Source of the DNA: an uncultured Candidatus Peribacteria bacterium
GTDB taxonomy: Bacteria; Patescibacteriota; Gracilibacteria; Peribacterales; Peribacteraceae
NCBI GenBank assembly: GCA_964649695.1
Contig: CAZYQO010000004.1
Span: forward strand, 89,394 to 153,393
Length of the DNA stretch: 64,000 nucleotides
Direction: 5' to 3'
Within the stretch, counting starts at the first letter, position 1. Each line of letters starts with the position of its first letter. The notes below the pieces were generated by a model. The model did not search any database, was not told the origin of the DNA, and was given only the letters and a program-made list of their open reading frames with translations. Both the position numbers and the translations under genes were made by a program. Positions 1-64,000 of the stretch are shown one piece after another.

Positions 1-177
1 GCCCGCTCCCCCTCCATAGGGACGGTCGTCCACCTGCTTGTATTTGCCTTTGCCGAACTGCCGCAGGTCATGGAACCGGACATCGAGGATCTTCTCCTCC
101 TGCGCACGCTTGAGGATGCTTTCGGAGAGGGGGCCACTGAACATTGCCGGGAAGAGTGTGAGGATGTCGATGCGCAT
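1..177 (-). CDS. trmD: tRNA (guanine37-N1)-methyltransferase, N-terminal fragment running off the window edge
   Basis: Reverse translation of 177..1 gives [59 protein letters not shown], the canonical TrmD N-terminus. Only 59 codons, so absent from the ORF track. Confidence 0.85.
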
Positions 178-195
178 GTAGGATAAGTATAGGCC

Positions 196-1050
196 ATGCC
201 TGCCCCAAAAGTCGCCATCCTTCTGCCCACGTATGAACCCGATCCTCAGCTGCTGCGGAAGGCCATCGATGGCGTGCTCGCGCAGACCGTGGACGATTGG
301 ACACTCCTGATCCACGATGACGGCTCAAAGGAGGACGTACACTCCATCGTAGAATCCTACCTCCGTGACCCCCGCGTCACATTTGTACGATCGGAGCGGC
401 GCCGGGGAATCGGCGGCAACTGGAATGCGGCGTTTGCCGCCTTGCCCGCGCTGCCGGTCGCTGTCGCCTATCTGTTCCAGGATGATGCCTGGCAACCGCA
501 CTACCTCTCGCTTGCCTGCATCGCAATGGAACGGCACCCGTCCGCCGGCCTCATCGCGCTCGCCCATCACTATGAGATGGAGCCGCTGCATCCCCTTGCC
601 CATCAATACCAGGCGATCGAGCGCGAGCGCTACCACGTCTTTGCGCAGGAATATGCCGAAGGAAAAGGCTTTTTGCTGCGTTGGCTGAAACAAGGTCTGC
701 ACCCCAACCTGATCGGGGAACCCAGTTTTGTGGTCATCCGGGCATCCATCCTCGCCGCCTGCCCGTGGGATACGCACATGGTGCAATGTCTTGATGTGCA
801 GGGTTGGGTACGCATGCTGCAGCAGACCGACATTGCGTTCGTCGCGGACAATGCAGGCACGTTTTTGGTGCATGGCGGCGGCGCCAGTGCGGCGCATCAG
901 CGCGCGGGACGCGGCATGTTCGATCGCCTGAGGATTCTCGTGCGACTGACGCGTTCCGAGGATCCGGCCATCCGCAGGTCGGCATGGAGCTGCATGTTGC
1001 GCGAGCTCCCCAAAATGACCGCAAAATTCTTCACACGTTTGCGAGCCTGA
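196..1050 (+). CDS. family 2 glycosyltransferase (GT-A fold)
   Basis: [26 protein letters not shown]...LLIHDDGS and a later QDD motif are typical of GT2. Start lies 18 bp from the divergent trmD start. Confidence 0.8.
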
Positions 1051-1299
1051 TCAGGCGAGGACAAGCGGCTGCACCTCGGTCTCCACAAAGGAACGCGCAC
1101 GATCCATCAGTCCCAACAGGCGATGATTCACCGTGCCGTTCTCCTTCTGCATATCGAGCAGGGGCGACAGGCGCTCCGTCAACGAGCGGAGGCGCTCCAC
1201 CAGCACGGGATGTTGTCCGTCGGAGACAAGTTGCAGATGCTCATCGAGCATATCCACATCGCCTTCGAACACGCCTAAATGGGAGGAGTTGTAACTCAT
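1051..1299 (-). CDS. hypothetical small protein (82 aa from ATG 1299)
   Basis: ORF-track 1051..1338, trimmed to the first ATG (MSYNSSHLGVFEG...). TACACT lies 11 nt upstream. No recognisable family. Confidence 0.3.
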   Translation of the reverse strand: MSYNSSHLGVFEGDVDMLDEHLQLVSDGQHPVLVERLRSLTERLSPLLDMQKENGTVNHRLLGLMDRARSFVETEVQPLVLA

Positions 1300-1334
1300 A
1301 CGATTGCGGCAGTGTACGAATTTCCACCCGAGGG

Positions 1335-2225
1335 TCAAATGAACTTTTTCATCAGTCCAGAAACGTCCGTTATGGCCACTTCCTGCACGGCATTGGTCTT
1401 TTTGCCTTTTCGCGGTTCAAGGCGGTCGTAGAAACTGGGAATGTCCTCATTCTGGTATAGCACCCCGCAGGCGATGTGCTCCGACACATCGGTTGCCGTC
1501 TGCCGTGCGAGTGCAAAATCCTTCGGGTCATAGCCGATGCCATCCACATCCTTGCACCGCTCCATCAGATAGTCGTGGGTGGCGAAGTGGTTATAGGTGG
1601 GACAGGCCTGGAGCATGTCGACGAAGGCGAAGCCGTTGTGCTGCAGTGCCGCCTTGAGCACACGCACCATCTGCGGGATGTTCCCCGAGAACGCGCGGCC
1701 GACGAAGGTGGGTTCGAGGCTGAAGACAAAATCCATCGAGTTGAGGGTGTGCTCGGGGATCCCGTTGGGCGACGAGTTCATCTTTTGCTCCTGCCACGTC
1801 AGGCTCGATGCCTGGCCGGTCGTCAGCCCGTAGTTGGCGTTGTTGTGAAGCACAAACACGATCGGATAGTTGCTGCGAATGCTGTGCACCAAATGGCCGA
1901 TGCCCTCCGAAAAACTGGCGCCGTCGCCGCCGAAGGCCATCACGGGCATCGACGGATTGGCCAACTTTGCGCCTGCGGCAAACGGCAGCACGCGGCCGTG
2001 CAGGCCATGGAAACGATAACCCAACAGCTTGTCACTGGTGTTGCCATGGCACCCCACGTCGTAGCAGAGCATCACACCGTGTGGCGGAATGCCGCTTTCC
2101 ACGAGCGCGCGCTTCACCGCCGTCCAGATCCCGTAATCCCCGCAACCGTCGCACCACGAGCAGCGGGTCGCGCAGTGGTAATCCTGCATCACGGGAGCCG
2201 ATCCTTTATCGAGAGGAATGCTCAT
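1335..2225 (-). CDS. 2-oxoacid:ferredoxin oxidoreductase, beta (TPP-binding) subunit
   Basis: CxWCxGCGDYG Cys motif and the GDG...NNxxYGLTTGQ TPP-binding motif. ATG 2225 overlaps the upstream stop (ATGA). Confidence 0.85.
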   Translation of the reverse strand: MSIPLDKGSAPVMQDYHCATRCSWCDGCGDYGIWTAVKRALVESGIPPHGVMLCYDVGCHGNTSDKLLGYRFHGLHGRVLPFAAGAKLANPSMPVMAFGGDGASFSEGIGHLVHSIRSNYPIVFVLHNNANYGLTTGQASSLTWQEQKMNSSPNGIPEHTLNSMDFVFSLEPTFVGRAFSGNIPQMVRVLKAALQHNGFAFVDMLQACPTYNHFATHDYLMERCKDVDGIGYDPKDFALARQTATDVSEHIACGVLYQNEDIPSFYDRLEPRKGKKTNAVQEVAITDVSGLMKKFI

Positions 2226-3967
2226 GAAACATGGGAGGAAAGCAGCGTGCACAGCTCGTCATAGAAAAAAGGACGGCCGTCATACTTCAGAATCTTGTCG
2301 GTGATCGAGAGGCCGCACTCCTGACGGATCAACGTGCCCAGCTGCCCCTGATGGTTGCCTTCGACCAGCACCAGTTTTTTGCCGCTTTTCGCCAACTGTT
2401 CGATCGTGTCCGTCTTCAGCGGCCAAAGGTAGGAGTAATGCAGATAGGCCGCTTTGCCCGACAATTCCTTGGATGCCAGCGCATCCTCCATCACCGATTT
2501 GGTGCTCCCCCAACCCACGAACACGGTCTTGGCTTTCGAGGAACCGATCAGCACCGGCTCCGGCAACGATGCCTTGAGCGCATCCATTTTGCGCATGCGC
2601 TTGTCCATCTGTGCCTTCGCATTGTCCGCGCCCTCGTTGACCGCACCATCCGGGCTGTGCTCGTCGCCCTGCGCATTGTAGGTGGCCGCAACGGAACCCG
2701 GCAGCCATCGCGGGGAAACGCCATCGGGGTCGGTAGTACGGAAGCGATCCATGCTCGTCAGTGCCTTCAACTCCTTCGGATCGGTCACGATCCCCCGCTC
2801 CATCGTCGCCTTCTTCAGGTCATAGGGCTTCTGCGTGTAGATCGCCTCGGCGATCTGCTTGTCGGTCAATACGATCACGGAGATCTGGAATGTTTCCGCA
2901 ATGTTGAAGGCGATCGGCATGAGGGTAAATGCGTCGGCGCTGTCACTCACAGACAACACGCAACGCGGGAATTCCCCATGCGCGGTATGTATCGCCATCA
3001 ACAGATCACCCTGTGCCGTCCATGTGGGCAGACCCGTCGCGGGACCCGGGCGCTGGGCAAGCACGAACACCGTGGGATTTTCGATGATGCCGTTGAGCGA
3101 CAGCGTCTCACTCATGAGGTCGAACCCGCCGCCGCTTGTGGCGGTCAAGGCGCGACAGCCCATGTGCATGGCTCCGCTCACCATCTGTGCTGCGGTGATC
3201 TCGTCTTCGGCCTGCTTGATCACCATGCCGGTCTCGTTTTGGATCTCTGCGATGTACGACAGAAGCGGACTGCTCGGCGTCATCGGATACCCGGCATAGA
3301 GGCGCACGCCCGCATGCACCACGCCCAACCCCATCGCCTCGGTACCCGTAAGCAGCAGATCCTTGCTCCACGCCGCATCGGCCTTGGGCAACGTCACGGC
3401 AGCTTCTTTTGCACGCTCCTGTTTGAAAGCAAATCCGCGATCCACACACGTATAGTTGATTTCCAGAAGATCGGGCTTTTTGGCAAATTGTTCCTTGGCC
3501 AATCCCTTCAATTCATCCGCCTGACGCCCAAGCAACGCCCACACCGTCGCGGTAATGAGCATGTTCCCCAGAATCGGTTTGGCGTGAAGCTCATGCAGCA
3601 TCGCCTGCACGGGCAGCTCGATCACGGTGATCTTCTGCGCATCCAAAAACGCCTGATCGTCCTTGGAAAATTCCCAATCGGGCGACTGATGCAGCACCAC
3701 GCCGCCCGGTTTCAGTTCACGGAGATTCAACTCCAGACCGTGATGATTGAAACACACCAGCACATCGACGTGCTGCTCTGTGCTGCCGATCTTTTGGTCG
3801 CTGACATCGAGTTGGTAACTGCTGTGCCCACCCTTGATGAGCGACATGTACTCGCGATAGCCGAACACACAGTAGCCCGCCCGCTTGAGCCCCTTGGCCA
3901 ACAGTTCTCCGACGGAGTTCACCCCCTGTCCCTGCGAGCCGGTGACTTTGATGGACGCGCGACTCAT
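2222..3967 (-). CDS. 2-oxoacid:ferredoxin oxidoreductase, alpha subunit with fused gamma domain
   Basis: From MSRASIKVTGSQGQGVNSVGELLAKGL... (gamma-like N-terminus), followed by an alpha-subunit-like region. The upstream part of the ORF is a non-coding extension. Start overlaps the flavodoxin stop. Confidence 0.85.
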   Translation of the reverse strand: MSRASIKVTGSQGQGVNSVGELLAKGLKRAGYCVFGYREYMSLIKGGHSSYQLDVSDQKIGSTEQHVDVLVCFNHHGLELNLRELKPGGVVLHQSPDWEFSKDDQAFLDAQKITVIELPVQAMLHELHAKPILGNMLITATVWALLGRQADELKGLAKEQFAKKPDLLEINYTCVDRGFAFKQERAKEAAVTLPKADAAWSKDLLLTGTEAMGLGVVHAGVRLYAGYPMTPSSPLLSYIAEIQNETGMVIKQAEDEITAAQMVSGAMHMGCRALTATSGGGFDLMSETLSLNGIIENPTVFVLAQRPGPATGLPTWTAQGDLLMAIHTAHGEFPRCVLSVSDSADAFTLMPIAFNIAETFQISVIVLTDKQIAEAIYTQKPYDLKKATMERGIVTDPKELKALTSMDRFRTTDPDGVSPRWLPGSVAATYNAQGDEHSPDGAVNEGADNAKAQMDKRMRKMDALKASLPEPVLIGSSKAKTVFVGWGSTKSVMEDALASKELSGKAAYLHYSYLWPLKTDTIEQLAKSGKKLVLVEGNHQGQLGTLIRQECGLSITDKILKYDGRPFFYDELCTLLSSHVS

Positions 3968-4428
3968 GCGAGGAGAGGAAGGATCTCGTCGCCCCAGGCC
4001 TGCACCAGAGCCTCCTGGCCGTAGGGTTCGTTGACGACTTTGAGCATGTGGCCGAGCTGTTCGCCTCCATGATTCATCACAAACTGACGGAGATGATGGC
4101 CACTGTTGCACAGATAGCGATAACGTTCGTCGCCAAGGGCGATGATCAGCACCTTTTTGCCACCCAGCTGCACGGCGCCACACTGATCATGAAGAAAGCG
4201 ATGCATGTACGGGTTCATTTGGCCTTCAATGCCGCCGGTATTCCAGCTGCCACTGGCAAACAGCAACACATCCCCGCGCTGCAGATCCTCGGGCTTGGCC
4301 GCCTCCGCGCGCTGCACCTCCACGTTCAGGTGCGGGGCTTTTGCGGCGAGGTGATCAACGAGCGTCTGAACCACAAACTCGGTGTGACCGCTCGTGGAGG
4401 CGTAGATGATGTGCAGGGACTGAGCCAC
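3964..4428 (-). CDS. flavodoxin
   Basis: IIYASTSGHTE FMN phosphate-binding loop, about 154 aa. GTG start 4428 is preceded by TAGAAT with 6-nt spacing. Confidence 0.75.
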   Translation of the reverse strand: MAQSLHIIYASTSGHTEFVVQTLVDHLAAKAPHLNVEVQRAEAAKPEDLQRGDVLLFASGSWNTGGIEGQMNPYMHRFLHDQCGAVQLGGKKVLIIALGDERYRYLCNSGHHLRQFVMNHGGEQLGHMLKVVNEPYGQEALVQAWGDEILPLLA

Positions 4429-4434
4429 GCGCCC

Positions 4435-4440
4435 ATTCTA
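4435..4440 (-). promoter_or_regulatory. -10 box TAGAAT, 6 nt upstream of the flavodoxin GTG (leaderless geometry)
   Basis: Plus strand reads attcta. No convincing -35 box found. Confidence 0.4.
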
Positions 4441-4489
4441 GCGATGTTTTCGCTGAACGCAGCATCTGGTTAAGACTGTCTTATTCTGC

Positions 4490-4495
4490 TATAAT
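4490..4495 (+). promoter_or_regulatory. -10 box TATAAT, 6 nt upstream of the MBOAT ATG (leaderless geometry)
   Basis: Sequence is gctTATAATaaggagATG. The AAGGAG abuts the ATG with 0-nt spacing, so it cannot function as an SD. Confidence 0.45.
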
Positions 4496-4501
4496 AAGGA
4501 G

Positions 4502-5893
4502 ATGGCTTTCACGAGCTTTACCTACCTGTATTTTCTCGCAATTGTCGTTGCGCTGTACTGGGCTGTGCGCAACAGGGTTGCCCAGAACGTCCTTTTGCTT
4601 GTAGCAAGTTACGTGTTCTACGGTTGGCTGACGCCATGGTATTGCCTCCTGCTGGCCAGCAGCACGATCGTCACCTATATCTGCCTGCATTGGCTGTGGA
4701 ATAGAAAGGAGGAAGAAAAAGAGCTCATCGCGGTTGTGGTGTGTGTGATTTTGAACATTGGAATGTTGGCCATCTGTAAATATTGGAATTTTTGGATCAC
4801 AGATATCCTAGCGACAACCAAATCTGTTGGCTGGAAATTATCAAAGGAAAGCCTGCAAATTGTTCTGCCGATCGGCATGTCATTTTATACATTGCAGGCT
4901 GTTGGCATCACTGTTGATGCTTATCGTAACGAAGTAAAAAGGCAATCTTTTTTGAATATTGCGCTGTTCCTAGCCTTCTTCCCCAAGTTAATTGCGGGCC
5001 CCTTCGAAAAAGCAAATGCATTCCTCGCTCAAGCCAACGCATCACGAACATTCGATGTAGGAAGTTTTTTGCAATCTTTTTCGTTGCTACTTGCAGGATT
5101 CTTGAAAAAATTAGTTATTGCAGAAAATATTAAAATTTATGTTGATCAAATCTTTTTTCTCAAAGATCCATCCATACCCTTGCTCTTGGTTGGCGGCGTG
5201 GGTTTTATGATTCAAATTTACGCTGATTTTTCTGGATATACAGACATAGCAAGAGGAAGTGCGCGCCTGTTGGGAATCAATCTAATGGAGAATTTTAATT
5301 CTCCATATCTAGCAGTCTCGCCATCTGATTTTTGGGGGCGCTGGCACATATCGCTCTCTCGCTGGTTTCGTGAATATATTTACATCCCCCTCGGGGGATC
5401 ACGTAGCCATGCAATCACTGAGATATGCTGGGCACTTATGATTACCATGTGTTTAAGCGGCCTCTGGCACGGCCCGACTTCAAATTATTTTGCTTGGGGT
5501 CTTTATCATGGAATGCTTATCTCCGCATATCTGACAATCGGCATCGGAGGTCACTGGAAACCAGTAACCGGCTTAGGCACCGCAATAGCAACAATATTAA
5601 TGTTAATTTGGACATTAATAGGCTGGATCATATTCCGCTGTAGCGATCTCGCTTGGCTTATTAAAATTATACTCAAATTTGATTGGCATCTCACGCAAGG
5701 TGAATTTTTAGTCACTTGGGTTTTTCTGTCTATGTATCTAGTGTACATACTGCCATGGCTGGGCTTAATAATCGCAGAACGCTTACCTGACAAATACATA
5801 TGGCTCAAGGCTCCGCTTAGGGCAACTATTGTGATGTGCATCGTTATTTTAGGAGAGGCAAACGTTGTTGATTTCATTTATGTTAATTTCTAA
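4502..5893 (+). CDS. MBOAT-family membrane-bound O-acyltransferase (AlgI/DltB/PatA-like)
   Basis: Polytopic, 463 aa, with a conserved MBOAT core (FWGRWHISLSRWFREYIYIPLGGSR ... SGLWHG). AT-rich codon usage unlike the flanking genes. Confidence 0.8.
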   Translation: MAFTSFTYLYFLAIVVALYWAVRNRVAQNVLLLVASYVFYGWLTPWYCLLLASSTIVTYICLHWLWNRKEEEKELIAVVVCVILNIGMLAICKYWNFWITDILATTKSVGWKLSKESLQIVLPIGMSFYTLQAVGITVDAYRNEVKRQSFLNIALFLAFFPKLIAGPFEKANAFLAQANASRTFDVGSFLQSFSLLLAGFLKKLVIAENIKIYVDQIFFLKDPSIPLLLVGGVGFMIQIYADFSGYTDIARGSARLLGINLMENFNSPYLAVSPSDFWGRWHISLSRWFREYIYIPLGGSRSHAITEICWALMITMCLSGLWHGPTSNYFAWGLYHGMLISAYLTIGIGGHWKPVTGLGTAIATILMLIWTLIGWIIFRCSDLAWLIKIILKFDWHLTQGEFLVTWVFLSMYLVYILPWLGLIIAERLPDKYIWLKAPLRATIVMCIVILGEANVVDFIYVNF

Positions 5894-7014
5894 TGGAAAC
5901 ACCAACATCACCACCGATCGAAAATCTCACAGCGAAGCAAGTGGAGCTGCCATCAAAAACTAATTTTCACCTTCCAACAGGCTCCGATACGCCTTCTGAA
6001 ACACCAGAAACGCAAAATGTGAATTCGTCACAATCTGGCACGGGATCCGCCCCTCTAAGGGTATCTGGGGGCATGGTAACTATTTTTGTATACTTAGCCT
6101 CGATCATTGTTGTAGGTCTTACAATCAACGCATTAGTTGTCCGGTTAAATGCACATTTCAATTTTATTGAGAAACAGCGTGAGATTTTAAATGACAAACC
6201 GCATGAAATTGTTATAGTTGGAAATTCTCAGTCAATTTTATTTTTAAATCCAACTATACTAAGCGCCGAATTACAAAGAAGTGTTGTTGAAATTCATGGA
6301 GGCGGCGTGCCTGCTGGCTGGTGGTATTTAGCAATAAAAAATATTGTGCTTCATTTAAACCCTAGACCAAATACAATTATTGTCCCTGTACTGCCGGAAT
6401 ATGTAGTAAATCCTAATGTGTTTCTCGTTAAATACGCGAAGGATCCTATCGCCGAAGAGCGCGAGCCTGAATTAGAAAAAATGGCGAAGATATCAAAGGT
6501 TACCAGTCCTCTTAGCGATTGGCTTTCGAGAACATTTTCTATGGTCAGAACAAATGACCAATTGCGACGTGTTTTGTATGAACAAATACGAGACTGGGAA
6601 ATCGCTTTGACAACAAAAAAAACAAAAACTGCCAACAAAACAATGAATGATACCTTGAAAGATGTGGCACCAAACCGTTTGCCCATCTCTTCGGTAGTGA
6701 AGTTGAAAAAGGAAGAACAAACCTTCGAAAACTCATTCATCCCCCTCATAGTCAATGTGGCAAAAAAGGGAGGAACTCAACTTATTTTTGTTCGTGTAAA
6801 GCAGCGTGATGGAAAAAAACAAGATGATATCCAAATAGCCTTCATGGACAAGATGCAATCTTTTCTGCAAGAGCAAGGCATCCCATATCTCGATTATTCA
6901 AATGATCCTAGAATTTCTGAAAAAGACTTTGTTGATGACAAACATCTATCAACAAACTCACAAAAAATATTTAATGCAATTCTCGCGCAAGATCTAGCAC
7001 CTTATTTGCGTTAA
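5893..7014 (+). CDS. membrane-anchored extracytoplasmic protein, probable MBOAT partner (DltD/SGNH-like, tentative)
   Basis: S/T/P-rich N-terminus, one TM helix (MVTIFVYLASIIVVGLTINALVV), then VIVGNSQS resembling a block-I Ser motif. Start overlaps the MBOAT stop. AT-rich. Confidence 0.4.
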   Translation: METPTSPPIENLTAKQVELPSKTNFHLPTGSDTPSETPETQNVNSSQSGTGSAPLRVSGGMVTIFVYLASIIVVGLTINALVVRLNAHFNFIEKQREILNDKPHEIVIVGNSQSILFLNPTILSAELQRSVVEIHGGGVPAGWWYLAIKNIVLHLNPRPNTIIVPVLPEYVVNPNVFLVKYAKDPIAEEREPELEKMAKISKVTSPLSDWLSRTFSMVRTNDQLRRVLYEQIRDWEIALTTKKTKTANKTMNDTLKDVAPNRLPISSVVKLKKEEQTFENSFIPLIVNVAKKGGTQLIFVRVKQRDGKKQDDIQIAFMDKMQSFLQEQGIPYLDYSNDPRISEKDFVDDKHLSTNSQKIFNAILAQDLAPYLR

Positions 7015-9077
7015 TGGTTATGTTCTCCCCCCGCTCCATCGCCGTCGTCGGTGCCAGCACCACACAGGGCAAGGTTGGGCATGACATCCTCAGTAATCTT
7101 CTGATTCAGGGATACAAAGGCCGCGTGTTTGCCATTAACCCGAAGGCAACCACCATTCTTGGCTGCCCCGCATTCCCGAATATGAAGGCGCTGCCCCAGG
7201 CGCCGGACATGGCGGTCATCGCCATTCCTGCCGCCGGCGTGCCGCAGATCCTGCGGGAGTGCGCAGAGGTGGGCACAAAAAACATCGTGATCATCACGGC
7301 GGGGTTCAAGGAGACCGGAAAGGAAGATGGAGCACGGCTTGAGCAGGAAATCGTACGCATCGCAAAAGAACATGAGCTCAACATCGTTGGCCCCAACTGT
7401 TTGGGCATCCTGCGTCCATCGGTCGGACTCAATGCATCCTTCGCAAAATACGTGCCGCCTGTCGGCAATGTCGCACTGATCAGCCAGTCCGGCTCCACGG
7501 CGGTGGCGATCATGGATCAAAGCCCCCATCTGGGCTTTGGCTTTTCAGTCGTACTCAGCATTGGAAATAAGACCGTCCTTTCGGAAATTGAATACCTGAA
7601 AATGTGCGAAGAAGACCCTGAAACGGCGGTCATCGCCCTGTACCTCGAAAGTCTGGAGCGCGGATCGGAATTTCTGCGTGAAGCGGCGCGTATTTCGGCA
7701 AAAAAACCAATCGTGCTGATCCGCGCGGGCACGACCGAACAGGGACGCCGTGCCGCCCAGTCCCACACCGGTGCGCTTGCAAGCGGCGACAGAGGGCTCG
7801 AGGGCATCTGCCGCCAGGCGGGAGTGCGTCTCGCACAAAACATGGAGGAATTCATCGACTACATCACCGTGCTCAGCTGCCAACCCCCTTTGCTCTCCAA
7901 ACGGATCGCCATCGTCACCAACGCCGGCGGTTTGGGCATTTTGGCTACTGATGCCGCTTCCAGGGTGGGCTTGCAGCTCCCCATGCCAAGCGCACAGGGG
8001 TGCGAGCTCCTCCGAGAAGCCCTGCCGGACAACGCAAGCATCAAGAACCCCATCGACATCATCGGTGATGCAAAGACCGACCGCTACGAGGCTGCGCTTG
8101 CCGTCTGCAGGGATGACCCCAGCATCGACGGCATTGCTGTGCTTCTATCCCCCCAAATTATGACGCCATGCTCGGAGATCGCCGATGCGGTCATCCGCGT
8201 CACGCGTCACAGTAGGCTTATTCCTGTCACAACCTGCTTCATGGGAGGCGATGTAGTGCACGAATCACACATGAAACTGCGAGCTGCCGGCATCCCTACA
8301 TTCGCCACTCCGGAACGTGCAGTGCGCGCACTGCACATGCTCCAGCCGCTTGCCCCAGGTATTCACAAGGCCAACACGAAACCCATCGACGCACAGCGCA
8401 TGTTTCCGGCCACGGAAGGCCTGCTCCCCGAGGCAGACACCGCCGCATTGTTCGGCGCCTATCAGCTTCCGCTCCCCCGCCAACTGCTCGCATGCAGCAA
8501 GGCCGAGGCCGTTGCCCATGCGGCCACCATGCCGCACGGCGCAGTCGCCAAGATCAGCTCCCCCGACATCCTGCACAAAACCGATATGGGCGGCGTTCGC
8601 ATCGGCCTGAAGACCGCGGATGACGTGGGTCATGCATATGACGATATCATGGCCAACGCAGCGAAAAACGCCCCGCAGGCAAAGATCGAAGGAGTCCTGA
8701 TCCAGGAAATGCTCGAACCCGGAGAGGAATTCATCGTGGGCGGCGTCCGTGATCCGTCCTTCGGCCCCATGGTGATGGTCGGCCTTGGCGGCATCTATGC
8801 GGAGCTCTTCAAAGACACGTCGTTCCGCCTCGCGCCCATCACCGAAGCCGACGCCTACGACATGCTCGATGACCTCAAAAGCTGGAAGCTCCTGCTGGGC
8901 ATGCGTGGCAAGCCGCAGGCGGACATCGATGCGCTCGCTCAGCTGATCCTCAATGTGTCACGGATGATGACGGAGTGCCCGCAGATCACCGAACTGGACT
9001 GCAATCCGGCGATCGTGCGCAGCGACGGCATCGTGATCGCCGATGCGAAAGTGGTGCTTGGTACAAAATCACATTGA
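7014..9077 (+). CDS. acetyl-CoA synthetase (ADP-forming), fused alpha/beta, CoA-binding plus ATP-grasp
   Basis: PRSIAVVGAS...VFAINPK...IITAGFKETG...IVGPNCLGI N-terminal half and an ATP-grasp C-terminal half. ATG overlaps the upstream TAA (TAATG). Confidence 0.8.
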   Translation: MVMFSPRSIAVVGASTTQGKVGHDILSNLLIQGYKGRVFAINPKATTILGCPAFPNMKALPQAPDMAVIAIPAAGVPQILRECAEVGTKNIVIITAGFKETGKEDGARLEQEIVRIAKEHELNIVGPNCLGILRPSVGLNASFAKYVPPVGNVALISQSGSTAVAIMDQSPHLGFGFSVVLSIGNKTVLSEIEYLKMCEEDPETAVIALYLESLERGSEFLREAARISAKKPIVLIRAGTTEQGRRAAQSHTGALASGDRGLEGICRQAGVRLAQNMEEFIDYITVLSCQPPLLSKRIAIVTNAGGLGILATDAASRVGLQLPMPSAQGCELLREALPDNASIKNPIDIIGDAKTDRYEAALAVCRDDPSIDGIAVLLSPQIMTPCSEIADAVIRVTRHSRLIPVTTCFMGGDVVHESHMKLRAAGIPTFATPERAVRALHMLQPLAPGIHKANTKPIDAQRMFPATEGLLPEADTAALFGAYQLPLPRQLLACSKAEAVAHAATMPHGAVAKISSPDILHKTDMGGVRIGLKTADDVGHAYDDIMANAAKNAPQAKIEGVLIQEMLEPGEEFIVGGVRDPSFGPMVMVGLGGIYAELFKDTSFRLAPITEADAYDMLDDLKSWKLLLGMRGKPQADIDALAQLILNVSRMMTECPQITELDCNPAIVRSDGIVIADAKVVLGTKSH

Positions 9078-9102
9078 GCACGGCGGCAATGGCCGTTAGG
9101 CT
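9074..9102 (+). promoter_or_regulatory. sigma70-like promoter TTGAGC-17-TAGGCT for the NIF3-like gene
   Basis: -35 at 9074-9079, -10 at 9097-9102. About 20-nt leader containing UUUUUCCUC. Confidence 0.45.
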
Positions 9103-9128
9103 TGCAGGGTCTTTTTCCTCATTGACCC

Positions 9129-10091
9129 ATGAAGCTCAAAACCCTGTTCAAGCACGCCGTCGACATCGGCATCGAGGCCGACATCCGCGGCCGCAAGTAC
9201 TTAGAGAAGCAGCTGAAGAAGGAAGCCGACCGCCAGAAAAAGCTTGAGGGCAAGGAAAAGCAGTACGCCGATGAGGAGCGCACGTGGAACCCCTACGCCG
9301 ACTCCCGCATCATCAACGGCACCGGCGAGGAAGAGGTGAAGACGGTCTTCGTGGGCATCGATATCGAGACCCCGGAGGTGCTGTTGGCCGACCGTCTGCG
9401 CGAAAAAGGCCACAAGATCGACGCCCTGATGATCCACCACCCCGAAGGCCGCGCCTTGGCAGACCTGGATAAGGTGATGACCCTCAACTGTGATGTTGCG
9501 GCCGCCGCAGGCGTGCCGATCAACCAGTCGGAGTACCTCTATCGCCCCCGCATGGAGAAGATCTGGCGCGCCATCCACGCCGATAACCTCCTGCGCGTGC
9601 AGCAAGCCGCCGCGCACCTCGACTTCCCTGCGTTCTGCACCCACACCATCACCGACAACCTCGTCTGGGGTCTGATGGAGAAGATGATCTGCAAGAAGCA
9701 GTGGGACGATCTCGGCGAGATCATCAACGCCATCCGCGACATCCCCGAATACGACTTCTACGCCAAGAAGGGAAACCCGCCGATCATCGTGAACGGCAGC
9801 AGCAGCTCCCGCCCGGGCAAGATCGCCGCAACCGGCTTTACGGGCGGCACCAACGGCCCCGAAGAGATGTTTGAGCAGCAGGCTGCGGCAGGCGTAGGCA
9901 CCATCCTGTGCATGCACTTCACGGAGAAGGAAGTGGAAGTGGGTCGCAAGCACAACCTCAACCTCATCCAGTGCAGTCACATGGCCAGCGACGTGATCGG
10001 CATGAATATCCTCATCGACGGCCTGCAGAAACTGGAGAAGAAATTTGATGTGGTCGGCGCCTCGGGCTTCCACCGCGTGAAGCGCTCATGA
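9129..10091 (+). CDS. NIF3 (NGG1p-interacting factor 3)/DUF34-like metal-binding protein
   Basis: VGIDIE...IDALMIHHPEG, CTHTITDN and CSHMASD resemble the NIF3 His/Asp metal motifs. Confidence 0.55.
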   Translation: MKLKTLFKHAVDIGIEADIRGRKYLEKQLKKEADRQKKLEGKEKQYADEERTWNPYADSRIINGTGEEEVKTVFVGIDIETPEVLLADRLREKGHKIDALMIHHPEGRALADLDKVMTLNCDVAAAAGVPINQSEYLYRPRMEKIWRAIHADNLLRVQQAAAHLDFPAFCTHTITDNLVWGLMEKMICKKQWDDLGEIINAIRDIPEYDFYAKKGNPPIIVNGSSSSRPGKIAATGFTGGTNGPEEMFEQQAAAGVGTILCMHFTEKEVEVGRKHNLNLIQCSHMASDVIGMNILIDGLQKLEKKFDVVGASGFHRVKRS

Positions 10092-10963
10092 GCATCCGTC
10101 AGTTGCTCGCCGGCGCCTTGGAATTTCAGGGTAAACACCCCGTGCTGCGCCGCATCACGGTGCTGCTGCTGATCCTCCCGGCTTTGCTGCAGCGCTTGCT
10201 CCAGCGGTATCTCGCCATCGAAAGCCCGTTGCTGCAGAGCGACGTGCCCACATGGCAGCAGCCGCTGTTCTTGGGATCGATCCTCATCCTCCTGCTCACC
10301 AGCATCCTGCAGCTGTGGGGAACGGGCAGCGTGCTCGTGACGGCCAAAAGGCTGCTCGGTCACCCCGCCGGCCGCACGCGCACCGCCGTAATCGGCCTGA
10401 TGCGCGATGCCGCACAATATGTGCCTCGCCTGTTTTTCACGGGACTGCTGCGTCTGTGCACCATCGGCATCCTGTTGCTCCCCTCTCTCCTCGCATCGTT
10501 CTTCCTGGTATGGAACGAGGCTCCGTGGGGCATCACCACGCTCGTCGCAGGCCTCCTGCTCCTCCCGGCCACCTTCTACGGCCTGCACACCGTGTTCTAT
10601 GCCGTGGTGATCGTGGGTGAGGACGACAGTTTCCGTTCCGCCCTCCGCCGTTCCGCAGCCGCGCTCAAGGGACATCGTCTACTCCTGTGCACTCGCCTGC
10701 TCCTCCTCTTTGTCTGCACGCTTGGACCCGCCATTTTGTGGGACCAGGTTGCCGGCAACTGGATCGCCCCCGACGAGTTCTCCTCGCGTGCCCTCCTTAC
10801 GGACGGCATCGGCAGCGTCCTCGACGGCGTCGGCTCCCTCTTCTCCGCCATCACCCTCACGCTGCTGTACGGCTCACTGCGCACCCACACGGTCGAGCGC
10901 GCCGGTGTCCCGGCAGTGAAGAGAAAAGCCAAGACAACAAAGAAAGCCGCCCCTAAGAAATAG
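10088..10963 (+). CDS. hypothetical polytopic membrane protein with Lys-rich C-terminal tail
   Basis: Several hydrophobic segments. ATGA overlap with the upstream stop. Tail is KRKAKTTKKAAPKK. Confidence 0.5.
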   Translation: MSIRQLLAGALEFQGKHPVLRRITVLLLILPALLQRLLQRYLAIESPLLQSDVPTWQQPLFLGSILILLLTSILQLWGTGSVLVTAKRLLGHPAGRTRTAVIGLMRDAAQYVPRLFFTGLLRLCTIGILLLPSLLASFFLVWNEAPWGITTLVAGLLLLPATFYGLHTVFYAVVIVGEDDSFRSALRRSAAALKGHRLLLCTRLLLLFVCTLGPAILWDQVAGNWIAPDEFSSRALLTDGIGSVLDGVGSLFSAITLTLLYGSLRTHTVERAGVPAVKRKAKTTKKAAPKK

Positions 10964-11023
10964 GAAGGCTATCGGAAACCCCATAGGAAATAACGTAGGC
11001 GCTTCTGTTGATCGTGAAGCGGC

Positions 11024-11368
11024 TTACAGACCGATCTTCTTGCAGATCGCGTCGAAGGTCTTGGGCTCGTGGATGGCGAGCTCGGACAGCACCTGACGAT
11101 CCATCGTCACGTTGTGCTCCTTCATCTTGGCGATCAGGATCGAGTACTTGCTGCCGCGGGCGCGGAGAGCGGCGTTGAGACGGACGATCCACAGACGACG
11201 GAACGTGCGCTTCTTCTTCTTGCGGTCACGGTAGGCGTGTTGACCCGCTTTGGTGATCGCCTCCTTGGCCTTGCGGATGGTCGTGCTTTTGACACCCTGA
11301 TAGCCCTTGGACAGGCGGCGCACCTTGCGGTGTCTGCGATGCCGATGGATACCACGTTTGACGCGCAT
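11024..11368 (-). CDS. rplT: 50S ribosomal protein L20
   Basis: MRVKRGIHRHRRHRKVRRLSKGYQG...RDRKKKKRTFRRLWIVRLNAA is a canonical bL20 sequence. Confidence 0.95.
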   Translation of the reverse strand: MRVKRGIHRHRRHRKVRRLSKGYQGVKSTTIRKAKEAITKAGQHAYRDRKKKKRTFRRLWIVRLNAALRARGSKYSILIAKMKEHNVTMDRQVLSELAIHEPKTFDAICKKIGL

Positions 11369-11378
11369 GGGAGGAGGA

Positions 11379-11573
11379 TTACAGGTTGGGGACGAGTTTC
11401 ATGAAGCGCTTTTCATCGGTCTTGTGCACCAGGATCGTGCGATTCTGGCGCTTGGCACGCTTGTTCTTCTGCTGGAGCAGGTGATTACGCGAGTTGCGCT
11501 TGAGAGCCAGCTTACCGCTGCCCGTGCGACGGACTCGTTTCTTCGCGCCGCTGTGACTCTTGAGTTTACCCAT
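11379..11573 (-). CDS. rpmI: 50S ribosomal protein L35
   Basis: MGKLKSHSGAKKRVRRTGSGKL...HLL is a canonical bL35 sequence. Confidence 0.95.
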   Translation of the reverse strand: MGKLKSHSGAKKRVRRTGSGKLALKRNSRNHLLQQKNKRAKRQNRTILVHKTDEKRFMKLVPNL

Positions 11574-11674
11574 GGGAAAATCGGTTGGGACGAGGGAGTG
11601 TAGACAGATTCAGGGGTGAGTGCAAAGGGAATTTTGCCAAAAACAAGGAAGAGCGCTCCCCCGCTTTGGGCGCC

Positions 11675-12223
11675 CTATTTGGTCTTGGGACGGATCACGG
11701 CGATAAATTGGTTGCCCTGGAGCTTCACTTCCTGCTCCACATCGGCAAATTCCCTCATCTGCTCGATCAATGCGCGCAGCTTCTGCGCCGCAAAATCCTT
11801 GTTCGTATTCTCACGGCCGCGCAGACGCACCACGAACTTCACCAGGTCACGGTCGGCGAGGAACTCCTTTGCGCGCTCGGCCAAACGGTCGATATCGTGC
11901 TGCTCGGTGCGGAACCCGAACCGGAGCATCTTCACCTCGGCCTGCTTGCTGTTCACGCGCTGCTTGCGCTCTTTCTTCTGCAACGCATAGAGGAAATGGC
12001 CGATATCGCCGATCTTCACGACCGGCGGGGTGGCCTTGGGCGACACTTCAATGAGATCCTGCTCCTGTGCCTTGGCACGTGCGATGGCCTCGGCGATCGG
12101 CAGCTGCTCGGCGGCGCCGTCATCGGCAACAAGCAAAACCACCGGCACGGTGATCTGTTCGTTGGTACGCGGACGCTTTTCAATCTTCTGTGGACCTCGG
12201 GACGAGGAATGTCGTTGGCGCAA
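11675..12223 (-). CDS. infC: translation initiation factor IF-3 (start uncertain: TTG 12223 or ATT 12184)
   Basis: RTNEQITVPVVLLVADDG...DLIEVSPKATPPVVKIGD...FKVVRLRGRE-like IF-3 N- and C-terminal domains. An in-frame ATT at 12182-12184 matches the usual infC AUU start position. Confidence 0.9.
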   Translation of the reverse strand: MRQRHSSSRGPQKIEKRPRTNEQITVPVVLLVADDGAAEQLPIAEAIARAKAQEQDLIEVSPKATPPVVKIGDIGHFLYALQKKERKQRVNSKQAEVKMLRFGFRTEQHDIDRLAERAKEFLADRDLVKFVVRLRGRENTNKDFAAQKLRALIEQMREFADVEQEVKLQGNQFIAVIRPKTK

Positions 12224-12253
12224 CGGGAAACCGGGGGAAAGGCTCCTTTGAGT

Positions 12254-13165
12254 CTAGAGATGGCCTTCCGCAGGGTCAAGCGGCGTGTCTCCGCGGGTGG
12301 CGGTATCAAATGTCACCGTCAGGATCACGCTGCCGTCTGCCTGACGCTTTTGGGAAAGCCCCTGCAGCAGCAGCAACGGCGGCGGCCAAAGCTGATCGTG
12401 ACTGAGCCGCTCGCCCAGAGGACCGCCCAGCAAACGACGCAACGATTGCACGCGCTCCGCTTGCAGCGCGGCCTGCAACGCGGTGGCAAATGCAGGCGAC
12501 GTGAACGACTTGAGCAACTGATCCTCAATCGCACGCGACTGTTGGGCGTAGGTCAGAAGGTCGGTGTCGAAGAACTGTTCCAGACTGACGATCGAAGCGG
12601 GGTTCTCCTGTTCACTGAGGCTGAGCAGCAATGCAATGTCCTGCGGTGACAGCGCATCGATCACCGTCAGTGCGCCGGCCGTATCGAATGCGGCAAGCGC
12701 GGGAGCAACGGCGGCGTCATCGCGCACATGCAGGGTGAGCGAAACGGGAGTGAAGAGCAGGGTTGCGCCGGATGCCACACGGGTGTCATCGGCATCGCCG
12801 ATGGTCACGGCGGCCGCATCCTTTAACACCCCCTCCTTTTTCAGCGCATCGGCCACGGCCTCCGCAAAGCCGACAATCCGTTCGCGCGAGAGCGACAGCG
12901 GCACCATGAATGCGCGGAGATGTTCCTCGGAAATACCTCCGCTGACCATGCGCTGCGCTTCCGACGCCTCCTCCTGATCTGACAGGACTGCGATGCGGCG
13001 CTGCAGGCCGGCAATCTCTGCGGTCGCAGGCAAAACCGAGCTCTGGAACATCTGCAACTGACGCACCTGCTCGCGGGCGGATGCCGCCGCAGCCACGGTA
13101 CAGCCGAGCGCGGCGCACAGCAGTACGCCCGTCTTCAGCCGGCGGGAAAAGAGCTTAGTGGACAT
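12254..13165 (-). CDS. hypothetical membrane-anchored or secreted protein (PilO-like topology, tentative)
   Basis: From MSTKLFSRRLKTGVLLCAALGCTVAAAASA (signal/anchor), then a coiled region and alpha/beta domains. The ORF-track upstream extension overlaps the neighbouring gene and is rejected. Confidence 0.5.
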   Translation of the reverse strand: MSTKLFSRRLKTGVLLCAALGCTVAAAASAREQVRQLQMFQSSVLPATAEIAGLQRRIAVLSDQEEASEAQRMVSGGISEEHLRAFMVPLSLSRERIVGFAEAVADALKKEGVLKDAAAVTIGDADDTRVASGATLLFTPVSLTLHVRDDAAVAPALAAFDTAGALTVIDALSPQDIALLLSLSEQENPASIVSLEQFFDTDLLTYAQQSRAIEDQLLKSFTSPAFATALQAALQAERVQSLRRLLGGPLGERLSHDQLWPPPLLLLQGLSQKRQADGSVILTVTFDTATRGDTPLDPAEGHL

Positions 13166-13754
13166 GGAGAACCAGGGAGAACGGGGACGAGAACGTGCCA
13201 TCCGGCAACTGTTGTCGTGTGAACGGCGATGCATCGATGCGATCCACTCCCGACAAACCCGACAGCGCATCGGCAAAAGACGCCAACACCGTGAGCGTCC
13301 CGGGGTTCCTGCCGGATACCGTACCCGCAAGGGTAAGGGTGCGGGCGTGACCGTCGATGGTCGCCGTGTCGATCTGCACTGCCGTGCCCTCGGAGGAATG
13401 CCCCTGCGCAAGGCTGCGCGTAGGGGCAATCAGCCCCAGAAGCGCCGCACGGGAAGCGCTCTCTTCGCGGATGAATGCGTGCAGCGTATCGCGATACAAG
13501 ATGTCCTCCCTACGCTTGGCATCCAATGCGGCAAGCATCGACTGGAGTTCCTGCTTCTTTGGGAGGACTTGGTCGGCGGACAGCACATCACCGGGCAACT
13601 GCATCTGCATCGCCTTCGGCAACAGCATCCACTGCGACACCAGGACAAACGCCATCAGACAGCCGGCAAACAGCAGGATGCCGGGCATCACACGGTGCAC
13701 CAGACCCAACGCAGGTTCGGTTCCCGTCGCCGATGGAAGTAGCTGGTCGGACAT
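13155..13754 (-). CDS. PilN-like (fimbrial-assembly-type) single-pass membrane protein, tentative
   Basis: Short N-terminus, TM helix (GILLFAGCLMAFVLV), coiled segment, then a C-terminal pattern VQIDTATIDG..TLTLAGTV...SPFSLVLHV resembling the PilN/PilO ferredoxin-like domain. Confidence 0.4.
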   Translation of the reverse strand: MSDQLLPSATGTEPALGLVHRVMPGILLFAGCLMAFVLVSQWMLLPKAMQMQLPGDVLSADQVLPKKQELQSMLAALDAKRREDILYRDTLHAFIREESASRAALLGLIAPTRSLAQGHSSEGTAVQIDTATIDGHARTLTLAGTVSGRNPGTLTVLASFADALSGLSGVDRIDASPFTRQQLPDGTFSSPFSLVLHVH

Positions 13755-13811
13755 GGTTTTTGGTTTCCTCACAGTATAGCGGAAATTCCGTGGTGATGCC
13801 TCCGGAGAAAA

Positions 13812-13840
13812 TTGACTAAATATGTATTATTTTGTATAAA
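13812..13840 (+). promoter_or_regulatory. sigma70-like promoter TTGACT-17-TATAAA upstream of the small ORF and prfB
   Basis: -35 at 13812-13817, -10 at 13835-13840, within an AT-rich patch. Confidence 0.5.
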
Positions 13841-13876
13841 TACAAAGTCATCTTTTTACAGAAGAAGGAGAACGCG

Positions 13877-13975
13877 ATGACGATGCATCCGCCACCCCGA
13901 AAGCCTCGGGGCAAAGGCAAACGCCGCAAGACGAAACAGTCGTTGCGGCCGACCAAGATCGGAGCCCGCCGATGA
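13877..13975 (+). CDS. possible 32-aa highly basic small ORF upstream of prfB
   Basis: GAAGGAG lies 6 nt upstream of the ATG. Peptide is MTMHPPPRKPRGKGKRRKTKQSLRPTKIGARR. No family recognised. Confidence 0.25.
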   Translation: MTMHPPPRKPRGKGKRRKTKQSLRPTKIGARR

Positions 13976-14047
13976 CTCCGTCGCCCCGATCCCCTGCGTG
14001 CGGGAGGAGGGCTTTTTTGTGATACACTTGTCGCAGTCCTCCTCTCC

Positions 14048-15140
14048 ATGGAAGAACTTCTGCACCATCTTCGGGAACTCAGCAGCGCCATCCACGTGGG
14101 AAAGGACTCTCTTTGAAGCCAGGGATGTCCCGGCAAAAATCGCCGATCTCGAAACAAAGACCACCGCTGCCGATATTTGGAATGATCAAAAGCGCGCCAA
14201 TGAGCTGTTTGCCGAGCTGCGCGGACTGAAGAAGCAATGGGAGCCCGTGGCATCCCTCGCAGCAGATGTGGACGGGCTGATCGAGCTTGTCGGTCAGGCC
14301 GATGCCGCCGATCTGCCCGATCTGCAGAAGGAATATGACCGCGCGATGAAACAGTGGAGCACGCTGGAGACCATGCTCTATCTGGGCGGCGAGTTTGACC
14401 ACTGCAACGCCTATGTGACCATCAGCGGCGGCGCCGGGGGTACCGAGGCGCAGGACTGGGCGGGGTTTTTGGTGCGCATGTACCTGCGCTACTGCGAACG
14501 CCAGGGATGGAAAACCGACATCATCGACAAAACCGACGGGCAGGAAGCGGGTGTGAAATCGGCGACGATCTATGTGGAGGGCGACCCGGCCTACGGCTAC
14601 CTCAAGTGTGAAAAGGGCACGCACCGCCTTGTTCGTCTTTCGCCGTTCAATGCAAAAAACCTGCGCCAAACGAGCTTTTCCCTGGTCGAGGTGCTGCCCG
14701 AAATCAAGGACGCCGGGGAGATCCCCATCGAAGAGAAAGACCTGCGCATCGACACCTACCGCAGCGGCGGAGCGGGCGGCCAACACGTCAACAAGACCGA
14801 GAGCGCCATCCGCATCACCCATATGCCCACGAACATCGTGGTCAGCTGTCAGACCGAGCGCAGTCAGATCCAGAACCGCGAGCGCGCGATGGCGATGCTG
14901 CGTTCGAAGCTCGCGGAGAAGAAACGGCTCGAAGAACTTGAACAGAAGAAAGACCTTCGTGGTGCCACACAGTCTGCAGACTTCGGTCAACAGATCCGCA
15001 GCTACGTGCTGCACCCCTACCAGATGGTCAAAGACCTGCGCACCGACTACGAAACCTCGCAGACCCAGGATGTCCTCGACGGCGACATCCAGGCGTTCAT
15101 CGATGCAGAACTCAAGCGACAGGCCAAGGAAGGCACGTAG
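14048..15140 (+). CDS. prfB: peptide chain release factor 2, requires programmed +1 frameshift at 14111-14116
   Basis: 0-frame MEELLHHLRELSSAIHVGKDSL then TGA; the +1 frame continues EARDVPAKIADLE.... SPF (RLSPF) and GGQ (SGGAGGQHVN) motifs are present. Confidence 0.9.
14111..14116 (+). other. RF2 autoregulatory +1 frameshift site CTT TGA
   Basis: CTT (14111-13) is followed by in-frame TGA (14114-16). A purine-rich AAAGGA lies 6 nt upstream. Confidence 0.85.
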
Positions 15141-15181
15141 CAGTATTGACAATAAGAAGGCTGCGATTACTGTGTAGTGCT

Positions 15182-15640
15182 ATGGAAAATCCAGATGCTA
15201 GCACTGGCTGCGAGCAAGAAACCGCACTAGCGGATTGCGTCGCATCGGCTTGGGAAGTGCTTTTAGAGAGTGGTGAAATGAGTGAATGGACGCACATTGA
15301 GAAGCAGATAGCCCAATTGGCAGAGCCTACCAGAATGAGTATTTCAAAGGCATTGCGTCGTGCCGCACGAAAGCAGGCACCAGGATATCAAGGGAATGCC
15401 GACGAATTGGGACAAATTATTGTTCTACTTGGAGACAAGAAATCTGGTGAGTGCATACGACGAAAAACATATGTGCAACAAATGGGGTTTGAACTCGACG
15501 CAGAAGAGCCCTACGAGGCTCTTGAGATCGCACGCATGTTACATGGAGAGGGCTTACTATCGAAAAAGGATGTCGAAGAACGAATGAAGCGATTTGCCGA
15601 AATGTTAGATGTAAAGTTGCCTGAGGACGCCACTCTTTAA
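15182..15640 (+). CDS. hypothetical acidic protein in a lower-GC islet
   Basis: From MENPDASTGCEQE.... Two hand-counted lines give 40 and 48% GC. Abuts the 3' end of tRNA-Ser. Confidence 0.4.
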   Translation: MENPDASTGCEQETALADCVASAWEVLLESGEMSEWTHIEKQIAQLAEPTRMSISKALRRAARKQAPGYQGNADELGQIIVLLGDKKSGECIRRKTYVQQMGFELDAEEPYEALEIARMLHGEGLLSKKDVEERMKRFAEMLDVKLPEDATL

Positions 15641-15644
15641 AAAC

Positions 15645-15734
15645 TGGCGGAGAGGGAGGGATTCGAACCCTCGAGACCCTTTCGGGTCTACACGATTTCG
15701 AGTCGTGCGCCTTCAACCACTCGGCCACCTCTCC
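15645..15734 (-). tRNA. tRNA-Ser (anticodon CGA), CCA encoded
   Basis: GGAGAGG acceptor stem, long variable arm, anticodon loop CUCGAAA, GGTTCGAATCC T-loop, and ...GCCA 3' end. Confidence 0.9.
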
Positions 15735-15745
15735 GTGGCCGCGAG

Positions 15746-15774
15746 AGTGTACTGAGCAGCTGTCATACTGTCAC
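15746..15774 (-). promoter_or_regulatory. promoter GTGACA-17-TACACT for tRNA-Ser(CGA)
   Basis: -10 ends 11 nt before the mature tRNA 5' end. Same geometry as the tRNA-Ser(GGA) promoter. Confidence 0.45.
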
Positions 15775-15815
15775 CCTTTTGTGGGCAAACCGCTGTTTGG
15801 CTTTCTTTTAAAAAA

Positions 15816-15844
15816 TTGCACAAAATCTCAATTTGCGCTATAAT
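15816..15844 (+). promoter_or_regulatory. sigma70 promoter TTGCAC-17-TATAAT, 6 nt upstream of GTG 15851
   Basis: -35 at 15816-15821, -10 at 15839-15844. Confidence 0.6.
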
Positions 15845-15850
15845 AATAAC

Positions 15851-17749
15851 GTGAAACACCAAAACCGACTCCTCGACACTCTCCTGCCCATTGCCGTGCT
15901 TTTTGCATTCGCAGCGGGCTCCTGGTTGGTGCTGCATGCCGCACAACACGGATCTTTGCGGGCGTCGGTGGGCATCTGTGGCGATGGAACGGTGAACGAC
16001 GGCGAGGCCTGCGATGACGCCGATGTGGATGAGGCAGACGGCTGTACCACCAGCTGCACGATTTCCGCCGGCTGGACCTGCACGGGCAACCCCAGTGTGT
16101 GCAACCAGTGTGGCGACGGAACAAAGGTGTCCGCGGAGGCTTGTGATGACGGCAATGTGGCTGCGGCTGACGGTTGCAGCGCGACCTGCACCATTGAAAG
16201 CGGCTACAGCTGTACCGGCACAACGCCGAGTGTGTGTGATGCCTGCGGCAACGGCACCAAGGTGTCGGCCGAGGGATGCGACGACGGCAACAACACGGCG
16301 ACCGACGGCTGCAGCGCGACCTGCACGGTGGAGTCCGGTTGGACATGCACAGGCACCACGCCGAGCGTGTGCAACCACTGCGGCGACGGGACAAAAGTGG
16401 ATGCCGAAGCATGCGACGACGGCGACAACGATGCGGGAGACGGATGCAGCGCAACGTGTACGGTGGAAACTGGCTACGTGTGCAGCGGCTCGCCGAGCAG
16501 TTGCCACGCAACCGTGTGCGGAGACGGAGTGAAGGAAGGCAGCGAAGGCTGCGATGACGGCAATCACGCCAACGGCAGCCCTCTCGACGGCTGCAGTGCA
16601 AGCTGCACCATCCAATCCGGCGGCAGCTGCACCGGCACCACACCGAGCGTCTGCAGCATCTGCGGCAACGGAACGGTCGGCGGCACCGAGGCCTGCGATG
16701 ACGGGGATACCACGGCCGGCGATGGCTGCAGCGCGACCTGCACGGTGGAAGAGGGATACGTCTGCAGCGGCACGGCACCCAGTGCGTGCACCGTGTGCGG
16801 TGACGGCAGAAAAGTCGGCGCCGAGGAATGCGACGACAGCAACGCCACAAGCGGAGACGGCTGCAGCAGCATCTGCACGATCGAATCGAGCTGGAGCTGT
16901 ATCGGCAGCGGCAGCGGAGGACTGCTGAGTTCGTGCAACCGTTGCGGTGACGGCGTGAAGGTGGCTGCGGAAAACTGCGATGACGGCAACAGCGCCTACG
17001 GCGACGGCTGCAGTGCGACCTGCACGGTGGAAGAGGGATTTACCTGCACAGGCACCACACCCACGGTATGCGCAGGCATTTGCGGCGACGGCCTGGTGCG
17101 TGGCCAGGAAGGCTGTGACGACGGCAACACCACCGACGACGACAACGGCTGCTCCGCCACCTGCGTATCCGAAAAGGATTGGCTGTGTGTCGGCGAACCG
17201 AGCACCTGCACCCTGCAGCACTATCCCGGCGGCGGTGCCAATGCGGCGACGCGTGCAGCTTTCCCGTTGCCCGAACAAACCATGAAGAGCGCCGCACCCA
17301 AGAATCCCAACCAAGCTCTGGCTGCGCTCGCACAAACCAAAGTGCCGGTTCACATGATCACGACCGTTCTCGATTCCATCGCCCCTCCTGAAGGCTGCGT
17401 CACCGGCAAAAAGCATGCGGCTGCCCCCGTCCCCTTCCTCATCGAAGGCAACACGCGCGGCGTGATCTTCGCCGCCATGGCGGCCAAGCTGTGTCTCTCC
17501 ACGGCCGGCGGTGCACCCGTCCCCTACACCGACTTCGACGCGCACATGCCCTTTGGCTCCGAGATCCGCGCACTCTCCAACACCGGCGTGAAGATGGACG
17601 CCATGGATGCCCGCGGTTTTGCCACAGGCAAAATCTCTCCCGATCGGCCGATGAATGCCTTGGAACTCGTGCTCCTTATCGGCGGTCTGCAGAAGCGAGG
17701 ATACATTGAGTGGAAAGACGCCCAGCAGGCTATTGCACCCATGCAATAA
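15851..17749 (+). CDS. cell-surface protein with 9 cysteine-rich repeats (Myxococcus cysteine-rich repeat/DUF4215 type) and an SLH-like C-terminus
   Basis: N-terminal TM/signal (LLDTLLPIAVLFAFAAGSWLVL), then 9 copies of CG(D/N)G..x..E.CDDGN...DGCS.TC..E.G..C.G.PS.C. The C-terminal YTDFD...GFATGKISPDRPMNALE resembles an SLH motif. Confidence 0.8.
   Translation: MKHQNRLLDTLLPIAVLFAFAAGSWLVLHAAQHGSLRASVGICGDGTVNDGEACDDADVDEADGCTTSCTISAGWTCTGNPSVCNQCGDGTKVSAEACDDGNVAAADGCSATCTIESGYSCTGTTPSVCDACGNGTKVSAEGCDDGNNTATDGCSATCTVESGWTCTGTTPSVCNHCGDGTKVDAEACDDGDNDAGDGCSATCTVETGYVCSGSPSSCHATVCGDGVKEGSEGCDDGNHANGSPLDGCSASCTIQSGGSCTGTTPSVCSICGNGTVGGTEACDDGDTTAGDGCSATCTVEEGYVCSGTAPSACTVCGDGRKVGAEECDDSNATSGDGCSSICTIESSWSCIGSGSGGLLSSCNRCGDGVKVAAENCDDGNSAYGDGCSATCTVEEGFTCTGTTPTVCAGICGDGLVRGQEGCDDGNTTDDDNGCSATCVSEKDWLCVGEPSTCTLQHYPGGGANAATRAAFPLPEQTMKSAAPKNPNQALAALAQTKVPVHMITTVLDSIAPPEGCVTGKKHAAAPVPFLIEGNTRGVIFAAMAAKLCLSTAGGAPVPYTDFDAHMPFGSEIRALSNTGVKMDAMDARGFATGKISPDRPMNALELVLLIGGLQKRGYIEWKDAQQAIAPMQ
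15977..17209 (+). repeat. nine tandem coding repeats of 132-147 nt
   Basis: First Cys codons at 15977, 16109, 16244, 16379, 16517, 16661, 16796, 16943 and 17081. Recurrent gacggctgcagcgcgacctgcac strings. Confidence 0.85.
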
Positions 17750-17834
17750 GCCCAATAGAGGCAATCCGGACACTGACAACCTGATCCGACACCGTTACAG
17801 CGGACGCTCTGAAAAACACGGCGTCAATTGCAAC

Positions 17835-17861
17835 TTGCCCGGAAACATTCGGGCAAATTTT
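17835..17861 (+). terminator. hairpin TTGCCCG/CGGGCAA followed by ATTTT, after the repeat-protein gene
   Basis: 7-bp stem, 8-nt loop, short T run. Confidence 0.45.
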
Positions 17862-17870
17862 CATAACCCC

Positions 17871-17900
17871 TTGCGGATTGTCGATTCTCGCCCCTAGAAT
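17871..17900 (+). promoter_or_regulatory. promoter TTGCGG-18-TAGAAT for the histone-fold gene
   Basis: -35 at 17871-17876, -10 at 17895-17900. About 24-nt leader containing UUCCUUCCUCC. Confidence 0.5.
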
Positions 17901-17930
17901 GCCACCACTCTATTTCCTTCCTCCAGTTCT

Positions 17931-18101
17931 ATGTCTTACGTTGTGGCCTCCAAGGTCAAGGAACTCGTCAACAAGCACGGCATGATGGTCGCCGGCGATC
18001 TCGTCGATGGCCTCAGCTCCGCTGTTGAGGACATGCTCAAGAAGGCAGCTAAGCGCGCCGACGAGAACGGCCGCAAGACGGTTCGCCCCTGCGACCTCTA
18101 A
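17931..18101 (+). CDS. bacterial histone-fold protein (DUF1931 / Bdellovibrio HBb-like singlet histone), 56 aa
   Basis: MSYVVASKVKELVNKHGMMVAGDLVDGLSSAVEDMLKKAAKRADENGRKTVRPCDL fits the pattern SKVKxL...D.LS...E.....A...GRKTV..D. Has its own promoter and terminator. Below the ORF-track length cutoff. Confidence 0.75.
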   Translation: MSYVVASKVKELVNKHGMMVAGDLVDGLSSAVEDMLKKAAKRADENGRKTVRPCDL

Positions 18102-18128
18102 GCGTCTTCTCCTCACTTCGAGACAAAA

Positions 18129-18151
18129 ACCGTCCGCAAGGGCGGTTTTTT
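18129..18151 (+). terminator. rho-independent terminator after the histone-fold gene
   Basis: ACCGTCC GCAA GGGCGGT stem-loop followed by TTTTTT. Confidence 0.75.
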
Positions 18152-18284
18152 GTATCTCGCTGTGAGGACCCCGCGCGCATGCGAATCACCCTTCCCTTAA
18201 GGGGTTGCCTCATTTCGGCAAAGTCCGACTTCGTCAGATGCATTTTAATTTCATCTTTATCCCCTGCTGATATACTCCCCGTCC

Positions 18285-19622
18285 ATGCGCATTGCAGTGG
18301 TCGGCACCGGCTATGTAGGGCTCGTTTCTGCGGCCTGCTTCGCGGAACTGGGGCACGAGGTGATCGGCGTGGATATCGACGAAGCCAAAGTCGCCAAACT
18401 CAAAGAAGGCACATCGCCGATCTTCGAGCCGGGACTGGAAGAGTTGCTGCAAAAGAACATCGCAGCCAAACGACTGAGCTTTACCACCAACCTGCCCGAT
18501 ACCCTGCCGCAGGTGCAGGTGGTCTTCTCTGCCGTGGCCACACCTCCGGGCGAGGGATACCGCGCCGATCTGCGGGCGGTGTATTCGGTGATGGAAACCG
18601 TGGCACGCAACGTCGATCACGACCTCGTCTTTGTGAACAAATCGACCGTGCCGGTGGGCACCGGCAAGGAATGTGAAAAGCGCATGCATGCGATTCTTCA
18701 GGAACGCGGCGTTGCCCACCGGGTCGCCGTGATCAGCAATCCCGAGTTCCTCCGCGAAGGCCTGGCCGTCAGCGACACGATGATGCCCGACCGCATCGTG
18801 GTGGGCATCAACGATGCCGCAGGCTCACCGCAGGCTCCGAATGTCTGGGCACAGGAGGCGATGGAGGAGCTGTACCGCCCCATCACACGCATTGGCAAAC
18901 CGCTGCTGTTCATGAGCCGCGAAAGCGCGGAGATCGTGAAATACGCGGCCAACGCCTTCCTTGCCACCAAGATCAGCTTCATCAATATGACCGCGGAATT
19001 CGCCGAGGCTGTGGGCGGCGATGTACGCGAGATCGCCGCAGGGCTCGGGCTCGATGACCGCATCGGTCCGCGTTTCCTGCATGCCGGCATCGGCTACGGC
19101 GGCAGCTGTTTCCCCAAGGACGTGCGCGCTTGGCTGGCCACTGCACAGGAATTCGGCGTGCGGCTCCCGATTGTGGAAGCCACGCACGAAGCCAACCTGC
19201 GCACACGCGAGCGTTTTTTCCAGAAGATCACCGCCGCGCTCCCCGCAAACGCCACTGTTGCCGTGTGGGGGCTTTCCTTCAAACCGAAAACCGATGATCT
19301 GCGCGAAGCCCCCAGCCTGGAATACATCACCATGCTCGCGGATAAGGGACACACCGTGCGCGTGTTCGATCCGTGTGCGATGGACAAAGCAAAGCCGCTG
19401 CTGCCCGAAGGAATCGTCTTTTGCGCATCGCCGCTTGAAGCCGCAACGGGCGCCGATGCCACCGTTCTCGTGACTGAGTGGGATGAGTTCCGCGGCATCG
19501 ATCTGACCACCCTGAAAAAGACCATGAAGGGCAACCTGCTCTTCGATGGTCGCAATGTCTACGCACCGAAAGACGCCAAGGAAGCGGGCTTCATCTATCA
19601 GGGCGTCGGCACTGCGTTATAA
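18285..19622 (+). CDS. ugd: UDP-glucose 6-dehydrogenase
   Basis: MRIAVVGTGYVGLVSAACFAELGHEV.GVD...GGSCFPKD catalytic Cys motif. Confidence 0.9.
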   Translation: MRIAVVGTGYVGLVSAACFAELGHEVIGVDIDEAKVAKLKEGTSPIFEPGLEELLQKNIAAKRLSFTTNLPDTLPQVQVVFSAVATPPGEGYRADLRAVYSVMETVARNVDHDLVFVNKSTVPVGTGKECEKRMHAILQERGVAHRVAVISNPEFLREGLAVSDTMMPDRIVVGINDAAGSPQAPNVWAQEAMEELYRPITRIGKPLLFMSRESAEIVKYAANAFLATKISFINMTAEFAEAVGGDVREIAAGLGLDDRIGPRFLHAGIGYGGSCFPKDVRAWLATAQEFGVRLPIVEATHEANLRTRERFFQKITAALPANATVAVWGLSFKPKTDDLREAPSLEYITMLADKGHTVRVFDPCAMDKAKPLLPEGIVFCASPLEAATGADATVLVTEWDEFRGIDLTTLKKTMKGNLLFDGRNVYAPKDAKEAGFIYQGVGTAL

Positions 19623-19778
19623 AACACCGATCTCGCCCAAAAAATCCTCAATCGTGTCGTGCGTCGTGTGCTGCTGTTGTGCCAGCTGTTGACGCATCCG
19701 CTCTCTGCGCTGCTGCAAATCGCGCCGGGCATCCAGTTCGGCGGCCGTGGGAATGGCAAAGGGCTCCGTGTAATCCAT
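19617..19778 (-). CDS. possible 53-aa hypothetical protein
   Basis: MDYTEPFAIPTAAELDARRDLQQRRERMRQQL.... Convergent with ugd and overlapping it by 6 nt. Weak support. Confidence 0.2.
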   Translation of the reverse strand: MDYTEPFAIPTAAELDARRDLQQRRERMRQQLAQQQHTTHDTIEDFLGEIGVL

Positions 19779-19902
19779 CTGGAATTTTCTGCCTTTAAAA
19801 CTGCCGGATGGAGGATTGTCGGGTGAAATGCCCATAGGGAAGCGGATGGTAGTGGGACGGAGTGCCCTTCGCAAGATCCGGCAGGTTCTGTAGCATGCCC
19901 CC

Positions 19903-20850
19903 ATGCGCATCCTTCTGACCGGGGCAGCCGGATTCATCGGGTTTCACACGGCAACCAGGCTCTTGGAGAAGGGCGACGAAGTGGTCGGATTCGACAATAT
20001 GAATGCATACTACGATCCCACTCTCAAGGAGGCGCGCCTGAAGATTTTGGAAGGCAAAAAGGGATTTTCTTTCATCAGGGGAGACATTCTCGACCGAGCC
20101 GCGCTTGCCAAGGCGATGCAGGGCGTCGATCGGGTCATCCACCTCGCCGCACTCGCCGGCGTGCGCTATGCCTTCGATCACCCCGATGAGTACATCGACA
20201 TCAACATCCGCGGCTTTTTCCATGTCATCGATGAGGTGCGCAAGCAGAAGATCCCCGGGCTGATCTACGCCAGCTCCAGCTCCGTCTACGGAGGCAACGG
20301 CAAGTATCCGGCCGAAGAAACCGACCGCACCGACAACCAGGTGTCGCTCTATGGCATGAACAAAAAGGACAACGAACTGATGGCGCACGTATATCACTCG
20401 CTCTACGGCATCCATGTGACGGGTCTGCGTTTCTTCACGGTCTACGGCCCTTATGGGCGCCCGGACATGGCGCTGTTCCTGTTTGCCGACGCCATTGTGA
20501 AGGGCAAGCCGATGCAGGTATTTGGCGAAGGAAAGATGCAGCGTGACTTCACCTATGTGGACGACATCGTCAGCGGCATCGTCGCTTCTGTGGACAAAAA
20601 CTACCCCGAGGAAATCTTCAACCTCGGCTGCGGCCGCAAGGAGGAGCTGATGGACTACATCGGCCACCTGGAAAAGGCGCTGAGCAAGGAAGGAAAGAAG
20701 GATTTTCTGCCGATGCAGAAGGGCGATGTGGTCGCCAGCCTGGCGGGAATCAACCATGCCAAGGAGAAGCTGGGCTATCAGCCCACGACGCAGATCAAAG
20801 ACGGCATCCCGAAATTCGTGGCCTGGTACAAGGAATACTACGGTATCTAG
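19903..20850 (+). CDS. NAD-dependent epimerase, UDP-glucuronate 4-epimerase-like
   Basis: MRILLTGAAGFIGFH...NMNAYYDP.LKEARL...SSSSVYG...Y.MNK. Sits next to ugd. Confidence 0.7.
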   Translation: MRILLTGAAGFIGFHTATRLLEKGDEVVGFDNMNAYYDPTLKEARLKILEGKKGFSFIRGDILDRAALAKAMQGVDRVIHLAALAGVRYAFDHPDEYIDINIRGFFHVIDEVRKQKIPGLIYASSSSVYGGNGKYPAEETDRTDNQVSLYGMNKKDNELMAHVYHSLYGIHVTGLRFFTVYGPYGRPDMALFLFADAIVKGKPMQVFGEGKMQRDFTYVDDIVSGIVASVDKNYPEEIFNLGCGRKEELMDYIGHLEKALSKEGKKDFLPMQKGDVVASLAGINHAKEKLGYQPTTQIKDGIPKFVAWYKEYYGI

Positions 20851-21548
20851 CGGCCGGTCACGCGCCACCACCAAAGCCTCAAAAGCTGTGTGGCAAATTG
20901 CAGCTGCACCTTGAACGTAAGTTTGCTGTGGCCGTGCTGACGCACACCAAATTGGAATGGGAGTTCAGTCACAGGCGTAGTCCTGGGTACTGCAGCGAGT
21001 ATTTCCAGCAGAACCTTAAAACCATCTGCATGCACACGGGACTCCACAGCACGGTACACGTCTGCATCAACAGCAAAATAACCGCTCATGGGATCTCGAG
21101 CCGGCACTGAGCAGACTAGCGATGTGAGCAATGTGGCGAATCTACTGAGGAACTTACGGAAACTCGCCCATTCCTTGGACACTCCGCCGCCTTCCACATA
21201 GCGCGAACCAATGGCAATGCCATGAGTCTTGGCTGCTGCATCGGCCAGCAAACGCAAGACGGAAGGATCATGCTGCAAATCCGCATCCATCACCGCAAGC
21301 ACATCCCCCTTTGCCATCGCAAAGCCTTCGACAACCGCCGAGGACAACCCGCGGCGCCCCACACGCCTGAGCACGCGTACCCAAGGGAAACGGGCTGTGA
21401 GCATTTGTGCTTTTTCCCAAGTGCGATCAGGGGAATCGTCATCCACCACGATCACCTCGTCACCCATACCCAGCACTGTCTGCAGCTTTTGGAAGAGCGG
21501 CTCAAGATTCTCAGCCTCGTTATAGGTGGGTAATACTAGAGACAACAT
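20847..21548 (-). CDS. GT2 polyprenol-phosphate glycosyltransferase (Dpm1/GtrB-like)
   Basis: LSLVLPTYNEAENL...VVDDDSPDRT...VMDADLQHDP. Confidence 0.8.
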   Translation of the reverse strand: MLSLVLPTYNEAENLEPLFQKLQTVLGMGDEVIVVDDDSPDRTWEKAQMLTARFPWVRVLRRVGRRGLSSAVVEGFAMAKGDVLAVMDADLQHDPSVLRLLADAAAKTHGIAIGSRYVEGGGVSKEWASFRKFLSRFATLLTSLVCSVPARDPMSGYFAVDADVYRAVESRVHADGFKVLLEILAAVPRTTPVTELPFQFGVRQHGHSKLTFKVQLQFATQLLRLWWWRVTGR

Positions 21549-21574
21549 AGGGTTCTGTGTCTACAATAGCCGTA

Positions 21575-22483
21575 ATGCGCGTCTTAGTCACCGGATCATC
21601 GGGCACGATCGGCACCCGCCTCTGTGAGCGCCTGCTTGCGGACGGTCATACCGTGCACGGAGCCGACTGGGTGCCCAACAAATGGCAGCCGTCCGTGCAG
21701 GCCATCACGGCCATGGCGGATCTGCGCAAGGCGGAGGAATGGGACAAGGTGGCACATGACGTGGATGCCATCGTGCATCTGGCAGCCAACGCCCGCGTGT
21801 ATGAATTGGTGGAGAACCCCGACCGTGCGCTGGACAACGTGATCGACACCTTCCACATGCTCGAGTTCGCGCGGAAACACGGCATCAAGAAAGTCGTGTT
21901 CGCCTCCTCTCGAGAGACCTACGGCAACATCCCCGCGCGTGACAAATACACCGAAGACCTCGCACGCATGGAAAACTGTGAGAGCCCCTACACGGCCAGC
22001 AAGGTTGCCGGCGAGGCGTTCGTGGAGGCCTACACGCGATGCTACAAGATCGACCATGTCATCGTGCGCTTCAGCAATGTCTACGGCATGTACGACGACA
22101 GCGTGCGGGTCGTCCCGCTGTTCTTCAAGAAGGCGAGGAACAATGAACCACTGACGGTGTTCGGCGAGAAGTGCCTGGACTTCACCTACATCGACGATGC
22201 GGTGGAGGGCGTCACGCAGATCCTCCTGCAATTCGAACAGGTGAAGAACACCACCTACAACCTGGCCTACGGCGACGGGACGACGCTGCAGCATCTGGCA
22301 GAACGCATGGTGGAGCTCCTGCGCAGCACTTCGACCGTCACCATGGGGCAGATCCGCACAGGCGAGATTTCCCGCTATATCGCCGACACCACGAGGGCAC
22401 AGAAAGCCTTCGGCTTCTCACCAAAAACACCGTTTGACCGGGGCATTGAGAAATCCGTGGAGTGGTACCTCGCCCACACCTAG
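21575..22483 (+). CDS. NAD-dependent epimerase/dehydratase (extended SDR)
   Basis: MRVLVTGSSGTIG...YTASKVAGE (YxxxK). TACAAT lies 7 nt upstream of the ATG. Confidence 0.75.
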   Translation: MRVLVTGSSGTIGTRLCERLLADGHTVHGADWVPNKWQPSVQAITAMADLRKAEEWDKVAHDVDAIVHLAANARVYELVENPDRALDNVIDTFHMLEFARKHGIKKVVFASSRETYGNIPARDKYTEDLARMENCESPYTASKVAGEAFVEAYTRCYKIDHVIVRFSNVYGMYDDSVRVVPLFFKKARNNEPLTVFGEKCLDFTYIDDAVEGVTQILLQFEQVKNTTYNLAYGDGTTLQHLAERMVELLRSTSTVTMGQIRTGEISRYIADTTRAQKAFGFSPKTPFDRGIEKSVEWYLAHT

Positions 22484-22899
22484 GCCACGACCTTTTTTTT
22501 GAAGATGAAGGTGCTGCTGAGAACGTAATTGATCACCGCTCCGATCCCGATGGCGATCGCCTTGGCGAGTTCATGGGGCACGCCAAGTGAGTAGAAAAAC
22601 GACGACATGAGGAAATTGAGACCGATGGCCGGCGCATAGACAACGGCGAAACGCACCGCCTGCGAACCGACATGCCGATCGTGGTTCTTAAAGGTGATCC
22701 ACTTGTTGAAAAAGAACACGACACCGGCTCCCAAACTTGCAGAAAGCACGAACCCGAGAAACGGCGACATCTGCCCGTGTTCAACCAATATCCACTGCGA
22801 TGTCAGATCCACGGTGGCGCCACACACACCCGACACGATGAACTTGGCCACCTTCGGGCCATGACTCTTCACCAGGGGATGATGGAGAATGCGTTTCAT
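22480..22899 (-). CDS. GtrA-family membrane protein
   Basis: 139 aa, 4 TM helices, KFIVSGVCGATVDL...FFFNKWITF pattern. Confidence 0.7.
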   Translation of the reverse strand: MKRILHHPLVKSHGPKVAKFIVSGVCGATVDLTSQWILVEHGQMSPFLGFVLSASLGAGVVFFFNKWITFKNHDRHVGSQAVRFAVVYAPAIGLNFLMSSFFYSLGVPHELAKAIAIGIGAVINYVLSSTFIFKKKVVA

Positions 22900-23840
22900 T
22901 TTTTGGGTGCGGACTGCCAGGCGTCATAGGTTTTCTGCAGACCCTCGGCAATCTGCGTCCAACGCATCTCCTTGAGCGTGGCATGCACGGGCAGCAGCGG
23001 AATTACGCGCAGACCCTCCGGCTTGTCGGTGTCAAAGACGATGGGCAGCCCGGGGTTGGCCAGGTCACGGATGAGGGTGGCAAGCTCGCGGACGGAGACG
23101 ACATCGCCCGACGTGATGTATTGGATACCGGTTGCCTTGGCCTCATGAAGACGCAACAGGGCTTCCACAAAATCTTCGACATACAAAAATGCGCGCTCCT
23201 GCTCCCCGCTCCCCCACACGGACAACGCGTCCTTCGCATCACGTGCGCGCACGAACAGCGACGGGATCACGTTGCCGTCGTCGGCAAAGGTGTCGCGCGG
23301 ACCGTACACGCCCACGGGGCGGATCATGTAGAGCGGAAACTGCATCTGACGCGCGGCAAGGAACCACAGGGTCTCGCACAATGCCTTCCCCAGGGTGTAG
23401 CCGTTGGTGTGCTCACTTTGGGCAAGCGCCAGGACATCGAGATTGGGCGGGATGTTGGCGGTACTCACGAAGAACACCTCGGGGTGATTACCCTTGCCCT
23501 GCGCCTTGAGACCGTCGATCAGCGCGGTGGTCATGCGGACATTCTCGGTAGCCACATCGCTGCACTTCTTCTCGTGAAACTCCACGTTCCTGCGGCAGGA
23601 TGCGAGGTGGAACACCACATCGACACCCTTGAGCAGCTGCTCGCAGTACTCAGAATCGCGCAGATCACCCTTCACCCATTCCACTTTGCCGCGCTTGTCG
23701 GAAAGCGCACGGTAATTGTCGGCACGCGCAGGAACGCGCACGTCCGCACCTTCTTCCAACAGCCGTTCCACGAGGAAGCTGCCGATAAACCCCGTCCCTC
23801 CGGTGACCAGTACGCGCCGTTTCTCCCAGGGGGATGCCAT
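22896..23840 (-). CDS. NAD-dependent epimerase/dehydratase (extended SDR)
   Basis: From MASPWEKRRVLVTGGTGFIGSFLVERL...YTLGKALCE. TACGCT lies 8 nt upstream of the ATG. Confidence 0.75.
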   Translation of the reverse strand: MASPWEKRRVLVTGGTGFIGSFLVERLLEEGADVRVPARADNYRALSDKRGKVEWVKGDLRDSEYCEQLLKGVDVVFHLASCRRNVEFHEKKCSDVATENVRMTTALIDGLKAQGKGNHPEVFFVSTANIPPNLDVLALAQSEHTNGYTLGKALCETLWFLAARQMQFPLYMIRPVGVYGPRDTFADDGNVIPSLFVRARDAKDALSVWGSGEQERAFLYVEDFVEALLRLHEAKATGIQYITSGDVVSVRELATLIRDLANPGLPIVFDTDKPEGLRVIPLLPVHATLKEMRWTQIAEGLQKTYDAWQSAPKK

Positions 23841-23929
23841 CGCAGGCCAGCGTAGCAGAGGAATGCCCCGGGCAACCACTCGGGTTCCTTATTCCCCTCT
23901 TAGGCCAAAAGACGGTAGACTGCCGCGGC

Positions 23930-25204
23930 ATGCAAACGAAGCCCGTCCTGTGCATCGTCGGCCTTGGCTATGTCGGCCTTCCCCTCGCCCATGCGTTCGC
24001 AAAGGGCGGCTATGTCGTACATGGGTATGACATTTCCAAGCGCCGCATCGGCGAGTTGCAGCAGGGCGTGGATCGCACCAATGAACTGACCACGGAGCAG
24101 CTGAGCAGCGCGCCGATGACCTACAGCGATGACCCGGCAGTCATCGGGAAGGCGGATGTGGTGATCGTGACCGTGCCGACCCCCGTGGACGATGCCAACA
24201 AACCCGACCTCAGCCCCGTCGAAAGCGCATCGATCACCGTGGGCACCCACATGAAGAAAGGGGCGATCATCGTGTATGAGTCGACGGTGTATCCGGGCGT
24301 GACCGAGGAGTTGTGCGGCCCCATCCTGGAGCGCGAGTCCGGCCTGAAGTGCGGAACCGACTTCTGGCTGGGATACTCCCCCGAGCGCATCAACCCCGGA
24401 GACAAGGAACACACGGTCGACAAGATCCTGAAGGTTGTCGGCGGACAGGATGAGCAAACGACCGACGCGCTTGTGGCGCTCTATGGGTCGATCATCACGG
24501 CGGGCATCCACCGCGCGCCCAACATCAAAGTCGCCGAAATGGCCAAGGCCATCGAGAACGCACAGCGTGACTTGAACATCGCCTACATCAATGAGGTTGC
24601 CGTGTTCTGCAATGCGCTGGGCATCCGCACAAAAGACGTGTTGGCTGCCGCAGGCACCAAGTGGAACTTCCTCAAATTCCAGCCGGGATTGGTGGGAGGT
24701 CACTGCATCGGCGTGGATCCCTACTATCTCGTCGAAAAGGGAAAAATGCTCGGCATCGACACGGACGTGATCACCGCCGGGCGCGGCCGCAATGACAGCA
24801 TGGGACCCTATGTCGCCAAACAGGTGCTGAAGGAATTGCCCACACCGCCGCCGCAGTCACGCATCCTGATTTTGGGCGTGACCTTCAAGGAGAACATCCC
24901 CGATACCAGAAACAGCAAAGTCATCGACGTGGTCAAAACCCTGCAGGCCGCAGAGTGCAAAGTGTCCGTTTGTGATCCGGAAGTGCAGCCGGAGGAATTG
25001 GAACGCATGGGATACACCGTCGGCGCACTCGAAGACGGCCCCTACGACGCCATCCTGTTTTTGGTTCCACACAGACAGTTTGCGGCGCTCTCTGCCGACA
25101 CCTTCATCAACCTGCTCTCACCGAAAGGCGTGTTCTACGATCTCAAATCGCTCTTCTCGGCAACACCGTTCACGGAAGCCGGCAAAGTTTACCGCACGCT
25201 CTAG
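23930..25204 (+). CDS. nucleotide-sugar dehydrogenase, UDP-N-acetylhexosamine 6-dehydrogenase-like (TviB/WbpA/WbpO type)
   Basis: From MQTKPVLCIVGLGYVGLPLAHAFAKGGY...YESTVYPG...GYSPERINPGD...GGHCIGVDP. Confidence 0.75.
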   Translation: MQTKPVLCIVGLGYVGLPLAHAFAKGGYVVHGYDISKRRIGELQQGVDRTNELTTEQLSSAPMTYSDDPAVIGKADVVIVTVPTPVDDANKPDLSPVESASITVGTHMKKGAIIVYESTVYPGVTEELCGPILERESGLKCGTDFWLGYSPERINPGDKEHTVDKILKVVGGQDEQTTDALVALYGSIITAGIHRAPNIKVAEMAKAIENAQRDLNIAYINEVAVFCNALGIRTKDVLAAAGTKWNFLKFQPGLVGGHCIGVDPYYLVEKGKMLGIDTDVITAGRGRNDSMGPYVAKQVLKELPTPPPQSRILILGVTFKENIPDTRNSKVIDVVKTLQAAECKVSVCDPEVQPEELERMGYTVGALEDGPYDAILFLVPHRQFAALSADTFINLLSPKGVFYDLKSLFSATPFTEAGKVYRTL

Positions 25205-25258
25205 CGCCGAAGGGAAACACTCGCTCGCCGCAACCGAGACCGCTAAAATCCCCGCACT

Positions 25259-25993
25259 ATGCGTTTTTCCTTCAAGATCTACAAGACCCGACACAATTTC
25301 GTGCAGCAGGCCATTGCGGGCAAAAAGCTGCATCTGTTGGATGTGGGCAACCTGGGTGACGGCGAAAGCAATTGTCGCCTCCTGTATAAAGATGTGACCG
25401 ATGCCGGAGGTACCTATGCAGGGCTGGACAGCAACGAGGCGCTCACCCAGAAAATGAACCTGCCGGGACAGGTGGTGGGCGACCTTCATCATACGCCGTT
25501 TGAGAGCGACACCTTCGATGCCATCTATGCAGGCGAGATCATCGAGCACACCTGGACACCCGCCGTCATGATCGGTGAATGCCGACGGATCCTGAAGCCG
25601 GGAGGACTGCTGATCATCGACACCCCCAATGCGTTCAACATCGTCCATGTCGGCAGGTACCTGCGCTACGGCGAGGATTCGATGGGTGACATCCGCGTGC
25701 AGACCTATCACGAGGCGAAATGCGCGTTTACCGACCTGAAAGAACGGGGCGATGTGCTCCTGCAACCGCAGCACAAGATCTTCTACACGCCGGCCATGCT
25801 CAAACAGCTGCTGGAAACGCAGGGGTTTGTCATCGAGTCGATGGGCGTGACCCACAAGCCGGGATCCCTGCTGCACCGCTTCCTGCTGTGGCTCTTCCCG
25901 CAATGCGGGCGCCACCTGTGCTTTGTCGCCAGGAAGGCGACCGTCGACGATGCGTTTGCCGATGTGAAGGATCGCACCGACACCTTCAACTGA
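25259..25993 (+). CDS. class I SAM-dependent methyltransferase
   Basis: LLDVGNLGDG (motif I-like)...EIIEH...ILKPGGLLIIDTPN. Confidence 0.65.
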   Translation: MRFSFKIYKTRHNFVQQAIAGKKLHLLDVGNLGDGESNCRLLYKDVTDAGGTYAGLDSNEALTQKMNLPGQVVGDLHHTPFESDTFDAIYAGEIIEHTWTPAVMIGECRRILKPGGLLIIDTPNAFNIVHVGRYLRYGEDSMGDIRVQTYHEAKCAFTDLKERGDVLLQPQHKIFYTPAMLKQLLETQGFVIESMGVTHKPGSLLHRFLLWLFPQCGRHLCFVARKATVDDAFADVKDRTDTFN

Positions 25994-25996
25994 ACA

Positions 25997-27163
25997 ATGC
26001 GCCGCCCGTTTGTGCTCACGCCGGCAGCAACGGTGATCGCGGTTGCCCTGGCCGCGCTGTGCATCGCGGCAGTGACACTAAAGCCCTATGGCGGCAACCC
26101 CACGGCGCTGTTCCATCTCGACGACGCCATGGCCACGGCGCACCCGGTGCCTGCCGGATTTGTGGTGCTGCAGATGCCGGGCTATGACGGCATGCAGTAC
26201 TACCAAATCGCCCGTTCCCTGCCGCAGATCGCCGACCGATCGCAATGGCCGACGCTGGGTGCCGACACCCTCCCCGGCTCGTATGCCTATCAACGATTTT
26301 TGCTGCCGCTGGTCGCGGGAACGGTGTCGTTGGGCGACGCCGATGCGCTGCCGTGGGTGTTCCTCGCCATCAATCTCCTGAGCATCATCGCCGTTGTCGC
26401 GCTGTGCATGCGCGCCTTGCCCCATGCGCCGCTCGCCGCACTCACGCTGGGGCTTGGACCCGCGGCGCTCATCGGGCTGCATTTCTCCCTCGCCGAACCG
26501 CTCACCCTGTTGGTGCTGACGGCAGCGCTGCTCCGGATGCGGTCGGTCGGCCGCCTGGACTGGGCGGGTGCGCTACTTCTGGCACTGGGCATGCTCGCCC
26601 GTGAGATCAACATCCTGCTGCTTGTGGGCATCATCGGATGGCTGCTGCTGCAGCGCCGCTGGAAAGAACTGCCGTGGACGTTGTTGCCGTTGCTTGCATG
26701 GGTTGGGCTGCACAGCCTCATCTATGGCATCTTCGGCCAAATCCCCTTCCTCATGAGCGCCGCAAAGCACACGGTTCCCTTTGGGGCGATCGCCGAGCTC
26801 CTCACGGGAAAGCTTGGTCAGGGGATCCCCGCGCTGTCTTCGGCGGTGCTTCTGCTTGGATTTGTTGTGCCGGCGACGGTACTTATTGGCAGGCATGTAT
26901 GGGCAACGCGGAAAGCTCCTGACATGGAAGCGGTGGCTCTCCTCGGTTTCCTGTGCGTCATGCTGCTGATGCCCTCGTTCATCTGGGCGGCAATCACCAG
27001 TATTGGCCGCGTGATCACCCCGGTCTATCCGCTCTGGGCGATCCATGCCGCCACCCATCCCTCGCACAAAACACAATCCCTGAGCATCGCCCTGATCGTG
27101 ATCGGCCTCGTGACAGCCCTTGGTCTCGCCTCTACCATCCACCCCTTCGTCCTCGCCCCATGA
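25997..27163 (+). CDS. polytopic membrane protein, probable GT-C-type glycosyltransferase (alternatively a polymerase)
   Basis: About 10 TM helices. An early periplasmic loop with YDGMQYYQIA resembles the DG.wY..IA motif of PIG-V/GT87-like GT-C enzymes. Confidence 0.4.
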   Translation: MRRPFVLTPAATVIAVALAALCIAAVTLKPYGGNPTALFHLDDAMATAHPVPAGFVVLQMPGYDGMQYYQIARSLPQIADRSQWPTLGADTLPGSYAYQRFLLPLVAGTVSLGDADALPWVFLAINLLSIIAVVALCMRALPHAPLAALTLGLGPAALIGLHFSLAEPLTLLVLTAALLRMRSVGRLDWAGALLLALGMLAREINILLLVGIIGWLLLQRRWKELPWTLLPLLAWVGLHSLIYGIFGQIPFLMSAAKHTVPFGAIAELLTGKLGQGIPALSSAVLLLGFVVPATVLIGRHVWATRKAPDMEAVALLGFLCVMLLMPSFIWAAITSIGRVITPVYPLWAIHAATHPSHKTQSLSIALIVIGLVTALGLASTIHPFVLAP

Positions 27164-27855
27164 GCCCGCTTCTCACCATCATCGTCCCCGTCTACAACGA
27201 AGCAGCAACCGTCACGCGCATCATGGAATGCCTGCGCGATACCTGGCCGGATGCGGAACACATCTATGTGGACGACGGCTCCAAAGACGATTCATTGATG
27301 CTGCTGCGACAGCATGCCCGCCCCACCGACCAGGTGCTCACCAAGCCCAACGGAGGCAAGGGATCGGCGGTGCGCATGGGCATCGCCCACGCGACAGGGC
27401 AATACACCGTCATTCAGGACGCCGACCTGGAATACGATCCGAAAGAAATCGCACTGCTGCTCGACGATGCAAAAACACACCCCGGGTCGGTCATCTTCGG
27501 TTCGCGCTTTTTGAAACCCAACCCCAACCTCTACAAGCGCTACCTCATGGGCAACAAGGCCATGACCCTGCTGGTGAACATTCTCTACGGTGCCCGCCTC
27601 ACCGACAGCTACACCTGCTACAAACTGTTCGCCACGCCCGCACTGCAATCACTTCCCCTCACCGCGATGGGCTTCGAGCTGGAAGCCGAACTGTGCGCCA
27701 TGCCCCTGCTCCGGAGATGGGAGATCCGCGAGATCGCCGTAAGCTACAACCCCCGCAGCCTGGAAGAAGGCAAAAAGATCCGCTTCAAGGATGCTTGGAA
27801 AGGCGCCCTGACCCTCCTGCGTCTACGTCTGCGTGGTAGAGTGGCAGCACTATGA
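27160..27855 (+). CDS. GT2 polyprenol-phosphate-type glycosyltransferase
   Basis: From MSPLLTIIVPVYNEAATV...VDDGSKDDS...NGGKGSAV...IQDADLEYDP. ATGA overlap with the upstream stop. Confidence 0.8.
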   Translation: MSPLLTIIVPVYNEAATVTRIMECLRDTWPDAEHIYVDDGSKDDSLMLLRQHARPTDQVLTKPNGGKGSAVRMGIAHATGQYTVIQDADLEYDPKEIALLLDDAKTHPGSVIFGSRFLKPNPNLYKRYLMGNKAMTLLVNILYGARLTDSYTCYKLFATPALQSLPLTAMGFELEAELCAMPLLRRWEIREIAVSYNPRSLEEGKKIRFKDAWKGALTLLRLRLRGRVAAL

Positions 27856-29216
27856 CCATGCCCCGCGTCATCGGCTCGCTGCTCTCCATGCGTCTGGTTC
27901 GCGACATCCTCACGCTACAGGTGGGAGCGGTCATCAATATCGCCACGGCGCTGATCGGCTCGATTGTGTATGCGCGTCTGCTCGGGCTGTCGGGATACGG
28001 ACAGTACGCCATCGCATTGGCCTTCAGTGGCACGGCAAGTGCGCTGTTCAACGGCGGGCAAGCCTCGGCACTCACGACATTTCTCGCAGAGCAGCACGGC
28101 CGCAAAAGCCGCGAGGGCATGGGGCACGTGGCCGCGTACTACATCAGCATGAGTGCACTGACCGGCATCATACTTCTGGCGGTCGCCTGGTATGCACCGG
28201 TGCTGTGCGCACACTTGTACGGCAGCACCGAACTGGGTGTATTGGCACGGTTGGCCACGCTGATCGTGGTGCTCAACGCCATCTCGGGGCTGTTCCAGAG
28301 CCTGTTTCAAACCGTCCGTGAGATGCGCCTGTATGTGGGCATGGAACAGGGCAGCGCCGTCGCCCACCTGCTGCTTTCCAGCGCGCTGCTGCTGCACGGG
28401 GGAGGGGTGGCCAGCGTGTTCCAATCGAAGATCGCCCTGCAGCTGCTCAGTCTGCCGGTGTTCATCGTGCTCTATCGCGGCCTTCACAGGAGCCATGTGC
28501 TGCCATCCCTCGGGCAGATGCTGCATCTCGACGGCAAAAGCTGGCGGGAGTATTTCGTGCAGGGCATCTGGATCGGCATCGACAAGAACGTCAGCAACCT
28601 GTTCCCCAGCGGGCTGCTCTCGATCCTCCGTCTGTGGACATCCGACGCAGTAGTGGGTCTTGCCCGCATCGTCTTCCAGCTGGCCATGGTGCCCCGCTCC
28701 CTGCTGCTCAACCATGCCATGCAGATGAGCAACACGGTACTGCCCGCGCTCGCCGCCGGAGGACAAACGCTGCTGCGCCAAAGCGCGGTGAAGCTGCTCA
28801 AGCACACGCTGTTCCTGCACACGCTCATCAGCATTGCCTGCCTGGTCGCCCTGCCGCCGGCCGTGCTCTTTTTCTACGGCCTGCCCTACAGCGATGCGAT
28901 CGTGCCGTCGCTCTGGCTCATCCTCATCTCCATTCTTCCGGCCATGAGCGGCCAGAACCAGGCGCTCTTCCGGCTGCTGCGGCGCACATGGCTGTCGACG
29001 GCTGTCTCACTGCTGGCACTCGCATTGAGCATTGCGGTTCTGGTGGCATGTCTGCCCCTCACCTCGTCACTGAATGCCGTGCTGCTTTCCACCTTGGCCT
29101 ACTACCTGACCCAGCAGGCGGCCACGGTGATCCTCTACGCCAAACTCCTGAGGCATGCCCTGCCCAAGACGCACGAGACCGTCATCGATGTCCCCATGTC
29201 CGGAGGATCGCTGTGA
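27852..29216 (+). CDS. polysaccharide/oligosaccharide flippase (Wzx/MOP superfamily)
   Basis: 454 aa, 12 or more TM helices, N-terminal LVRDILTLQVGAVINIATALIGSIVYARLLG pattern. Confidence 0.65.
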   Translation: MTMPRVIGSLLSMRLVRDILTLQVGAVINIATALIGSIVYARLLGLSGYGQYAIALAFSGTASALFNGGQASALTTFLAEQHGRKSREGMGHVAAYYISMSALTGIILLAVAWYAPVLCAHLYGSTELGVLARLATLIVVLNAISGLFQSLFQTVREMRLYVGMEQGSAVAHLLLSSALLLHGGGVASVFQSKIALQLLSLPVFIVLYRGLHRSHVLPSLGQMLHLDGKSWREYFVQGIWIGIDKNVSNLFPSGLLSILRLWTSDAVVGLARIVFQLAMVPRSLLLNHAMQMSNTVLPALAAGGQTLLRQSAVKLLKHTLFLHTLISIACLVALPPAVLFFYGLPYSDAIVPSLWLILISILPAMSGQNQALFRLLRRTWLSTAVSLLALALSIAVLVACLPLTSSLNAVLLSTLAYYLTQQAATVILYAKLLRHALPKTHETVIDVPMSGGSL

Positions 29217-30267
29217 TCCTCTCCCCTGCATGACCGTCCCACAGCGGAGGAATCTGCCCCACGGGAGCCGACGGAGCGGCTGCCCACGCACGGATCTTTT
29301 CCAGGTGCGCAGGATTGCCGAGATCCACCAGCTCATTGGAACCGACGGTGCAGGTGACGGGACGCTCGGTATTGGGACGCGCGGTAAAACACTTCTTCTG
29401 CAGATAGGTGGTCTCCTCCTGAATCCCGCCGCTGTCTGTCAGGACAAAGTGCGCATCGAGCACAAGGCGCAGAAACGACAGATACGGCTGCGGATCGATG
29501 CATTGCACCGCCTTGGTCAGCCGCTCCTCCAGACCGGCATCTTTCAGTTTTGCACGTGTGCGCAGATGCACGGGGAAAATGAGGGGCATGGTGGCGCTGA
29601 GATTTTCGAGCACCCCCACGATCCTTGCGAGCGAGGAGGGATCATCGACATTGCCGGGACGATGCAGGGTGAGGATGCCGTAGCGCGGGGGCACGGGCAC
29701 CGGCAGAGGCAACGCCCGCACGGAGGGCAGCATCCGGATGAGGGTGTCGATCATGGTATTGCCGACAAAATGCACCGTACCTTTGGCGCCGTCCTCCTGG
29801 AGATGCTTCAGTCCCGACTCCTCCGTGACAAACAACAGTGTGGCCAACGAATCGATGGCGATACGGTTTACCTCTTCCGGCATGGAAAGATCGCCGGAGC
29901 GAAGACCTGCTTCAATGTGGGCGACCGGAATCCCCAGCGCGGTTGCGGCGCGAGCGGAAGCCACCGCCCCGTTCACATCCCCGTACACCAGCACGATATC
30001 TGGCCTCTCGCGCTGGAGCACCCCTCCAACCCCCTCCATCACACGCTGCTGCTGCTCCTCATTGGTACCGCCGTGAATGTCGAGATTGATGGCGGGCAGC
30101 GGCACACCCAGCTGCTCAAAGAACACGTCGGAAAACAGCGGATCATGATGCTGACCGGTATGCACCACCACATGTTCATGCGGCCAGTCGGCGGCCTTGA
30201 GGGCGTGGTAGACCGACGCGAGCTTCACGAAGTTTGGCCGGGCGGAGACGACGGAGAGGAGTTTCAT
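29182..30267 (-). CDS. wecB: UDP-N-acetylglucosamine 2-epimerase (non-hydrolysing; WecB/WbpI-like)
   Basis: From MKLLSVVSARPNFVKLASV...HTGQHHD...GDVNG...EAGLRSGD. Confidence 0.85.
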   Translation of the reverse strand: MKLLSVVSARPNFVKLASVYHALKAADWPHEHVVVHTGQHHDPLFSDVFFEQLGVPLPAINLDIHGGTNEEQQQRVMEGVGGVLQRERPDIVLVYGDVNGAVASARAATALGIPVAHIEAGLRSGDLSMPEEVNRIAIDSLATLLFVTEESGLKHLQEDGAKGTVHFVGNTMIDTLIRMLPSVRALPLPVPVPPRYGILTLHRPGNVDDPSSLARIVGVLENLSATMPLIFPVHLRTRAKLKDAGLEERLTKAVQCIDPQPYLSFLRLVLDAHFVLTDSGGIQEETTYLQKKCFTARPNTERPVTCTVGSNELVDLGNPAHLEKIRAWAAAPSAPVGQIPPLWDGHAGERITAILRTWGHR

Positions 30268-31418
30268 GTGTGAGGGAGGATACGCTCCATGCGCTCCGTC
30301 CACAGGAAGTGTTGGACGTGCATTGCGGCTCGCTTGGCAACATGGTCGGCATGGGTCGGATGCGAGAGCACTCCTGCGGTCGCAAGCGCGAGACTGTGGG
30401 CATCGCCCGGCTTGAAGAAGTCCGCTGTGTCACCCGACAGGAGATCATGCACGGGCGGGAGATCGGCGCAAATGATGGGCTTGCCTACCGCCATGTACTC
30501 CAACAGTTTGAGCGGCGACGTATCGCGTTGAAAATACGGATGCATGGAAGCGGGTGCGGGGTAGACGAGAATATCCGATGCGGCATAGACCGCAGGTACC
30601 GTGGCATGAGGAACCGCCCCCAGGAAGACCAGGGCGTCGCTCACGCCTCTCTCTTCCGCAAGACGATGCAACGCCTCCACCGATGACTGTGGGCCACCGG
30701 CAATGAGCGCCTTGATATGGGGGTAGTCGGCACGGAGCAGCGCCACGGCCTCCACGATCACTTCCACACCCTTCGAAAGCCCCATGGTATGGAGCGAGCC
30801 GGCATAGCCGAGCACCTGATCCGTTTCCGAGATACCCCACTGCCTGCGGGCGGCACCGCCATCGGGAAGCGCGGCGAAAGGAGCAAGATCCACACCGTCA
30901 GGCTCCACGCACAACACTTCCTCCGGGACACCCCATCGCAACAACTCATTTCTCATGGGTGTCGTGAGACAGACAACCTTCTTGCAGCGCCGAAGCAGCG
31001 CGGCAAATCCCCCGCGTCCGAACCTGGGCAAGGTATGCAGTTCCATCACTGTGGGAATACCCGAACGCAGCAGCGCTGACAGCAACGCCGGCGTGCGGGT
31101 GTACAGAACATCAAACCTGTCTGCAGTGAGTTCTCGACGCAGCAGGCGGATGAAGCTCCATGTATGCAACTTGAGCCCGATGACGCCGGGGGTGAACGGC
31201 GAGGCGATCCCGTCGAAGGCAGGAAGCTTGTGCATGCCGATCTCACGCCGGGCGCGGTGGTATTCCCAGAAATCCTCACGAATCGGATTGTCGCGATCAG
31301 GACAGAGGATGGTGACCTGGTGCCCGTTTGCCACCAATGCATCACAGACCCTGGCCACCTGATGGCCATAGGCGCGTTCACTGGGGAGCCGGAGGGCTGC
31401 GATATAGCCGATCCTCAT
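30264..31418 (-). CDS. GT4 glycosyltransferase (GT-B fold)
   Basis: From MRIGYIAALRLPSERAYGHQV.... C-terminal SPLKLLEYMAVGKPII EX7E-type motif. Confidence 0.75.
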   Translation of the reverse strand: MRIGYIAALRLPSERAYGHQVARVCDALVANGHQVTILCPDRDNPIREDFWEYHRARREIGMHKLPAFDGIASPFTPGVIGLKLHTWSFIRLLRRELTADRFDVLYTRTPALLSALLRSGIPTVMELHTLPRFGRGGFAALLRRCKKVVCLTTPMRNELLRWGVPEEVLCVEPDGVDLAPFAALPDGGAARRQWGISETDQVLGYAGSLHTMGLSKGVEVIVEAVALLRADYPHIKALIAGGPQSSVEALHRLAEERGVSDALVFLGAVPHATVPAVYAASDILVYPAPASMHPYFQRDTSPLKLLEYMAVGKPIICADLPPVHDLLSGDTADFFKPGDAHSLALATAGVLSHPTHADHVAKRAAMHVQHFLWTERMERILPHT

Positions 31419-31497
31419 GGGAGGAGTGTAAAGAAAGCCCCCCAAAAGAACGAGGGGGACTGGGCGGGAAACCGCCCCCCTGCTAGGCTGCAGCCCA

Positions 31498-32505
31498 ATG
31501 CAACCCGTCGGTACCGCCGTCATCGGACTGGGCTATTGGGGCCCGAATATGCTGCGCAACTTCGCGCAGTGCCCGGATATGCGCCTCATCGCGGCCTGCG
31601 ACATGCGCGAGGAGCGCCTGGCCATGTTCCGTCCCATGTATTCCGCAACGGAGTTCACCACGAAAGTGGAGGACATTTTCCGGAACCCCGCCATCGAGGC
31701 GGTCTCCATTGCCACTCCGCTCTCGACACACTTCGACCTCGTGAAAGCCGCGCTTCTTGCGGGCAAGCATGTGCTCGTCGAAAAGCCGCTGACCCAGAGC
31801 TCCGCCCAGGCAGCCGAACTGATAGAGCTCGCACGGGAGAAGAAGCTGCAGCTGCTCGTCGACCATACCTTCATCTACGAAGACGCCGTCAGGCAGATCC
31901 GCGACTATGTGACCCAGGGTACGATCGGCAAACCCCTGTACTTCGATTCCACGCGCATCAACCTCGGTCTCATTCAGCGCGACACCAACGTGCTGTGGGA
32001 TTTGGCCATCCATGACCTCTCGATCCTCAACCACTGCAAACCCCTGTCCGATGTGAAGCATGTGCTGGCCTACGGCCAGAAGCACCACACCGACCAGGTG
32101 GAAATGGCGCATCTGCACCTGGAATACGCCGACGGCTTCTGTGCACATATCCATGTCAGCTGGCTGTCACCGGTGAAGATCCGCCAGACCCTGATCGGCG
32201 GCACGGAGAAGATGATCACCTACAACGACAACGACCCGTCCGAGAAGGTGCGCCTCTACGACAAGGGTGTGACGGTGACGAAGGAAGAGCAGAGCTTCGC
32301 CATGCCGGTATACCGCAGCGGCGATGTGCTGATCCCCCGCCTCAAGACCGTCGAACCGCTCAAGGTGCTCGCCAGCCACTTCGCCAAATGCGTGCGCGGC
32401 GAAGAGCAGCCGCTCACCCCTGCCACCAACTCCAAGCTGATCATCGAGATTCTGGAGCTTGCCGACCGGTCGATGCACGACGGCCATTCCGTTTCCCGCC
32501 CATGA
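31498..32505 (+). CDS. Gfo/Idh/MocA-family NAD-dependent sugar oxidoreductase (WbpB-like)
   Basis: VIGLGYWGPN Rossmann motif and the VLVEKPL motif. Confidence 0.75.
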   Translation: MQPVGTAVIGLGYWGPNMLRNFAQCPDMRLIAACDMREERLAMFRPMYSATEFTTKVEDIFRNPAIEAVSIATPLSTHFDLVKAALLAGKHVLVEKPLTQSSAQAAELIELAREKKLQLLVDHTFIYEDAVRQIRDYVTQGTIGKPLYFDSTRINLGLIQRDTNVLWDLAIHDLSILNHCKPLSDVKHVLAYGQKHHTDQVEMAHLHLEYADGFCAHIHVSWLSPVKIRQTLIGGTEKMITYNDNDPSEKVRLYDKGVTVTKEEQSFAMPVYRSGDVLIPRLKTVEPLKVLASHFAKCVRGEEQPLTPATNSKLIIEILELADRSMHDGHSVSRP

Positions 32506-33617
32506 CCCCCGTCCCCTTTGTCGACCTGCAGGCTCAGTACCGCTCGCTCAAAGAGGAGCTGCGACCACAAATCGATTCCGTGTTGGACAACGCCCAGTTC
32601 ATCCTGGGTCCCAAGGTTGTCGCGTTCGAAGAGGCGTTTGCCCGCTACTGTGGCACCACCTACTCGGTCGCGTTGAACTCCGGCACCGCGGCACTGCAGC
32701 TGCTCCTGCGCGCCTACGGAATCCGCCCGGGAGATGAAGTGATCCTGCCGGCCAACACCTTCTTCGCCACGGCGGAATCGGTGCTGCTCGAAGGAGCCAC
32801 GCCCGTGCTTGTGGACTGCGAAGAGAGCAGCGCCCTCATCGACGTGGAAAAGATCCGCGCGGCCATGACGCCAAAGACGAAGATGATCATCCCGGTGCAT
32901 CTGTACGGCCAGCCGTGTGATATGGAGGAAATCTCCACGCTTGCGCGCGAAGCAGGAGTGACAGTGATTGAAGATGCCTGCCAAGGGCACGGTGCCACCT
33001 ACAAGGGAATGCGCGCCGGCAGCCTTGCCGACAGCGCGGCATTCAGCTTCTACCCCGGCAAGAACCTGGGAGCCTACGGCGATGGAGGGGGCATCACGAC
33101 CAACAATGACGGCATCAACCGCATGGTGCGCATGCTCCGCGACCACGGCTGCGAGAAGCGCTACCACCACGAAGTCGTCGGCTGGAACGAGCGCCTCGAC
33201 GGCATCCAGGGCGCCGTGCTCGGCGTAAAGCTCCCCTATCTCGACAAGTGGAACGCGCTGCGGCGCAGCCATGCAGCCGCCTACCGTGAGCGCCTGGCCG
33301 GCGTGGGTGACATCCGCTTCATCGAGGAGAAGCCCGACCGCGAGGGGGTGTATCACCTCATGGTGATCCGCACCGACCGCCGCGACGAACTGCAGGGGTA
33401 CCTGGCCACCAAGGAAATCCAGACCGGCATCCATTACCCCATCCCCCTCCACCAGCAGAAGGCGATGGCGGGCTGCGGCTACAAGACCGGTGATTTTCCG
33501 GCAGCCGAAACCCTTGCGCGGCAGATCCTTTCGATTCCCATGTTCCCGGAGCTCACCATCGCACAAATCGACACGGTGAGTGACGCGATCCGCGGGTTCT
33601 TTACCGGCCGCGCCTAA
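32502..33617 (+). CDS. DegT/DnrJ/EryC1/StrS-family sugar aminotransferase (WbpE-like)
   Basis: From MTPVPFVDLQAQYRSLKEEL...FE..FA.YCG...NSGTAAL. ATGA overlap with the upstream stop. Confidence 0.85.
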   Translation: MTPVPFVDLQAQYRSLKEELRPQIDSVLDNAQFILGPKVVAFEEAFARYCGTTYSVALNSGTAALQLLLRAYGIRPGDEVILPANTFFATAESVLLEGATPVLVDCEESSALIDVEKIRAAMTPKTKMIIPVHLYGQPCDMEEISTLAREAGVTVIEDACQGHGATYKGMRAGSLADSAAFSFYPGKNLGAYGDGGGITTNNDGINRMVRMLRDHGCEKRYHHEVVGWNERLDGIQGAVLGVKLPYLDKWNALRRSHAAAYRERLAGVGDIRFIEEKPDREGVYHLMVIRTDRRDELQGYLATKEIQTGIHYPIPLHQQKAMAGCGYKTGDFPAAETLARQILSIPMFPELTIAQIDTVSDAIRGFFTGRA

Positions 33618-34401
33618 ACGGGCTGGTACGGATCATGATCTGGAGCGCGTACCAGATGTTGAGCCATTCGTAGGCAAGAGGCAGATGGAGACTGCGGGGA
33701 TGGCGGATTCGGCTCCAGAAGATGCGCGCGACCCTGCCGGCGATGCGCACGCTTTTGTGCCACACCATGTACCACCAGTGCCCGGCTCCGCGCCGTTGCT
33801 CGGCACTGATTTCCAGTGCGAGGTAGCGCTCGTACTTCCTGCGCAGATCGGGGATGGGATCAAGCGGCACAAACTGGATGCCCGGCAACACCTGGGGCAC
33901 CACACCGGGACGCAGCGCGGGGCGCTCGTGCACCACCTTCACAAACCCGTCGATGGCATCGCGGTGCCATAAGCGGATCTGCCAGTTGGGGTAGGCGGAG
34001 GCATACTCCACCTCCCTGCCCTGATAGGTGTAGCGACGGTTTACGTAGTAGGCGCCCACACGATGTTCGCGGATCACGCGCTGCATTTCGTCGATCAGCG
34101 CACGATCCAGATGCTCGTCGCTGTCGGTGATCATCACCCACTCTTCCTTCGCCTCTCCGATGCCCTGGTTGGTGATGCCGGCATAATCGACGATGCGTCC
34201 CTCGGCATTCAAAAAACGCGTCTCCTGGGGCACGACCCGGCAACCGTACTCCGTCCCCAGCTCCACGGATCCGTCCGTGGATCCTCCGTCCAGCAGCACA
34301 TGCTCACGGCAAAACAGGCACGAGTCGAGGCATGCCCGCAGTGACGGCATACTGTTGCGTATGAAGGTGAGCGCGGTGCAGGGCGTGTCTCCTCTGGTCA
34401 T
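33601..34401 (-). CDS. GT2 glycosyltransferase
   Basis: LLDGGSTDGS...ITDSDE motifs. Its 3' end overlaps the convergent aminotransferase gene by 17 nt. Confidence 0.65.
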   Translation of the reverse strand: MTRGDTPCTALTFIRNSMPSLRACLDSCLFCREHVLLDGGSTDGSVELGTEYGCRVVPQETRFLNAEGRIVDYAGITNQGIGEAKEEWVMITDSDEHLDRALIDEMQRVIREHRVGAYYVNRRYTYQGREVEYASAYPNWQIRLWHRDAIDGFVKVVHERPALRPGVVPQVLPGIQFVPLDPIPDLRRKYERYLALEISAEQRRGAGHWWYMVWHKSVRIAGRVARIFWSRIRHPRSLHLPLAYEWLNIWYALQIMIRTSPFRRGR

Positions 34402-35420
34402 CGGGCGGCGGCAATGAAGCTATCCATCTTGGCAACAAGCGAAGGCAGGCTGTGGCGCTCCTGCACGATCGCATACAACTCTTCCCCTGTCACAGGCGAC
34501 GCGGCAATCGCTTCGCGGATGAATGCCGCAACACCCTCGGGGGTGTCGCTTGTGGGGCACATCTGCAGACCAATGGCGGCGGCATTGCGCGGGGTGACCA
34601 CAGGGATACACCCGCAGGTCATCGACTCCAACATGGTCTTGTCGATGGTTTCGGTTGCCATGTTCAGAATGAAACGGTGCCGGGCATACAGAGCGGGAAG
34701 GTCTTTCATGGGAATCGTTCCATGGAACGTCACGCGCGCAGACAACCCAAGCTGCGATACCAGCGTCTTGAGCTCGGCGACATAGTCGGGCTCAGCCTCA
34801 ATGCCGTAGATATCCAGCGTGCAATCGGGCAGAAGCAGCAGTGCACGCAGACTGATTTCCACCCGCTTACTTCGCGACAAGCGGTGCACCGTCAGCAGAC
34901 GCGTGGGATCTGTGCAGGCATTGTCGCGGCGTGGCCAGAAGCGCAGATCGATGCCATGCCCCACCACCACCTTCTTCGGTGAGGCGTCATACTGCGGCAG
35001 GCTTTGAGGAGTGGCGCAGAACATGCGGCGCGCATAGTGCCCAAGCATCCAGAGGCCTGCCTGCATCTTGTAATGCGTGTACCACAGGTAGACGGGAGTG
35101 CGTGCCGGGATCCAGAGCCATGCGCCGAGCAGCCCCCACACAGGAGCCATGTGGATGAACACACGGTCGTATCGCAGTGTCGCGATGAGCTTCCAAAAGG
35201 CGAGAATCTGACGGATCTTCCCCGCCCCGTTCTCCTTGCCGAGTGAATGCACTGTGAATGCAAACGGCTCCGTGCGACCGAGAGCCTGCATACCTTCCTG
35301 CACACGCGCCTCCAGACACACCACGTGTACCTCGTAACCGCGGCGCACAAATTCCTCCGCCCAGAGCGCCCCGAAGGCGTCCTGGCCGTGGATCTTCTGT
35401 GTGATGAACAGCAACTTCAT
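34398..35420 (-). CDS. GT4-like glycosyltransferase
   Basis: GT-B C-terminal motif FILNMATETIDKTMLESMTCGCIPVV. Confidence 0.65.
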   Translation of the reverse strand: MKLLFITQKIHGQDAFGALWAEEFVRRGYEVHVVCLEARVQEGMQALGRTEPFAFTVHSLGKENGAGKIRQILAFWKLIATLRYDRVFIHMAPVWGLLGAWLWIPARTPVYLWYTHYKMQAGLWMLGHYARRMFCATPQSLPQYDASPKKVVVGHGIDLRFWPRRDNACTDPTRLLTVHRLSRSKRVEISLRALLLLPDCTLDIYGIEAEPDYVAELKTLVSQLGLSARVTFHGTIPMKDLPALYARHRFILNMATETIDKTMLESMTCGCIPVVTPRNAAAIGLQMCPTSDTPEGVAAFIREAIAASPVTGEELYAIVQERHSLPSLVAKMDSFIAAAR

Positions 35421-36517
35421 AGCGCGAGGGAACGGAGGAACTCCGCGTAGGCGGGCAGGGTGACCGCGCGGTCAAAACGCGGCAGCACCGTGGCACGGGC
35501 TAAAGACGAAATGGCGTCGGCACGGGCGGGATCCATGGTGATCGTACGGATTTTGGCGGCGATGTCGGCGGGCGTGCCCGTCGTCAGAAGGCCGTTTTCT
35601 CCGGTGATCAGTTCGGGCATCAATCCGACGGGGGTCACCACCACGGGGATACCGCAGGCCATCGCCTCCAGCACCACGCGGGGGCCGCCCTCGCTCTTGG
35701 AACACATGACCAACACCTTCGCGGTGCACATGGCGTTCACCACATCCTGCGCCGTCGGCAGCCAGCCAAGGAAGCGCACACGCTCGGTCATGCCGCAGGA
35801 CGCACAGTACGCCTCGGCCTTTTTGCGCGCGGGACCATCGCCGATCACCACGGCCGAAAGGGTGGGCTCGCGACGAACAGCGGCAAGAAAATCGAAGAGT
35901 CCCTTGTTGGCCACCAGCCTTCCGCAGAATGCGGCGTCGACGGAGGGGGCTCCCGTCCGTTGCTGCAGCATCTGCGTGTCGAGATAGAACGACGGCACCA
36001 CCCGCAGTTTGTGCTTGGCCACACCCCATGACAGCAGCAATGCGGTGACATCGCGGTTCACGACGCGCACCGCGGTCGCACGGCGCGAAGCCCATGGCAG
36101 ATACAAACGCGAGAGCAATCTCCCCACCCATTCACCGATGTTTGCCGCCTTCGGCCAGCCCACCACATGGTGCACCTCCAACGCATACGGCACCCCGATC
36201 TCCCTGGAGAGGAGCCAGGCACCGATGCCGTTATAGAAGGGCGGATAGTCATGGGCAGTCATCACCCCATAGCGATGTTCCGCATGGAGACGTTTTCCCT
36301 CGCGCGCGATCCATAACGGCTGACGCCACAGCGACCACGGCGACGGATGGAAAAAGACGTTCTCCGGAAGTGCGGGATGCCGCTCTTCACGCGCCACACA
36401 TGGGCAGAGCACGTCGATGCGATCGAAATGTGCACTGAGCCCCTGCAAAGTCTGCAGGAATGCCCCTGCCTTGCCTGCCGCAAGGCTGCGGTCGCCGGAG
36501 AGCATCAGCAGATTCAT
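35417..36517 (-). CDS. GT4 glycosyltransferase
   Basis: VMCSKSEGGPRVVLEAMACGIPVVVTPVG. Confidence 0.75.
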   Translation of the reverse strand: MNLLMLSGDRSLAAGKAGAFLQTLQGLSAHFDRIDVLCPCVAREERHPALPENVFFHPSPWSLWRQPLWIAREGKRLHAEHRYGVMTAHDYPPFYNGIGAWLLSREIGVPYALEVHHVVGWPKAANIGEWVGRLLSRLYLPWASRRATAVRVVNRDVTALLLSWGVAKHKLRVVPSFYLDTQMLQQRTGAPSVDAAFCGRLVANKGLFDFLAAVRREPTLSAVVIGDGPARKKAEAYCASCGMTERVRFLGWLPTAQDVVNAMCTAKVLVMCSKSEGGPRVVLEAMACGIPVVVTPVGLMPELITGENGLLTTGTPADIAAKIRTITMDPARADAISSLARATVLPRFDRAVTLPAYAEFLRSLAL

Positions 36518-37593
36518 AGGAGACCCTGGAAAAGTGTCATGTGTTCATCGGCAACCGTCTCCCACGGGCGCTCGGGCAAAGGGGCGGCGGCACGGGCTGC
36601 CACAATGTCGTACTGGGCGGCGGCATCTTGTATCGCACGGGCGATCGCTTCGGGCGTGCGCAGCTGCTCGATGATCATGCCCTGACGCAGCGACAGACTG
36701 AGACCCGTTTCCTCCGTCAGGAGAACAGGTAGGCCGGTGCCACGCGCCTCGAGAGCCGCATTGGGGCTGATTTCGGTGATGGAAGGCAGCACGAGCAGGT
36801 CATGACTCAAAAACACCGTCTGCTTGTCCTGCCCCTGCGCGGGAGGAAGCACCGTGACACGGTCGGACAGGGTAAGCTCGTCGATCTGTACCAGAAGATC
36901 CTGCTGCAGAGGGCCGTCGCCGATGATGGTCAACGACATGTCGGGCAGCAACGTCATCGCGTCGATGAGTGCGGGGATGTTTTTGAACGCCACAAAGCGG
37001 CCGAGAAACAGCAACTTGAACGGGGTGTGGCGGCGATGGAGCACGGGCTGTGTCCCGGGCAGCGCATTTTCAATGACTCCGTGGATGGGGAGATGCGTGT
37101 AGAAACGCTCATACAGCTCCGCCTGGAACGCTGTGGAAAACACGATGTAGTCGAATGTCCTCAGCACGCTGTGCATGCGGCGCTGCACCCAGGTGGGACG
37201 CGTGTACCACTCGCTGAGTGTGGAGCGATCGCCGCTGTCCGTTGCACGCTCCCAACCGAAATCACCGCCGAGCCGCAGCACACGTCGAGGTCCCCTGACA
37301 CGCGAGAGCATGAGAGGCACGCCCACACTCACGCCCGAGAAGGCATAGATGATGTCGGTATCCTGACCCAGAAGACGCAGCATCTTCCGGTAGCGCCACC
37401 ACCGAAGCAGCATGCCGCCTCTGCGCGACACGCGCACCACCGGCCATTTTCCTTCCTCATCCTGCTGCTCGCCATAGGCCAGAACCGTCACCTGCGCACC
37501 GCGCGCCTGCAGGCGACCGGCCAGCTCCTTCACATACGTCGCAGGACCCCCGATTTCGGGAGGATAGATGCCTGTGGCCAGAAGGATGCGCAT
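36514..37593 (-). CDS. GT4 glycosyltransferase
   Basis: MRILLATGIYPPEIGGPATY... and LVLPSITEISPNAALEARGTGLPVL. Confidence 0.75.
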   Translation of the reverse strand: MRILLATGIYPPEIGGPATYVKELAGRLQARGAQVTVLAYGEQQDEEGKWPVVRVSRRGGMLLRWWRYRKMLRLLGQDTDIIYAFSGVSVGVPLMLSRVRGPRRVLRLGGDFGWERATDSGDRSTLSEWYTRPTWVQRRMHSVLRTFDYIVFSTAFQAELYERFYTHLPIHGVIENALPGTQPVLHRRHTPFKLLFLGRFVAFKNIPALIDAMTLLPDMSLTIIGDGPLQQDLLVQIDELTLSDRVTVLPPAQGQDKQTVFLSHDLLVLPSITEISPNAALEARGTGLPVLLTEETGLSLSLRQGMIIEQLRTPEAIARAIQDAAAQYDIVAARAAAPLPERPWETVADEHMTLFQGLL

Positions 37594-37605
37594 GAGGCTC
37601 CGATT

Positions 37606-38565
37606 CTACGCCTCCCGATCCTCCGCGTCTGCCTGGTTGCGGTACCACTGGATGGTGCGGGCAACGCCCTCCGTAAAGCTGACTTTTGGCTCCCAGCCGA
37701 GCTTTTTGGTATTGCCGCTGTCGAGTGCATAACGCCAGTCGTGCCCCGGGCGGTCGGGCACAAACTGAATTAGGCTGTCGGGTTTCTGGAGGATGGCCAG
37801 CACCGTTTTCACCACTTCGATGTTCCGACGTTCATCGTCGGCACCGATGCAGTAGACCTTTCCGTCCTCCCCTTTTTCGAGCACCAGCTCGATCGCATCG
37901 GTGTGATCGGTGACATACAGCCAGTCGCGCTTGTTCTCTCCTTTGCCGTACAACGGAATCTTCTGGTCATGCAGCGCACGGGTGATGACCACGGGCAGAA
38001 GCTTGCTGCGGTCTTGGTGCGGACCGAAGTTGTTGGTGCAGCGGGTGATGCGCACCCTGATGCCGAAGGTGCGATGGGCGGCCAACAGCAACAGATCCCC
38101 CGCGGCCTTGCTCGCGGCATAGGGCGAACTGGGGCGCAGCGGAGACTCCGCGGTGCTCGACGCCTCACCATCTTTCAGGTCGCCGTACACCTCGTCAGTC
38201 GAGACGTGCAACAGTTGCAGGGCGGGGTGACGCTTGCAGAGCTCGATGAGGCTGTGGATGCCGAGAATATTGGTGTGGATGAACGGCACCGCATTCTGGA
38301 TGCTGCGATCGACATGGCTCTCGGCGGCAAAGTTGATGACCGCATCGATCTTGTATCGCTCCACGAGATCCAGCAGCAGCGCAAAGTCCACGATGTCCCC
38401 CTCCACAAACGTGATTTGCTCTTTGACGGAATCCAAAAAAGACCGATCCGCCGCATAGGTCAGCTTGTCGAGCACCACCACTTCATCGCCCGGATGCGAC
38501 GCCACATGTCGCAGCACATAGTGCGACCCGATGAAGCCCGCGCCGCCAGTAACCAGGAGATTCAT
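37606..38565 (-). CDS. rfbB: dTDP-glucose 4,6-dehydratase
   Basis: MNLLVTGGAGFIGSHYV...DKLTYA...INFAAESHVDRS...YAASKAAGD. Confidence 0.85.
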   Translation of the reverse strand: MNLLVTGGAGFIGSHYVLRHVASHPGDEVVVLDKLTYAADRSFLDSVKEQITFVEGDIVDFALLLDLVERYKIDAVINFAAESHVDRSIQNAVPFIHTNILGIHSLIELCKRHPALQLLHVSTDEVYGDLKDGEASSTAESPLRPSSPYAASKAAGDLLLLAAHRTFGIRVRITRCTNNFGPHQDRSKLLPVVITRALHDQKIPLYGKGENKRDWLYVTDHTDAIELVLEKGEDGKVYCIGADDERRNIEVVKTVLAILQKPDSLIQFVPDRPGHDWRYALDSGNTKKLGWEPKVSFTEGVARTIQWYRNQADAEDREA

Positions 38566-38629
38566 GGCCGCAGTATAGCAGCTGGGGAGGCCTTCCCGAG
38601 CCCTATTTCAGGCTCTAAGCTAGAACCCT

Positions 38630-39340
38630 ATGAAAGGCGTCCTCATCTGCGGCGGCACAGGATCCCGGCTTCGTCCCCTGACGGAGATCACGAACAAAAG
38701 CCTGCTGCCGGTCTATGACCGACCGCTCATCCAGGAGCCGCTGAGCGTGCTTCTCGCCGCGGGCATCACGGAGATCGCCGTGATCACCGGCCCCGAACAC
38801 ATGGATCAGATCACGAGCTTCCTGACGAGCGACGGACGCTTCGGGTGCACCTTCACGTTCATTGTGCAGCAGCAGCCCGGGGGCATCGCCCAGGCGCTGG
38901 GGCTCGCGGAATCCTTCGCGGGAACCGACAGCATCTGCGCCATTCTCGGCGACAATATCTACAGCGACGACCTGTCGCCGGTCATCCGCGGATTCAGCAA
39001 AGGCGCGCACGTCTTCCTGAAAGAGGTGCCCGATCCCGAGCGGTTCGGCGTGGCGGAGATCGACGGCACGCGCGTGGTCTCGATCGAAGAAAAGCCCGTG
39101 CACCCCAAGAGCCACTACGCCGTGACGGGGTGCTATGTGTACGACAACAGGTGTTTTGCAGGCATCCACAGCCTCAAGCCCTCGCCGCGTGGGGAACTGG
39201 AAATCACCGATCTGTCGCGCTGGTACCTTGAACAAGACGCACTGGAAGCCACGGTGCTGCAGCACCCCTGGATCGACGCCGGCACATTCGAAAGTCTGTA
39301 CCAGGCAGCCACGCTGATCCGTTCCAAACAGCAACGATGA
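38630..39340 (+). CDS. rfbA: glucose-1-phosphate thymidylyltransferase-like sugar nucleotidyltransferase (short form)
   Basis: MKGVLICGGTGSRLRPLT...SLLPVYDRPLI...GGIAQAL. Confidence 0.7.
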   Translation: MKGVLICGGTGSRLRPLTEITNKSLLPVYDRPLIQEPLSVLLAAGITEIAVITGPEHMDQITSFLTSDGRFGCTFTFIVQQQPGGIAQALGLAESFAGTDSICAILGDNIYSDDLSPVIRGFSKGAHVFLKEVPDPERFGVAEIDGTRVVSIEEKPVHPKSHYAVTGCYVYDNRCFAGIHSLKPSPRGELEITDLSRWYLEQDALEATVLQHPWIDAGTFESLYQAATLIRSKQQR

Positions 39341-40227
39341 TCGAGCGCCCCCTCTGTCCCTGTTGCGGCGCGCAGCCGGCCAAGACGGTGATCGGCCTGC
39401 CGTTTGCGGACAGCCGCATGCAGGAATTTTTCGTCAAACACTACGGCGGCCGCGTGGAACAATCCGCGTTGGCGGGCGGCGACTATCGCATCGAACGTTG
39501 CGTTGCCTGCGGCCTGCTGTGGCAGCGATGGATCCTGGACGAGCGCGGCATGGAACAGCTGTACGGCACCTGGATCAACAGCGGCGAGAGCAGCAAAAAA
39601 CGGCAGTCCGCCACGCTGCGTCTGCAGTACGCCCGTCATTGCGCGCGTCTGCTGCGGCTGTTCCCCAATCCTCAGGACACCCGCCTGCTCGACTTCGGCA
39701 TGGGCTGGGGGGAGTGGTGCGAGATGGCCAAGGCATTCGGCTTTCAGGTGCATGGTGTCGAACTTTCGCAGGAACGCATCGAGAGGGCACGCGCCAACGG
39801 CATCAGCGCGTCGCTGCCCGACCAGCTGCCCGAGGGGCAGTTTGACTTCCTCTACCTCGAACAGGTGTTGGAACATCTGCCGACCCCAGGTGACACGCTG
39901 CGCATGCTGCTCGCCAAACTGAAGCCCGGCGGCTACATCCACATCGGCGTCCCCGATGCCTCGGCCGTGGAGCGGCATGCCGTCTCGCCGGAACGACTGC
40001 TGTGCAAAGGTCCCGCCCAACCCCTCGAACACATCAACCTCTTCACTCCAGCGTCACTCAAAGCCGTACTCAAACTGCATGGATGTCTGCCCGCAAGACA
40101 GCACGAAATGTTGCTTCGCACACGGCCACTGCCCACCTTCCTTGCAGACTGCGCACTGTGCGTGCTGCGCATGCTGCCGGCAACGGTATTCCCTCCGGGG
40201 ACGAGCCTGATGTTCCGCAAGGGTTAA
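39337..40227 (+). CDS. class I SAM-dependent methyltransferase with N-terminal CxxC...CxxC zinc-ribbon
   Basis: CPCCG...CVACG, then LLDFGMGWGEW...LEQVLEHL...LKPGGYIHIGVPD. Confidence 0.65.
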   Translation: MIERPLCPCCGAQPAKTVIGLPFADSRMQEFFVKHYGGRVEQSALAGGDYRIERCVACGLLWQRWILDERGMEQLYGTWINSGESSKKRQSATLRLQYARHCARLLRLFPNPQDTRLLDFGMGWGEWCEMAKAFGFQVHGVELSQERIERARANGISASLPDQLPEGQFDFLYLEQVLEHLPTPGDTLRMLLAKLKPGGYIHIGVPDASAVERHAVSPERLLCKGPAQPLEHINLFTPASLKAVLKLHGCLPARQHEMLLRTRPLPTFLADCALCVLRMLPATVFPPGTSLMFRKG

Positions 40228-41297
40228 AACCGCGCGAGCTGTTCGTAGACCACGCCGTAGCGCCCCGCGATGATGCCCCAGTCATATTGTCGTGCATGCA
40301 ACTCGGCTGCCGCTGCGAGCCGTTCGCGCAACGCCGTGTCCTGCAGAAGTTTCTCCAAAGCGGCGGCGGCGATCTGCTTGTGATCGGGCTGGATAAGCAG
40401 CCCCGTTTTGCCGTCGAGAATCACATCGGGGATGCCCCCGACATTGCTGGCAATCACCCCGCAACCGCAGGCCTGCGCCTCAATGAACACGTTGCCCAAC
40501 GCCTCGCTGCGGGAGAGACCGCAGAACACCTCTGCACGGAGCATCTCCTCATAGACACCATACGGCGGCAAGGCGCCGACAAACGTCACGCGTCCGCTTT
40601 CGACAAGCATGGGGTGGCGGGCGCGTAGGGCTTCACGTTGCGAGCCGTCTCCCACAATACGCAGATGCGCGGAAGGAAAATGCGGTGCGACAAGGGCAAA
40701 GGCATCCAGCAGCGTATCCACTCCCTTCACCGTCTCCAGACGGCCGGCAAACAGGATGCGTCCGTGGACGCGCGTTTCTCCGGCACGCAATTTGTCGATG
40801 ACGGCCAGCGACACGCCATTGGGGATTTTCGACACATCGTGGCGACCCAGCCCCTCCGCACGCGTCACCAGCACCGAGCTGATGGCCGTCACCTGATCGG
40901 CCATCGCATGCTGCAGGCGCAGCAGCAACTTGGTATTGGTGCTCTGACAGGTCAGGATGCGCTTGTGCCGGGGGCAGATGAACGCACAGCCCACCATCGC
41001 CAGTCCCGCATACGACTCGAGGATGGCATGGACGATCCGCGGGCGCAGCTTGCGCACGGCGAACGGGGCAAGGAAGGGGAAGAGCCACTTGTCGATCGAA
41101 GAACCGAACCCCACGCGCAGAATGGGCACGCCTGTCGGCAGCACGGCGGAGCGCGGCAAATCACGACGCAGGCGTGCGGTCACCAGCACGATGTCATAGC
41201 GATCCTGCAGCTCGTGAGCCACCTCCTCCGCACAGGCCTCCGCCCCGCTGCGGAAGGGACTGGCGAATGCCGACAGGATGACAACGCGGGGTTTCAT
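40224..41297 (-). CDS. GT4 glycosyltransferase
   Basis: From MKPRVVILSAF.... VFCGLSRSEALGNVFIEAQACGCGVIASNVGGIPD. Confidence 0.75.
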   Translation of the reverse strand: MKPRVVILSAFASPFRSGAEACAEEVAHELQDRYDIVLVTARLRRDLPRSAVLPTGVPILRVGFGSSIDKWLFPFLAPFAVRKLRPRIVHAILESYAGLAMVGCAFICPRHKRILTCQSTNTKLLLRLQHAMADQVTAISSVLVTRAEGLGRHDVSKIPNGVSLAVIDKLRAGETRVHGRILFAGRLETVKGVDTLLDAFALVAPHFPSAHLRIVGDGSQREALRARHPMLVESGRVTFVGALPPYGVYEEMLRAEVFCGLSRSEALGNVFIEAQACGCGVIASNVGGIPDVILDGKTGLLIQPDHKQIAAAALEKLLQDTALRERLAAAAELHARQYDWGIIAGRYGVVYEQLARF

Positions 41298-42397
41298 CGA
41301 ATGAAGGATGAGAAGAATGCAGTGTACCGTGCCCCCACCGCACTCCACGAGAAGTGTTGCTCAATACGCCGGCGCGCCGCCTGCTGCAGTCGGGATCGCA
41401 GACCGGCATCATCCAGCAGTGACTGTATGGCTGCCGCCAACGCAGGCCGATTCCCTGCCGGGAACAGCAGCCCCGCATCTTCCGCCAGAAGGTACCGGTT
41501 GCCTCCCACCGCACTGGCGATGCAGGCACATGACGCGGACATCGCCTCCATTAACGCATTGCTTAAGCCCTCGCTGTAGCTGGGCAGCACGAACACATCG
41601 GTTTGGGAAAGCACGACGGGGATGTCGCTGCGGGCACCCAAAAACGACACGCGATCCTGATACTGCGCCACGAGCGGATGACCCGGCTTGTACCAGCCGA
41701 CCACCTGGATGCGCAGCGTAGGGTAACGGTTCTTGAGCGGTGCGGCGGCAGCGAGGAAATCGTCCACACCCTTCACCGATTCCAGACGGCCGACGTATGT
41801 CACCGTCACCAGGCCGGGGTCGCGCGCGGGAGCCGGGAACACCGTTTCATCGATGCCCGTGGGGATGACCATCGACTTGCCCGAGATGCACAACAGCCGC
41901 AACAACCCTGCAGGCTGAGGATGAAAGAACACGATCTTCGATGCCGCGCAGAGAATCGCCCATCCTCCCGTCCACGCATAGATCGCCGCGGCGATACGCG
42001 GCACCCAGCCGCGCGGCCACCAGGTCATGCCCACCAGCGCATCGGTCAGCAGCACGACCTTGTGCCCGGCAAGACGCAGACGCAGCAGCGCAAAGGAGGT
42101 CCAGAAGAGCACCTTGTTGACCACGATCACCTCGGGTTTCAGCTCCTTCGCCAGTCGTGCGGCATACCCGGCAAACCCAAACGCGATGCCGTAATTCCAC
42201 GGATCGGGTAAAAAGAGATCCTTGCGATAATGCACGGTCAGCGTGGGCGACACTTCCTCGATGCGGTTGCTCGAGCCCATGCACGCCACCACTACGCGAA
42301 AACCGATCCGCTGCCACAGCTCTGCCATCTTGTAGGAGCTCACCATCCAGCGGTGTTCTTCCTTCCAGTACGGTGAGAGGAGGAGGATGGTCTGCAC
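41294..42397 (-). CDS. GT4 glycosyltransferase
   Basis: VFVLPSYSEGLSNALMEAMSASCACIAS. GTG start with TATGAT 6 nt upstream. Confidence 0.7.
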   Translation of the reverse strand: MQTILLLSPYWKEEHRWMVSSYKMAELWQRIGFRVVVACMGSSNRIEEVSPTLTVHYRKDLFLPDPWNYGIAFGFAGYAARLAKELKPEVIVVNKVLFWTSFALLRLRLAGHKVVLLTDALVGMTWWPRGWVPRIAAAIYAWTGGWAILCAASKIVFFHPQPAGLLRLLCISGKSMVIPTGIDETVFPAPARDPGLVTVTYVGRLESVKGVDDFLAAAAPLKNRYPTLRIQVVGWYKPGHPLVAQYQDRVSFLGARSDIPVVLSQTDVFVLPSYSEGLSNALMEAMSASCACIASAVGGNRYLLAEDAGLLFPAGNRPALAAAIQSLLDDAGLRSRLQQAARRRIEQHFSWSAVGARYTAFFSSFIR

Positions 42398-42460
42398 GAG
42401 ACAATCATAGGCTAAGTCCTGGCATCTGACACTGCTTCCTACGGTGAAAAACCGCCATCT

Positions 42461-43027
42461 TCAGCGCTTGCGCTCCAACGAGAGAAATGCCGGATCGCTG
42501 TTCCAGTAGGTGGGCACCACCTGATGGTACGGATGTTCCAGCAGCGGCGAGTTGCTGCCCCACCGCGACTGCACCCTGCCGTTGCCCACATACACCGCCG
42601 CGTGCTCACGGATGCTGTCGATCACCCCCTCAACGGAATACACGATGATGTCCTGTTTCTGCGGCTGATTCCCGGCAAACGGCATGCAGCGATACCCGCG
42701 GCACTGCAGCTCACGGTCGAACTCGCGCCTGCCAAACGGCGCCTGTGACGGGTCGATATCCAGGGCGTGCATGAAACAGTTCTGCCCGTTGGGCGGCGCC
42801 ACGACGGTGAACTCTTCGGGCAAAAACGGCATGAGTTTGGCGTACAGATGTCTGCAGTAAAAACGCACGTCGCTCATGGCGGCAAACTTGACCTCGTCGG
42901 GCTCCGCGAGTGACGGCCGGTGCGTTAGCCGCAACCCCTCGATCGTGGTGTCGCCTTCCTTGGGATGGAAGAGGGCCGCAGGGGCAGCCGACCAAAACGC
43001 ACTGTGCAGTGCACGGCCAAAAGACAT
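42461..43027 (-). CDS. hypothetical protein, possible papain-fold (NlpC/P60- or LRAT-like) enzyme
   Basis: Candidate Cys (GQNCFMHAL) and His (EHAAVYVGNGRV) arranged as in NlpC/P60. Weak support. Confidence 0.3.
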   Translation of the reverse strand: MSFGRALHSAFWSAAPAALFHPKEGDTTIEGLRLTHRPSLAEPDEVKFAAMSDVRFYCRHLYAKLMPFLPEEFTVVAPPNGQNCFMHALDIDPSQAPFGRREFDRELQCRGYRCMPFAGNQPQKQDIIVYSVEGVIDSIREHAAVYVGNGRVQSRWGSNSPLLEHPYHQVVPTYWNSDPAFLSLERKR

Positions 43028-43065
43028 AGCGGGCGATCATACCACCTCCAGACCCGGCCGTCTGG

Positions 43066-43413
43066 TTACTTTTGCTTCTCCACGCCCGCATCCTTCAGAC
43101 CCAACTCCCTGAGCATCCTGGTCTGGCGCTGCTCCATTTCCTCCAGACGAATGACGATGTAGAAGACCATGAAAAAGAGGATGCCGATGGATGTGACGAA
43201 GACGGCATTTTCACGGTTCTTGAACCCGGCCAATGCGCTCAACGTGGACAGCAGACCCGGCTTGAGGGCGATGGCGGCGATGGCGCCCCAAAACAGCGTC
43301 CAAAGGATGCCCTCCCAGGCGGTCTTTTTCTGACGCGTGACAAGGTTCCATGCATAGACCACGGCCACGGCCGACACGAGGGGAACGACAATCTGATAGG
43401 GGGTGATGCTCAT
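43066..43413 (-). CDS. DUF2304-family small membrane protein
   Basis: 115 aa, 3-4 TM helices, C-terminal amphipathic tail. Typical position directly downstream of a polyprenol-P GT2. Confidence 0.6.
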   Translation of the reverse strand: MSITPYQIVVPLVSAVAVVYAWNLVTRQKKTAWEGILWTLFWGAIAAIALKPGLLSTLSALAGFKNRENAVFVTSIGILFFMVFYIVIRLEEMEQRQTRMLRELGLKDAGVEKQK

Positions 43414-44078
43414 CGTAAGAAGGAACGTAGCAGAATTTTCAGTGCCGTGCGCACTCCGTTTGCAAACGACTGCCCCTTGGCCAACGAATACTCGGAATAG
43501 ATAACCTTGATCGGCACCTCCACGATCCTCCAGCGGTGCTGCACGCTCTCGCGGACGATCTCGGTGCAGAACTCAAAACCGCTCATGCGCAGATCAACCT
43601 CGCGGAGAGCCTTGGCGCCGAAGGCCTTGAACCCGCACTGGCTGTCGCTGACAAAACGACCGGTCGCCACGAAGGTGACGATGTTGCCGATGCCGTTGAA
43701 GATGCGGCGGATCAGCGGGATACGGTTGCGGCCGGCAAAGCGGTTGGGCAGAACCAAGTCCGCCTTCCCCTCCTGCAAGGGCTTGAGCAGCGCAGGGATC
43801 TCGCGCGGGTCGTGCTGCTCGTCGGCATCGAGCGTGATCGCAGTGTCGGCTCCCAGCCGCCTCGCGGCCTCCAACCCCGTCATGGTGGCGGCGCCCGCGC
43901 CGCAGTTGATGCGATGCGAAACCACCAACGCACCTGCGGCGGTGGCCTGCTTCGCGGTGTCATCGGCGGAGCCGTCGTTCACGACAACCACGCGATCGAC
44001 GAACTTGGCCGCCTCGCGCACCACCGCAGCGATGCGGGTTCCCTCGTTGTACGCGGGGATGACGGCAACGGTGGTCAT
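43410..44078 (-). CDS. GT2 polyprenol-phosphate glycosyltransferase
   Basis: VAVIPAYNEGTRI...VVVNDGSADDT...LDADEQHDP. Confidence 0.8.
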   Translation of the reverse strand: MTTVAVIPAYNEGTRIAAVVREAAKFVDRVVVVNDGSADDTAKQATAAGALVVSHRINCGAGAATMTGLEAARRLGADTAITLDADEQHDPREIPALLKPLQEGKADLVLPNRFAGRNRIPLIRRIFNGIGNIVTFVATGRFVSDSQCGFKAFGAKALREVDLRMSGFEFCTEIVRESVQHRWRIVEVPIKVIYSEYSLAKGQSFANGVRTALKILLRSFLR

Positions 44079-46891
44079 GGGGTCGGCAGCAACACGTAGA
44101 CAATGCCCGCTTCGGAGTCATTCACGTTGATGTCCAGACCGAGCGTGGCATCGTTGAGGAAACTGAGAAGTGCATTCACTTTTTTATGCAGCGATCCCTG
44201 CGTGTCCTTTTCGATGGTCGCGGTGTTCGTATCAAAGATCATGCTGCTAAACCCAAGCGCCTGCAGGCGACGCAGTGTGAGAGCATGGTTCCGCTCCTGA
44301 TCAATGCAGTTGAAGATGTCGAGCTGGTTGTCGGCCAGCGGCAACAGCTCGAGGTTGCGCGGGATGAAGTACGGGATGAACGTGCCCATGCGATACACAT
44401 AGGGGCTTTGGGGATACTTCTGCGCGCGATCCAGGACGATATCCTTCACGTCGTCGTAGTGGCTGATGGTGCGCTCCTGCAGCACCGAAGCCGACACCTT
44501 GCCCATCGGATACTCAAGCAGGCTGCGCTGCTGTTCAAGCTGCCACAGGCGGAACTCGATGCCGCAACAGACCGACACCAGGACGACGACGGATGCGGCA
44601 ATGGACGCCGTGCGACCGGGGCTGAAACGCACCATCGCCTCCAACGCGATCACGATGCCCAGGAACATCCCGATGCCGTACCACGGCACGCCGTTGGCCA
44701 AAAACACCCACTCCACGATCAGCAATGAGGTCGCCGCAAACAATGCGCGCAGCATGCGCTGTCTGCCCATCCAGAAGGCGGGCACAAGCAGGAGCAACGG
44801 GAACAGCAGGAAGCCCGGCAACTGCGTGACGTAATACCCGATGGCATCGAGGTTCAGCACCGCCCTCCACGGCAGCAGGAGATAGTGTCCCCAGCCGGTG
44901 TCATCACCCCAGTAACGGTCGAGCTCTTCGCTGCCGGCCGTGCTCACACAGGCTGGATCGTTGATGTTCACCTGCAATTCCTCGGGCAGGGTGCGGATGG
45001 GCTGGCCGTAATCCTTTACGGGTCGCGCATCGGACAGCACGAATGCCGCACTGAATACGTTGGGCGGAGAGAAGCGCACGCCCAGCTCACCCGCCTTCGC
45101 ACCGTTGAGTACAATCCACGGGAGGGTGGCAGCAAAGAACCCCAGAACGAACAGGCCGACAGTCGTCGCCGTGGGCTTGAGCGTGGCTCGGTGCTTCCAT
45201 GCGCCGATCAGCAACAGTGCAGCCCCAATCACCAGAAGGAACCCGAGCACCTCGGTGCGCGTGTAGGCCGAGGGATCGCGATAGAGGCGCCCCATCAACT
45301 TCGACACCTCAAGGCTGCCTTGGAGGATGAATGCTGCAAACGCAAAGAAGCAGGCTGCAAGGAACCCCCATAGCTGCATGCCTTTCCTGAGCAACAGCGC
45401 ACCGATCGCCATACACACCATCACGGCAGTGGCCTTGAAGCCGAAAGCAAAGCCCGCGAGCACTCCGGCGAGAACAAACCACGCCCTGGCGGGAGGCTGC
45501 TGCTCATCCTCTTCGTCGTACATGGTGCCCGGATACAGGCCGATCAACGCGGCCAGCAGCGCGAGGCTGCCGACCGCAAACACTGCGTTGTCCGGCTTCA
45601 TGTCCGCAAACGAAAAATGTCCGATCACGGGTGTGACATAGAAGAGCAGTGCAGAGAGCACTCCCCCCACGCGACCCAGCACCAATCTCCCGATCACAAA
45701 CACACAGAACACCGCAAAGACGCCGGCCAACCAGTTGATCTCCATGGAGACCGTGGCGCCCAGCGGCGAGTTGTAGCCAAACAGCAGGAACCCGAGCGAA
45801 GTGAGGTACTCCCACTGGAACGTACCCATGGTGGGAATCGCCTGACCGTAGCTCACCAGCAGGCGCGGCTGATTGATGTAGCGGCCGAGGTCATCCCAAC
45901 CGATCGGGAAAGGGCGCACCACTGTCAGGAAATTGACCGCCAGGAAGGCCACGAGTGACCACAGCACCAACGTGCGCACGGACCACCATGGCGCATCCAC
46001 CTCGAGTGAGACCTCCCTCGCCGCACGCCACCACCACACGAGCTCCTTGCGGCAAAGCGCCGGCACCGCGATGAGCAGCGCCCACCCCATCGGGGCAACA
46101 TACAGATGCAGCTGTGCCACAAGCCACAGCAGCGCGATCCACAATCCGGAGCCGAGACCGATGCTCAGCGCGGCACGCACGCCGAGCGACCCGATCTCCA
46201 GTCGAAAGAACCTGAGGGCGAAGGATCCGAGCAGCAACAGTTCGATGGCAAGCACCGACACGGCAACCAGCGGGGGCAGCACGCGCGTGAAGAACGCGCC
46301 TTGTACACAGAATCCGCGGAGCTGATAGACCGCTGCCCCGTGGGGCGTCTGGCCGATGGTGTCGAGACAACCCATCTTCATCAGACGGTCACGGTTTTCC
46401 GTCAGCACATCGAGTTCCTTTTGGGTCGCCGTGGTGTACACCTGCGGCAACGGCTCATAGAGGATGCGCATGGGGTTGCCCTCCGTACCGAATGTCCTGC
46501 TGCCCACCGTAAAAAACAGCCAGAGCGTCAGCAAAAACAGCACCACGATGTGCAAAGGGCGAAGTGCGCCTCGCACCCTCCACTCGCCGGTACGCATCGC
46601 CTGCACCAGCAGAAACGCCCCGTAGAAAACCGCCGCCCAAAAGAGGAACCACCCGATGAGCGACAGACGGACGAAGAAGTAGGTGACGAGTGCGGGGAGT
46701 GCCCAAGTGCCGCGGCACAGAAGCCCGTTGGTGGGACACAGCTGCGCAAGCTTGCCCGCCATCACCTCGGGATTGAGAAGCACGGCATCGTGCACGGGGA
46801 CACCAAGATAGGCGAGGGTGCTCCATGCCCCCCACAGGAGGATGGCAACGGTAAAAGCAATCGAAAGGCTGCGGATCGTGCGGTCGGTCAT
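44075..46891 (-). CDS. large (938 aa) polytopic membrane protein, probable GT-C glycosyltransferase (ArnT/PMT-like)
   Basis: More than 20 hydrophobic segments. Operon-coupled (overlapping stops and starts) to the GT2 and DUF2304 genes. Family call is by architecture and context. Confidence 0.5.
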   Translation of the reverse strand: MTDRTIRSLSIAFTVAILLWGAWSTLAYLGVPVHDAVLLNPEVMAGKLAQLCPTNGLLCRGTWALPALVTYFFVRLSLIGWFLFWAAVFYGAFLLVQAMRTGEWRVRGALRPLHIVVLFLLTLWLFFTVGSRTFGTEGNPMRILYEPLPQVYTTATQKELDVLTENRDRLMKMGCLDTIGQTPHGAAVYQLRGFCVQGAFFTRVLPPLVAVSVLAIELLLLGSFALRFFRLEIGSLGVRAALSIGLGSGLWIALLWLVAQLHLYVAPMGWALLIAVPALCRKELVWWWRAAREVSLEVDAPWWSVRTLVLWSLVAFLAVNFLTVVRPFPIGWDDLGRYINQPRLLVSYGQAIPTMGTFQWEYLTSLGFLLFGYNSPLGATVSMEINWLAGVFAVFCVFVIGRLVLGRVGGVLSALLFYVTPVIGHFSFADMKPDNAVFAVGSLALLAALIGLYPGTMYDEEDEQQPPARAWFVLAGVLAGFAFGFKATAVMVCMAIGALLLRKGMQLWGFLAACFFAFAAFILQGSLEVSKLMGRLYRDPSAYTRTEVLGFLLVIGAALLLIGAWKHRATLKPTATTVGLFVLGFFAATLPWIVLNGAKAGELGVRFSPPNVFSAAFVLSDARPVKDYGQPIRTLPEELQVNINDPACVSTAGSEELDRYWGDDTGWGHYLLLPWRAVLNLDAIGYYVTQLPGFLLFPLLLLVPAFWMGRQRMLRALFAATSLLIVEWVFLANGVPWYGIGMFLGIVIALEAMVRFSPGRTASIAASVVVLVSVCCGIEFRLWQLEQQRSLLEYPMGKVSASVLQERTISHYDDVKDIVLDRAQKYPQSPYVYRMGTFIPYFIPRNLELLPLADNQLDIFNCIDQERNHALTLRRLQALGFSSMIFDTNTATIEKDTQGSLHKKVNALLSFLNDATLGLDINVNDSEAGIVYVLLPTP

Positions 46892-46938
46892 GCGGGCAGT
46901 GTACCAACAAGACCATAAGAAGGGTAAAATGTCCGCTC

Positions 46939-48156
46939 ATGGCCAAATCCCCCCTCCAGGCACGGGCAGACTTCCCCCAGCTCTCACGCCAGGTGGGCAG
47001 CCACGCCCTGCTGTATCTCGATTCTGCGGCCACCAGCCAAATGCCCTCCCCTGTCTTGGAAGCCATGGACGCTTTCGAGCGCAGCCACCGGGCAAACGTC
47101 CATCGCGGCATGCACATGCTTGCTGAAGAGGCGACCGATGCCTACGAAGGCGCCCGCGAAACGGTGCGCCGGTTTGTGGGTGCGGCGCATGCCGATGAAA
47201 TCGTCTTCACCAAAAGCTGTACCGAAGCCATCAACATCGTCGCGCGCGGCATGGACAGCGGCATGCAGAAGGGCGACGTGATCGCACTTTCGATGCTCGA
47301 GCACCACAGCAACATCGTGCCGTGGATGCAGCTGAAGGAGCGAACGGGCGTCACCCTGCAATGGATGGATATCAACGACGACGGTTCGCTCAACGAGGAA
47401 TCGCTGCAACGCGCGCTGGACACGCCGCACCTACGCCTAGTGGCAATCACCGGCATGAGCAACGTGCTCGGCACTCGCCCCGATCTGCATCGCATCATCA
47501 CTGCAGCGCATGCGCGCGGCGCACAGGTGTTGGTCGACGCCGCACAGCTCATCGCCCACGACGCGGTGGACGTGCAGTCGCTCGATGTCGATTATCTGGC
47601 CTTTTCCGGCCATAAACTGTTTGGCCCCACGGGCATCGGCGTGCTGTACGCCAAGCGCGCCTTGCTCAAGAACCTGCCTCCGCTGCTGGGAGGTGGAAAC
47701 ATGATCGAAGAGGTGACACTGGAAGGCTTCACCACCAACGATGCGCCGTTGAAGTTCGAGGCAGGGACACCGCCCATCACCCAAGCGGTAGGTCTCGCCG
47801 CCGCCATGGATTGGCTCGAGCAGTTCCCGCTCAGCGAGCGCCGCGCGCACGAGCGCATGCTCTATGAAAAGGCCATCGCCACGTTGAGCACTGTCGAGGG
47901 ACTGCGCATTCTCGGATCGCACAACAATGAGGGGGTGATCAGTTTTGTGGTAGAGGGTGTGCACCCCCATGACCTCACAAGCATCCTTGGGCAAGAAGGT
48001 GTATGCCTCCGCGCCGGGCACCACTGCACCCAGCCATTGCACCGCCGGCTCGGCATCACTGCTTCCACGCGTCTGTCGCTGTCGCTCTACAACACCTGCG
48101 ACGAGCTCGAACGCCTCCCCGAGGCCATCACCCAAAGCATCCGCACATTGTCCTAA
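46939..48156 (+). CDS. sufS: cysteine desulfurase, SufS type
   Basis: RANVHRGMHMLAEEAT..., PLP-Lys motif SGHKLFGPTGIG, and catalytic Cys in RAGHHCTQP. Confidence 0.85.
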   Translation: MAKSPLQARADFPQLSRQVGSHALLYLDSAATSQMPSPVLEAMDAFERSHRANVHRGMHMLAEEATDAYEGARETVRRFVGAAHADEIVFTKSCTEAINIVARGMDSGMQKGDVIALSMLEHHSNIVPWMQLKERTGVTLQWMDINDDGSLNEESLQRALDTPHLRLVAITGMSNVLGTRPDLHRIITAAHARGAQVLVDAAQLIAHDAVDVQSLDVDYLAFSGHKLFGPTGIGVLYAKRALLKNLPPLLGGGNMIEEVTLEGFTTNDAPLKFEAGTPPITQAVGLAAAMDWLEQFPLSERRAHERMLYEKAIATLSTVEGLRILGSHNNEGVISFVVEGVHPHDLTSILGQEGVCLRAGHHCTQPLHRRLGITASTRLSLSLYNTCDELERLPEAITQSIRTLS

Positions 48157-48166
48157 CCCCACCCCC

Positions 48167-48574
48167 GTGGATCTGTACGCAGAAAACATCCTCGACCACT
48201 TCAAGCACCCACGGGGTAAACACGCCGTCACCGACCCCAGTGCAGCGCATGAGGAAATCAATCTCAGCTGCGGCGATACCGTGTCGATATCGGTGCGCAT
48301 CGACGGAGAAACGATCGCGGATCTTGGATGGGAGGGGGCTGGATGTGCGATCAGCCAGGCAGCCATGTCGCTGCTCGCCGAAGCACTGACGGGAAAAACC
48401 GTGCACGAGATCGACATGCTCACACCCTCAATCGTGCAGGAGCTGCTCGGTGTCCCGGTATCCACGCGCAGGATCAAGTGCGCCCTGTTGGGGCTCCATG
48501 CGCTCAAAAACCTTCTGCATGCCTACCGCAAAGAACCTCAGCAGGGATGGGCGGAAACAGTGGGCGATACATAA
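48167..48574 (+). CDS. sufU: SufU/IscU-type Fe-S scaffold / sulfur acceptor
   Basis: GTG start. YAENILDHFKHPRG...LSCGD...GAGCAIS...RIKCALL three-Cys pattern. Confidence 0.8.
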   Translation: MDLYAENILDHFKHPRGKHAVTDPSAAHEEINLSCGDTVSISVRIDGETIADLGWEGAGCAISQAAMSLLAEALTGKTVHEIDMLTPSIVQELLGVPVSTRRIKCALLGLHALKNLLHAYRKEPQQGWAETVGDT

Positions 48575-48600
48575 AAAAACCGAGCCACATGTGGGCTCGG
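48573..48600 (-). terminator. rho-independent terminator for the regulator gene (hairpin plus T7 on the minus strand)
   Basis: CCGAGCC...GGCTCGG stem flanked by AAAAAAA on the plus strand, which reads as a T-run on the minus strand. Confidence 0.6.
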
Positions 48601-48642
48601 TCTCTTCCGAAGACCATTGCTTCGGATCTGCCCTTTACAGTG

Positions 48643-49179
48643 CTACGCAGCGCGCAACACCGTTTCCACGCGTCGGACGAGCAGCTCGGGATCGAGCGGT
48701 CTCACGAGCAGCTCGTCACAATCCAGGCGCATGCGCTCAGTCGCATCAATGGCCATGATCAATGCCGGCTTGCAGTCGAGCTGCGCAAGTCGCATCGCAA
48801 CGGCGACGGCATCCGCATGCCTGCAATCGATCACCGCCAGGTATGGGTGGTGCTCGACGAGAGCACAACCCGCATCGAACGCCGATGCCACGACCGTCGC
48901 CTGCTCGGGAAGATGCTGCATCAACGGCTCGGCATACATGCCGTCGTTAGTGAGCATCAGCACCCGGGGCGCATCGAATTGATCACCGACGGGAATCGCA
49001 TGCCTGCGCACAAACTGCGTCAGCCCTTCGCGAGGGATCCGACGATGCCGCGAACCAGGTACACGATTGCCCGGCAGAAGCCCATCGTCGACCCATCGAC
49101 TGACCGTTCTGGGCGCAACACAGCAGATAGACGCCACCTGCCCCGTCGTAAACACAGACCGTCTGTTTGCCATATGCAT
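48643..49179 (-). CDS. DNA-binding protein: N-terminal excisionase/MerR-type HTH plus C-terminal atypical receiver-like domain
   Basis: FTTGQVASICCVAPRTVSRWVDDGLLPG (HTH), then RVLMLTND...LAVIDC...LIMAID...LLVRPLD. GGAGG lies 6 nt upstream of ATG 49179. Confidence 0.55.
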   Translation of the reverse strand: MHMANRRSVFTTGQVASICCVAPRTVSRWVDDGLLPGNRVPGSRHRRIPREGLTQFVRRHAIPVGDQFDAPRVLMLTNDGMYAEPLMQHLPEQATVVASAFDAGCALVEHHPYLAVIDCRHADAVAVAMRLAQLDCKPALIMAIDATERMRLDCDELLVRPLDPELLVRRVETVLRAA

Positions 49180-49324
49180 GGCACACCTCCATGGAGAAAA
49201 CTGCTCGATCGCCGTGAAAGAGCTTTCGCTATTAAACATGGTATTTACCTCATGTCAAACATCAAGAAAAACAGTGGCAAAGCGGCAAACGAGGAAGTAG
49301 ACTCCGTGCCCGACGTATCCACAC

Positions 49325-49399
49325 GCCGTTGTAGCTCAGTGGTAGAGCACGTCCATGGTAAGGACGGGGTCACGGGTTCAATCCCCGTCAACGGCTCCA
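49325..49399 (+). tRNA. tRNA-Thr (anticodon GGU), CCA encoded
   Basis: GCCGTTG acceptor stem, AGCTCAGTGGTAGAGC D-arm, anticodon loop AUGGUAA, GGTTCAATCC T-loop. Confidence 0.9.
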
Positions 49400-49419
49400 T
49401 TTTCCTGTAGTCTGTACGC

Positions 49420-50304
49420 ATGACATTTTTGGAGAGCACCTTCTCGGCATTCCAAGACTTCCGCCTGCTCGACACGGGCGAAGGCTATCGCCTCGAACAG
49501 TGGGGGCACTACCGCCTTGCCCGACCCGATCCGCAGATCATCTGGAAGCGACACCTGCCCCAGGAGGAATGGAATGCGGTGCATGCCATCTTCGAGGGAA
49601 GCGGTGAGCACGGGCAGTGGAACATGCTGCAAAAAATCCCCGGTTGGTGGCCGGTTGGCTACGCACTGCCCGACGGCAAGACCCTGTCGTTGCGTGCACG
49701 GCTCACACCGTTCAAGCACACGGGCATCTTCGCGGAGCAGGCGGCGAACTGGGAGTGGATGGCCAAATGTGTGGCAGGAAAAAAGGAGCGAAAAATCCTC
49801 AATCTTTTCGGTTACACAGGAGCCGCAAGCGTGCTGCTGACCATGCTCGGACACAAAGTGACCCATGTGGATGCCAGTAAGCCATCCATCGGGCTGGCGA
49901 AGGAAAACCAGCAGCAGAACAACCTGCCGGAAGATTCCATCCGCTGGATCCTCGACGATGCGGTGAAGTTTGTGCAGCGTGAGATCAAGCGGGGGCAGAA
50001 ATACGACGGCATCCTCATGGATCCGCCGGTCTTTGGCCATTCGCCCGACGGCAAGGTCTGGAAGTTTGCCAAGGATCTGCCGGGGCTATTACAGAATTGC
50101 GTCGCGCTGCTGAGTGACGACGCCGATTTCCTGCTCATCAACGGCTACGCCACCACCTGTTCGGCCATTGCCCTGAAAAACCTTCTCGAAGACTGCATGC
50201 CGGGGAAGAAGGGAGCAATCGAACACGGTGAACTCTGCCTCGCACAGGAAGACGGCCGCCTGCTTTCCACGGGCATCTTTGCCCGCTGGAACGGCCATGC
50301 ATGA
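49420..50304 (+). CDS. class I SAM-dependent RNA methyltransferase (RlmI/RlmK C-terminal-domain-like)
   Basis: FKHTGIFAEQ...LNLFGYTGAAS...HVDASK...GILMDPPVFG. Confidence 0.65.
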   Translation: MTFLESTFSAFQDFRLLDTGEGYRLEQWGHYRLARPDPQIIWKRHLPQEEWNAVHAIFEGSGEHGQWNMLQKIPGWWPVGYALPDGKTLSLRARLTPFKHTGIFAEQAANWEWMAKCVAGKKERKILNLFGYTGAASVLLTMLGHKVTHVDASKPSIGLAKENQQQNNLPEDSIRWILDDAVKFVQREIKRGQKYDGILMDPPVFGHSPDGKVWKFAKDLPGLLQNCVALLSDDADFLLINGYATTCSAIALKNLLEDCMPGKKGAIEHGELCLAQEDGRLLSTGIFARWNGHA

Positions 50305-50310
50305 CGGAAG

Positions 50311-50976
50311 TCAGATGGGGAGAATCGCCTGAAACACCGTCACTGTGGCGCCGATGATCGCACCGACAAATCCCGAAAGGATGCGGACATGGGTGAAGGC
50401 CTCCAGCAGCAACACGCCGAGAAGAATCATCGGTGCGCGCTGCATCCATTCGGCATACTGCCATTCAAAACGATACGGGATGAACATCCTGAGGATATTG
50501 CTGCCATCGAGCGGCGGCACGGGAAGCAGGTTGAACGCCATCAACCCCAGATTCACCATCAAGCTCGCCGTCAGCAGCATGGTGAGCATCGCCTGACCGA
50601 CGGAAGGCTGCACCAGTTCGTCGGTCATCTGCTCGAAGGAGGAGGGGTTGCTGCCAAGCAGATGAAGACCCGCATAGCAGGCAAATGCGAGCAGCAGATT
50701 GCTCACCGGACCTGCAAGGGCAACGATCGCCATATCCCGCTTGGGATGCTTCAGGTTCACCGGATTCACCGGTACCGGCTTCGCCCAACCGAACCCCACG
50801 GTGAGGAAGAGCAATGCCCCAAACAGATCGAGATGGGACAACGGATTGAGCGTCATTCTCCCCTCCCACTTGGCCGTATCGTCGCCGAGCCAATAGGCCG
50901 CAACGGCATGGGAGCACTCGTGAATGGCGATCGCAATGAGAACGGCGATGATGTAGAGAGGATTCAAAAAAGGCAT
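50311..50976 (-). CDS. M50 (site-2 protease family) membrane metalloprotease
   Basis: From MPFLNPLYIIAVLIAIAIHECSHA (HExxH)...NLLPVPPLDG. TACACT lies 7 nt upstream of the ATG. Confidence 0.8.
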   Translation of the reverse strand: MPFLNPLYIIAVLIAIAIHECSHAVAAYWLGDDTAKWEGRMTLNPLSHLDLFGALLFLTVGFGWAKPVPVNPVNLKHPKRDMAIVALAGPVSNLLLAFACYAGLHLLGSNPSSFEQMTDELVQPSVGQAMLTMLLTASLMVNLGLMAFNLLPVPPLDGSNILRMFIPYRFEWQYAEWMQRAPMILLGVLLLEAFTHVRILSGFVGAIIGATVTVFQAILPI

Positions 50977-51087
50977 CGCCAAGAGTGTATCAGGAACAAC
51001 ACATATCTTCGCATGGATAGAATCGAAAGATACCTTCTTTCTTCTGGCAGTCGCCCCGAATCTTTCTCTACTCGTTTTGCTGCGCAT

Positions 51088-51120
51088 GCCCTTTCTTTGG
51101 CTAGTGCCCAAAGAAAGGGC
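51088..51120. other. perfect 13-bp stem hairpin in an unassigned region
   Basis: GCCCTTTCTTTGG ctagtgc CCAAAGAAAGGGC. No downstream T-run on either strand. Confidence 0.6.
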
Positions 51121-51350
51121 AAAAGAAAACCCAGTGCCGCAGCCCCCCACTCCACTTGCCCCTTCACCCCCTCGGGTGCGGCACGGCCTCCAAGGCTTTG
51201 AAAGTATCGGATATCCAGACAACCACACTCACAGCCTCGGCGGGGCGCGACGCCAGCGGGGGTGACGGGGTGATACAGATTGAAAATAGCAAAAACAGGC
51301 ACTCGATCGGATCGGGAGGGCGAGGGCATGGCGGCGCACGCGTTTGGGCT

Positions 51351-51377
51351 CCACCCTTGCCGCTCGGGCAAGGGTGG
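51351..51377. other. 11-bp stem hairpin in an unassigned region
   Basis: CCACCCTTGCC gctcg GGCAAGGGTGG. Confidence 0.6.
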
Positions 51378-51450
51378 AAGAAGCGTAGGCGACGCACCAG
51401 ACAAGAGGACAAAACAGGCACCACACAGCCCTAAAAAGGGGAAAATTAAG

Positions 51451-51479
51451 TTGACCAAGGCCTTTTTCTTCCTTAGGCT
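51451..51479 (+). promoter_or_regulatory. promoter TTGACC-17-TAGGCT, 10 nt upstream of the rpmB ATG
   Basis: -35 at 51451-51456, -10 at 51474-51479. Confidence 0.55.
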
Positions 51480-51489
51480 TGCCGCCCAC

Positions 51490-51699
51490 ATGCCTCGAAC
51501 ATGCGTCAAAACCGGCAAGCGAACGGCCTTCGGCAACACCCGAAGCCATAGCAACAGGCATACCCGCCGCACGTGGAAGGCCAACATCCAGGTGAAGAAG
51601 GTGCTCGACCCCGCAACGGGCGAGTTCAAGCGCATGAAGGTCTCCGCCGCCTACCTGCGCACCTTGAGCAAGCGCATGAGTGCAGGAAAGAAGGCCTAA
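51490..51699 (+). CDS. rpmB: 50S ribosomal protein L28
   Basis: MPRTCVKTGKRTAFGNTRSHSNRHTRRTWKANIQ... is a canonical bL28 sequence. The ORF-track upstream extension is rejected. Confidence 0.9.
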   Translation: MPRTCVKTGKRTAFGNTRSHSNRHTRRTWKANIQVKKVLDPATGEFKRMKVSAAYLRTLSKRMSAGKKA

Positions 51700-51719
51700 A
51701 TATCCCATTGCTCCGATTC

Positions 51720-51755
51720 TTGCAGCGTGAAAGAATTGTTGTGCTGCAGTTTTTT
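51720..51755 (+). terminator. rho-independent terminator after rpmB
   Basis: TGCAGC...GCTGCA stem followed by TTTTTT. Confidence 0.55.
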
Positions 51756-51781
51756 CATTTCACCACAAAGGAGCTCTACCG

Positions 51782-52096
51782 ATGAGCGACCTCACCATCG
51801 CGCTGGTTGCCGTAGGCATAGGCATCGCCCTGATGATCGCCGCATATGTTGCATGGTATTTCTGGGACAGGCACAACAAACGCCCCAGTGTACGTGTACG
51901 ACAAATGCGCCAATTGTTATGGATCATCGAAAAAGAACGCCGCAGTCTGATCGACGATCTTGGCTGCGACGACGCCTCTCTCGATATCCGTCTGACGCTC
52001 CATGCAGTGGGCAAAACCCTGCGTGTCGCCAACGGGCGCCTTACCCGGATTGGGAAAGCCATTCCGAAAATTGCAGATATCCTCCCGTTCGAATAG
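51782..52096 (+). CDS. hypothetical single-pass membrane protein
   Basis: TM helix IALVAVGIGIALMIAAYVAWYFW. AAGGAG lies 8 nt upstream of the ATG. Confidence 0.45.
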   Translation: MSDLTIALVAVGIGIALMIAAYVAWYFWDRHNKRPSVRVRQMRQLLWIIEKERRSLIDDLGCDDASLDIRLTLHAVGKTLRVANGRLTRIGKAIPKIADILPFE

Positions 52097-52111
52097 AACG
52101 GGAGGTTGTTT
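52081..52111 (+). terminator. 10-bp perfect hairpin spanning the stop codon, followed by a T-rich tract
   Basis: CCTCCCGTTC gaata GAACGGGAGG then ttgtttg. Confidence 0.5.
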
Positions 52112-52134
52112 GACACAGCCGAAATCACTACACT
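52106..52134 (+). promoter_or_regulatory. promoter TTGTTT-17-TACACT for tRNA-Ser(GGA)
   Basis: -10 ends 11 nt before the mature 5' end. Confidence 0.45.
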
Positions 52135-52145
52135 GCGTGCTCCAC

Positions 52146-52235
52146 GGAGAGGTCGCATAGTGGCCTAGTGCGCACGCTTGGAAAGCGTGTAGACCTGAAA
52201 GGGTCTCGGGAGTTCGAATCTCCCCCTCTCCGCCA
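52146..52235 (+). tRNA. tRNA-Ser (anticodon GGA), CCA encoded
   Basis: GGAGAGG acceptor stem, anticodon loop UUGGAAA, long variable arm, GTTCGAATC T-loop. Confidence 0.9.
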
Positions 52236-52250
52236 GTTTTCCATGACAAC

Positions 52251-52282
52251 AAAAAGGACGCCGCTTTGGCGACGTCCTTTTT
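52251..52282. terminator. bidirectional rho-independent terminator between tRNA-Ser and the convergent small gene
   Basis: AAAAA GGACGCCGC tttg GCGACGTCC TTTTT. Confidence 0.7.
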
Positions 52283-52297
52283 CAACACAAACTCGTA

Positions 52298-52561
52298 TTA
52301 CTTCTTCGACGGCATGTCGCAGCTGCAACCGCAGCACGCCTTCATGCTCTTGGTGAGCAGTGTGAGCGAAAGGGCAAACGCGATGAGCGAGAGCGAACCG
52401 TTGCTCGTGCCGAACGTGGCGCCTGCCGCAAGGACATGTGCCTTGTACACACCGATCGCCGAAGCGAGAGCGGAGATAAAGAGGAGCACCGTGCTGACCA
52501 CGTTGGTCAGTGTGCAGCCGGAACAACCGGAATTCTTGGCCTTCTTGCCGAAGAGCGCCAT
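52298..52561 (-). CDS. small two-TM membrane protein with terminal Cys clusters
   Basis: N-terminal CSGC, two hydrophobic helices, C-terminal CCGCSC. Has its own promoter and terminator. Confidence 0.5.
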   Translation of the reverse strand: MALFGKKAKNSGCSGCTLTNVVSTVLLFISALASAIGVYKAHVLAAGATFGTSNGSLSLIAFALSLTLLTKSMKACCGCSCDMPSKK

Positions 52562-52588
52562 AGGGAGGGGAGGAAAGGAACGCAGACG

Positions 52589-52617
52589 ATCGTAGCGGAA
52601 CCCGAAAATCCCTGCAA
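52589..52617 (-). promoter_or_regulatory. promoter TTGCAG-17-TACGAT for the small Cys-cluster gene
   Basis: Plus-strand coordinates: -10 at 52589-52594, -35 at 52612-52617. Confidence 0.5.
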
Positions 52618-52662
52618 AGAGACGCGCTGGAAGAGCCCCGCCGAAAGCTCTAAGCTTCCCCC

Positions 52663-55062
52663 ATGCGCATCTCCCACGACTGGCTGTCGGATTTCCTCAC
52701 CTGGACGGAACGCGATCCCCATGAGATTGCGCGCCGCCTGACACTGTCTGTCGCCGAGGTCGAGGAGGTGGAGGAGCAGGGCATGCTACTTGCCCATTGT
52801 TGTGTGGGAGAGATCATGGCGATCCTCCCCCACCCCAATGCCAGCAAGTTGCAACTCGCAGATGTGCAGACCGACCGAGGCATGAAACGTGTGGTGTGCG
52901 GCGGCACCAATCTTGCGGTGGGCATGCAGGTGGCCTTTGCGCATGTCGGCGCCACGGTGCGTTGGCACGGAGAGGGCATGCAGACGCTCGCGCCCGCCAC
53001 CATCCGCGGTGAGGAAAGCCACGGCATGATCTGCGCCGGCGAAGAGCTTGATCTGCAGGACATGTTCGCGCCAAAGCCCGAAGACGGCGATCGCCCGATC
53101 CTCAACCTCAGCCGCGATCTGCCCGGGCTGAAGACCGGCACGCCGCTCAAGGAAGCCCTTGGCCAGACCGATGTGATTTATCATGTGAACAACACCGCCA
53201 TCACCAACCGCCCCGACCTCTTCTCGCACCTGGGCTTTGCCCGCGAATGTGTGGCCGCCGGTTTGGCAAAATGGAAAAAGGCTCCGCCCGTCTACAAGTT
53301 GCCCGCGTTCCCGAAACATCCGCCCGCCCTCAAACTCGTGCTCGACGCGAAAGCCGCAGTGCCCCGCTACCTCGGTTGCACGCTGGAAATCGACGGAGCG
53401 GGTGAAACGCCGGAGTGGATGAAACGCAGACTGATCGCCACGGGATTCCGCCCGCTTTTGCTGCCCATCGACATCACCAACTATGTGTCCCATGACGTGG
53501 GCATGCCGCTCCACAGTTTTGCCGTCGACGAGATCGACGGCGACATGCATTGCCGGCTGACCAAGGCCGGCGAATCCATCACGACGCTGGATGACGCTGA
53601 ACGCAAACTGCCCGAAGGGGCGCTTGTGCTCAGCGACGACCGCGGCATCTTCGACTTGATGGGTGTCATGGGTGGCTTGCGCAGCAGCACAAAGGCAACC
53701 ACCCGGAAGATTTACCTTCATGCCGCAGCCGTGGATCCGTCCATCATCCGCCGAACCATCACCGCAACCGGCCACCGCACCGATGCCTCGACCATCTACG
53801 AAAAGGGCATCCCGACCGTCGCCGTGGAGTGGGGCTTCGCCCGCGCACTGCAGCTGTTCACCGAGCTTATTCCCGGCTGCCGCATCACATCGAGCCTGCA
53901 CCAATCGGGCAAAGACGTCGCGCCGAAGGCGATCACCCTCGCAACCGAGCGCCCATCGCAGGTGCTGGGCATCGATGTCCCCGCAGCGGAGATCAAAAAG
54001 ACCCTCACCGCCATCGGCTGCAGCGTGAAGGCGGGCAAAACATCCTGCAGCGTCACGCCTCCGCCCTGGAGAACAAAGGATCTGCGCACCGAAGAGGAAC
54101 TGATCGATGAAATCGCGCGCCTGCGCGGCTACGACCGCATCGCGGATCAGATGCCGTCCGCACCCGTCAGCATCCCCCCGCGTGACCACCGCGGAGCCCA
54201 TACACGCAGGCGTCTGGCCAGCGATGGTTACCAGGAAATCCTGCCGCTCTCGCTTCTCAGCCCATCGCTTCTTGCACAGATCGGCATTGATCCCGCGGCC
54301 TGCCGCCGGGTGCAAAACCCCCTTTCCGAAGACCTTTCCCTGCTGCAGCCCAGCACATTGCCGGGGCTGCTGGAGCACGCCAAACGATCGTTGATGGGCA
54401 TGGAAAGCGACCTGTGCACCATGCGCATCTGCACGGTCTTCGGCAAAACCAAAGAATATCAGGAACTGGGCATGTTGCGTGCCGCACGCGGCAAGACGGG
54501 TCTGATGGACGACCCCTTCCTGCAGCTGAAAGATGCACTGATCGGTGCCATCTGCGCGCTAGGGTACCGCGTGCATGTGGAAGAGCGCAGCGCGGATCAC
54601 GCATGGATGCACCCGGGTCGCACCGCTGCGGTGCTGGTCACCGCCGGCGACACGATCGTCGACGTCGGCCGCATCAGCGAAATCCATCCGGATGTCCGCA
54701 CCACATTTGATCTGCCCTACCGCGCGGCGGCCGCGCTGATCAGCTGGTCGCTGCTGCTCAGCCTGCCCGCATCACCCAGGAAGACCAAGGCCGCTGCCGC
54801 CTTCCCCGCCGTGACCTATGACAGCACCGTTGCCCGCCGCCACAGCGAGCCTGTGGGCGCCCTGCTGCACAAGCTCTCCTCCGCCCACCCCCTGCTGGAA
54901 GAAGTGACGGTGAAGGATCTCTACCAAGACCCCCGCGAAGACGGCTATCGCCTCACCCTGCGCTGTGTCTACCGCGCTGCTGACCGCACACTCACCGAAG
55001 AAGAGGCGAAGCAGGCACACACCGCCGTGCTCCATGCCGGTGCGCTCACCCCGTTGCAATGA
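52663..55062 (+). CDS. pheT: phenylalanine--tRNA ligase beta subunit
   Basis: MRISHDWLSDFL... N-terminus, tRNA-binding, B3/4, B5 and anticodon-binding-like regions, 799 aa. No pheS adjacent. Confidence 0.9.
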   Translation: MRISHDWLSDFLTWTERDPHEIARRLTLSVAEVEEVEEQGMLLAHCCVGEIMAILPHPNASKLQLADVQTDRGMKRVVCGGTNLAVGMQVAFAHVGATVRWHGEGMQTLAPATIRGEESHGMICAGEELDLQDMFAPKPEDGDRPILNLSRDLPGLKTGTPLKEALGQTDVIYHVNNTAITNRPDLFSHLGFARECVAAGLAKWKKAPPVYKLPAFPKHPPALKLVLDAKAAVPRYLGCTLEIDGAGETPEWMKRRLIATGFRPLLLPIDITNYVSHDVGMPLHSFAVDEIDGDMHCRLTKAGESITTLDDAERKLPEGALVLSDDRGIFDLMGVMGGLRSSTKATTRKIYLHAAAVDPSIIRRTITATGHRTDASTIYEKGIPTVAVEWGFARALQLFTELIPGCRITSSLHQSGKDVAPKAITLATERPSQVLGIDVPAAEIKKTLTAIGCSVKAGKTSCSVTPPPWRTKDLRTEEELIDEIARLRGYDRIADQMPSAPVSIPPRDHRGAHTRRRLASDGYQEILPLSLLSPSLLAQIGIDPAACRRVQNPLSEDLSLLQPSTLPGLLEHAKRSLMGMESDLCTMRICTVFGKTKEYQELGMLRAARGKTGLMDDPFLQLKDALIGAICALGYRVHVEERSADHAWMHPGRTAAVLVTAGDTIVDVGRISEIHPDVRTTFDLPYRAAAALISWSLLLSLPASPRKTKAAAAFPAVTYDSTVARRHSEPVGALLHKLSSAHPLLEEVTVKDLYQDPREDGYRLTLRCVYRAADRTLTEEEAKQAHTAVLHAGALTPLQ

Positions 55063-55598
55063 GCATTGTCACCAAGACCGGCGACGACGGCAGTACGGGC
55101 ATTGTCGGCACCGCACGTCTCGCAAAATCTCACGACCGCATCCACGCCTACGGCACCGTTGACGAGCTCAATGCCCTGCTCGGCGTCGTGCTGGCGGAGG
55201 GTCATCTGCCGCAGGACGTGCAAAGCGGCATCGAACGGATCCAGCACGAACTCTTCACCCTGGGCGCCGACCTTGCCGCCCCCCTGCCCATCGCGGTTCC
55301 CCGCATCACCGATGCGCACATCGCCATGCTCGAGGAACAGATTGTGCTCTGGGAACAGCAACTTCCCGAACTGCAGAATTTTATCCTCCCCGGCGGCTCA
55401 AAAGCGGGCGCCCTGCTGCACCACGCACGCACGGTTTGCCGGCGGGCGGAGCGGTGGATGGTGGCGCTGAAGCACAGCGAACCCCTTAGCGAACCGGCGC
55501 TGCGGTACGGCAATCGCCTCAGCGACTACCTGTTTTTGGCTGCAAGGGTCTGCAACAGGCACAATGGCCAAAATGAGCAGGCCGTACGCTATCGATGA
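55059..55598 (+). CDS. ATP:cob(I)alamin adenosyltransferase, PduO type
   Basis: IVTKTGDDGSTG...HAYGTVDELNA...IQHELFTLGADLA. Confidence 0.8.
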   Translation: MSIVTKTGDDGSTGIVGTARLAKSHDRIHAYGTVDELNALLGVVLAEGHLPQDVQSGIERIQHELFTLGADLAAPLPIAVPRITDAHIAMLEEQIVLWEQQLPELQNFILPGGSKAGALLHHARTVCRRAERWMVALKHSEPLSEPALRYGNRLSDYLFLAARVCNRHNGQNEQAVRYR

Positions 55599-55625
55599 TC
55601 GGCGCCAAAGATCGCCGTTCTGTGC

Positions 55626-55653
55626 TTGACTCGAGCCCTAAAACCCTTAAGAT
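55626..55653 (+). promoter_or_regulatory. promoter TTGACT-16-TAAGAT for rpmH
   Basis: -35 at 55626-55631, -10 at 55648-55653. Confidence 0.5.
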
Positions 55654-55684
55654 TCCCCGGCTGTAACGACATTCCCCTCTTTTT

Positions 55685-55846
55685 GTGTTAGCAAAGATCC
55701 GATGGCGCAAGCGTATGCGCAAACATGGGTTCCTGAAGCGCAGTAAAACGCGCGACGGTCGCAAGGTGCTCAATCGCCGCCGCAGCCAGGGTCGCAAGCG
55801 CGTAGTTGTGCAGCGCAAGCCGCATAAGTCCAAGTCGACGAAATAG
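55685..55846 (+). CDS. rpmH: 50S ribosomal protein L34
   Basis: GTG start. MLAKIRWRKRMRKHGFLKRSKTRDGRKVLNRRRSQGRKRVVV... matches the bL34 core (HGF..R....GR.VL..RR..GR). Below the ORF-track cutoff. Confidence 0.85.
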   Translation: MLAKIRWRKRMRKHGFLKRSKTRDGRKVLNRRRSQGRKRVVVQRKPHKSKSTK

Positions 55847-55928
55847 GCTGTCTGCATAGACGCCTGTGTTGTTGACGGTTTTTTGTCGTGCTGCTGACAC
55901 CGGGCATGAAAGCTCCTATCCTCTCCCC

Positions 55929-56225
55929 GTGCTCCGCTTCCTCCATTCCCTCTCGGCCTGGTTGTTCTACCCGCTGGCAGGCAGCTTCTTTGTCGCCTAT
56001 CTGCTGCTGCGACATCAGCTGTGGGGCGAGTTCCCGCTTTGGTGGCTGAGCATCATGGATCTGCCGCTGCTCCTTGCGGGCGTGCTTTACGGCGTAAGCA
56101 GCGTCACCATCAGCGTGACTGACCCGGACAACCCGTCAAAGGGATTGCTCTGGGGCACGTTTCTCCCCGCCGTCATTTTGCTTCTGGCCGTGTTGCTGTT
56201 GAACTTCGGCCTTCTCCCCGCCTGA
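55929..56225 (+). CDS. hypothetical 3-TM membrane protein (start set at GTG 55929)
   Basis: TATCCT lies 6 nt upstream of the GTG. Hydrophobic segments begin right after it. Confidence 0.4.
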   Translation: MLRFLHSLSAWLFYPLAGSFFVAYLLLRHQLWGEFPLWWLSIMDLPLLLAGVLYGVSSVTISVTDPDNPSKGLLWGTFLPAVILLLAVLLLNFGLLPA

Positions 56226-56226
56226 C

Positions 56227-57504
56227 ATGTACTCCCTCACGCGTCTCCCGTCCGGACTCCCTGTTCTGTCGATCCCGTCGACCAGCACCGCCGCCGTCAC
56301 CGTCATGGTGTTCTGCGGTGCGGGTTCGCGCTACGAGCGCAACGAGGAGCGCGGCATCAGCCACTTTCTGGAACACATGTTCTTTAAGGGAGGCGTGCGC
56401 TATCCGACGACCAAGGCCGTGAGCCACGCGATCGACGGCGTGGGCGGCGAGTTCAACGCATTCACCGGCAAGGAATATGCGGGCTACTACGTGAAAGTGG
56501 CCGCGGAACATGTGGAGTTGGCCTGCGATGTTCTTGGGGACATGCTCCTGCAACCCACATTCCCGCCCGAAGAGATCGACCGCGAGCGCGGGGTGATCAT
56601 TGAAGAGGAGCGCATGTACCAAGACACCCCCATGTACCGTGCGGGGTGGGACTTTGAGGAGCTGTTGTTCGGCAACCACCCCTTGGGCTGGGACACGATC
56701 GGCACCGAGGAGGTGATCAACCGCGTCACGCAGGCGGATTTTCAGAAGCACAAAGACATCCTCTACACGCCCGACAACACCGTGGTCACTTTCTCGGGCA
56801 ATATCAGCGACAGCAAGGCGCAGATGCTGGCCGACAAGTATTTCGGCGGGCTCAAAGGCAAGAAGCAGCGTGAATTCCTCTCCTTCGAGACCTATGGCAG
56901 CACGCCTGTCTTCATCCGCAACAAGGCCACGGAACAGGCGCATCTTGTGCTCGGTGTCCCCGGCGTAAGCGCGCTGGATGCCAACCACTTCGCCCACAAA
57001 CTGCTGGCCGCCATTCTGGGCGGCAACATGAGCTCCCGCATGTTCCTGCGCATCCGCGAGGCACGGGGGCTTTGCTACTACATCTCCACCGAGACCGACA
57101 GCTACCTCGATGCCGGGGCGCTCTCCACACGTGCGGGCGTCGACCAGTCCCGCCTGCAGGAAGCCATCACCGCCATCAGCACCGAATATGCGCTGTGCGC
57201 CAAGGACGGTGTGGACGAAGAAGAGCTGCACCATGCCAAGGAATACCTGAAGGGCCGCATCACGCTGTCATTGGAAGACAGCGAGGAGCAGGCGCACTTC
57301 CTGGGCAAGCAGCAGCTGCTCTACCCAGCCGTGCGCGACCTGAAGGAATACTTCGCCGCCATCGATGCCGTCACGCGCGACCAGGTGAACACCGTGGCAA
57401 ACACACTCCTCACCGCCGACAAGATGCGCCTCGTGGTCATCGGCAAAGACCTCAAAGAAGAGCAGCTGAAGGAGTGGATGCTCTCGCCGTTCACTGCACG
57501 CTGA
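56227..57504 (+). CDS. M16-family (pitrilysin/insulinase) zinc peptidase
   Basis: HFLEH (HxxEH) motif and GGEFNAFT. Confidence 0.8.
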   Translation: MYSLTRLPSGLPVLSIPSTSTAAVTVMVFCGAGSRYERNEERGISHFLEHMFFKGGVRYPTTKAVSHAIDGVGGEFNAFTGKEYAGYYVKVAAEHVELACDVLGDMLLQPTFPPEEIDRERGVIIEEERMYQDTPMYRAGWDFEELLFGNHPLGWDTIGTEEVINRVTQADFQKHKDILYTPDNTVVTFSGNISDSKAQMLADKYFGGLKGKKQREFLSFETYGSTPVFIRNKATEQAHLVLGVPGVSALDANHFAHKLLAAILGGNMSSRMFLRIREARGLCYYISTETDSYLDAGALSTRAGVDQSRLQEAITAISTEYALCAKDGVDEEELHHAKEYLKGRITLSLEDSEEQAHFLGKQQLLYPAVRDLKEYFAAIDAVTRDQVNTVANTLLTADKMRLVVIGKDLKEEQLKEWMLSPFTAR

Positions 57505-59383
57505 GCTGCACGACCGCGCTTTGGGCGGTGGCATTCTGCGGATCGTAACGGAGGATCGCCTGGAACTGCTTCAGCGCCCCGTCGCGGTCGCCCTGTTTTG
57601 CGAGCAGCACGCCCAGGTTGATGCGCGCAGGCGTTAGGGTGGGCTGCAAACTGATCGCTTCGCGCAGGGCATCGGCCGCCTCATCCGTCTGCCCGAGCAT
57701 GGTCAGCGCCACACCAAGATTGTAGTGCCCCTGGGTTAAGAATGGATTGATGCTCAGCGCCTTGCGATACAGAGCGACACCCTCCTCCACCTTGCCCTGT
57801 TGCACGAGCAACGCGCCGTAGTTCAGCGGCACTTCTTCGATGGTCGGATCAAGCGCCATCGCCTGTGCGTATTCCCGCTGCGCACCGTCGGCATCGTTGG
57901 CCTGCACCTCCACCAGACCAAGGCCGAAGTGGGCATACGCGCTCTTTGGATCAAGCGTCAGCGCCTTGGCATAGGCATCGCGCGCCTCGGCAATCTTGCC
58001 CTGCTTGCGGTACACCGCCCCCAGGTTGCTCCAGGTCTTGGCATTGGGACGGATGGCCAGTGCTTTCTGCAGTTCCACGATCGCTGCATCAAGGTTCCCC
58101 TCGAGGCGCTCCATGTTGCCCAGGTTGTTGTGCGCCACATGGGATGCATCGGGATAGACCGCGATCACATGGGCAAAGAGCGTGCGGGTGTTGTGCCAGA
58201 CAAACGACTGTTTCACCGCGAGCACCGACAACCCCACCGTCAGCACCACTGCCACTGCCACGAAGAGCCGATGGGTGAGCCCCCGACGTTCCAAACTCTC
58301 GCACACGCGATCGATCCCGACTGCCACGAGCAAGAAGACAAAGATGGACGGAATGTAGGCGTAGCGGTCGGAAGCAAAGTACACATCCAGATCGCCACCC
58401 TTGCTGAAGTTGATGAATGTCGGCGCCAGCGTGCCGATGAAGCCGAGAATGCAGAACGAGACCAGCGGCCAGCGGCGCCAGGCAACGAGAGACAGGGCTA
58501 GAACCAGGACAACAAGGATAAGGGGGATGAAAAAATCCGGCGACGTGATGGTGATGGTGCCGAGATAGGGATACAGCAGGGAAAAATTCGTCGGCCAAAA
58601 CAGGTGCCGCACATAAAACACCGTGCTCATGCACGCCATCAGAACCTTCTGCCACGTGGTGGTCGCCGCGACGAGCTGTTCCTTGCCCGCCACCGCCACC
58701 GCCACCAATGCCGCCGAGAGCAACAAATGCGGCGCCAACGACCTGCACTTTTGCGCCAATCGCTTCGGATCCTCCAGCGCCGCCTGCAGCAGCAAAACGG
58801 CGGGCAATGTCGCCGTCATCACTTTGGAAAGCAAACCAGCGAGGTGCAGCGCGATGCTGGAACGATACGCGCGTGCGGCTCCCCCCTCTTCAAAACGCAG
58901 ATACGCGATCCATGCACCCAGGAAGAACGCCGTGGACAGCACATCCTTGCGCCCGCTCGCCCATGCGACGGCCTCCGTATGAAGCGGATGCACGGCAAAC
59001 AGCAATCCGCAGAGGACGGCCACGCGCACTTTCCCGGAGAGCAGATGTGTCACGCGCACCACCAGTGCCGCGTTGAGCGCATGCAACAGGAGGTTTGTCA
59101 GGTGATAGACGAATGGATGCACACCGCCCAGCAGATAGTTGATCTGATAGGTGATGAAGGTGAACGGGATATACAGCTCGGGATCAAAATGCGTGAAGAC
59201 CCACAGCAGCGTCGATGGGGTGACGCCGCGAATGGCGGGATTTTCATAGATGAGCATGCCGTCATCCCAGCGTACAAACGCATCCGTCAGCACATGGACA
59301 TACACCGCACAGGTCAGAAGGAACACGCCGGCCATGGCTACGGCGAGATGCCGGTGTGCGGGTACGCGGGAGAGCAGATGCAT
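57491..59383 (-). CDS. GT-C-like polytopic membrane domain fused to C-terminal TPR repeats (TMTC/PMT-like O-glycosyltransferase architecture)
   Basis: About 10 TM helices, then at least 6 TPR units (...AHNNLGNMERLEGNLDAAIVELQKALAIRPN...). Start set at ATG 59383, with TAGAGT 7 nt upstream. Confidence 0.6.
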   Translation of the reverse strand: MHLLSRVPAHRHLAVAMAGVFLLTCAVYVHVLTDAFVRWDDGMLIYENPAIRGVTPSTLLWVFTHFDPELYIPFTFITYQINYLLGGVHPFVYHLTNLLLHALNAALVVRVTHLLSGKVRVAVLCGLLFAVHPLHTEAVAWASGRKDVLSTAFFLGAWIAYLRFEEGGAARAYRSSIALHLAGLLSKVMTATLPAVLLLQAALEDPKRLAQKCRSLAPHLLLSAALVAVAVAGKEQLVAATTTWQKVLMACMSTVFYVRHLFWPTNFSLLYPYLGTITITSPDFFIPLILVVLVLALSLVAWRRWPLVSFCILGFIGTLAPTFINFSKGGDLDVYFASDRYAYIPSIFVFLLVAVGIDRVCESLERRGLTHRLFVAVAVVLTVGLSVLAVKQSFVWHNTRTLFAHVIAVYPDASHVAHNNLGNMERLEGNLDAAIVELQKALAIRPNAKTWSNLGAVYRKQGKIAEARDAYAKALTLDPKSAYAHFGLGLVEVQANDADGAQREYAQAMALDPTIEEVPLNYGALLVQQGKVEEGVALYRKALSINPFLTQGHYNLGVALTMLGQTDEAADALREAISLQPTLTPARINLGVLLAKQGDRDGALKQFQAILRYDPQNATAQSAVVQLSVQ

Positions 59384-59471
59384 CTGCCACACTCTACGGG
59401 GAGTCTCTCAAGCCCGAAACCTGGACTTCCCTGCAAGATTGGTACAATAAGGCACTCTTCCATCCCTGCTT

Positions 59472-60014
59472 ATGAAGCGTCTTGCCACCTCTCTGTTCCT
59501 CGCCGGTTCCCTGTTCGCCGCTGCGGCTCCCGCATTGGCCGACGAAGGAGCAACTCAGTTGACCGCCAGCTCCTGCAAGGGCGAGACGGACAAGAAGTGC
59601 ATCTCCGACACCATCAAGCGCTGGAAGCGCGAGAAGGATGAGTTCGAGCGCTCCATCGACCAGAAGCGCAAAGCCTGGCTCGAGGCCAACCCGCAAAACG
59701 CCTCTGCCGAATGGGAAACCGCCCAAAAGGCCAACTCGAATGACCTCCGTCAGCAGGTGCAGGCCTATCGCAAGCAGCAGAACGATCTGGAAAAGGCATT
59801 CTATGCAGAGCTGAAAAAGAAACAGCCCAAGGCCGACTCCCGCGTGAACGCCACGGGCGCCCCCAGCCTGCTTCCGGGTCAGGACAAGTGCTCCGCCGGT
59901 GATCTGCCCGAGATCTTCCGCATCTGCATGCGTCAGGCGAGGATCAAGTTCCTGCTCGATCTGAAGAACAAGTCGTCCGCGGGCAGCTCTTCGTCGGCAT
60001 CCTCAGCCAACTAA
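59472..60014 (+). CDS. hypothetical secreted protein
   Basis: Signal peptide MKRLATSLFLAGSLFAAAAPALA|DE, charged helical core, Ser-rich tail. Confidence 0.55.
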   Translation: MKRLATSLFLAGSLFAAAAPALADEGATQLTASSCKGETDKKCISDTIKRWKREKDEFERSIDQKRKAWLEANPQNASAEWETAQKANSNDLRQQVQAYRKQQNDLEKAFYAELKKKQPKADSRVNATGAPSLLPGQDKCSAGDLPEIFRICMRQARIKFLLDLKNKSSAGSSSSASSAN

Positions 60015-60018
60015 AGGA

Positions 60019-60047
60019 TTGTCAGGCAGGCTTGGCTTCCCTACCAT
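60019..60047 (+). promoter_or_regulatory. promoter TTGTCA-17-TACCAT for ndk
   Basis: -35 at 60019-60024, -10 at 60042-60047. Confidence 0.5.
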
Positions 60048-60070
60048 GCCGCCACTTTCCTCATATCCCC

Positions 60071-60490
60071 ATGCAGCGCACCCTCATCCTTCTCAAGCCC
60101 GACGCCGTCACCAAGAAAATCTGCGGCAAAGTGATCAACCGTTTTGAAGAGGCGGGCTTCACCATCCGTGGCTGCAAGATGATGCATCTGAGCCCCGAAA
60201 TCCTGAAAGACCACTACGCCCACATTGCCGACAAGCCCTTCTACCCCGACGTGGAAACCTTCATGCGTTCCGCTCCGGTCATTGGACTGGTGCTGGAAGC
60301 TGACGACATCGTCGCCAAAATGCGCGACATGCTCGGCGTGACCGACAGCCGCAAGGCAGCCCCGGGTACGATCCGCGCCGAACTGGGCGTCGACATGATG
60401 GTGAACGTGGCACACGCCTCCGACTCGCCCGAAGCCGCAGAAGCCGAGGTGGCTCGCTTCTTCAAGCCCGAGGAACTGTTCGCGTACTAA
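60071..60490 (+). CDS. ndk: nucleoside-diphosphate kinase
   Basis: MQRTLILLKPDAV...GTIR...NVAHASDS (catalytic His). Confidence 0.9.
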   Translation: MQRTLILLKPDAVTKKICGKVINRFEEAGFTIRGCKMMHLSPEILKDHYAHIADKPFYPDVETFMRSAPVIGLVLEADDIVAKMRDMLGVTDSRKAAPGTIRAELGVDMMVNVAHASDSPEAAEAEVARFFKPEELFAY

Positions 60491-60514
60491 TCCTCAACTG
60501 CAACAACCGAAACA

Positions 60515-60535
60515 GGGCGTGCACACGCCCTTTTT
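60515..60535 (+). terminator. rho-independent terminator after ndk
   Basis: GGGCGT gcac ACGCCC followed by TTTTT. Confidence 0.7.
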
Positions 60536-60619
60536 CATAGGGCATTCCGGCACCAATATGGTGACCATGACCTTTTTTAGGCTGTGAGCAAGTAAATAGT
60601 ACGAGACAATCGAAAAGCA

Positions 60620-60648
60620 TTGTCAAATATCCGCGCGCAGCGTTGAAT
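60620..60648 (+). promoter_or_regulatory. promoter TTGTCA-17-TTGAAT, 10 nt upstream of ATG 60659
   Basis: -35 at 60620-60625, -10 at 60643-60648. Confidence 0.45.
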
Positions 60649-60658
60649 CTCCCGGATC

Positions 60659-63600
60659 ATGAGTAAGCCGATCGATTTCGCCCAACGGGAAGCCGAAACA
60701 TTGACCGCATTGCTCGGCCAAGTGGGCAAAAAGATGCTGCATGGGCATTTCCCGACACCCGAAGAGGCCATTGTCGCCGTACGAACGTGGCAGGACGCCG
60801 GCACGACTCCGGAACATTGGACGGAAGACGCCCTGCGCACCGTTGCACAGGACCCGCATGTCATCCGACAGATCGCCGCGATCCGTCATGTAGAGGCGGC
60901 AAAATCGGTGGAGTCGACCGCGCACATCACACGCACAAAAGCCGCGAGCGTGCTTGCCAACCTTGCGCAATCACCGCGCCGTTTTGTGGATGCCCTGCTC
61001 ACACAACTCAAGCTCGAACAGGCACTCGACCCCTACTTCAGCACCAAGACCCACGTGCGCCAGCGCCGCCCTGTCACCCCGGAGCAACGCGAAACGCTTG
61101 CCTGTGTCACTCGCGTACTGAGGGAAGCGGGCTTGGATGGAGCCATGGAAGGAGAGCTGCGCAAGTTGTACCCATATTTTCAGTGGCGAGCACTCGATCA
61201 TCACACGATACCAGAAAAGCGTTTGCAGGAGATCCGTCAGATCATCACCGGCGAAGGAGCGAGCAATGGCTCTACGCACATTGCTGCCCCCGAGAGCATC
61301 GGTGCTCTGCCTCACAACATTCTCTCTGCCCTACAGGAAACGGGGTGCTTTCAAAACATCCAGCAGCACGAATTCAAATACCGCGTGGCAGGCAACACGG
61401 TGCGCATCCCGCTCGCTGTAGCACAGATGTTTGCACGGGCACTGGCCAAGCTCTCCCAAGACGAACGTGCATTGCTCCGCGCACAGCTGCCCTCCTTCCC
61501 TTGGGAATTTGCCGAAAGCTTCTGTCGCCCCACCAACACACCTCCACCTCCACCCGACCCCGTCATCACTCCTGTGACGACCGCAGCGTCGGTTGCCAAG
61601 CCGGTGATCGTTGTTGCTCCGCCCACGCCCGCCCCCCTTCCCCCCGAGGAAGCACCCCCTGCCATCCCCGACTGCATGGCACAACTGCCGGCTGAGGCGC
61701 GTGCTGCACTCGAAGCAACCGGCGCATGGGAAAACCTGCTGCGCTACCACCCCAATTACGCAAAGGGAAACCCTATCGTGAAGCTGCCCAAGCCCGCGGT
61801 GAAGCGTTACGCGCGGACGGTGAGCGCATTACACGGGCAAGACGATGTCATCGCGGCAATCCGCGCCACCTTCCCCACGCTGCCATGGAACTACATCATG
61901 GAATTTGTCCGCGAGCCTGAGGCGAATGCGGATAACAGTGAGTCTGCAGCCGACATCCCCGCACCCGCCACCCATGAAGCGGCAGCTACACAACCGCAAC
62001 CCGAACCCCCGGCATCGACCATCACAACAGACACCACATCGTATCCGAAACCGACATCCATCGAGGTGCCGCTGGTGACGCTGTTGCAGGAAATCGACGG
62101 CGCACTGAACGAAGCCGGGGTCGACGAGCAGACCGGCCAACGCATCATCTCCCTCGTCAGCCGCTACGGAGCCACATTGGTGCAGCTCACCCATGACCAT
62201 GGTCATCTGCACCTGAAAGAATTCCTGCAACCGCTCGAGTTTGACGCTCCTTTGGAGAGGCAAGAGGAGCAGATCGAACCTGCACCGGCACCCACGGATA
62301 CTGGCACCCCTGAGCCTCCAACAGCCCCAGAAGCAGCGCCCATTGTAGAACCTGTCACCACCGCCCCCACTCTCCATATCCCTGAGATTCACCCCTGCCT
62401 CGCGGGTGTCCCCATCGATCTGGCCGCCCGTTGTCAGGAGATTTTACACTCCATCCATATCCCGACGCAGGTGGCCGGCCATCGCCGCACATTCGATGAA
62501 ACGGCCAGGGCGGGCATTCTTCAGATTTGCGATCTCCTCAAGCCTGTGCGCGGCGCATCGGCTGCATTCCTCGCACACTTTGGCATTGCCTCGGCCAACC
62601 TCACCTATTGGCGCTCAGCCGTGACCGACACGAGTCCTGCCGCCGATGCACAGCCCGCCACAGATGAGCCGCCTGCTTCTCCGCTGCCACCCGATACTGC
62701 GGCTGCCGTTGAGGAAGACGAAGGCGCCCCTTCGCAGTATGCATTTTTACAAAAAGTAAGCGGCAACATACGAGCCGAATGCGAGCAACTGCTGAGAGCA
62801 CTGCATGTTCCCGCTTTCGAGGAAGGCAAGCGCCGCCAGATTGATGACACTGCAAAATGGATGATTGTGCGCGTGCACACCCTGCTCGCGACGACCCGTG
62901 GCGCTGGTGCGGAATTCCTGAAGAGCATTGATCTGTCGCCTTCCGCCATTTACGTCTGGCGCACGCAATTTGACCCCAACGTGCAACCCCCGGCTACGGA
63001 ACACCCCGTCTCCATCCCTGCGCACAAGGCACCGTCCCTCGTCGATGAGACGGTCATGAGTGCTACACCCCCCAAAGCCCCTGCATACGTCGCACCGCAG
63101 AACCCCACCGCGAACGATCTGTTGGAATTCGAGCGCGTCATCAACGACGGTCACACCCGCGAAAGCCGCTTGAACATCCTCGATCGCGTGTTGCAGCTCG
63201 CAGGCAACAAGGAGGCGCAGCAGGCTCTGTATCAGGAATGCAATGTCACGGTGCCGCAGGTGCGTCTGTGGTTGCAGATGTACAACCCGCACCGTCATGC
63301 ACTCCCACAGGAGCGCGCGTGGGAATCCGCACCCCCCGCAGAAAAGCCGGCACGCTCGCTGCTGCAATTCTCCGCGCGAAACGTAGGCGAGTTTGTAGAG
63401 CATGTGCTCCCGATCCTGCTCAACCCCTTCGAGCCCAACAGCCAATGGGCAGACACCGATACCGATCCCATGAGCGAAACTGCATCGTTGGCATCGACAT
63501 GCCGCAAGAGACTGCTTGCCACCATGACCAACCTGGAGCCCCAGACCGTCGGCCGCCTGCGTGCCATCGCGCAAAAACCAAACAGTCGCGTGACCCAGGA

Positions 63601-63757
63601 AGACGAAGTGGAATGGGTGGAAGTCATCTGCATGCACTATGGCCGCGACGTGACTGTGGAATCGACCGCATTTGCGGTGCGGCTCTTGGCCTTCCAGCAA
63701 CAACGCTGCGCCATGGAAGACATTGTCGAAGCCGCGAAGGCAATGTTCCGCAAGTAA
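60659..63757 (+). CDS. 1032-aa hypothetical protein built from repeated modules, including three transposase-OrfA-like HTH units separated by Pro-rich linkers
   Basis: Internal repeats are visible by eye (see findings). No catalytic motif recognised. Confidence 0.6.
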   Translation: MSKPIDFAQREAETLTALLGQVGKKMLHGHFPTPEEAIVAVRTWQDAGTTPEHWTEDALRTVAQDPHVIRQIAAIRHVEAAKSVESTAHITRTKAASVLANLAQSPRRFVDALLTQLKLEQALDPYFSTKTHVRQRRPVTPEQRETLACVTRVLREAGLDGAMEGELRKLYPYFQWRALDHHTIPEKRLQEIRQIITGEGASNGSTHIAAPESIGALPHNILSALQETGCFQNIQQHEFKYRVAGNTVRIPLAVAQMFARALAKLSQDERALLRAQLPSFPWEFAESFCRPTNTPPPPPDPVITPVTTAASVAKPVIVVAPPTPAPLPPEEAPPAIPDCMAQLPAEARAALEATGAWENLLRYHPNYAKGNPIVKLPKPAVKRYARTVSALHGQDDVIAAIRATFPTLPWNYIMEFVREPEANADNSESAADIPAPATHEAAATQPQPEPPASTITTDTTSYPKPTSIEVPLVTLLQEIDGALNEAGVDEQTGQRIISLVSRYGATLVQLTHDHGHLHLKEFLQPLEFDAPLERQEEQIEPAPAPTDTGTPEPPTAPEAAPIVEPVTTAPTLHIPEIHPCLAGVPIDLAARCQEILHSIHIPTQVAGHRRTFDETARAGILQICDLLKPVRGASAAFLAHFGIASANLTYWRSAVTDTSPAADAQPATDEPPASPLPPDTAAAVEEDEGAPSQYAFLQKVSGNIRAECEQLLRALHVPAFEEGKRRQIDDTAKWMIVRVHTLLATTRGAGAEFLKSIDLSPSAIYVWRTQFDPNVQPPATEHPVSIPAHKAPSLVDETVMSATPPKAPAYVAPQNPTANDLLEFERVINDGHTRESRLNILDRVLQLAGNKEAQQALYQECNVTVPQVRLWLQMYNPHRHALPQERAWESAPPAEKPARSLLQFSARNVGEFVEHVLPILLNPFEPNSQWADTDTDPMSETASLASTCRKRLLATMTNLEPQTVGRLRAIAQKPNSRVTQEDEVEWVEVICMHYGRDVTVESTAFAVRLLAFQQQRCAMEDIVEAAKAMFRK

Positions 63758-63759
63758 CC

Positions 63760-64000
63760 TCAGGCGCACCCGCAGATGCCGCCTTCCTTGCAGGCACATG
63801 TTTTCTTTTGCGCTTCCTCGGGCAGATCCAGCTTGAATCTGCCTTCGCGAAAATCGATGGTGGCACCGCCGATACGGCTGAGGGTCAGCGCCGATGCGGC
63901 AACCCGCACCTCGGGCACCTCGCGGTGGACAAACACGAGCGACGCATCGGGCAGCTCATCGAGTACATCCATCGAAAATCCGCCGCGCTCATCCAGCCCC
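63760..64000 (-). CDS. C-terminal fragment of a HesB/IscA-like protein (tentative), runs off the window
   Basis: ...GLDERGGFSMDVLDELPDASLVFVHREV.V.V...L..IGGATIDFREG.F......C.C....CGCA follows the IscA spacing, but the first Cys position is Gly. Confidence 0.3.
   Translation of the reverse strand, partial: GLDERGGFSMDVLDELPDASLVFVHREVPEVRVAASALTLSRIGGATIDFREGRFKLDLPEEAQKKTCACKEGGICGCA

Follow-up and report, generated by a model that had tools for sequence, protein, structure and literature searches.

In haloarchaea such as Haloferax volcanii and Halobacterium, first genes are leaderless and internal genes are initiated independently of Shine-Dalgarno (SD) sequences. An organization of this type corresponds to group D in the GeneMarkS-2 study (PMC6028130), whose group C comprises Actinobacteria (Mycobacterium tuberculosis, Streptomyces) and Deinococcus-Thermus (Deinococcus deserti), with a geometry that dRNA-seq has confirmed in M. 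tuberculosis and D. deserti. The locus described here shares with group C a Pribnow-type TANNNT box placed 6-8 nt (centre ~-10) from the start of operon first genes, a weak -35 element, ATG or GTG start codons and the involvement of a large share of transcription units (PMC6028130). It differs in that the internal and leadered genes of group C use SD sites (PMC6028130), whereas here no gene class shows an SD signal and internal genes are mostly stop/start-overlapped; moreover, CPR/Patescibacteria are not mentioned in the description of group C, and the -10 element here favours C at position 5. With haloarchaea, the locus would share leaderless first cistrons in the majority of cases and an initiation that depends on SD little or not at all. 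Archaea, however, place their promoter (TATA/BRE) ~26 nt before the start and have a different polymerase and different initiation factors, and the signals are not homologous to those found here.

A third comparison is with SD-scarce bacteria whose 16S rRNA lacks CCUCC (class iv), among them Flavobacteriia, reduced endosymbionts and Candidatus Peribacter riflensis (PMC10783764). The likeness lies in the absence of SD and in the loss of the anti-SD core published for a Peribacteria genome, for which the promoter/start geometry was not reported (PMC10783764). Flavobacteriia, in contrast, have leadered mRNAs with an A-rich upstream region before all genes (group B), whereas the element considered here is a putative promoter element marking uncoupled starts only.

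Hexamers upstream of start codons in a Peribacteria contig

The window, that is, the whole 64,000-nt stretch analysed, is part of contig CAZYQO010000004.1 (GCA_964649695.1) of an uncultured Candidatus Peribacteria bacterium, from the CPR class Peribacteria (Peregrinibacteria). The nearest relatives of its housekeeping proteins are Candidatus Peribacteria (CPR/Patescibacteria), and all 25 of the 25 pheT relatives (45-59% identity) come from Peribacteria, Peregrinibacteria or Patescibacteria MAGs. The comparison set consisted of 19 Peribacteria genome fragments (loci) with 235 genes; one of these, L003, shows local synteny with the window (L28 80% and M16 77% identical). A first-pass annotation had listed 25 hexamer/spacing/start combinations in the window as leaderless-gene geometry. 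All 25 are present as listed at their coordinates; one of them, the box preceding 60659, is TTGAAT rather than TAnnnT, which makes it the weakest of the set. The sites, with two additions (at 196 and 31418), are as follows (coordinates, strand, gene product, hexamer, spacing and start codon):

175..191 (-), trmD (Pfam tRNA_m1G_MT): TATACT (186-191), 8 nt, ATG177
179..198 (+), GT2: TAGGAT (179-184), 11 nt, ATG196; borderline, predicted leader ~4 nt
4426..4440 (-), flavodoxin: TAGAAT, 6 nt, GTG4428; Flavodoxin_1 profile position 1 at residue 7
4490..4504 (+), MBOAT in a low-GC island: TATAAT, 6 nt, ATG4502
15816..15853 (+), DUF4215 protein: TTGCAC-17-TATAAT, 6 nt, GTG15851
18271..18287 (+), UDP-glucose dehydrogenase: TATACT, 8 nt, ATG18285; Pfam profile position 1 at residue 1; orthologues TAnACT-7-ATG
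19891..19905 (+), epimerase: TAGCAT, 6 nt, ATG19903
21562..21577 (+), epimerase: TACAAT, 7 nt, ATG21575; Epimerase profile position 1 at residue 3
23838..23854 (-), epimerase: TACGCT, 8 nt, ATG23840
23916..23932 (+), second UDP-sugar dehydrogenase: TAGACT, 8 nt, ATG23930; Pfam profile position 3 at residue 7
25244..25261 (+), methyltransferase: TAAAAT, 9 nt, ATG25259
31416..31430 (-), GT4 glycosyltransferase: TACACT, 6 nt, ATG31418; absent from the first-pass list
31484..31500 (+), GFO/IDH/MocA oxidoreductase: TAGGCT, 8 nt, ATG31498
37591..37608 (-), GT4, first of a 4-gene coupled operon: TAGAAT, 9 nt, ATG37593
38563..38577 (-), rmlB-like dehydratase: TATACT, 6 nt, ATG38565
38616..38632 (+), rmlA-like nucleotidyltransferase: TAAGCT, 8 nt, ATG38630
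42395..42432 (-), GT4: GTGTCA-17-TATGAT, 6 nt, GTG42397
43025..43044 (-), unknown protein: TGgTATGAT, 8 nt, ATG43027
46889..46906 (-), PMT_2 membrane glycosyltransferase: TGgTACACT, 6 nt, ATG46891; geometry unchanged in the L003, L016 and L018 orthologues
46925..46941 (+), class-V aminotransferase: TAAAAT, 8 nt, ATG46939
49408..49422 (+), methyltransferase, 20 nt past tRNA-Thr: TAGTCT, 6 nt, ATG49420
50974..50989 (-), M50 peptidase: TACACT, 7 nt, ATG50976; orthologues TATACT/TACACT/TACTCT-6-ATG/GTG
51451..51492 (+), rpmB (L28), full promoter: TTGACC-17-TAGGCT, 10 nt, ATG51490
52651..52665 (+), pheT: TAAGCT, 6 nt, ATG52663
55894..55931 (+), conserved 98-aa protein: CTGACA-17-TATCCT, 6 nt, GTG55929; GTG and geometry kept in L003, L004, L011 and L020
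59381..59396 (-), TPR protein: TAGAGT, 7 nt, ATG59383; L003 orthologue identical (TAGAGT-7-ATG)
60620..60661 (+), 1032-aa unknown protein: TTGTCA-17-TTGAAT, 10 nt, ATG60659

The divergent gaps reported earlier are correct (18 bp at 178-195, between trmD and GT2, and 26 bp at 21549-21574). The AAGGAG found at 4502 fills the spacer between box and start codon and abuts the ATG (spacing 0), and is thus unusable as an SD. Alternative start positions were rejected in three cases, with ATG23930 preferred to 23834, ATG31418 to 31523 and ATG50976 to GTG51228.

Position of TANNNT relative to gene starts

Under a motif-blind rule (our own gene finder, start set to the 5'-most ATG/GTG), TANNNT peaks sharply 6-9 nt upstream of starts, in 15 of the 49 window genes versus ~0.4 expected; internal ATG/GTG codons, taken as a control, carry the motif at ~0.1 per spacing, or ~0.4 over four spacings. 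The identical peak recurs in the 19 Peribacteria loci (76/235 genes, P=5e-33), and pooling of the window with its relatives gives 90/284 genes versus 13 at control offsets. In an unbiased scan, TANNNT ranked first among 1280 three-position hexamer patterns (P~2e-49). With curated starts, 30 of the 57 CDS carry TANNNT 5-11 nt upstream, whereas its frequency in the neighbouring 12-30 nt zone predicts 5.2 (P=6e-17). The positional enrichment over controls anticipated by the first-pass annotation is therefore confirmed, and its proposed comparison with related genomes bears it out, with orthologous starts keeping the geometry.

It is extremely improbable that AT-rich intergenic DNA, combined with free choice of start codons, generated the list by chance or selection. 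Several open reading frames do have alternative upstream starts, and the number of TANNNT-N6-10-ATG occurrences across the whole window is not in excess of shuffles (49 vs 42±7), which means that the enrichment is confined to gene starts. However, the peak survives the motif-blind rule, with flat flanking spacings in the same intergenic DNA, and when any in-frame candidate start is allowed, mimicking cherry-picking, the motif is found at 6-9 nt in 23/49 genes versus 7/49 at the control spacing of 20-23 nt (P=8e-4). Furthermore, E. coli passed through the same pipeline yields an SD peak (27/45) and no TANNNT peak (3/45), and orthologues agree; chance or selection is refuted at P<1e-16. The motif-blind scan revealed no peaks at spacings 0, 3, 12 and 15, excluding an artefact of in-frame stop codons.

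The geometry is kept at orthologous N-termini though the sequence drifts. TANNNT lies at 6-9 nt in 20 of the 22 pheT orthologues, each from a different genome, and conservation extends to the 55929 protein, M50, UGDH, PMT2, TPR and CobAT. The starts themselves are supported independently by orthologue N-termini and by Pfam profiles, positions 1-3 of which align to residues 1-10.

Promoter architecture and first genes of operons

The informative positions of the hexamer are T1, A2 and T6, with a consensus preferring C at position 5 (TAnaCT). Matches to a -35-like TTGACA (at least 4/6) peak at spacers of 16, 17 and 18 bp (11, 19 and 10 of 143 sites, respectively), amounting to 40/143 versus ~13 expected, with ~4.5 at other spacers; the first -35 position has T=0.50. 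At rpmB, the promoter TTGACN-17-TANNNT-(8-12)-ATG is fully conserved in the window and 9 relatives. A strict two-hexamer promoter scan of 42-61 kb gave no excess (4 vs 4.5), indicating that the -35 element is weak, as it also is in mycobacteria. Position -1 before the start codon is C in a fraction of 0.53; followed by the start codon's A or G, this C agrees with the pyrimidine(-1)/purine(+1) rule of transcription start sites. This architecture points to a sigma70-type promoter element.

The curated map of the window divides its 57 CDS into 26 uncoupled starts with TANNNT at 5-11 nt, 20 starts coupled to an upstream stop codon and 11 with neither feature, so that the first two classes account for 46/57 CDS. 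The claim that nearly every first gene fits the pattern was overstated: most do, but the proportion is ~70% (26 of 37-38 uncoupled starts), with ~30% devoid of the motif. Among coupled starts, TANNNT occurs in 4/20 with ~2 expected by chance, and in the pooled set of window and relatives, -4 overlaps number 12 among genes without TANNNT versus 2 among genes with it. The motif belongs to the first genes of operons and is rare at tightly coupled internal starts; most downstream cistrons have a start codon that overlaps the stop codon before it (ATGA).

This distribution also bears on the possibility that leadered mRNAs carry the hexamer as a non-SD translation signal, recognized by the ribosome or S1 and not by RNA polymerase, on the model of GeneMarkS-2 group B genomes with their Bacteroidota-type A/T-rich upstream motif. 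A substitute signal is conceivable in a lineage without SD (PMC10783764), and the motif also occurs 8-60 nt past a same-strand gene, where many bacteria would not normally have a promoter. We nevertheless consider a translation signal very unlikely, because group B motifs are found before every gene (PMC6028130) whereas this one is rare at coupled internal cistrons, its informative positions are those of a -10 box, a -35-like element lies at 17±1 bp and the full promoter is conserved at rpmB, and C(-1)/purine(+1) matches start-site selection.

Very probably, the hexamers are instead sigma70-type -10 boxes giving leaderless first cistrons in most transcription units. Because transcription usually starts ~7 nt from a -10 box, the 5' end of the transcript is predicted to fall at or near the start codon. 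We infer where transcription begins and how ribosomes are recruited as follows. RNA polymerase would initiate at, or 0-4 nt before, the A or G of the start codon, such that in most transcription units the first cistron would be made as a leaderless mRNA; the ribosome and initiator tRNA would recognize the 5'-terminal AUG/GUG directly, with no SD interaction; and downstream cistrons would be reached mostly through stop/start overlap, presumably by termination-reinitiation.

The boxes could also be true -10 elements while, for many of these genes, longer transcripts arising by read-through or from upstream promoters dominate and the leaderless form is minor or conditional. Many motif-bearing starts indeed lie just 8-60 nt past a same-strand gene (for example, 37593, 25259, 43027 and 49420), and few strong terminators are seen between such genes. 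We regard this as unlikely, since an internal AUG with neither SD nor stop/start overlap has no obvious route to initiation here, and the exact spacing is conserved across 19 genomes, which argues that the 5'-terminal position matters. The leaderless reading of the -10/start geometry is thus supported at the level of sequence.

Absence of Shine-Dalgarno signals and short leaders

No SD signal was detected upstream of any gene class in the window or its relatives. In particular, genes without TANNNT (26 in the window and 106 in relatives) show no upstream peak of GGAG, GAGG or AGGAG, and the SD sites that characterize the remaining (internal or leadered) genes of group C are accordingly missing from this set. 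The window has a single canonical AAGGAG-7-ATG, which lies in front of a 32-aa ORF of doubtful status. No rRNA was found in the window or in the relatives' loci; the published 16S rRNA of a relative, together with the absent SD signal, suggests that the genome from which the window derives may likewise have lost its anti-SD. As read from the DNA, then, the organization is the known leaderless one of group C, in a lineage where it has been undescribed so far, and SD-less.

Peregrinibacteria are frequently devoid of bS21 (PMC9297842). Tentatively, and with slightly less than even confidence, we propose that Peribacteria may have abandoned SD-led initiation altogether, having also lost the 16S anti-SD and bS21, with virtually every cistron being either leaderless or translated through stop/start-overlap reinitiation. 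If so, Peribacteria would be the bacterial counterpart of the haloarchaeal situation, the reduced CPR ribosome would be tied to an ancestral-type mode of initiation, and SD-based gene callers would systematically misplace starts in Peribacteria MAGs.

In a minority of genes (prfB, rpmI, infC, 9129 and 59472), the -10-like box lies 14-27 nt upstream, implying short SD-less leaders. Spacings of 9-11 nt (25259, 37593, 51490, 60659 and 196) would correspond to leaders of 2-5 nt if initiation is fixed 7 nt past the box.

TANNNT hexamers at gene starts

All 25 hexamer/spacing/start combinations that the first-pass annotation had read as TAnnnT -10 boxes of leaderless mRNAs, 6-10 nt before start codons, were found in the sequence (25/25) when the coordinates were re-derived; the box before 60659 is actually TTGAAT rather than TAnnnT, with TTGTCA 17 bp upstream of it. 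The claim that none of these starts has room for a Shine-Dalgarno (SD) sequence holds with a reservation at ATG4502, where the spacer is AAGGAG, but its spacing of 0 to the ATG leaves no normal SD. Across the whole window, TANNNT-N6-10-ATG occurred 49 times versus 42±7 in dinucleotide shuffles, which is no enrichment. The signal is visible solely when conditioned on starts, and the question must be posed at gene starts.

Genes were therefore called by codon usage, blind to upstream motifs, with the 5'-most ATG/GTG of each ORF taken as the start. A position-specific scan against internal codons and control spacings bore out the proposed geometry, with a TANNNT peak at 6-9 nt in 15 of 49 window genes (7, 0, 5 and 3 genes at 6, 7, 8 and 9 nt, respectively), compared with 0-2 genes at each other spacing and 0.1 per spacing at internal ATG/GTG codons. 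When every in-frame start was allowed to count, mimicking a reader free to choose starts, the peak comprised 23/49 genes versus 7/49 at control spacings of 20-23 nt (P = 8e-4). On the curated map, TANNNT lay 5-11 nt upstream in 30 of 57 CDS, against 5.2 expected from the adjoining 12-30 nt zone (P = 6e-17). TAA or TAG stops at ORF boundaries could imitate the hexamer, but the absence of peaks at 0, 3, 12 or 15 nt excludes in-frame stops as its source. The identical pipeline applied to 50 kb of E. coli K-12 recovered an SD peak at 4-7 nt (27/45) and no TANNNT peak (3/45).

Retention in relatives and probable promoter character

The same peak was present in related genomes, represented by 19 Peribacteria loci long enough for analysis (46-64% G+C), each genome being sampled over only some 20 kb in the pheT region: the counts at 6, 7, 8 and 9 nt were 26, 19, 18 and 13 (76/235 genes), with a contribution from every locus, versus an average of 3.8 genes at each spacing of 12-40 nt (P = 5e-33). 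When all 1280 hexamer patterns that fix three positions were screened without bias, TANNNT came out far ahead of the rest (90/284 genes versus 13 at control offsets, P ~ 2e-49), so that the informative positions are T1, A2 and T6, matching those of sigma70 -10 elements. Starts of orthologous genes retain the geometry while hexamer and spacer sequences drift. In pheT, for example, 20 of 22 genomes have TANNNT at a spacing of 6-9 nt from the conserved ATG (MK[IL]S) (P = 3e-22), the remaining two having CATAAT and CACACT. The 98-aa protein at 55929 has TAnnCT-6/7-GTG in four relatives and ATG in the others, which confirms its GTG start. Orthologues of the M50 peptidase confirm the start at 50976, not 51228, and the box geometry is likewise retained for UDP-glucose dehydrogenase, PMT_2 membrane glycosyltransferase, TPR, aminotransferase and CobAT orthologues.

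When sites were aligned on the hexamer, T reached 0.50 at the expected first -35 position with a 17-bp spacer. At least 4/6 matches to TTGACA occurred at 11, 19 and 10 of 143 sites for spacers of 16, 17 and 18 bp, compared with about 4.5 of 143 at other spacers; TTG alone was uninformative as a -35 test. The -35 element is weak overall: a strict two-hexamer promoter scan of 42-61 kb returned 4 sites versus 4.5 expected, two of the four being the annotated boxes at 55929 and 42397. At rpmB, the window (51451-51492) and nine relatives share a complete TTGACN-17-TANNNT-(8-12)-ATG promoter, and TGn precedes the box at 24/143 sites. RNA polymerase prefers a pyrimidine at -1 and a purine at +1 of the transcription start; C at -1 relative to the start codon (53% of sites) fits this rule with the start-codon A/G as predicted +1. 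Box spacings of 9-11 nt may correspond to predicted leaders of 2-5 nt rather than zero.

Several relatives (L007, L009, L010, L013, L017, L020 and L024) carry short tandem 7-8-nt repeats just upstream of gene starts, namely those of CobAT, L28, M16, M50, pheT and the 55929 orthologue, with units such as TAATACC/TAATACT, AATTGAGA/AATTGAAA, TATCAAT and CGTAAAT; nothing similar was found in the window's intergenic DNA.

Other start classes, start corrections and absence of SD

On the curated map, 20 of 57 CDS are coupled, beginning ≤5 nt from an upstream same-strand stop, 15 of them through ATGA overlaps; TANNNT is nearby at 4/20, with about two expected by chance. A further 11/57 are neither coupled nor box-bearing. 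In several of these, TANNNT lies 14-27 nt upstream (prfB, 19 nt; rpmI, 23; infC, 27; 9129, 26; 59472, 23; 21548, 14), which implies short leaders. With two further genes added to the curated map, the leaderless geometry accounts for 26 of 37-38 uncoupled starts (about 70%), so that the pattern holds for most first genes of transcription units but not for "nearly every" one, as had been proposed. The two genes emerge from 12254-13772 (-), where the coding frame changes near 13150, giving two genes overlapping by 11 nt instead of one 391-aa ORF. They are located upstream of infC, a position where thrS often sits.

13155-13754, minus strand: box 18 nt upstream, membrane-like N-terminus, no family match
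12254-13165, minus strand: overlaps the upstream stop codon, lipoprotein-like signal (LGC), no family match

Independent support for ten starts (18285, 19903, 21575, 23840, 23930, 31498, 38565, 38630, 4428 and 51490) comes from Pfam profiles whose position 1-3 aligns to residues 1-10. The GT4 glycosyltransferase gene truly begins at ATG31418(-), which has TACACT 6 nt upstream and had been missed by the first-pass annotation; this removes the apparent 5' overlap with 31498. Nine longest-ORF starts were over-extended, and each corrected start has either an ATGA overlap of the upstream stop or TANNNT 6-9 nt upstream.

Over-extended longest-ORF starts and likely starts
2252: likely start 2225
4183: likely start 3967
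23834: likely start 23930
26953: likely start 27160
30303: likely start 30267
31523: likely start 31418
32388: likely start 32502
41348: likely start 41297
51228: likely start 50976

Gene callers that rely on SD sites would be expected to place starts wrongly in genomes of this kind, and the two features, if confirmed, would provide a start-correction rule for Peribacteria MAGs. For the minus-strand gene at 60041-60493, nucleotide conservation with 11 relatives extends upstream of GTG60415, and the gene probably starts higher up in the ORF reaching 60493; no ATG, GTG or TTG occurs between 60415 and the upstream stop.

No SD-type motif peaked upstream of genes lacking TANNNT (26 in the window and 106 in relatives). 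At -15 to -1, such genes have G-poor, C/T-rich CCTCC/CTCCC/TCCC tracts (in the window, rplT 11369-11385 and prfB 14029-14047; in relatives, M16 genes). Considered as a possible inverted SD, CCTCC/CTCCC tracts are about 5-fold more frequent than in gene interiors, but this is only about double what base composition would roughly predict, and their positions are diffuse. Their role may just be to hold short leaders unstructured.

14048-15140, plus strand: prfB (RF2), shift site 14111-14117

This gene has a classical programmed +1 frameshift: ATG14048 opens MEELLHHLRELSSAIHVGKDSL, followed by CTT TGA A, beyond which the +1 frame encodes the PCRF/RF-1 domains. GTG13998, the start called mechanically for this ORF, is wrong. 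ATG14048 has TACACT 19 nt upstream and a CCTCCTCTCC-rich leader. Four nt before the shift-site CTT there is a weak AAAGGA, in a lineage otherwise without SD use; tblastn for the frameshift sites of relatives gave no usable match. The window's only canonical SD-like arrangement is an AT-rich patch at 13812-13975 (+), with TTGACT-17-TATAAA, then AAGGAG, 7 nt and ATG13877, which opens a putative very basic 32-aa ORF (MTMHPPPRKPRGKGKRRKTKQSLRPTKIGARR) without Pfam or NCBIfam match.

Known leaderless systems and window content

Leaderless transcription is textbook matter for Actinobacteria, Deinococcus-Thermus and archaea. The leaderless-type genomes of GeneMarkS-2 (group C) make up 90% of Actinobacteria and 97% of Deinococcus-Thermus, and the class was verified against dRNA-seq for M. 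tuberculosis and D. deserti (PMC6028130). The window works alike, except that SD use by the remaining genes, a group C feature, is lacking. If confirmed, the leaderless geometry would account for translation initiation in a lineage reported to be without the anti-SD sequence (PMC10783764), and it predicts unusually dense promoters, with almost all gaps of ≥8 nt holding one. Ribosomal protein bS21 is often missing in Peregrinibacteria (PMC9297842). Neither the window nor the fetched loci of relatives contain rRNA, hence no 16S 3' end there. No new mechanism is revealed, the one proposed here being ordinary. Our literature search found no paper on leaderless promoters in Peribacteria or any other CPR group, so that the lineage, and the pairing with a complete loss of SD, still await description.

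The exact PheT sequence matched a sole record, a short Logan contig, and its relatives among GTDB species representatives were all Candidatus Peribacteria/Peregrinibacteria/Patescibacteria MAGs (25/25, 45-59% identity). The related fragment L003 shares local synteny with the window, with L28, M16 and aminotransferase 67-80% identical. The window (60% G+C) encodes, by Pfam, trmD, pyruvate:ferredoxin oxidoreductase, flavodoxin, ADP-forming acetyl-CoA synthetase, infC-rpmI-rplT, prfB, rpmB, pheT, an M16 peptidase and several proteins of no named family; an NCBIfam search of ten family-less ORFs, including the 32-aa one, gave none above cut-off. Rfam families comprise three tRNAs and nothing else.

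18.3-46.9 kb: polysaccharide/glycosylation cluster of 29 kb (Pfam)
4502-5893: MBOAT acyltransferase, in the low-GC island
5893-7014: 373-aa protein of no assigned family, in the low-GC island

The low-GC island (~4450-7014, about 4-8 kb; 47.5% versus 60% G+C), whose genes are linked through 1-nt stop/start overlaps, was probably acquired horizontally; its first gene still has TATAAT, 6 nt, then ATG. Two stretches, 48200-49320 and 52236-52650, are without a convincing gene, and the ORF at 48328-49410, without family match, overlaps tRNA-Thr. A gap of 427 bp separates tRNA-Ser from the pheT promoter, and pheS is not adjacent to pheT in the window. A tandem repeat of 135 nt (16217-16467; 1.9 copies, 76% identical) lies within the gene for a DUF4215 cysteine-rich repeat protein (15851-17749).

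Follow-up and report, generated by a model that had tools for sequence, protein, structure and literature searches.

The Peribacteria lineage does without Shine-Dalgarno (SD) pairing. We propose, with moderate confidence, that its start codons are marked in one of two ways: by a leaderless promoter geometry, with the -10 box at a fixed short distance from the start, or by a G-poor pyrimidine tract that would act as a landing pad for the ribosome and is probably read by ribosomal protein S1. The tract occupies a defined position upstream of starts, is specific to the mRNA-sense strand, and is conserved as a property across the class; leaderless transcription starts, the involvement of S1, and an effect of the tract on translation are what we infer. 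We regard tract and promoter geometry together as a variant of SD-independent initiation; literature searches returned no description of a C/U motif in Peribacteria or the Candidate Phyla Radiation (CPR).

The window analyzed here is a 64,000-nt stretch of a contig from an uncultured Candidatus Peribacteria bacterium. Ca. Peribacteria is a class of the Peregrinibacteria, within the CPR. The best RF2 loci belong to Ca. Peribacteria/Peribacteraceae (66-71% identity), and the gene order of the window agrees with that in the gene table published for Ca. P. riflensis. In the window, rplT (11024..11368) and rpmI (11379..11573) both lie on the minus strand, separated by 10 nt that read gggaggagga on the plus strand. 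The original prediction that a UCCUCC-like tract fills this spacer in the mRNA sense is borne out by both the sequence and the gene strands, and the remaining tracts that it cited were all found in the mRNA sense (Table 1). A strand error, with GGAGG misread on the wrong strand, was rejected: both genes are encoded on the minus strand, and UCCUCC is what their mRNA carries. The -12 leaderless geometry described below is not applicable to the rplT spacer. The region upstream of rplT is C/U-rich in three of four relatives. Alignment to Pfam profiles supports the starts of L20, L35, NDK, L28, and L34, and the prfB start at 14048 is supported by the +1 frameshift cassette. The names NIF3-like and histone-fold have sub-threshold Pfam support (E ~0.002-0.003).

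Table 1. Pyrimidine tracts and related elements at starts in the window, with predicted -10 boxes and support for the gene or start
Gene	Element	Position	Strand	Relation to start	Predicted -10 box	Support
rplT	entire 10-nt rpmI-rplT spacer, mRNA UAA-UCCUCCUCCC-AUG	11369..11378	-	fills spacer		Pfam L20, residues 2-108 to profile positions 1-107
prfB	leader tract UCCUCCUCUCC	14037..14047	+	abuts AUG 14048	extended, TGaTACACT, 14020-14028 (hexamer 14023-14028)	
prfB	+1 programmed frameshift cassette GGAAAGGACUCU-CUU-UGA	14099..14116	+	fixes prfB start frame		
Small protein, weak histone-fold similarity	tract UUUCCUUCCUCC	17913..17924	+	6 nt before AUG 17931	TAGAAT, 17895-17900	Pfam CBFD_NFYB_HMF, E=0.0027, below curated cut-off
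NIF3-like	leader tract UCUUUUUCCUC	9110..9120	+	8 nt before AUG 9129	TAGGCT, 9097-9102	
ndk	leader tract UUUCCUC	60056..60062	+	inside 20-nt stretch, 80% pyrimidine	TACCAT, 60042-60047	Pfam NDK, residues 2-135 to profile 1-134
rpmH	leader tract UUCCCCUCUUUUU	55672..55684	+	abuts GUG 55685		Pfam L34, residues 8-40 to profile positions 10-42
87-aa Cys-rich membrane protein	19-nt tract UUCCUUUCCUCCCCUCCCU	52562..52580	-	abuts AUG 52561	TACGAT, 52589-52594	
rpmB (L28)	upstream tract CCUUUUUCUUCCUU	51461..51474	+	ends 15 nt before AUG 51490	TAGGCT at -16, 51474-51479	Pfam L28, residues 3-61 to profile 1-59
OFOR alpha	tract UCCUUCCUCUCCUC	3970..3983	-	within last flavodoxin codons; AUG 3967 overlaps upstream stop as AUGA		
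OFOR beta	tract CUUUCCUCCC	2233..2242	-	within OFOR alpha end; 7 nt before AUG 2225, AUGA overlap		
wecB	tract UCCUCCCUC	30272..30280	-	within GT4 gene end; 4 nt before AUG 30267, AUGA overlap		Pfam Epimerase_2 match
M16 peptidase	tract CCUUCUCCCC	56210..56219	+	7 nt before AUG 56227; upstream gene ends 1 nt before start		
GT4	CCUCCC after -10 box	31419..31430	-	start 31418	TACACT at -12..-7	
Leaderless-class example	TGcTATACT	38572..38577	-	AUG 38565	hexamer exactly -12..-7	

Upstream composition was determined over positions -20 to -1 for 57 genes of the window and for 307 genes from 36 Peribacteria sequences, with genes and starts called by a simple home-made caller. The window genes have a pyrimidine fraction of 0.64 upstream versus 0.50 in coding sense sequence and a G fraction of 0.19 versus 0.30, and a C/U 5-mer is present in 42% of their upstream regions versus 10% (Fisher p 3e-10). 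Among the 307 genes, all three GC bins show a G fraction of 0.15-0.19 upstream versus 0.23-0.31 in coding sequence; C and U are both raised, and A equals its coding level in every bin. Pyrimidines peak at -17 to -10, with T at -16/-14 followed by C at -12/-10; runs of at least 7 pyrimidines occur in 36% of non-leaderless genes, compared with 10% of coding controls and 7% on the antisense strand (p 2e-27), and the 3′ ends of the tracts are scattered from 0 to -23. The genome-wide enrichment test that accompanied the original prediction thus comes out in its favor across these 307 genes, with no SD signal emerging. The effect persists at the 105 starts that leave no choice (first ATG, in-frame stop at most 30 nt upstream; p(G) 1e-25), whereas Chloroflexi, Actinomycetota, and Lentisphaerae loci put through the same pipeline have upstream pyrimidine fractions of 0.43-0.50 and SD-like words in 26-35% of genes. 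A start-calling artefact was rejected on these grounds, the signal surviving at choice-free and Pfam-verified starts and being absent from other phyla with the same caller. Pyrimidine runs of at least 9 nt that end within 20 nt of a start number 11 in the window versus 1.7 expected; because 156 of the 169 window runs of this length are situated away from starts, the tract is not a unique address, and we propose that it acts as a permissive or enhancing context.

The scarcity of purine SD motifs that had been predicted is real, in comparison both with background and with the control phyla. SD-like 4-mers reach 7% in the window versus 23% in background (n=57) and 2-5% in the relatives' genes versus about 20-28% in coding controls, sense and antisense, and the canonical arrangement of a purine GGAGG-like site 5-10 nt upstream of the start does not characterize either the window or the relatives. 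One small basic ORF (13877-13978) with AAGGAG upstream was considered as a conserved SD-led gene and rejected, its homologue being found in no relative. The Peribacteria 16S tail, recovered in 64 metagenome loci including one 1,248,112-bp contig, is GAACACUUCCUUA, with the core CUUCC and not CCUCC; in published tables, the tail of three Peribacteria genomes is given as GAACACTTCCTTA, and Ca. P. riflensis is listed as SD-scarce (7%) (PMC10783764). With the tail ACACUUCCUUA, which was taken from relatives and not from the organism of the window, the predicted duplex energy at -21 to -6 is -0.5 versus -1.6 kcal/mol for background. Pairing with the lineage 16S tail was rejected because it is predicted to be weaker than background, and ordinary SD pairing, as the original prediction held, fails to explain a tract that itself has the anti-SD sense. 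The further suggestion of an unusual 16S 3′ tail was correct insofar as the tail is of the CUUCC type, but it does not account for the tract, the tail being pyrimidine-rich itself and pairing below background.

Most of the signal is a polypyrimidine tract at a defined position, not a fixed word. Within-sequence shuffles match the 5-mer rate (0.36 versus 0.42, P=0.14; relatives, P=0.8), and EM returned only a degenerate pyrimidine motif in which almost every position is C or T (log-likelihood 39.5 versus 16-23 for shuffles). A fixed UCCUCC word was rejected on the basis of both analyses: UCCUCC is the GC-rich version of a degenerate pyrimidine tract, and what survives of the motif first proposed is a C/U tract at the SD place and in the canonical anti-SD sense. 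TCCTCC (16 occurrences versus 5.6 expected), TTTCCT, and TTCCCC are in modest excess upstream, and this word excess and the U-then-C polarity hint at some sequence preference beyond an unstructured pad.

Reversed-polarity recognition would be a more specific contact. The mRNA would present a UUUCCUCC-like mimic of the anti-SD, and either the ribosome would provide a purine-rich rRNA partner, or the tract would fit the platform pocket that in other bacteria accommodates the CCUCC tail; we consider this improbable. The candidate partner is an invariant GGGAA that follows the 16S tail (...CUUCCUUACCAGGGAA) and would give an SD of reversed polarity if mature 16S rRNA retains the extension; in the free ribosome, GGGAA would pair with the UUCCU of the tail itself. 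Of the 64 loci, which span 37-58% GC, 62 share an unchanged ACCAGGGAA immediately downstream of ...CUUCCUUA, although it lies outside the pattern that was searched. The pyrimidine 5-mers most over-represented for their composition include UUUCC and UUCCC, to which GGGAA is complementary with or without wobble, and the hypothetical partners GGGGAA and GGGGGA top all 64 purine hexamers (z 4.6-5.3), but AGGGAA ranks 18th of the 64. The TCCTCC excess, the coincidence of the tract peak with the SD position, and the lack of A enrichment, which would indicate pyrimidine-specific reading, are likewise consistent with docking. Weighing against it are the word frequencies matched by shuffles, the degenerate EM motif, the scattered 3′ ends of the tracts, and a duplex energy with CCAGGGAAU that is only slightly more favorable than background (-3.4 to -3.9 versus -2.8) with no sharp dip. 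Moreover, CCAGGG belongs to a trailer hairpin as its 5′ arm, and the 3′ arm changes in ways that preserve pairing, which resembles a precursor-processing element; and the Rfam SSU model on the 1,248,112-bp contig stops at ...CUUCCUUA.

The initiation region is predicted to be weakly folded. The minimum free energy (MFE) of -25 to +25 is -6.9 versus -10.2 kcal/mol for controls (p 2e-16), the unpaired probability is 0.50 versus 0.43, and complementing the upstream 25 nt base by base, which turns pyrimidines into purines at the same GC, brings the MFE to -9.3 (p 4e-9). An unstructured, pyrimidine-rich tract upstream on the mRNA, the feature expected of an S1 enhancer, is therefore present. Structure avoidance alone predicts that A should rise and C should fall, whereas A is unchanged and C is raised, so that something selects pyrimidines as such. 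The tract could instead be a by-product: G- and purine-rich words would be purged because, by pairing with the residual tail UUCCUU or by folding, they would stall or misplace ribosomes, and the pyrimidines left behind would have no positive role. G depletion is indeed the strongest signal and the most uniform over the GC bins, tail complementarity is below background at -21 to -6, and the conservation of AAGGA in the prfB cassette indicates that such words exist where they are possibly useful. Purging is nonetheless an unlikely explanation for an upstream region in which A is not raised while C and U both are, in which pyrimidine runs exceed within-30-mer shuffles by the EM log-likelihoods given above, in which there is a positional peak with a U-then-C order, and for which upstream protein sequences are bent to supply the tract.

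Many genes have a promoter directly at the start codon. TANNNT lies exactly at -12 in 45 of 307 genes (15%) and at -15 to -12 in 109 of 307 (~35%), where ~2-4 per position are expected. Members of the -12 class carry TG at -15/-14, a pyrimidine at -1 in 98%, and A or G at +1. The leaderless geometry (hexamer at about -12 to -7, pyrimidine at -1, purine at +1) was found in about one-third of genes. A -10 box at -15 to -12 implies leaderless mRNAs, so about 35% of genes would be transcribed from the A of the AUG or from within 1-3 nt of it. The arrangement at 38565 (Table 1) recurs in the window at starts 46891(-), 52663(+), 19903(+), 15851(+), 49420(+), 4428(-), and 4502(+). In leaderless genes the tract would be promoter DNA, a point that the original prediction had missed and that applies to some of the tracts it cited. 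At the GT4 start 31418, for example, the tract sits between the -10 box and the ATG, is thus likely untranscribed, and is probably promoter discriminator DNA and not mRNA. The rpmB gene was assigned to the leaderless-like class, and given its hexamer position, part or all of its tract may precede the transcription start.

As a DNA-level element, the C/U-rich non-template strand would be part of the promoter (discriminator or start site) or another transcription signal with no part in translation. Leaderless-class tracts do lie between the -10 box and the start, their bases at -1 and +1 follow the usual Y-1/R+1 preference, and GT4 (31418) and the ORF that starts at 55929 exemplify this. However, the tract is strongest in AUGA-coupled genes, most of them with no promoter signature detected, and in the 10-nt rpmI-rplT spacer, and leadered genes carry it downstream of the predicted -10 box, within the transcript; a purely DNA-level role is very unlikely. 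Where genes are coupled (n=35), the final 20 nt of the preceding coding sequence have a pyrimidine fraction of 0.66 and a G fraction of 0.16, compared with 0.42 and 0.28 for 272 uncoupled coding sequence ends (p 1e-13), and Leu, Pro, Thr, and Ser codons are enriched at the upstream-gene ends of the coupled set. AUGA overlaps make up 21 of the 35 coupled pairs and, in the window, 14 of the 22 internal-class genes. Stop/start overlap or spacing of a few nucleotides, as in termination-reinitiation coupling, is present, and the tract accompanies it. The original prediction had allowed that Leu/Pro/Ser codons of upstream genes could produce the tract, but since such endings occur only where the downstream gene is coupled, it is the tract that drives the codons. 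Its imposition on the upstream coding sequence argues that the tract acts at the mRNA level.

The prfB gene illustrates the leadered class, the position of its extended -10 box implying a leader of ~12-13 nt. Four relatives have CCCCCUUUCCC-AUG or GUG at the same place, after their own -10 box, and prfB leaders are C/U-rich downstream of their own -10 box in five of five Peribacteria. The core of the frameshift cassette, AAGGACUCUCUUUGA, is identical in the window and in relatives L001-L004, and the AAGGA within it, complementary to UCCUU, is strictly conserved. We rejected this AAGGA as proof of an active 16S tail, given that the equivalent frameshift element of Flavobacterium prfB is reported to be dispensable under standard conditions. 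Thirty-three nucleotides upstream of the prfB tract and complementary to it is GGGAGGAGGG (13995-14004), and structure formation with such upstream GGAGG elements had been proposed; a hairpin of this kind would bring a distant SD-like site near the start or regulate access to it. The prfB element, however, precedes the prfB -10 box and so lies outside the transcript, makes up the 3′ half of a hairpin that follows a small ORF and, with its T run, resembles a terminator, and has no counterpart upstream of prfB in four of four relatives. It is the sole example, and SD-like words at -40 to -21 are not enriched (0.19 versus 0.23); pairing with upstream GGAGG was therefore rejected as extremely unlikely.

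For genes outside the leaderless class, we envisage short leaders of ~12-25 nt or coupling to the upstream gene, mostly through AUGA. The tract in these genes measures ~7-19 nt and is centered near -13, with U prevailing in its 5′ part and C in its 3′ part; in this 60% GC genome, it reads as UUUCCUCC or UCCUCC. It would hold the initiation region single-stranded and clear of purine-rich words and would offer a pyrimidine-rich binding surface to the 30S subunit or the 70S ribosome, most likely through bS1, so that the ribosome could load on the short leader, or reinitiate past the stop of the upstream gene, without SD pairing. Among the three explanations put forward originally, S1-type recognition of unstructured pyrimidine leaders fits best: the unstructured tract is there, and a role for S1 would follow from it. 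Ca. Peribacter riflensis encodes a 486-aa rpsA (K02945, E 3.5e-116; published gene table), a gene located outside this window, and most CPR S1 proteins have only three to four domains (PMC9297842).

Several known systems share parts of this arrangement. Leaderless initiation in Actinomycetota, Deinococcus, Caulobacter, and archaea has in common with it a -10 box that stops 6 nt short of the start codon, a pyrimidine at -1, and a purine at +1; at the predicted starts used here, this likeness covers part of the Peribacteria gene set and leaves the tracts of leaders and coupled genes unexplained. S1-dependent, SD-independent initiation takes place on pyrimidine- or U-rich unstructured leaders, such as the sites that S1 targets ahead of the SD in E. 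coli, and the sister species has an S1 gene. Cyanobacterial rbcL and, in bacteria, the G-free TMV omega leader are S1-dependent, SD-independent examples. In those cases, S1 sites are an accessory element on individual mRNAs of SD-using organisms, whereas the Peribacteria tract, for which the S1 link is a proposal, is lineage-wide, located at the SD position, C- as well as U-rich, and imposed on upstream coding sequences. Compared with canonical SD pairing, the tract has the same position (peak near -13) and a similar length but the opposite base class, the anti-SD sense, no complement to the lineage tail, and a degenerate sequence. Bacteroidia (Flavobacterium johnsoniae) resemble Peribacteria in that a whole lineage lacks SD and the prfB cassette keeps an SD-like element. 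Bacteroidia retain CCUCC, sequestered by bS21, bS18, and bS6, and are reported to favor A-rich, Kozak-like contexts. Peribacteria do not conform to the Bacteroidia type, having a CUUCC core and no enrichment of upstream A. Among the mRNA features that matter in F. johnsoniae, a low degree of secondary structure is an important one (PMC13000453), and the Peregrinibacteria clade is often without bS21 (PMC9297842).

Estrada et al. 2024 (PMC10783764) and Amin et al. 2018 (PMC6107228) classified Ca. P. riflensis as SD-scarce and lacking a conserved CCUCC, which concerns the same lineage and the same tail, GAACACTTCCTTA, and leads to the same no-SD conclusion. In a supplementary table, Amin et al. 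2018 independently rank TACACT first among the upstream motifs of Ca. P. riflensis (z 20.5) and TTCTTC first in a second Peribacteria genome (PMC6107228). The searchable text of both papers contains no interpretation of TACACT or TTCTTC and no description of the -10/leaderless signature, the positioned pyrimidine tract, or its imposition on upstream coding sequence.

Across much of the bacterial tree, it is not yet settled how ribosomes find start codons without SD, and CPR bacteria, almost entirely uncultured, are among the least studied. In Peribacteria, loss of the canonical anti-SD accompanies two clear, conserved signatures: one is the leaderless geometry of promoters, the other a G-poor pyrimidine tract at a defined position that shapes upstream C-termini. 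These signatures yield concrete start-calling rules for Peribacteria and possibly for related Gracilibacteria-type genomes, in which SD-trained gene finders likely misplace starts. The tract is a defined element for mutation in reporter or cell-free assays and makes the lineage a test case for whether S1 or another ribosomal component reads pyrimidine tracts as a general SD substitute. Should the reversed-polarity reading prove true, a bacterial lineage would have swapped SD pairing for a different, specific mRNA-ribosome contact.

Read in the mRNA sense, the 10-nt spacer between rpmI and rplT consists entirely of pyrimidines (UAA-UCCUCCUCCC-AUG; the plus strand at 11369..11378 is gggaggagga), and the C/U tracts that the original prediction listed before other genes are all present. 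Pfam confirmed the identity of L20, L35, RF2, NDK, L34, L28, IF3, two OFOR subunits, wecB, the GT4 enzymes, M16, and PheT, and its profile alignments fixed the starts of L20, L35, NDK, L28, and L34 within one or two residues; the assigned names NIF3-like and histone-fold received only subthreshold support (E about 0.002–0.003). Among species-representative genomes, the closest RF2 loci belong to four Candidatus Peribacteria/Peribacteraceae MAGs (66–71% identity), with all others at 52% or below. Gene order around rplT and prfB is as in the published Ca. Peribacter riflensis gene table but differs in details, so the window represents a related member of the same class; its GC content is 59.6%, that of Ca. 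P. riflensis 58.5% (PMC4736985).

Genes were called with a self-trained codon model, and starts were picked by coding score, blind to upstream sequence. Positions −20 to −1 of the 57 window genes contained 64% pyrimidine versus 50% in coding sense and 19% G versus 30%. A C/U 5-mer was found in 42% of these regions versus 10% (Fisher p = 3e-10), and SD-like 4-mers, a set including GGAA and GAAG, which would match the variant 16S tail, were rarer upstream (7% versus 23%). The antisense strand of the same regions gave no signal. Positions −40 to −21 were near background, and the suggestion that the tract forms structure with upstream GGAGG elements was rejected. The pattern recurred in the four relatives (50–62% GC). 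Loci from Chloroflexi, Actinomycetota, and Lentisphaerae passed through the same pipeline had upstream pyrimidine fractions of 0.43–0.50 and SD-like words in 26–35% of genes, so the gene caller is not the source of the signal. Starts that left no choice (an ORF's first ATG with an in-frame stop ≤30 nt upstream) kept the signal (n = 105, p for G 1e-25), and six independently verified starts had upstream pyrimidine fractions of 0.70–0.80. A 33-aa ORF without homologue in the four relatives lies in an SD-like context, of which the window has few (see table).

Pattern matching to the 3′ end of Peribacteria-type 16S retrieved 64 metagenome loci; once 16S was masked and near-duplicates were dropped, these together with the window and the four relatives made up a set of 36 sequences with 307 genes, divided into three GC bins. 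The predicted C/U enrichment held in this larger sample: in every bin G was depleted upstream (0.15–0.19 versus 0.23–0.31), T and C were raised, and A was unchanged. In genes without the leaderless signature, pyrimidines peaked at −17 to −10, with T maxima at −16/−14 and C maxima at −12/−10, and runs of at least 7 pyrimidines preceded 36% of genes versus 10% of coding controls and 7% on the antisense strand (p = 2e-27). Shuffled 20-mers gave a C/U 5-mer rate of 0.36 versus the real 0.42 in the window (P = 0.14; P = 0.8 in the relatives), and the only motif from an EM search was degenerate, with nearly all of its positions C or T; its likelihood (39.5 versus 16–23 for shuffles) indicates that the pyrimidines are clustered into a tract. 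Among pyrimidine-only 6-mers, TCCTCC showed a modest excess (16 observed, 5.6 expected), TTTCCT and TTCCCC were modestly overrepresented, and CCCCCC was avoided. From the shuffles and the degenerate motif, the feature is a positioned polypyrimidine tract that runs from U to C rather than a fixed word; the UCCUCC motif originally described is a real tract, but its wording is only how the tract looks in a GC-rich genome. The tract is not a unique address: 11 of 169 window runs of at least 9 pyrimidines adjoin called starts versus 1.7 expected (p = 1e-6); including the histone-like and rpmH starts, both below the gene-score cut-off, gives 13.

A second signal, absent from the original prediction, accompanies the C/U tract. 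Relative to the start codon, TANNNT begins exactly at −12 in 22 genes of a first set of 107 and in 45 of the 307 (109 at −15 to −12; about 2–4 expected per position). The hexamer often follows TGn or GC, and in the −12 class TG occupies −15/−14, 98% of genes have C or T at −1, and the +1 base is a purine. Judged from sequence, this geometry would be a −10 promoter box placing the predicted transcription start at the start codon, implying that leaderless mRNAs may be widespread in Peribacteria; for Ca. P. riflensis, TACACT had been listed, uninterpreted, as the top-ranking upstream motif (Amin et al. 2018). The window genes divide into 22 leaderless-like, 22 internal (mostly AUGA overlaps), and 13 leadered, the last with a −10-like box at about −24 to −37 and hence predicted leaders of 12–25 nt, almost wholly C/U. 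The tract cited for the GT4 gene at 31418 lies between −10 box and ATG, as in other leaderless-like genes, and such tracts are probably outside the transcript; a promoter-level role for the pyrimidines is a valid explanation for this class only. The MBOAT gene, in a low-GC island that was probably horizontally acquired, carries GCTATAAT at −12, as native leaderless genes do.

Features of the window and of related loci
Feature	Position	Strand	Remarks
Low-GC island	4500-7000		38–46% GC versus about 59%
MBOAT O-acyltransferase	4502-5893		inside low-GC island
DUF1574-like gene	5893-7014		inside low-GC island
rplT	11024..11368	minus
rpmI	11379..11573	minus
TTGACT-17-TATAAA promoter-like site, GC hairpin and T run	13817-14019	+
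Very basic 33-aa ORF	13877-13978	+	AAGGAG 6 nt before ATG 13877
prfB	AUG 14048	+	short frame up to CUU-UGA 14111-14116, then +1 frame
prfB +1 frameshift cassette AAGGACUCU-CUU-UGA	14099-14116	+	near position 9997 in four relatives (L001-L004)
Large secreted/membrane protein	15851-17749	+	about 12 Cys-rich repeats (CGDG..E.CDDGN....DGCS..C); long spurious ORF on opposite strand
TAnnnT at −12	starts 38565(-), 46891(-), 52663(+), 19903(+), 15851(+), 49420(+), 4428(-), 4502(+), 31418(-)		also in four relatives (L001-L004) and 64 metagenome loci (L082-L145)
Leadered genes (examples)			9129 gene, prfB, ndk, rpmI, 59472 gene, small Cys protein, histone-like gene
ACCAGGGAA 3′ of 16S (example)	metagenome locus L094, 4140-4158	minus
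16S loci without downstream tRNA/23S			L106, L132, L088, L093, L138, L110, L144, L107, L143, L115 and others

Translationally coupled genes provide evidence that the tract may act on the mRNA. Across 35 such pairs, the 20 nt that precede the second gene's start fall within the first gene, yet contain 66% pyrimidine and 16% G, versus 42% and 28% at gene 3′ ends without a coupled follower (n = 272; p = 1e-13), and Leu and Pro are each about twofold enriched over the six final codons of these upstream genes, so the upstream protein ends are bent to supply the tract. The caveat that upstream codons might themselves produce the tract thus has the direction reversed, as Leu/Pro-enriched ends occur only with a coupled downstream gene. 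All five Peribacteria have prfB leaders that are rich in C/U past their own −10 box, with differing sequences.

Ca. P. riflensis is SD-scarce (7% of genes) and lacks CCUCC (Estrada et al. 2024), and the tail GAACACTTCCTTA is listed for three Peribacteria genomes (Estrada et al. 2024 table, after Amin et al. 2018). The same tail was recovered in the 64 Peribacteria-type metagenome loci (37–58% GC); on one 1,248,112-bp contig among them the Rfam SSU model stops at ...CUUCCUUA. This Peribacteria 16S tail is unusual, as had been proposed, yet it is pyrimidine-rich, and it is predicted to pair with upstream regions less well than with background. Specific pairing of the tract with a purine-rich rRNA segment, such as the invariant GGGAA after the tail, is a weak alternative. 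Directly 3′ of ...CUUCCUUA, ACCAGGGAA is invariant in 62 of the 64 loci across the same GC range and serves as the 5′ arm in a hairpin with a variable 3′ arm; its GGGAA could pair instead with UUCCU of the tail. The element may serve in processing or, possibly, as a retained 3′ extension masking the tail. In 16 Peribacteria-type loci neither tRNA nor 23S rRNA follows 16S within the available sequence, and there the 16S gene appears unlinked to the 23S gene. The prfB arrangement is a classical RF2 frameshift, and its cassette is identical in five Peribacteria despite only 66–71% RF2 identity; its AAGGA is complementary to UCCUU of the variant tail, frameshift stimulation being a candidate role only.

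Initiation regions have less predicted structure than controls (MFE −6.9 versus −10.2 kcal/mol; unpaired probability 0.50 versus 0.43), and replacing the tract with its purine complement at equal GC returns the predicted MFE to −9.3, so a G-poor pyrimidine stretch would be an efficient opener of a GC-rich initiation region. Passive purging of purine words, a rival explanation, would also leave pyrimidines behind; because A is not enriched and C is raised, pyrimidines as such appear selected, consistent with an RNA-binding surface that prefers them. The obvious candidate reader would be ribosomal protein S1, for which binding to pyrimidine-rich stretches 5′ of the SD has been described (PMC3296737); the published Ca. 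P. riflensis gene table lists a 486-aa rpsA. Each mechanistic step is put forward as a proposal.

The known kinds for comparison are pyrimidine-rich leaders bound by S1, initiation on leaderless mRNAs, and the SD-blind Bacteroidia. For Peribacteria, both SD absence and the variant 16S tail have already been published; in the literature searchable here, we found no description for this lineage of C/U tracts positioned where an SD would lie, of their imposition on the ends of upstream coding sequences, or of the strong promoter geometry at −12. A Candidatus Altimarinota MAG (L051) has an upstream pyrimidine fraction of 0.62 and almost no SD-like words, so the trait may not be confined to Peribacteria and may also occur in Gracilibacteria-type relatives of Peregrinibacteria.

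Follow-up and report, generated by a model that had tools for sequence, protein, structure and literature searches.

A probable face-to-face-type, α3-truncated histone encoded at a conserved locus of Candidatus Peribacteria

Bacterial histones have been recognised only in 2023-2025, and work on them has centred on Bdellovibrio and Leptospira. The α3 histones are defined by an α3 helix of 3-4 residues together with an α2 helix that is 4-5 residues shorter than that of nucleosomal histones (Schwab et al. 2024, PMC11390915). The sequence logo that describes face-to-face (FtF) histones consists of K16, R48, N52, R54, T56 and D61, with R48 and N52 located at the dimer-dimer interface and with a characteristic RxTxxxxD motif, whereas ‘bacterial dimers’ of the HBb type lack R48 and N52 (PMC11390915). 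The histone HLp of Leptospira perolatii (PDB 9QT0/9QT1/9QT2; Nat Commun 2025) builds its tetramer interface from R49, N53 and R55, and the tetramer wraps ~60 bp of DNA (Hu et al. 2025, PMC12701072). HBb, or Bd0055, of Bdellovibrio bacteriovorus (8FVX, 8CMP, 9EZZ) is dimeric and either bends DNA or attaches to it end-on, and the archaeal protein HTkC (TK1040) of Thermococcus kodakarensis (9F2C) shares the α3-truncated fold (PMC11390915). The DUF1931 histones, represented by Aquifex Aq_328 (1R4V) and a Thermus protein (1WWI), belong to the same superfamily but consist of two fused folds of ~140 aa in total and lack the DNA-binding residues (PMC12701072); in cluster maps, they are placed well apart from the α3 histones. 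Among bacteria, FtF histones have been reported in Spirochaetota, Planctomycetota, Bdellovibrionota and Myxococcota.

Here, we analysed a 64-kb stretch of DNA (hereafter, the window) from an uncultured bacterium of Candidatus Peribacteria, a CPR lineage. It contains an open reading frame that runs from ATG to TAA and, by translation of the window, encodes a 56-aa protein, MSYVVASKVKELVNKHGMMVAGDLVDGLSSAVEDMLKKAAKRADENGRKTVRPCDL (Table 1), exactly as written in an initial annotation of the same DNA. The 60-aa cutoff of the ORF track hides this histone gene and displays a spurious antisense ORF in its place. Hence, the description of the gene as unannotated in the initial annotation is accurate for that track only: public gene callers do call it, JGI uses the label ‘histone H3/H4’, and the survey of Hocher et al. 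2023 lists the family. The ORF is a real gene under purifying selection. Its dN/dS against 23 orthologs ranges from 0.08 to 0.52 (7 further comparisons were saturated in dS), and one public contig, L081, encodes the identical 56-aa protein despite 8 nucleotide changes, all of which are synonymous and fall in third positions. Across positions 16411-19239, the window is matched at 100% identity by two further public contigs, and the 56-aa gene is called on all three.

Table 1. Features of the histone locus, in coordinates of the window
Feature	Position	Strand	Basis
GTCAATTG, histone-promoter-specific element, putative transcription factor site	17823..17830	+	Conservation
Window-specific spacer hairpin	17835..17856	+	Terminator-like; spacer z = -4.7 in the window
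A/T-rich tract AAATTTTCATAA, UP-element-like	17855..17866	+	Directly 5′ of the -35 hexamer; UP function inferred
-35 hexamer TTGCGG	17871..17876	+	Read directly; TTGC[AG]N in 36/37 related loci
-10 hexamer TAGAAT, 18 nt past the -35 hexamer	17895..17900	+	TA(G/A/C)AAT in 36/37 loci
Pyrimidine-rich leader (80% C+T), no Shine-Dalgarno sequence	17901..17930	+	Conserved across loci
CDS of the 56-aa α3-truncated (probably FtF-type) histone, stop codon included	17931..18101	+	ORF, coding signal, selection, PDB and profile matches, fold model, invariant residues
Antisense 68-aa ORF, not a gene	17910..18116	-	GC3; stop codon in contig L081
Intrinsic terminator, stem AAAACCGTCC / GGGCGGTTTT (18126-18135 / 18140-18149), GCAA loop, T6 (18146-18151)	18126..18151	+	Fold and conservation

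A search of the PDB with the single sequence retrieved HLp (9QT0) at E 1.4e-9 and 43% identity, HBb (8FVX, 8CMP) at E ~4e-6 and HTkC at E 1.5e-4. With a profile built from 68 family members, the E-values were 7.5e-17 for HLp, 2.4e-13 for HBb and 8.3e-12 for HTkC; the scores of HLp and HBb, 64.9 and 53.7 bits, are near each other. The same profile matched the Methanopyrus kandleri doublet (2.9e-5) and the nucleosomal archaeal histones, including HMfA (~2e-3). In the AlphaFold2 model of the single chain (pLDDT 82), α1 spans residues 6-15 and α2 residues 24-45 (22 residues), and α3 is reduced to the last few residues, following an L2 loop with RKT and an R48-D55 ‘RD clamp’. Foldseek searches with this model returned exclusively histones: HLp at TM 0.94 (rmsd 0.9 Å over 56 residues), HTkC and HBb at TM ~0.89, and nucleosomal histones at ~0.6.

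General domain models responded more weakly. The window protein scored 18.4 bits against PF00808 (CBFD_NFYB_HMF; gathering score 21.4), 14.8 bits against PF00125 (gathering score 26.4) and 17.2 bits against PF09123 (DUF1931; gathering score 21.8), the last at E 0.006 and over model positions 21-53 of 138, and the NCBIfam histone models gave sub-threshold matches only; PF00808 was matched at E<0.01 by 35 of the 68 family members. Pfam histone models derive mostly from longer folds of the nucleosomal type. We excluded the sub-threshold Pfam and NCBIfam matches as evidence and based histone membership on the profile search of the PDB and on fold comparison, which support the identification of the window protein as a singlet, α3-truncated bacterial histone. 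The initial annotation had also read the gene as a singlet bacterial histone-fold gene, and this reading is borne out by the significant PDB matches, by the fold match to HLp and by the similarity of the single-chain model to HBb; as to profile families, it is borne out in part, the PDB histones being matched with strong significance and PF00808 and PF09123 remaining below their gathering scores. The C-terminal motif had been written with one residue too few: three residues, not two, separate V and D (GRKTV...D).

Within the α3 histones, the evidence points to the FtF type. Six residues of the window protein, K10, R42, N46, R48, T50 and D55, reproduce the spacing of the FtF logo exactly, K10 lying 32 residues before R42 and N46 four residues after it; all six are invariant in 68/68 family members and occur together in 62 of the 80 closest genomic relatives. 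Specifically, K10 provides the conserved α1 lysine (K16 of the logo), R42 and N46 correspond to the R48/N52 pair of the logo and to R49 and N53 of HLp, and R48-K-T50-V-R-P-C-D55, with R48, T50 and D55 invariant (n=68), constitutes the RxTxxxxD motif. The chain ends at L56, one residue past the clamp aspartate, as it does in HLp, which has the same fold length and in which R55 is the equivalent of R48. The DNA-contact residues of HLp are mostly identical as well: A13, S14, K15, K17, G29 and T57 correspond to A6, S7, K8, K10, G22 and T50, and seven of nine are identical when, with the adjacent K15 and the family-consensus K14 counted, K21 is included. At the interface of HLp, by contrast, three out of six residues are not shared (S52->E45, T61->C54, F63->L56). 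The two proteins are further distinguished by a 7-residue N-terminal extension, which is present in HLp but not in the window protein, by the L2 loop, which is RTT in HLp and RKT in the window protein, by the host (Spirochaetota as opposed to CPR) and by the gene neighbourhood, which comprises SMC and MAP in Leptospira but prfB and tRNA-Ser around the window gene.

The other relatives complete this picture. The closest relatives outside CPR are the FtF histones of DPANN archaea (Micrarchaeota, Iainarchaeota, Aenigmatarchaeota), which are 55-63% identical to the window protein and carry the same six residues; Planctomycetota, Kofleriaceae and Bdellovibrionales come next. HTkC shares with the window protein RxTxxxxD, the α1 lysine and the equivalent of R48, but is archaeal, is only 36-38% identical and has E at the position of N46, so the R/N rule is not absolute. 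HBb is likewise a singlet with a short α2, an S-K motif at the start of α1, RKTV and the RD clamp, and is 38-40% identical; however, it has S and D at the positions of R42 and N46, scores below HLp and has a longer C-terminus. The likeness to Bd0055/HBb drawn in the initial annotation thus stands as far as a singlet α3 histone is concerned, the window protein being closer to HLp by sequence, profile and fold and having the R/N pair. The parallel assignment to the DUF1931/Aq_328 type merged two families and is rejected: the window protein is a 56-aa singlet rather than a pseudodimer, covers 33 of the 138 positions of PF09123 at a score below gathering, and has not lost the residues for DNA binding and oligomerisation, given that RKT, the RD clamp, the α1 S-K motif and lysine and the L1 glycine are all present. 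The PDB label of HLp, ‘DUF1931 domain-containing protein’, is an automatic and misleading name that probably explains this conflation. Because of the six logo residues, the HLp-like chain end and the mostly identical DNA-contact residues, we file the window protein as a likely FtF-type, HLp-like α3 histone that is not clearly HBb-like, with tetramer formation and DNA wrapping to be expected by analogy.

At the orthologous locus of some Peribacteria, two such folds are joined in one fusion protein of 119 aa (56 + 7-residue linker + 56). Proteins of this type make up ~45 clusters; either half shares 57-59% identity with the window protein, and R42 has been lost from the first half. The single-chain model of a fusion (pLDDT 96.6, pTM 0.87) forms β-bridges at L1 and L2, with residues 53-56 as α3, and aligns at TM 0.6-0.7 with single-chain histone pairs (Methanopyrus 1F1E, Melbournevirus doublets, single-chain H2A-H2B and 1WWI), while each half aligns with HLp at TM 0.95. 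Given these bridges and matches, two copies of the fold are predicted to pack as a histone handshake pair, the natural fused doublets serving as the model. Within the 64-kb window, no second histone paralog or doublet was found.

The homolog search yielded 86 clusters, mostly of exactly 56 aa and 57-93% identical, several of them labelled ‘histone H3/H4’ by JGI; every close homolog that has a name belongs to Candidatus Peribacteraceae or Peregrinibacteria. Likewise, the best matches of the histone, of prfB (up to 80% identity), of ugd (UDP-glucose dehydrogenase) and of the epimerase are all to Peribacteria MAGs. At least 40 species-level genomes of Peribacteria have the histone gene in single copy, and its locus is conserved: prfB lies 0.2-3 kb away in every locus and tRNA-Ser(CGA) is usually found upstream, with a gene for a 638-aa Cys-rich repeat protein located between the tRNA and the histone gene in the window. 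As a side observation on the composition of the window, CAATTG occurs 6 times against 21.8 expected; the counting of palindromes in shuffles being uncertain, we draw no conclusion from this figure.

Orthologs of the window histone are already known from the 2023 survey: Supplementary Table 1 of Hocher et al. 2023, which lists histone-fold proteins, includes ALM10226.1 of Candidatus Peribacter riflensis and several proteins from Peregrinibacteria MAGs. In the complete PER-ii Peribacter genome of 2016, the ortholog is annotated as ‘hypothetical protein’. The main texts of three key papers on bacterial histones do not mention CPR, the supplements of Schwab et al. 2024 have no Patescibacteria or Peregrinibacteria entries, and searches of the literature for histones in CPR (Patescibacteria) turned up no paper; nor did the literature searched contain a description of CPR histone regulation or of α3-type doublets. 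What is fresh here is that a class of CPR carries the FtF signature, that the promoter is conserved together with its dedicated GTCAATTG, and that natural doublets exist; we regard none of this as categorically new.

The gene has its own promoter and terminator. Of 37 related loci, whose surrounding sequence has diverged, 36 have the layout TTGC..-16/18-TA.AAT at the same distance from the ATG; the -10 hexamer ends 30 nt before the ATG in the window and 29-35 nt before it in those 36 loci. A generic consensus scan missed this promoter on the + strand, TTGCGG agreeing with the E. coli consensus TTGACA at 3 of 6 positions; because the elements are conserved in 36/37 loci, we attribute the miss to a threshold effect rather than to the absence of a promoter. 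At 6-10 nt upstream of the -35 hexamer, AT content rises to 75%, compared with a locus background of 49% (36 loci). Should transcription start ~7 nt past the -10 hexamer, the predicted 5′ UTR would be ~24 nt long. The last 30 nt before the ATG are 73-93% pyrimidine in 36/37 loci, and none of the 37 leaders contains an SD-like motif.

Downstream, the terminator region folds at -25.8 kcal/mol (z = -4.2), and not one of 200 shuffles was as stable. A hairpin followed by a T-run is found in 33/37 loci, with 33 distinct stems, so that the element is conserved by structure and not by sequence, as befits a Rho-independent terminator; a preceding A-run potentially makes it bidirectional. The downstream gene in most loci is a convergent prfB, which makes the histone gene monocistronic. 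In these respects the initial annotation read the locus well: TTGCGG-18-TAGAAT occurs at the spacing it gave and is kept across the related loci, the GC-rich hairpin with T6 has equivalents in nearly all of them, and the monocistronic unit is supported by promoter, terminator and convergent neighbour.

Farther upstream lies GTCAATTG, which occurs once in the whole 64-kb window; 32 of 40 Peribacteria loci have it at the same place and in the same orientation. The aligned loci do not differ within the element, whereas its flanks are unconserved, and elsewhere it is found in ~7 copies in 369 kb, a chance frequency (~10 expected in total). In 20 loci, 40-42 nt separate GTCAATTG from the -35 hexamer, and in another 6 the spacer measures 50-52 nt, i.e., the two classes are one helical turn apart. 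With a start 7 nt past the -10 hexamer, the element would be centred near -81.5 or -91.5, a phasing typical of upstream activator sites. Two promoter-based readings of GTCAATTG were rejected, namely, as a piece of a promoter on the minus strand (TTGAC occurs in its complement) and as the -35 hexamer of a second, upstream promoter on the + strand: for neither does the alignment contain a conserved -10 hexamer at 16-19 nt. A conserved hairpin in the spacer was likewise rejected, the mean z being -0.6 over 26 loci; only the spacer of the window folds well, and its hairpin does not occur in L081, the contig with the identical protein. This hairpin probably terminates the Cys-rich repeat gene located upstream (15833..17749) and falls outside the conserved histone unit.

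Three other accounts of the locus have to be weighed. One holds that the functional product is the antisense 68-aa ORF or a non-coding RNA and not the histone. The antisense ORF, which the initial annotation had pointed out, is indeed present in the standard 60-aa ORF list and is longer than the histone ORF, and a strong hairpin flanks the region. However, GC3 is 0.59 in the antisense frame compared with 0.81 in the sense frame and 0.74-0.78 in the adjoining genes; in L081, the antisense frame has gained a stop codon and 15 amino-acid changes, while all eight substitutions are silent in the + frame; this frame is kept across 86 homologous proteins; and an Rfam search of the histone region returned no match. 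As far as sequence analysis reaches, this account is refuted, and the probability that we would still assign to it is vanishingly small. A different question is whether the histone stops at the dimer, bending DNA sharply or coating it end-on in the manner of HBb, rather than forming a DNA-wrapping FtF tetramer. The profile and fold matches to HBb are strong, HBb outscores the archaeal FtF protein HTkC by sequence, and half of the HLp interface residues are non-identical in the window protein. Yet R42 and N46 do not vary within the family, whereas their equivalents, R48/N52, are missing from bacterial dimers (PMC11390915), with S and D at these positions in HBb; on every measure, HLp is the best match; the C-terminus ends right after the clamp aspartate as in HLp, whereas that of HBb continues further; and the nearest non-CPR relatives (DPANN, Bacteriovoracia/Planctomycetota/Kofleriaceae) bear the same signature and represent lineages in which FtF histones have been reported. 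We therefore consider an HBb-like dimer unlikely and retain the FtF-type assignment.

The remaining account accepts the histone fold but denies a general role in chromatin, seeing in the protein a specific regulator of low abundance or an adaptor between proteins, roles that have been suggested for DUF1931 pseudodimers and for some histones of halophiles. It draws on the presence of HU in the complete Peribacter genome, on the dedicated upstream GTCAATTG, which suggests regulated rather than constitutive expression, and on the caution of Schwab et al. that not every prokaryotic ‘histone’ is a global organiser (PMC11390915). Against it, the residues with which HLp contacts DNA are retained without variation, the gene persists in single copy at a conserved locus across the Peribacteria genomes, and those relatives that have been characterised, namely HBb and the histone of Leptospira, are abundant proteins of the nucleoid (PMC10627809), so that this account appears quite improbable. 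The window histone may be a highly expressed, abundant nucleoid protein itself.

Where such a protein would stand relative to HU can be gauged from the complete genome. A tblastn search with E. coli and B. subtilis queries found no HU/IHF gene in the 64-kb window, which represents ~5% of a genome; the complete PER-ii Peribacter genome, however, contains hupB, which bears on the matter of HU/IHF genes elsewhere in the genome that the initial annotation had raised. The notion that the histone replaces HU in Peribacteria is accordingly rejected: the histone coexists with HU, as HBb does in Bdellovibrio and unlike in Leptospira, from which HU is absent, and, with HU present, it need not be the main nucleoid protein.

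Under the FtF-type reading, we propose the following course of events. Transcription would start from a sigma-70-type promoter with its A/T-rich upstream tract and end at the intrinsic terminator; a factor binding to GTCAATTG, which lies ~80 or 90 bp upstream of the start, would probably modulate it. Two histone chains would pair through the histone handshake, and two such dimers would join face to face via R42, N46, R48 and, at the C-terminus, D55-L56, in the manner of HLp and HTkC. The resulting tetramer would bind DNA without sequence preference, through the N-terminus of α1 (A6-S7-K8, K10 and K15) and the L1 and L2 loops (G22, K49-T50), and would wrap roughly 60 bp; tetramer formation and wrapping are inferred from residue conservation and from the similarity to HLp. 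In this way, the histone may help to compact the ~1 Mb genome alongside HU. A broader scenario is that Peribacteria have made an archaeal-type FtF histone core chromatin, probably exchanged with co-occurring DPANN archaea, which is encoded at one conserved locus, is controlled by a dedicated regulator at the helically phased GTCAATTG and, in one subclade, has become an obligate 119-aa pseudodimer; we offer this scenario tentatively and, taken as a whole, it is doubtful. If it is true, the 119-aa fusion would be a bacterial parallel to the histone doublets of viruses and archaea.

With the window protein probably of the FtF type, the Peribacteria locus would widen the reported bacterial range of FtF histones, and a whole class of ultra-small, uncultured CPR bacteria would keep such a histone at a fixed locus beside HU. 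The 56-residue protein, together with its natural doublets, offers compact material on α3 tetramerisation and DNA wrapping. Finally, the close relatives in DPANN archaea point to transfer of histone genes between two groups of episymbionts, CPR and DPANN.

In some members of the Peribacteria, the histone locus encodes a 119-aa protein in which two alpha3 histone folds (56 aa each, joined by a 7-aa linker) are fused head to tail. Such doublets, which form about 45 protein clusters, were mapped in several related loci (see table), including one, L046, in which the locus is incomplete because it is cut off. The doublets occupy the orthologous position, with prfB upstream and the genes for UDP-glucose dehydrogenase (ugd) and an epimerase downstream, and the second half retains the initial Met. 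The equivalent of the face-to-face interface residue R42 is replaced by Ala in the first half, whereas both R and N (the equivalents of R42 and N46) are retained in the second. The AlphaFold2 model of the doublet (pLDDT 96.6) resembles single-chain histone pairs. These alpha3 doublets are of separate origin from the DUF1931 doublets. We found no description of them in the bacterial-histone literature that was searched.

The linkage to prfB, which encodes release factor 2, holds in every Peribacteria locus examined, at a distance of 0.2-3 kb. In most loci, prfB is convergent with the histone gene, whereas in those organized like the window it lies upstream on the same strand; the two layouts therefore differ by an inversion or rearrangement. 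The prfB ORF of the window spans 380 aa from a GTG start, compared with 352 aa annotated in the complete Peribacter genome PER-ii. In the window, tRNA-Ser(CGA) is separated from the histone gene by a gene for a 638-aa Cys-rich protein with an N-terminal hydrophobic segment and repeats of the form DGCSATCT.E..(W/Y/F).C(T/S)G. Given that this protein yielded no tblastn match in any related locus, its gene falls outside the conserved neighbourhood; the hairpin that follows it is probably its terminator.

The upstream element of the histone promoter, GTCAATTG, is present in a single copy, specific to the histone gene, and is kept in 32 of the 40 Peribacteria loci. Its distance to the -35 box is either 40-42 or 50-52 nt, that is, the two classes are one helical turn apart. 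The element resembles a site at which some factor would act, in helical phase, as activator or at an operator. The palindrome CAATTG seems to be depleted in the window (6 sites vs 21.8 +/- 4.6 in shuffled sequences, although the shuffles perhaps count palindromic sites differently), and the deficit, if real, may stem from restriction-site avoidance; the copy conserved at the histone promoter would then be more conspicuous. Two of the 6 sites fall within a pair of adjacent long ORFs with GC3 of 0.46 and 0.33, against ~0.7-0.85 in the remainder of the window; this segment may be a horizontally acquired island.

Shine-Dalgarno motifs are scarce in the window (6/51 long ORFs). Of the 35 genes starting with ATG, 14 carry a TAnnnT box ending 6-9 nt 5′ of the start codon, among them ugd, where the spacing is 8 nt. 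These boxes form a sharp positional peak, and the pattern suggests that leaderless mRNAs are widespread in this genome. The histone gene departs from it: its leader of ~24-30 nt is conserved and rich in pyrimidines.

Coordinates of features in the window and in related loci
Feature	Locus	Coordinates	Strand
Low-GC3 ORF pair	window	4502-7014	
CAATTG sites	window	4539, 6559, 15314, 17825, 25369, 51911	
prfB	window	13998-15140	+
Cys-rich repeat gene	window	15833-17749	+
GTCAATTG	window	17823-17830	
Hairpin	window	17835-17856	
TATACT box of ugd (ATG at 18285)	window	18271-18276	
Gene with TAnnnT box	window	36514-37593	-
Gene with TAnnnT box	window	46939-48156	+
Doublet	L033	6001-6360	
Doublet	L039	5231-5590	
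Doublet	L045	1877-2236	
Doublet	L047, L048, L049		
Divergent histone copy	L011	4212-4382	
Archaeal histones	L029, L032, L035-L038, L040, L041, L044, L050 and others		

In one Peribacteria MAG, the conserved promoter, GTCAATTG, the pyrimidine leader and the terminator are all missing from a divergent histone copy (MHFTVSSAIKE...), which may be paralogous or may have been relocated. Outside the CPR, the nearest relatives of the Peribacteria histone, with 55-63% identity, are found in DPANN archaea (Micrarchaeota, Iainarchaeota, Aenigmatarchaeota and Undinarchaeota) and carry the identical K-R-N-R-T-D signature. This resemblance suggests, at the level of sequence, that the histone gene may have been transferred between CPR bacteria and DPANN archaea.
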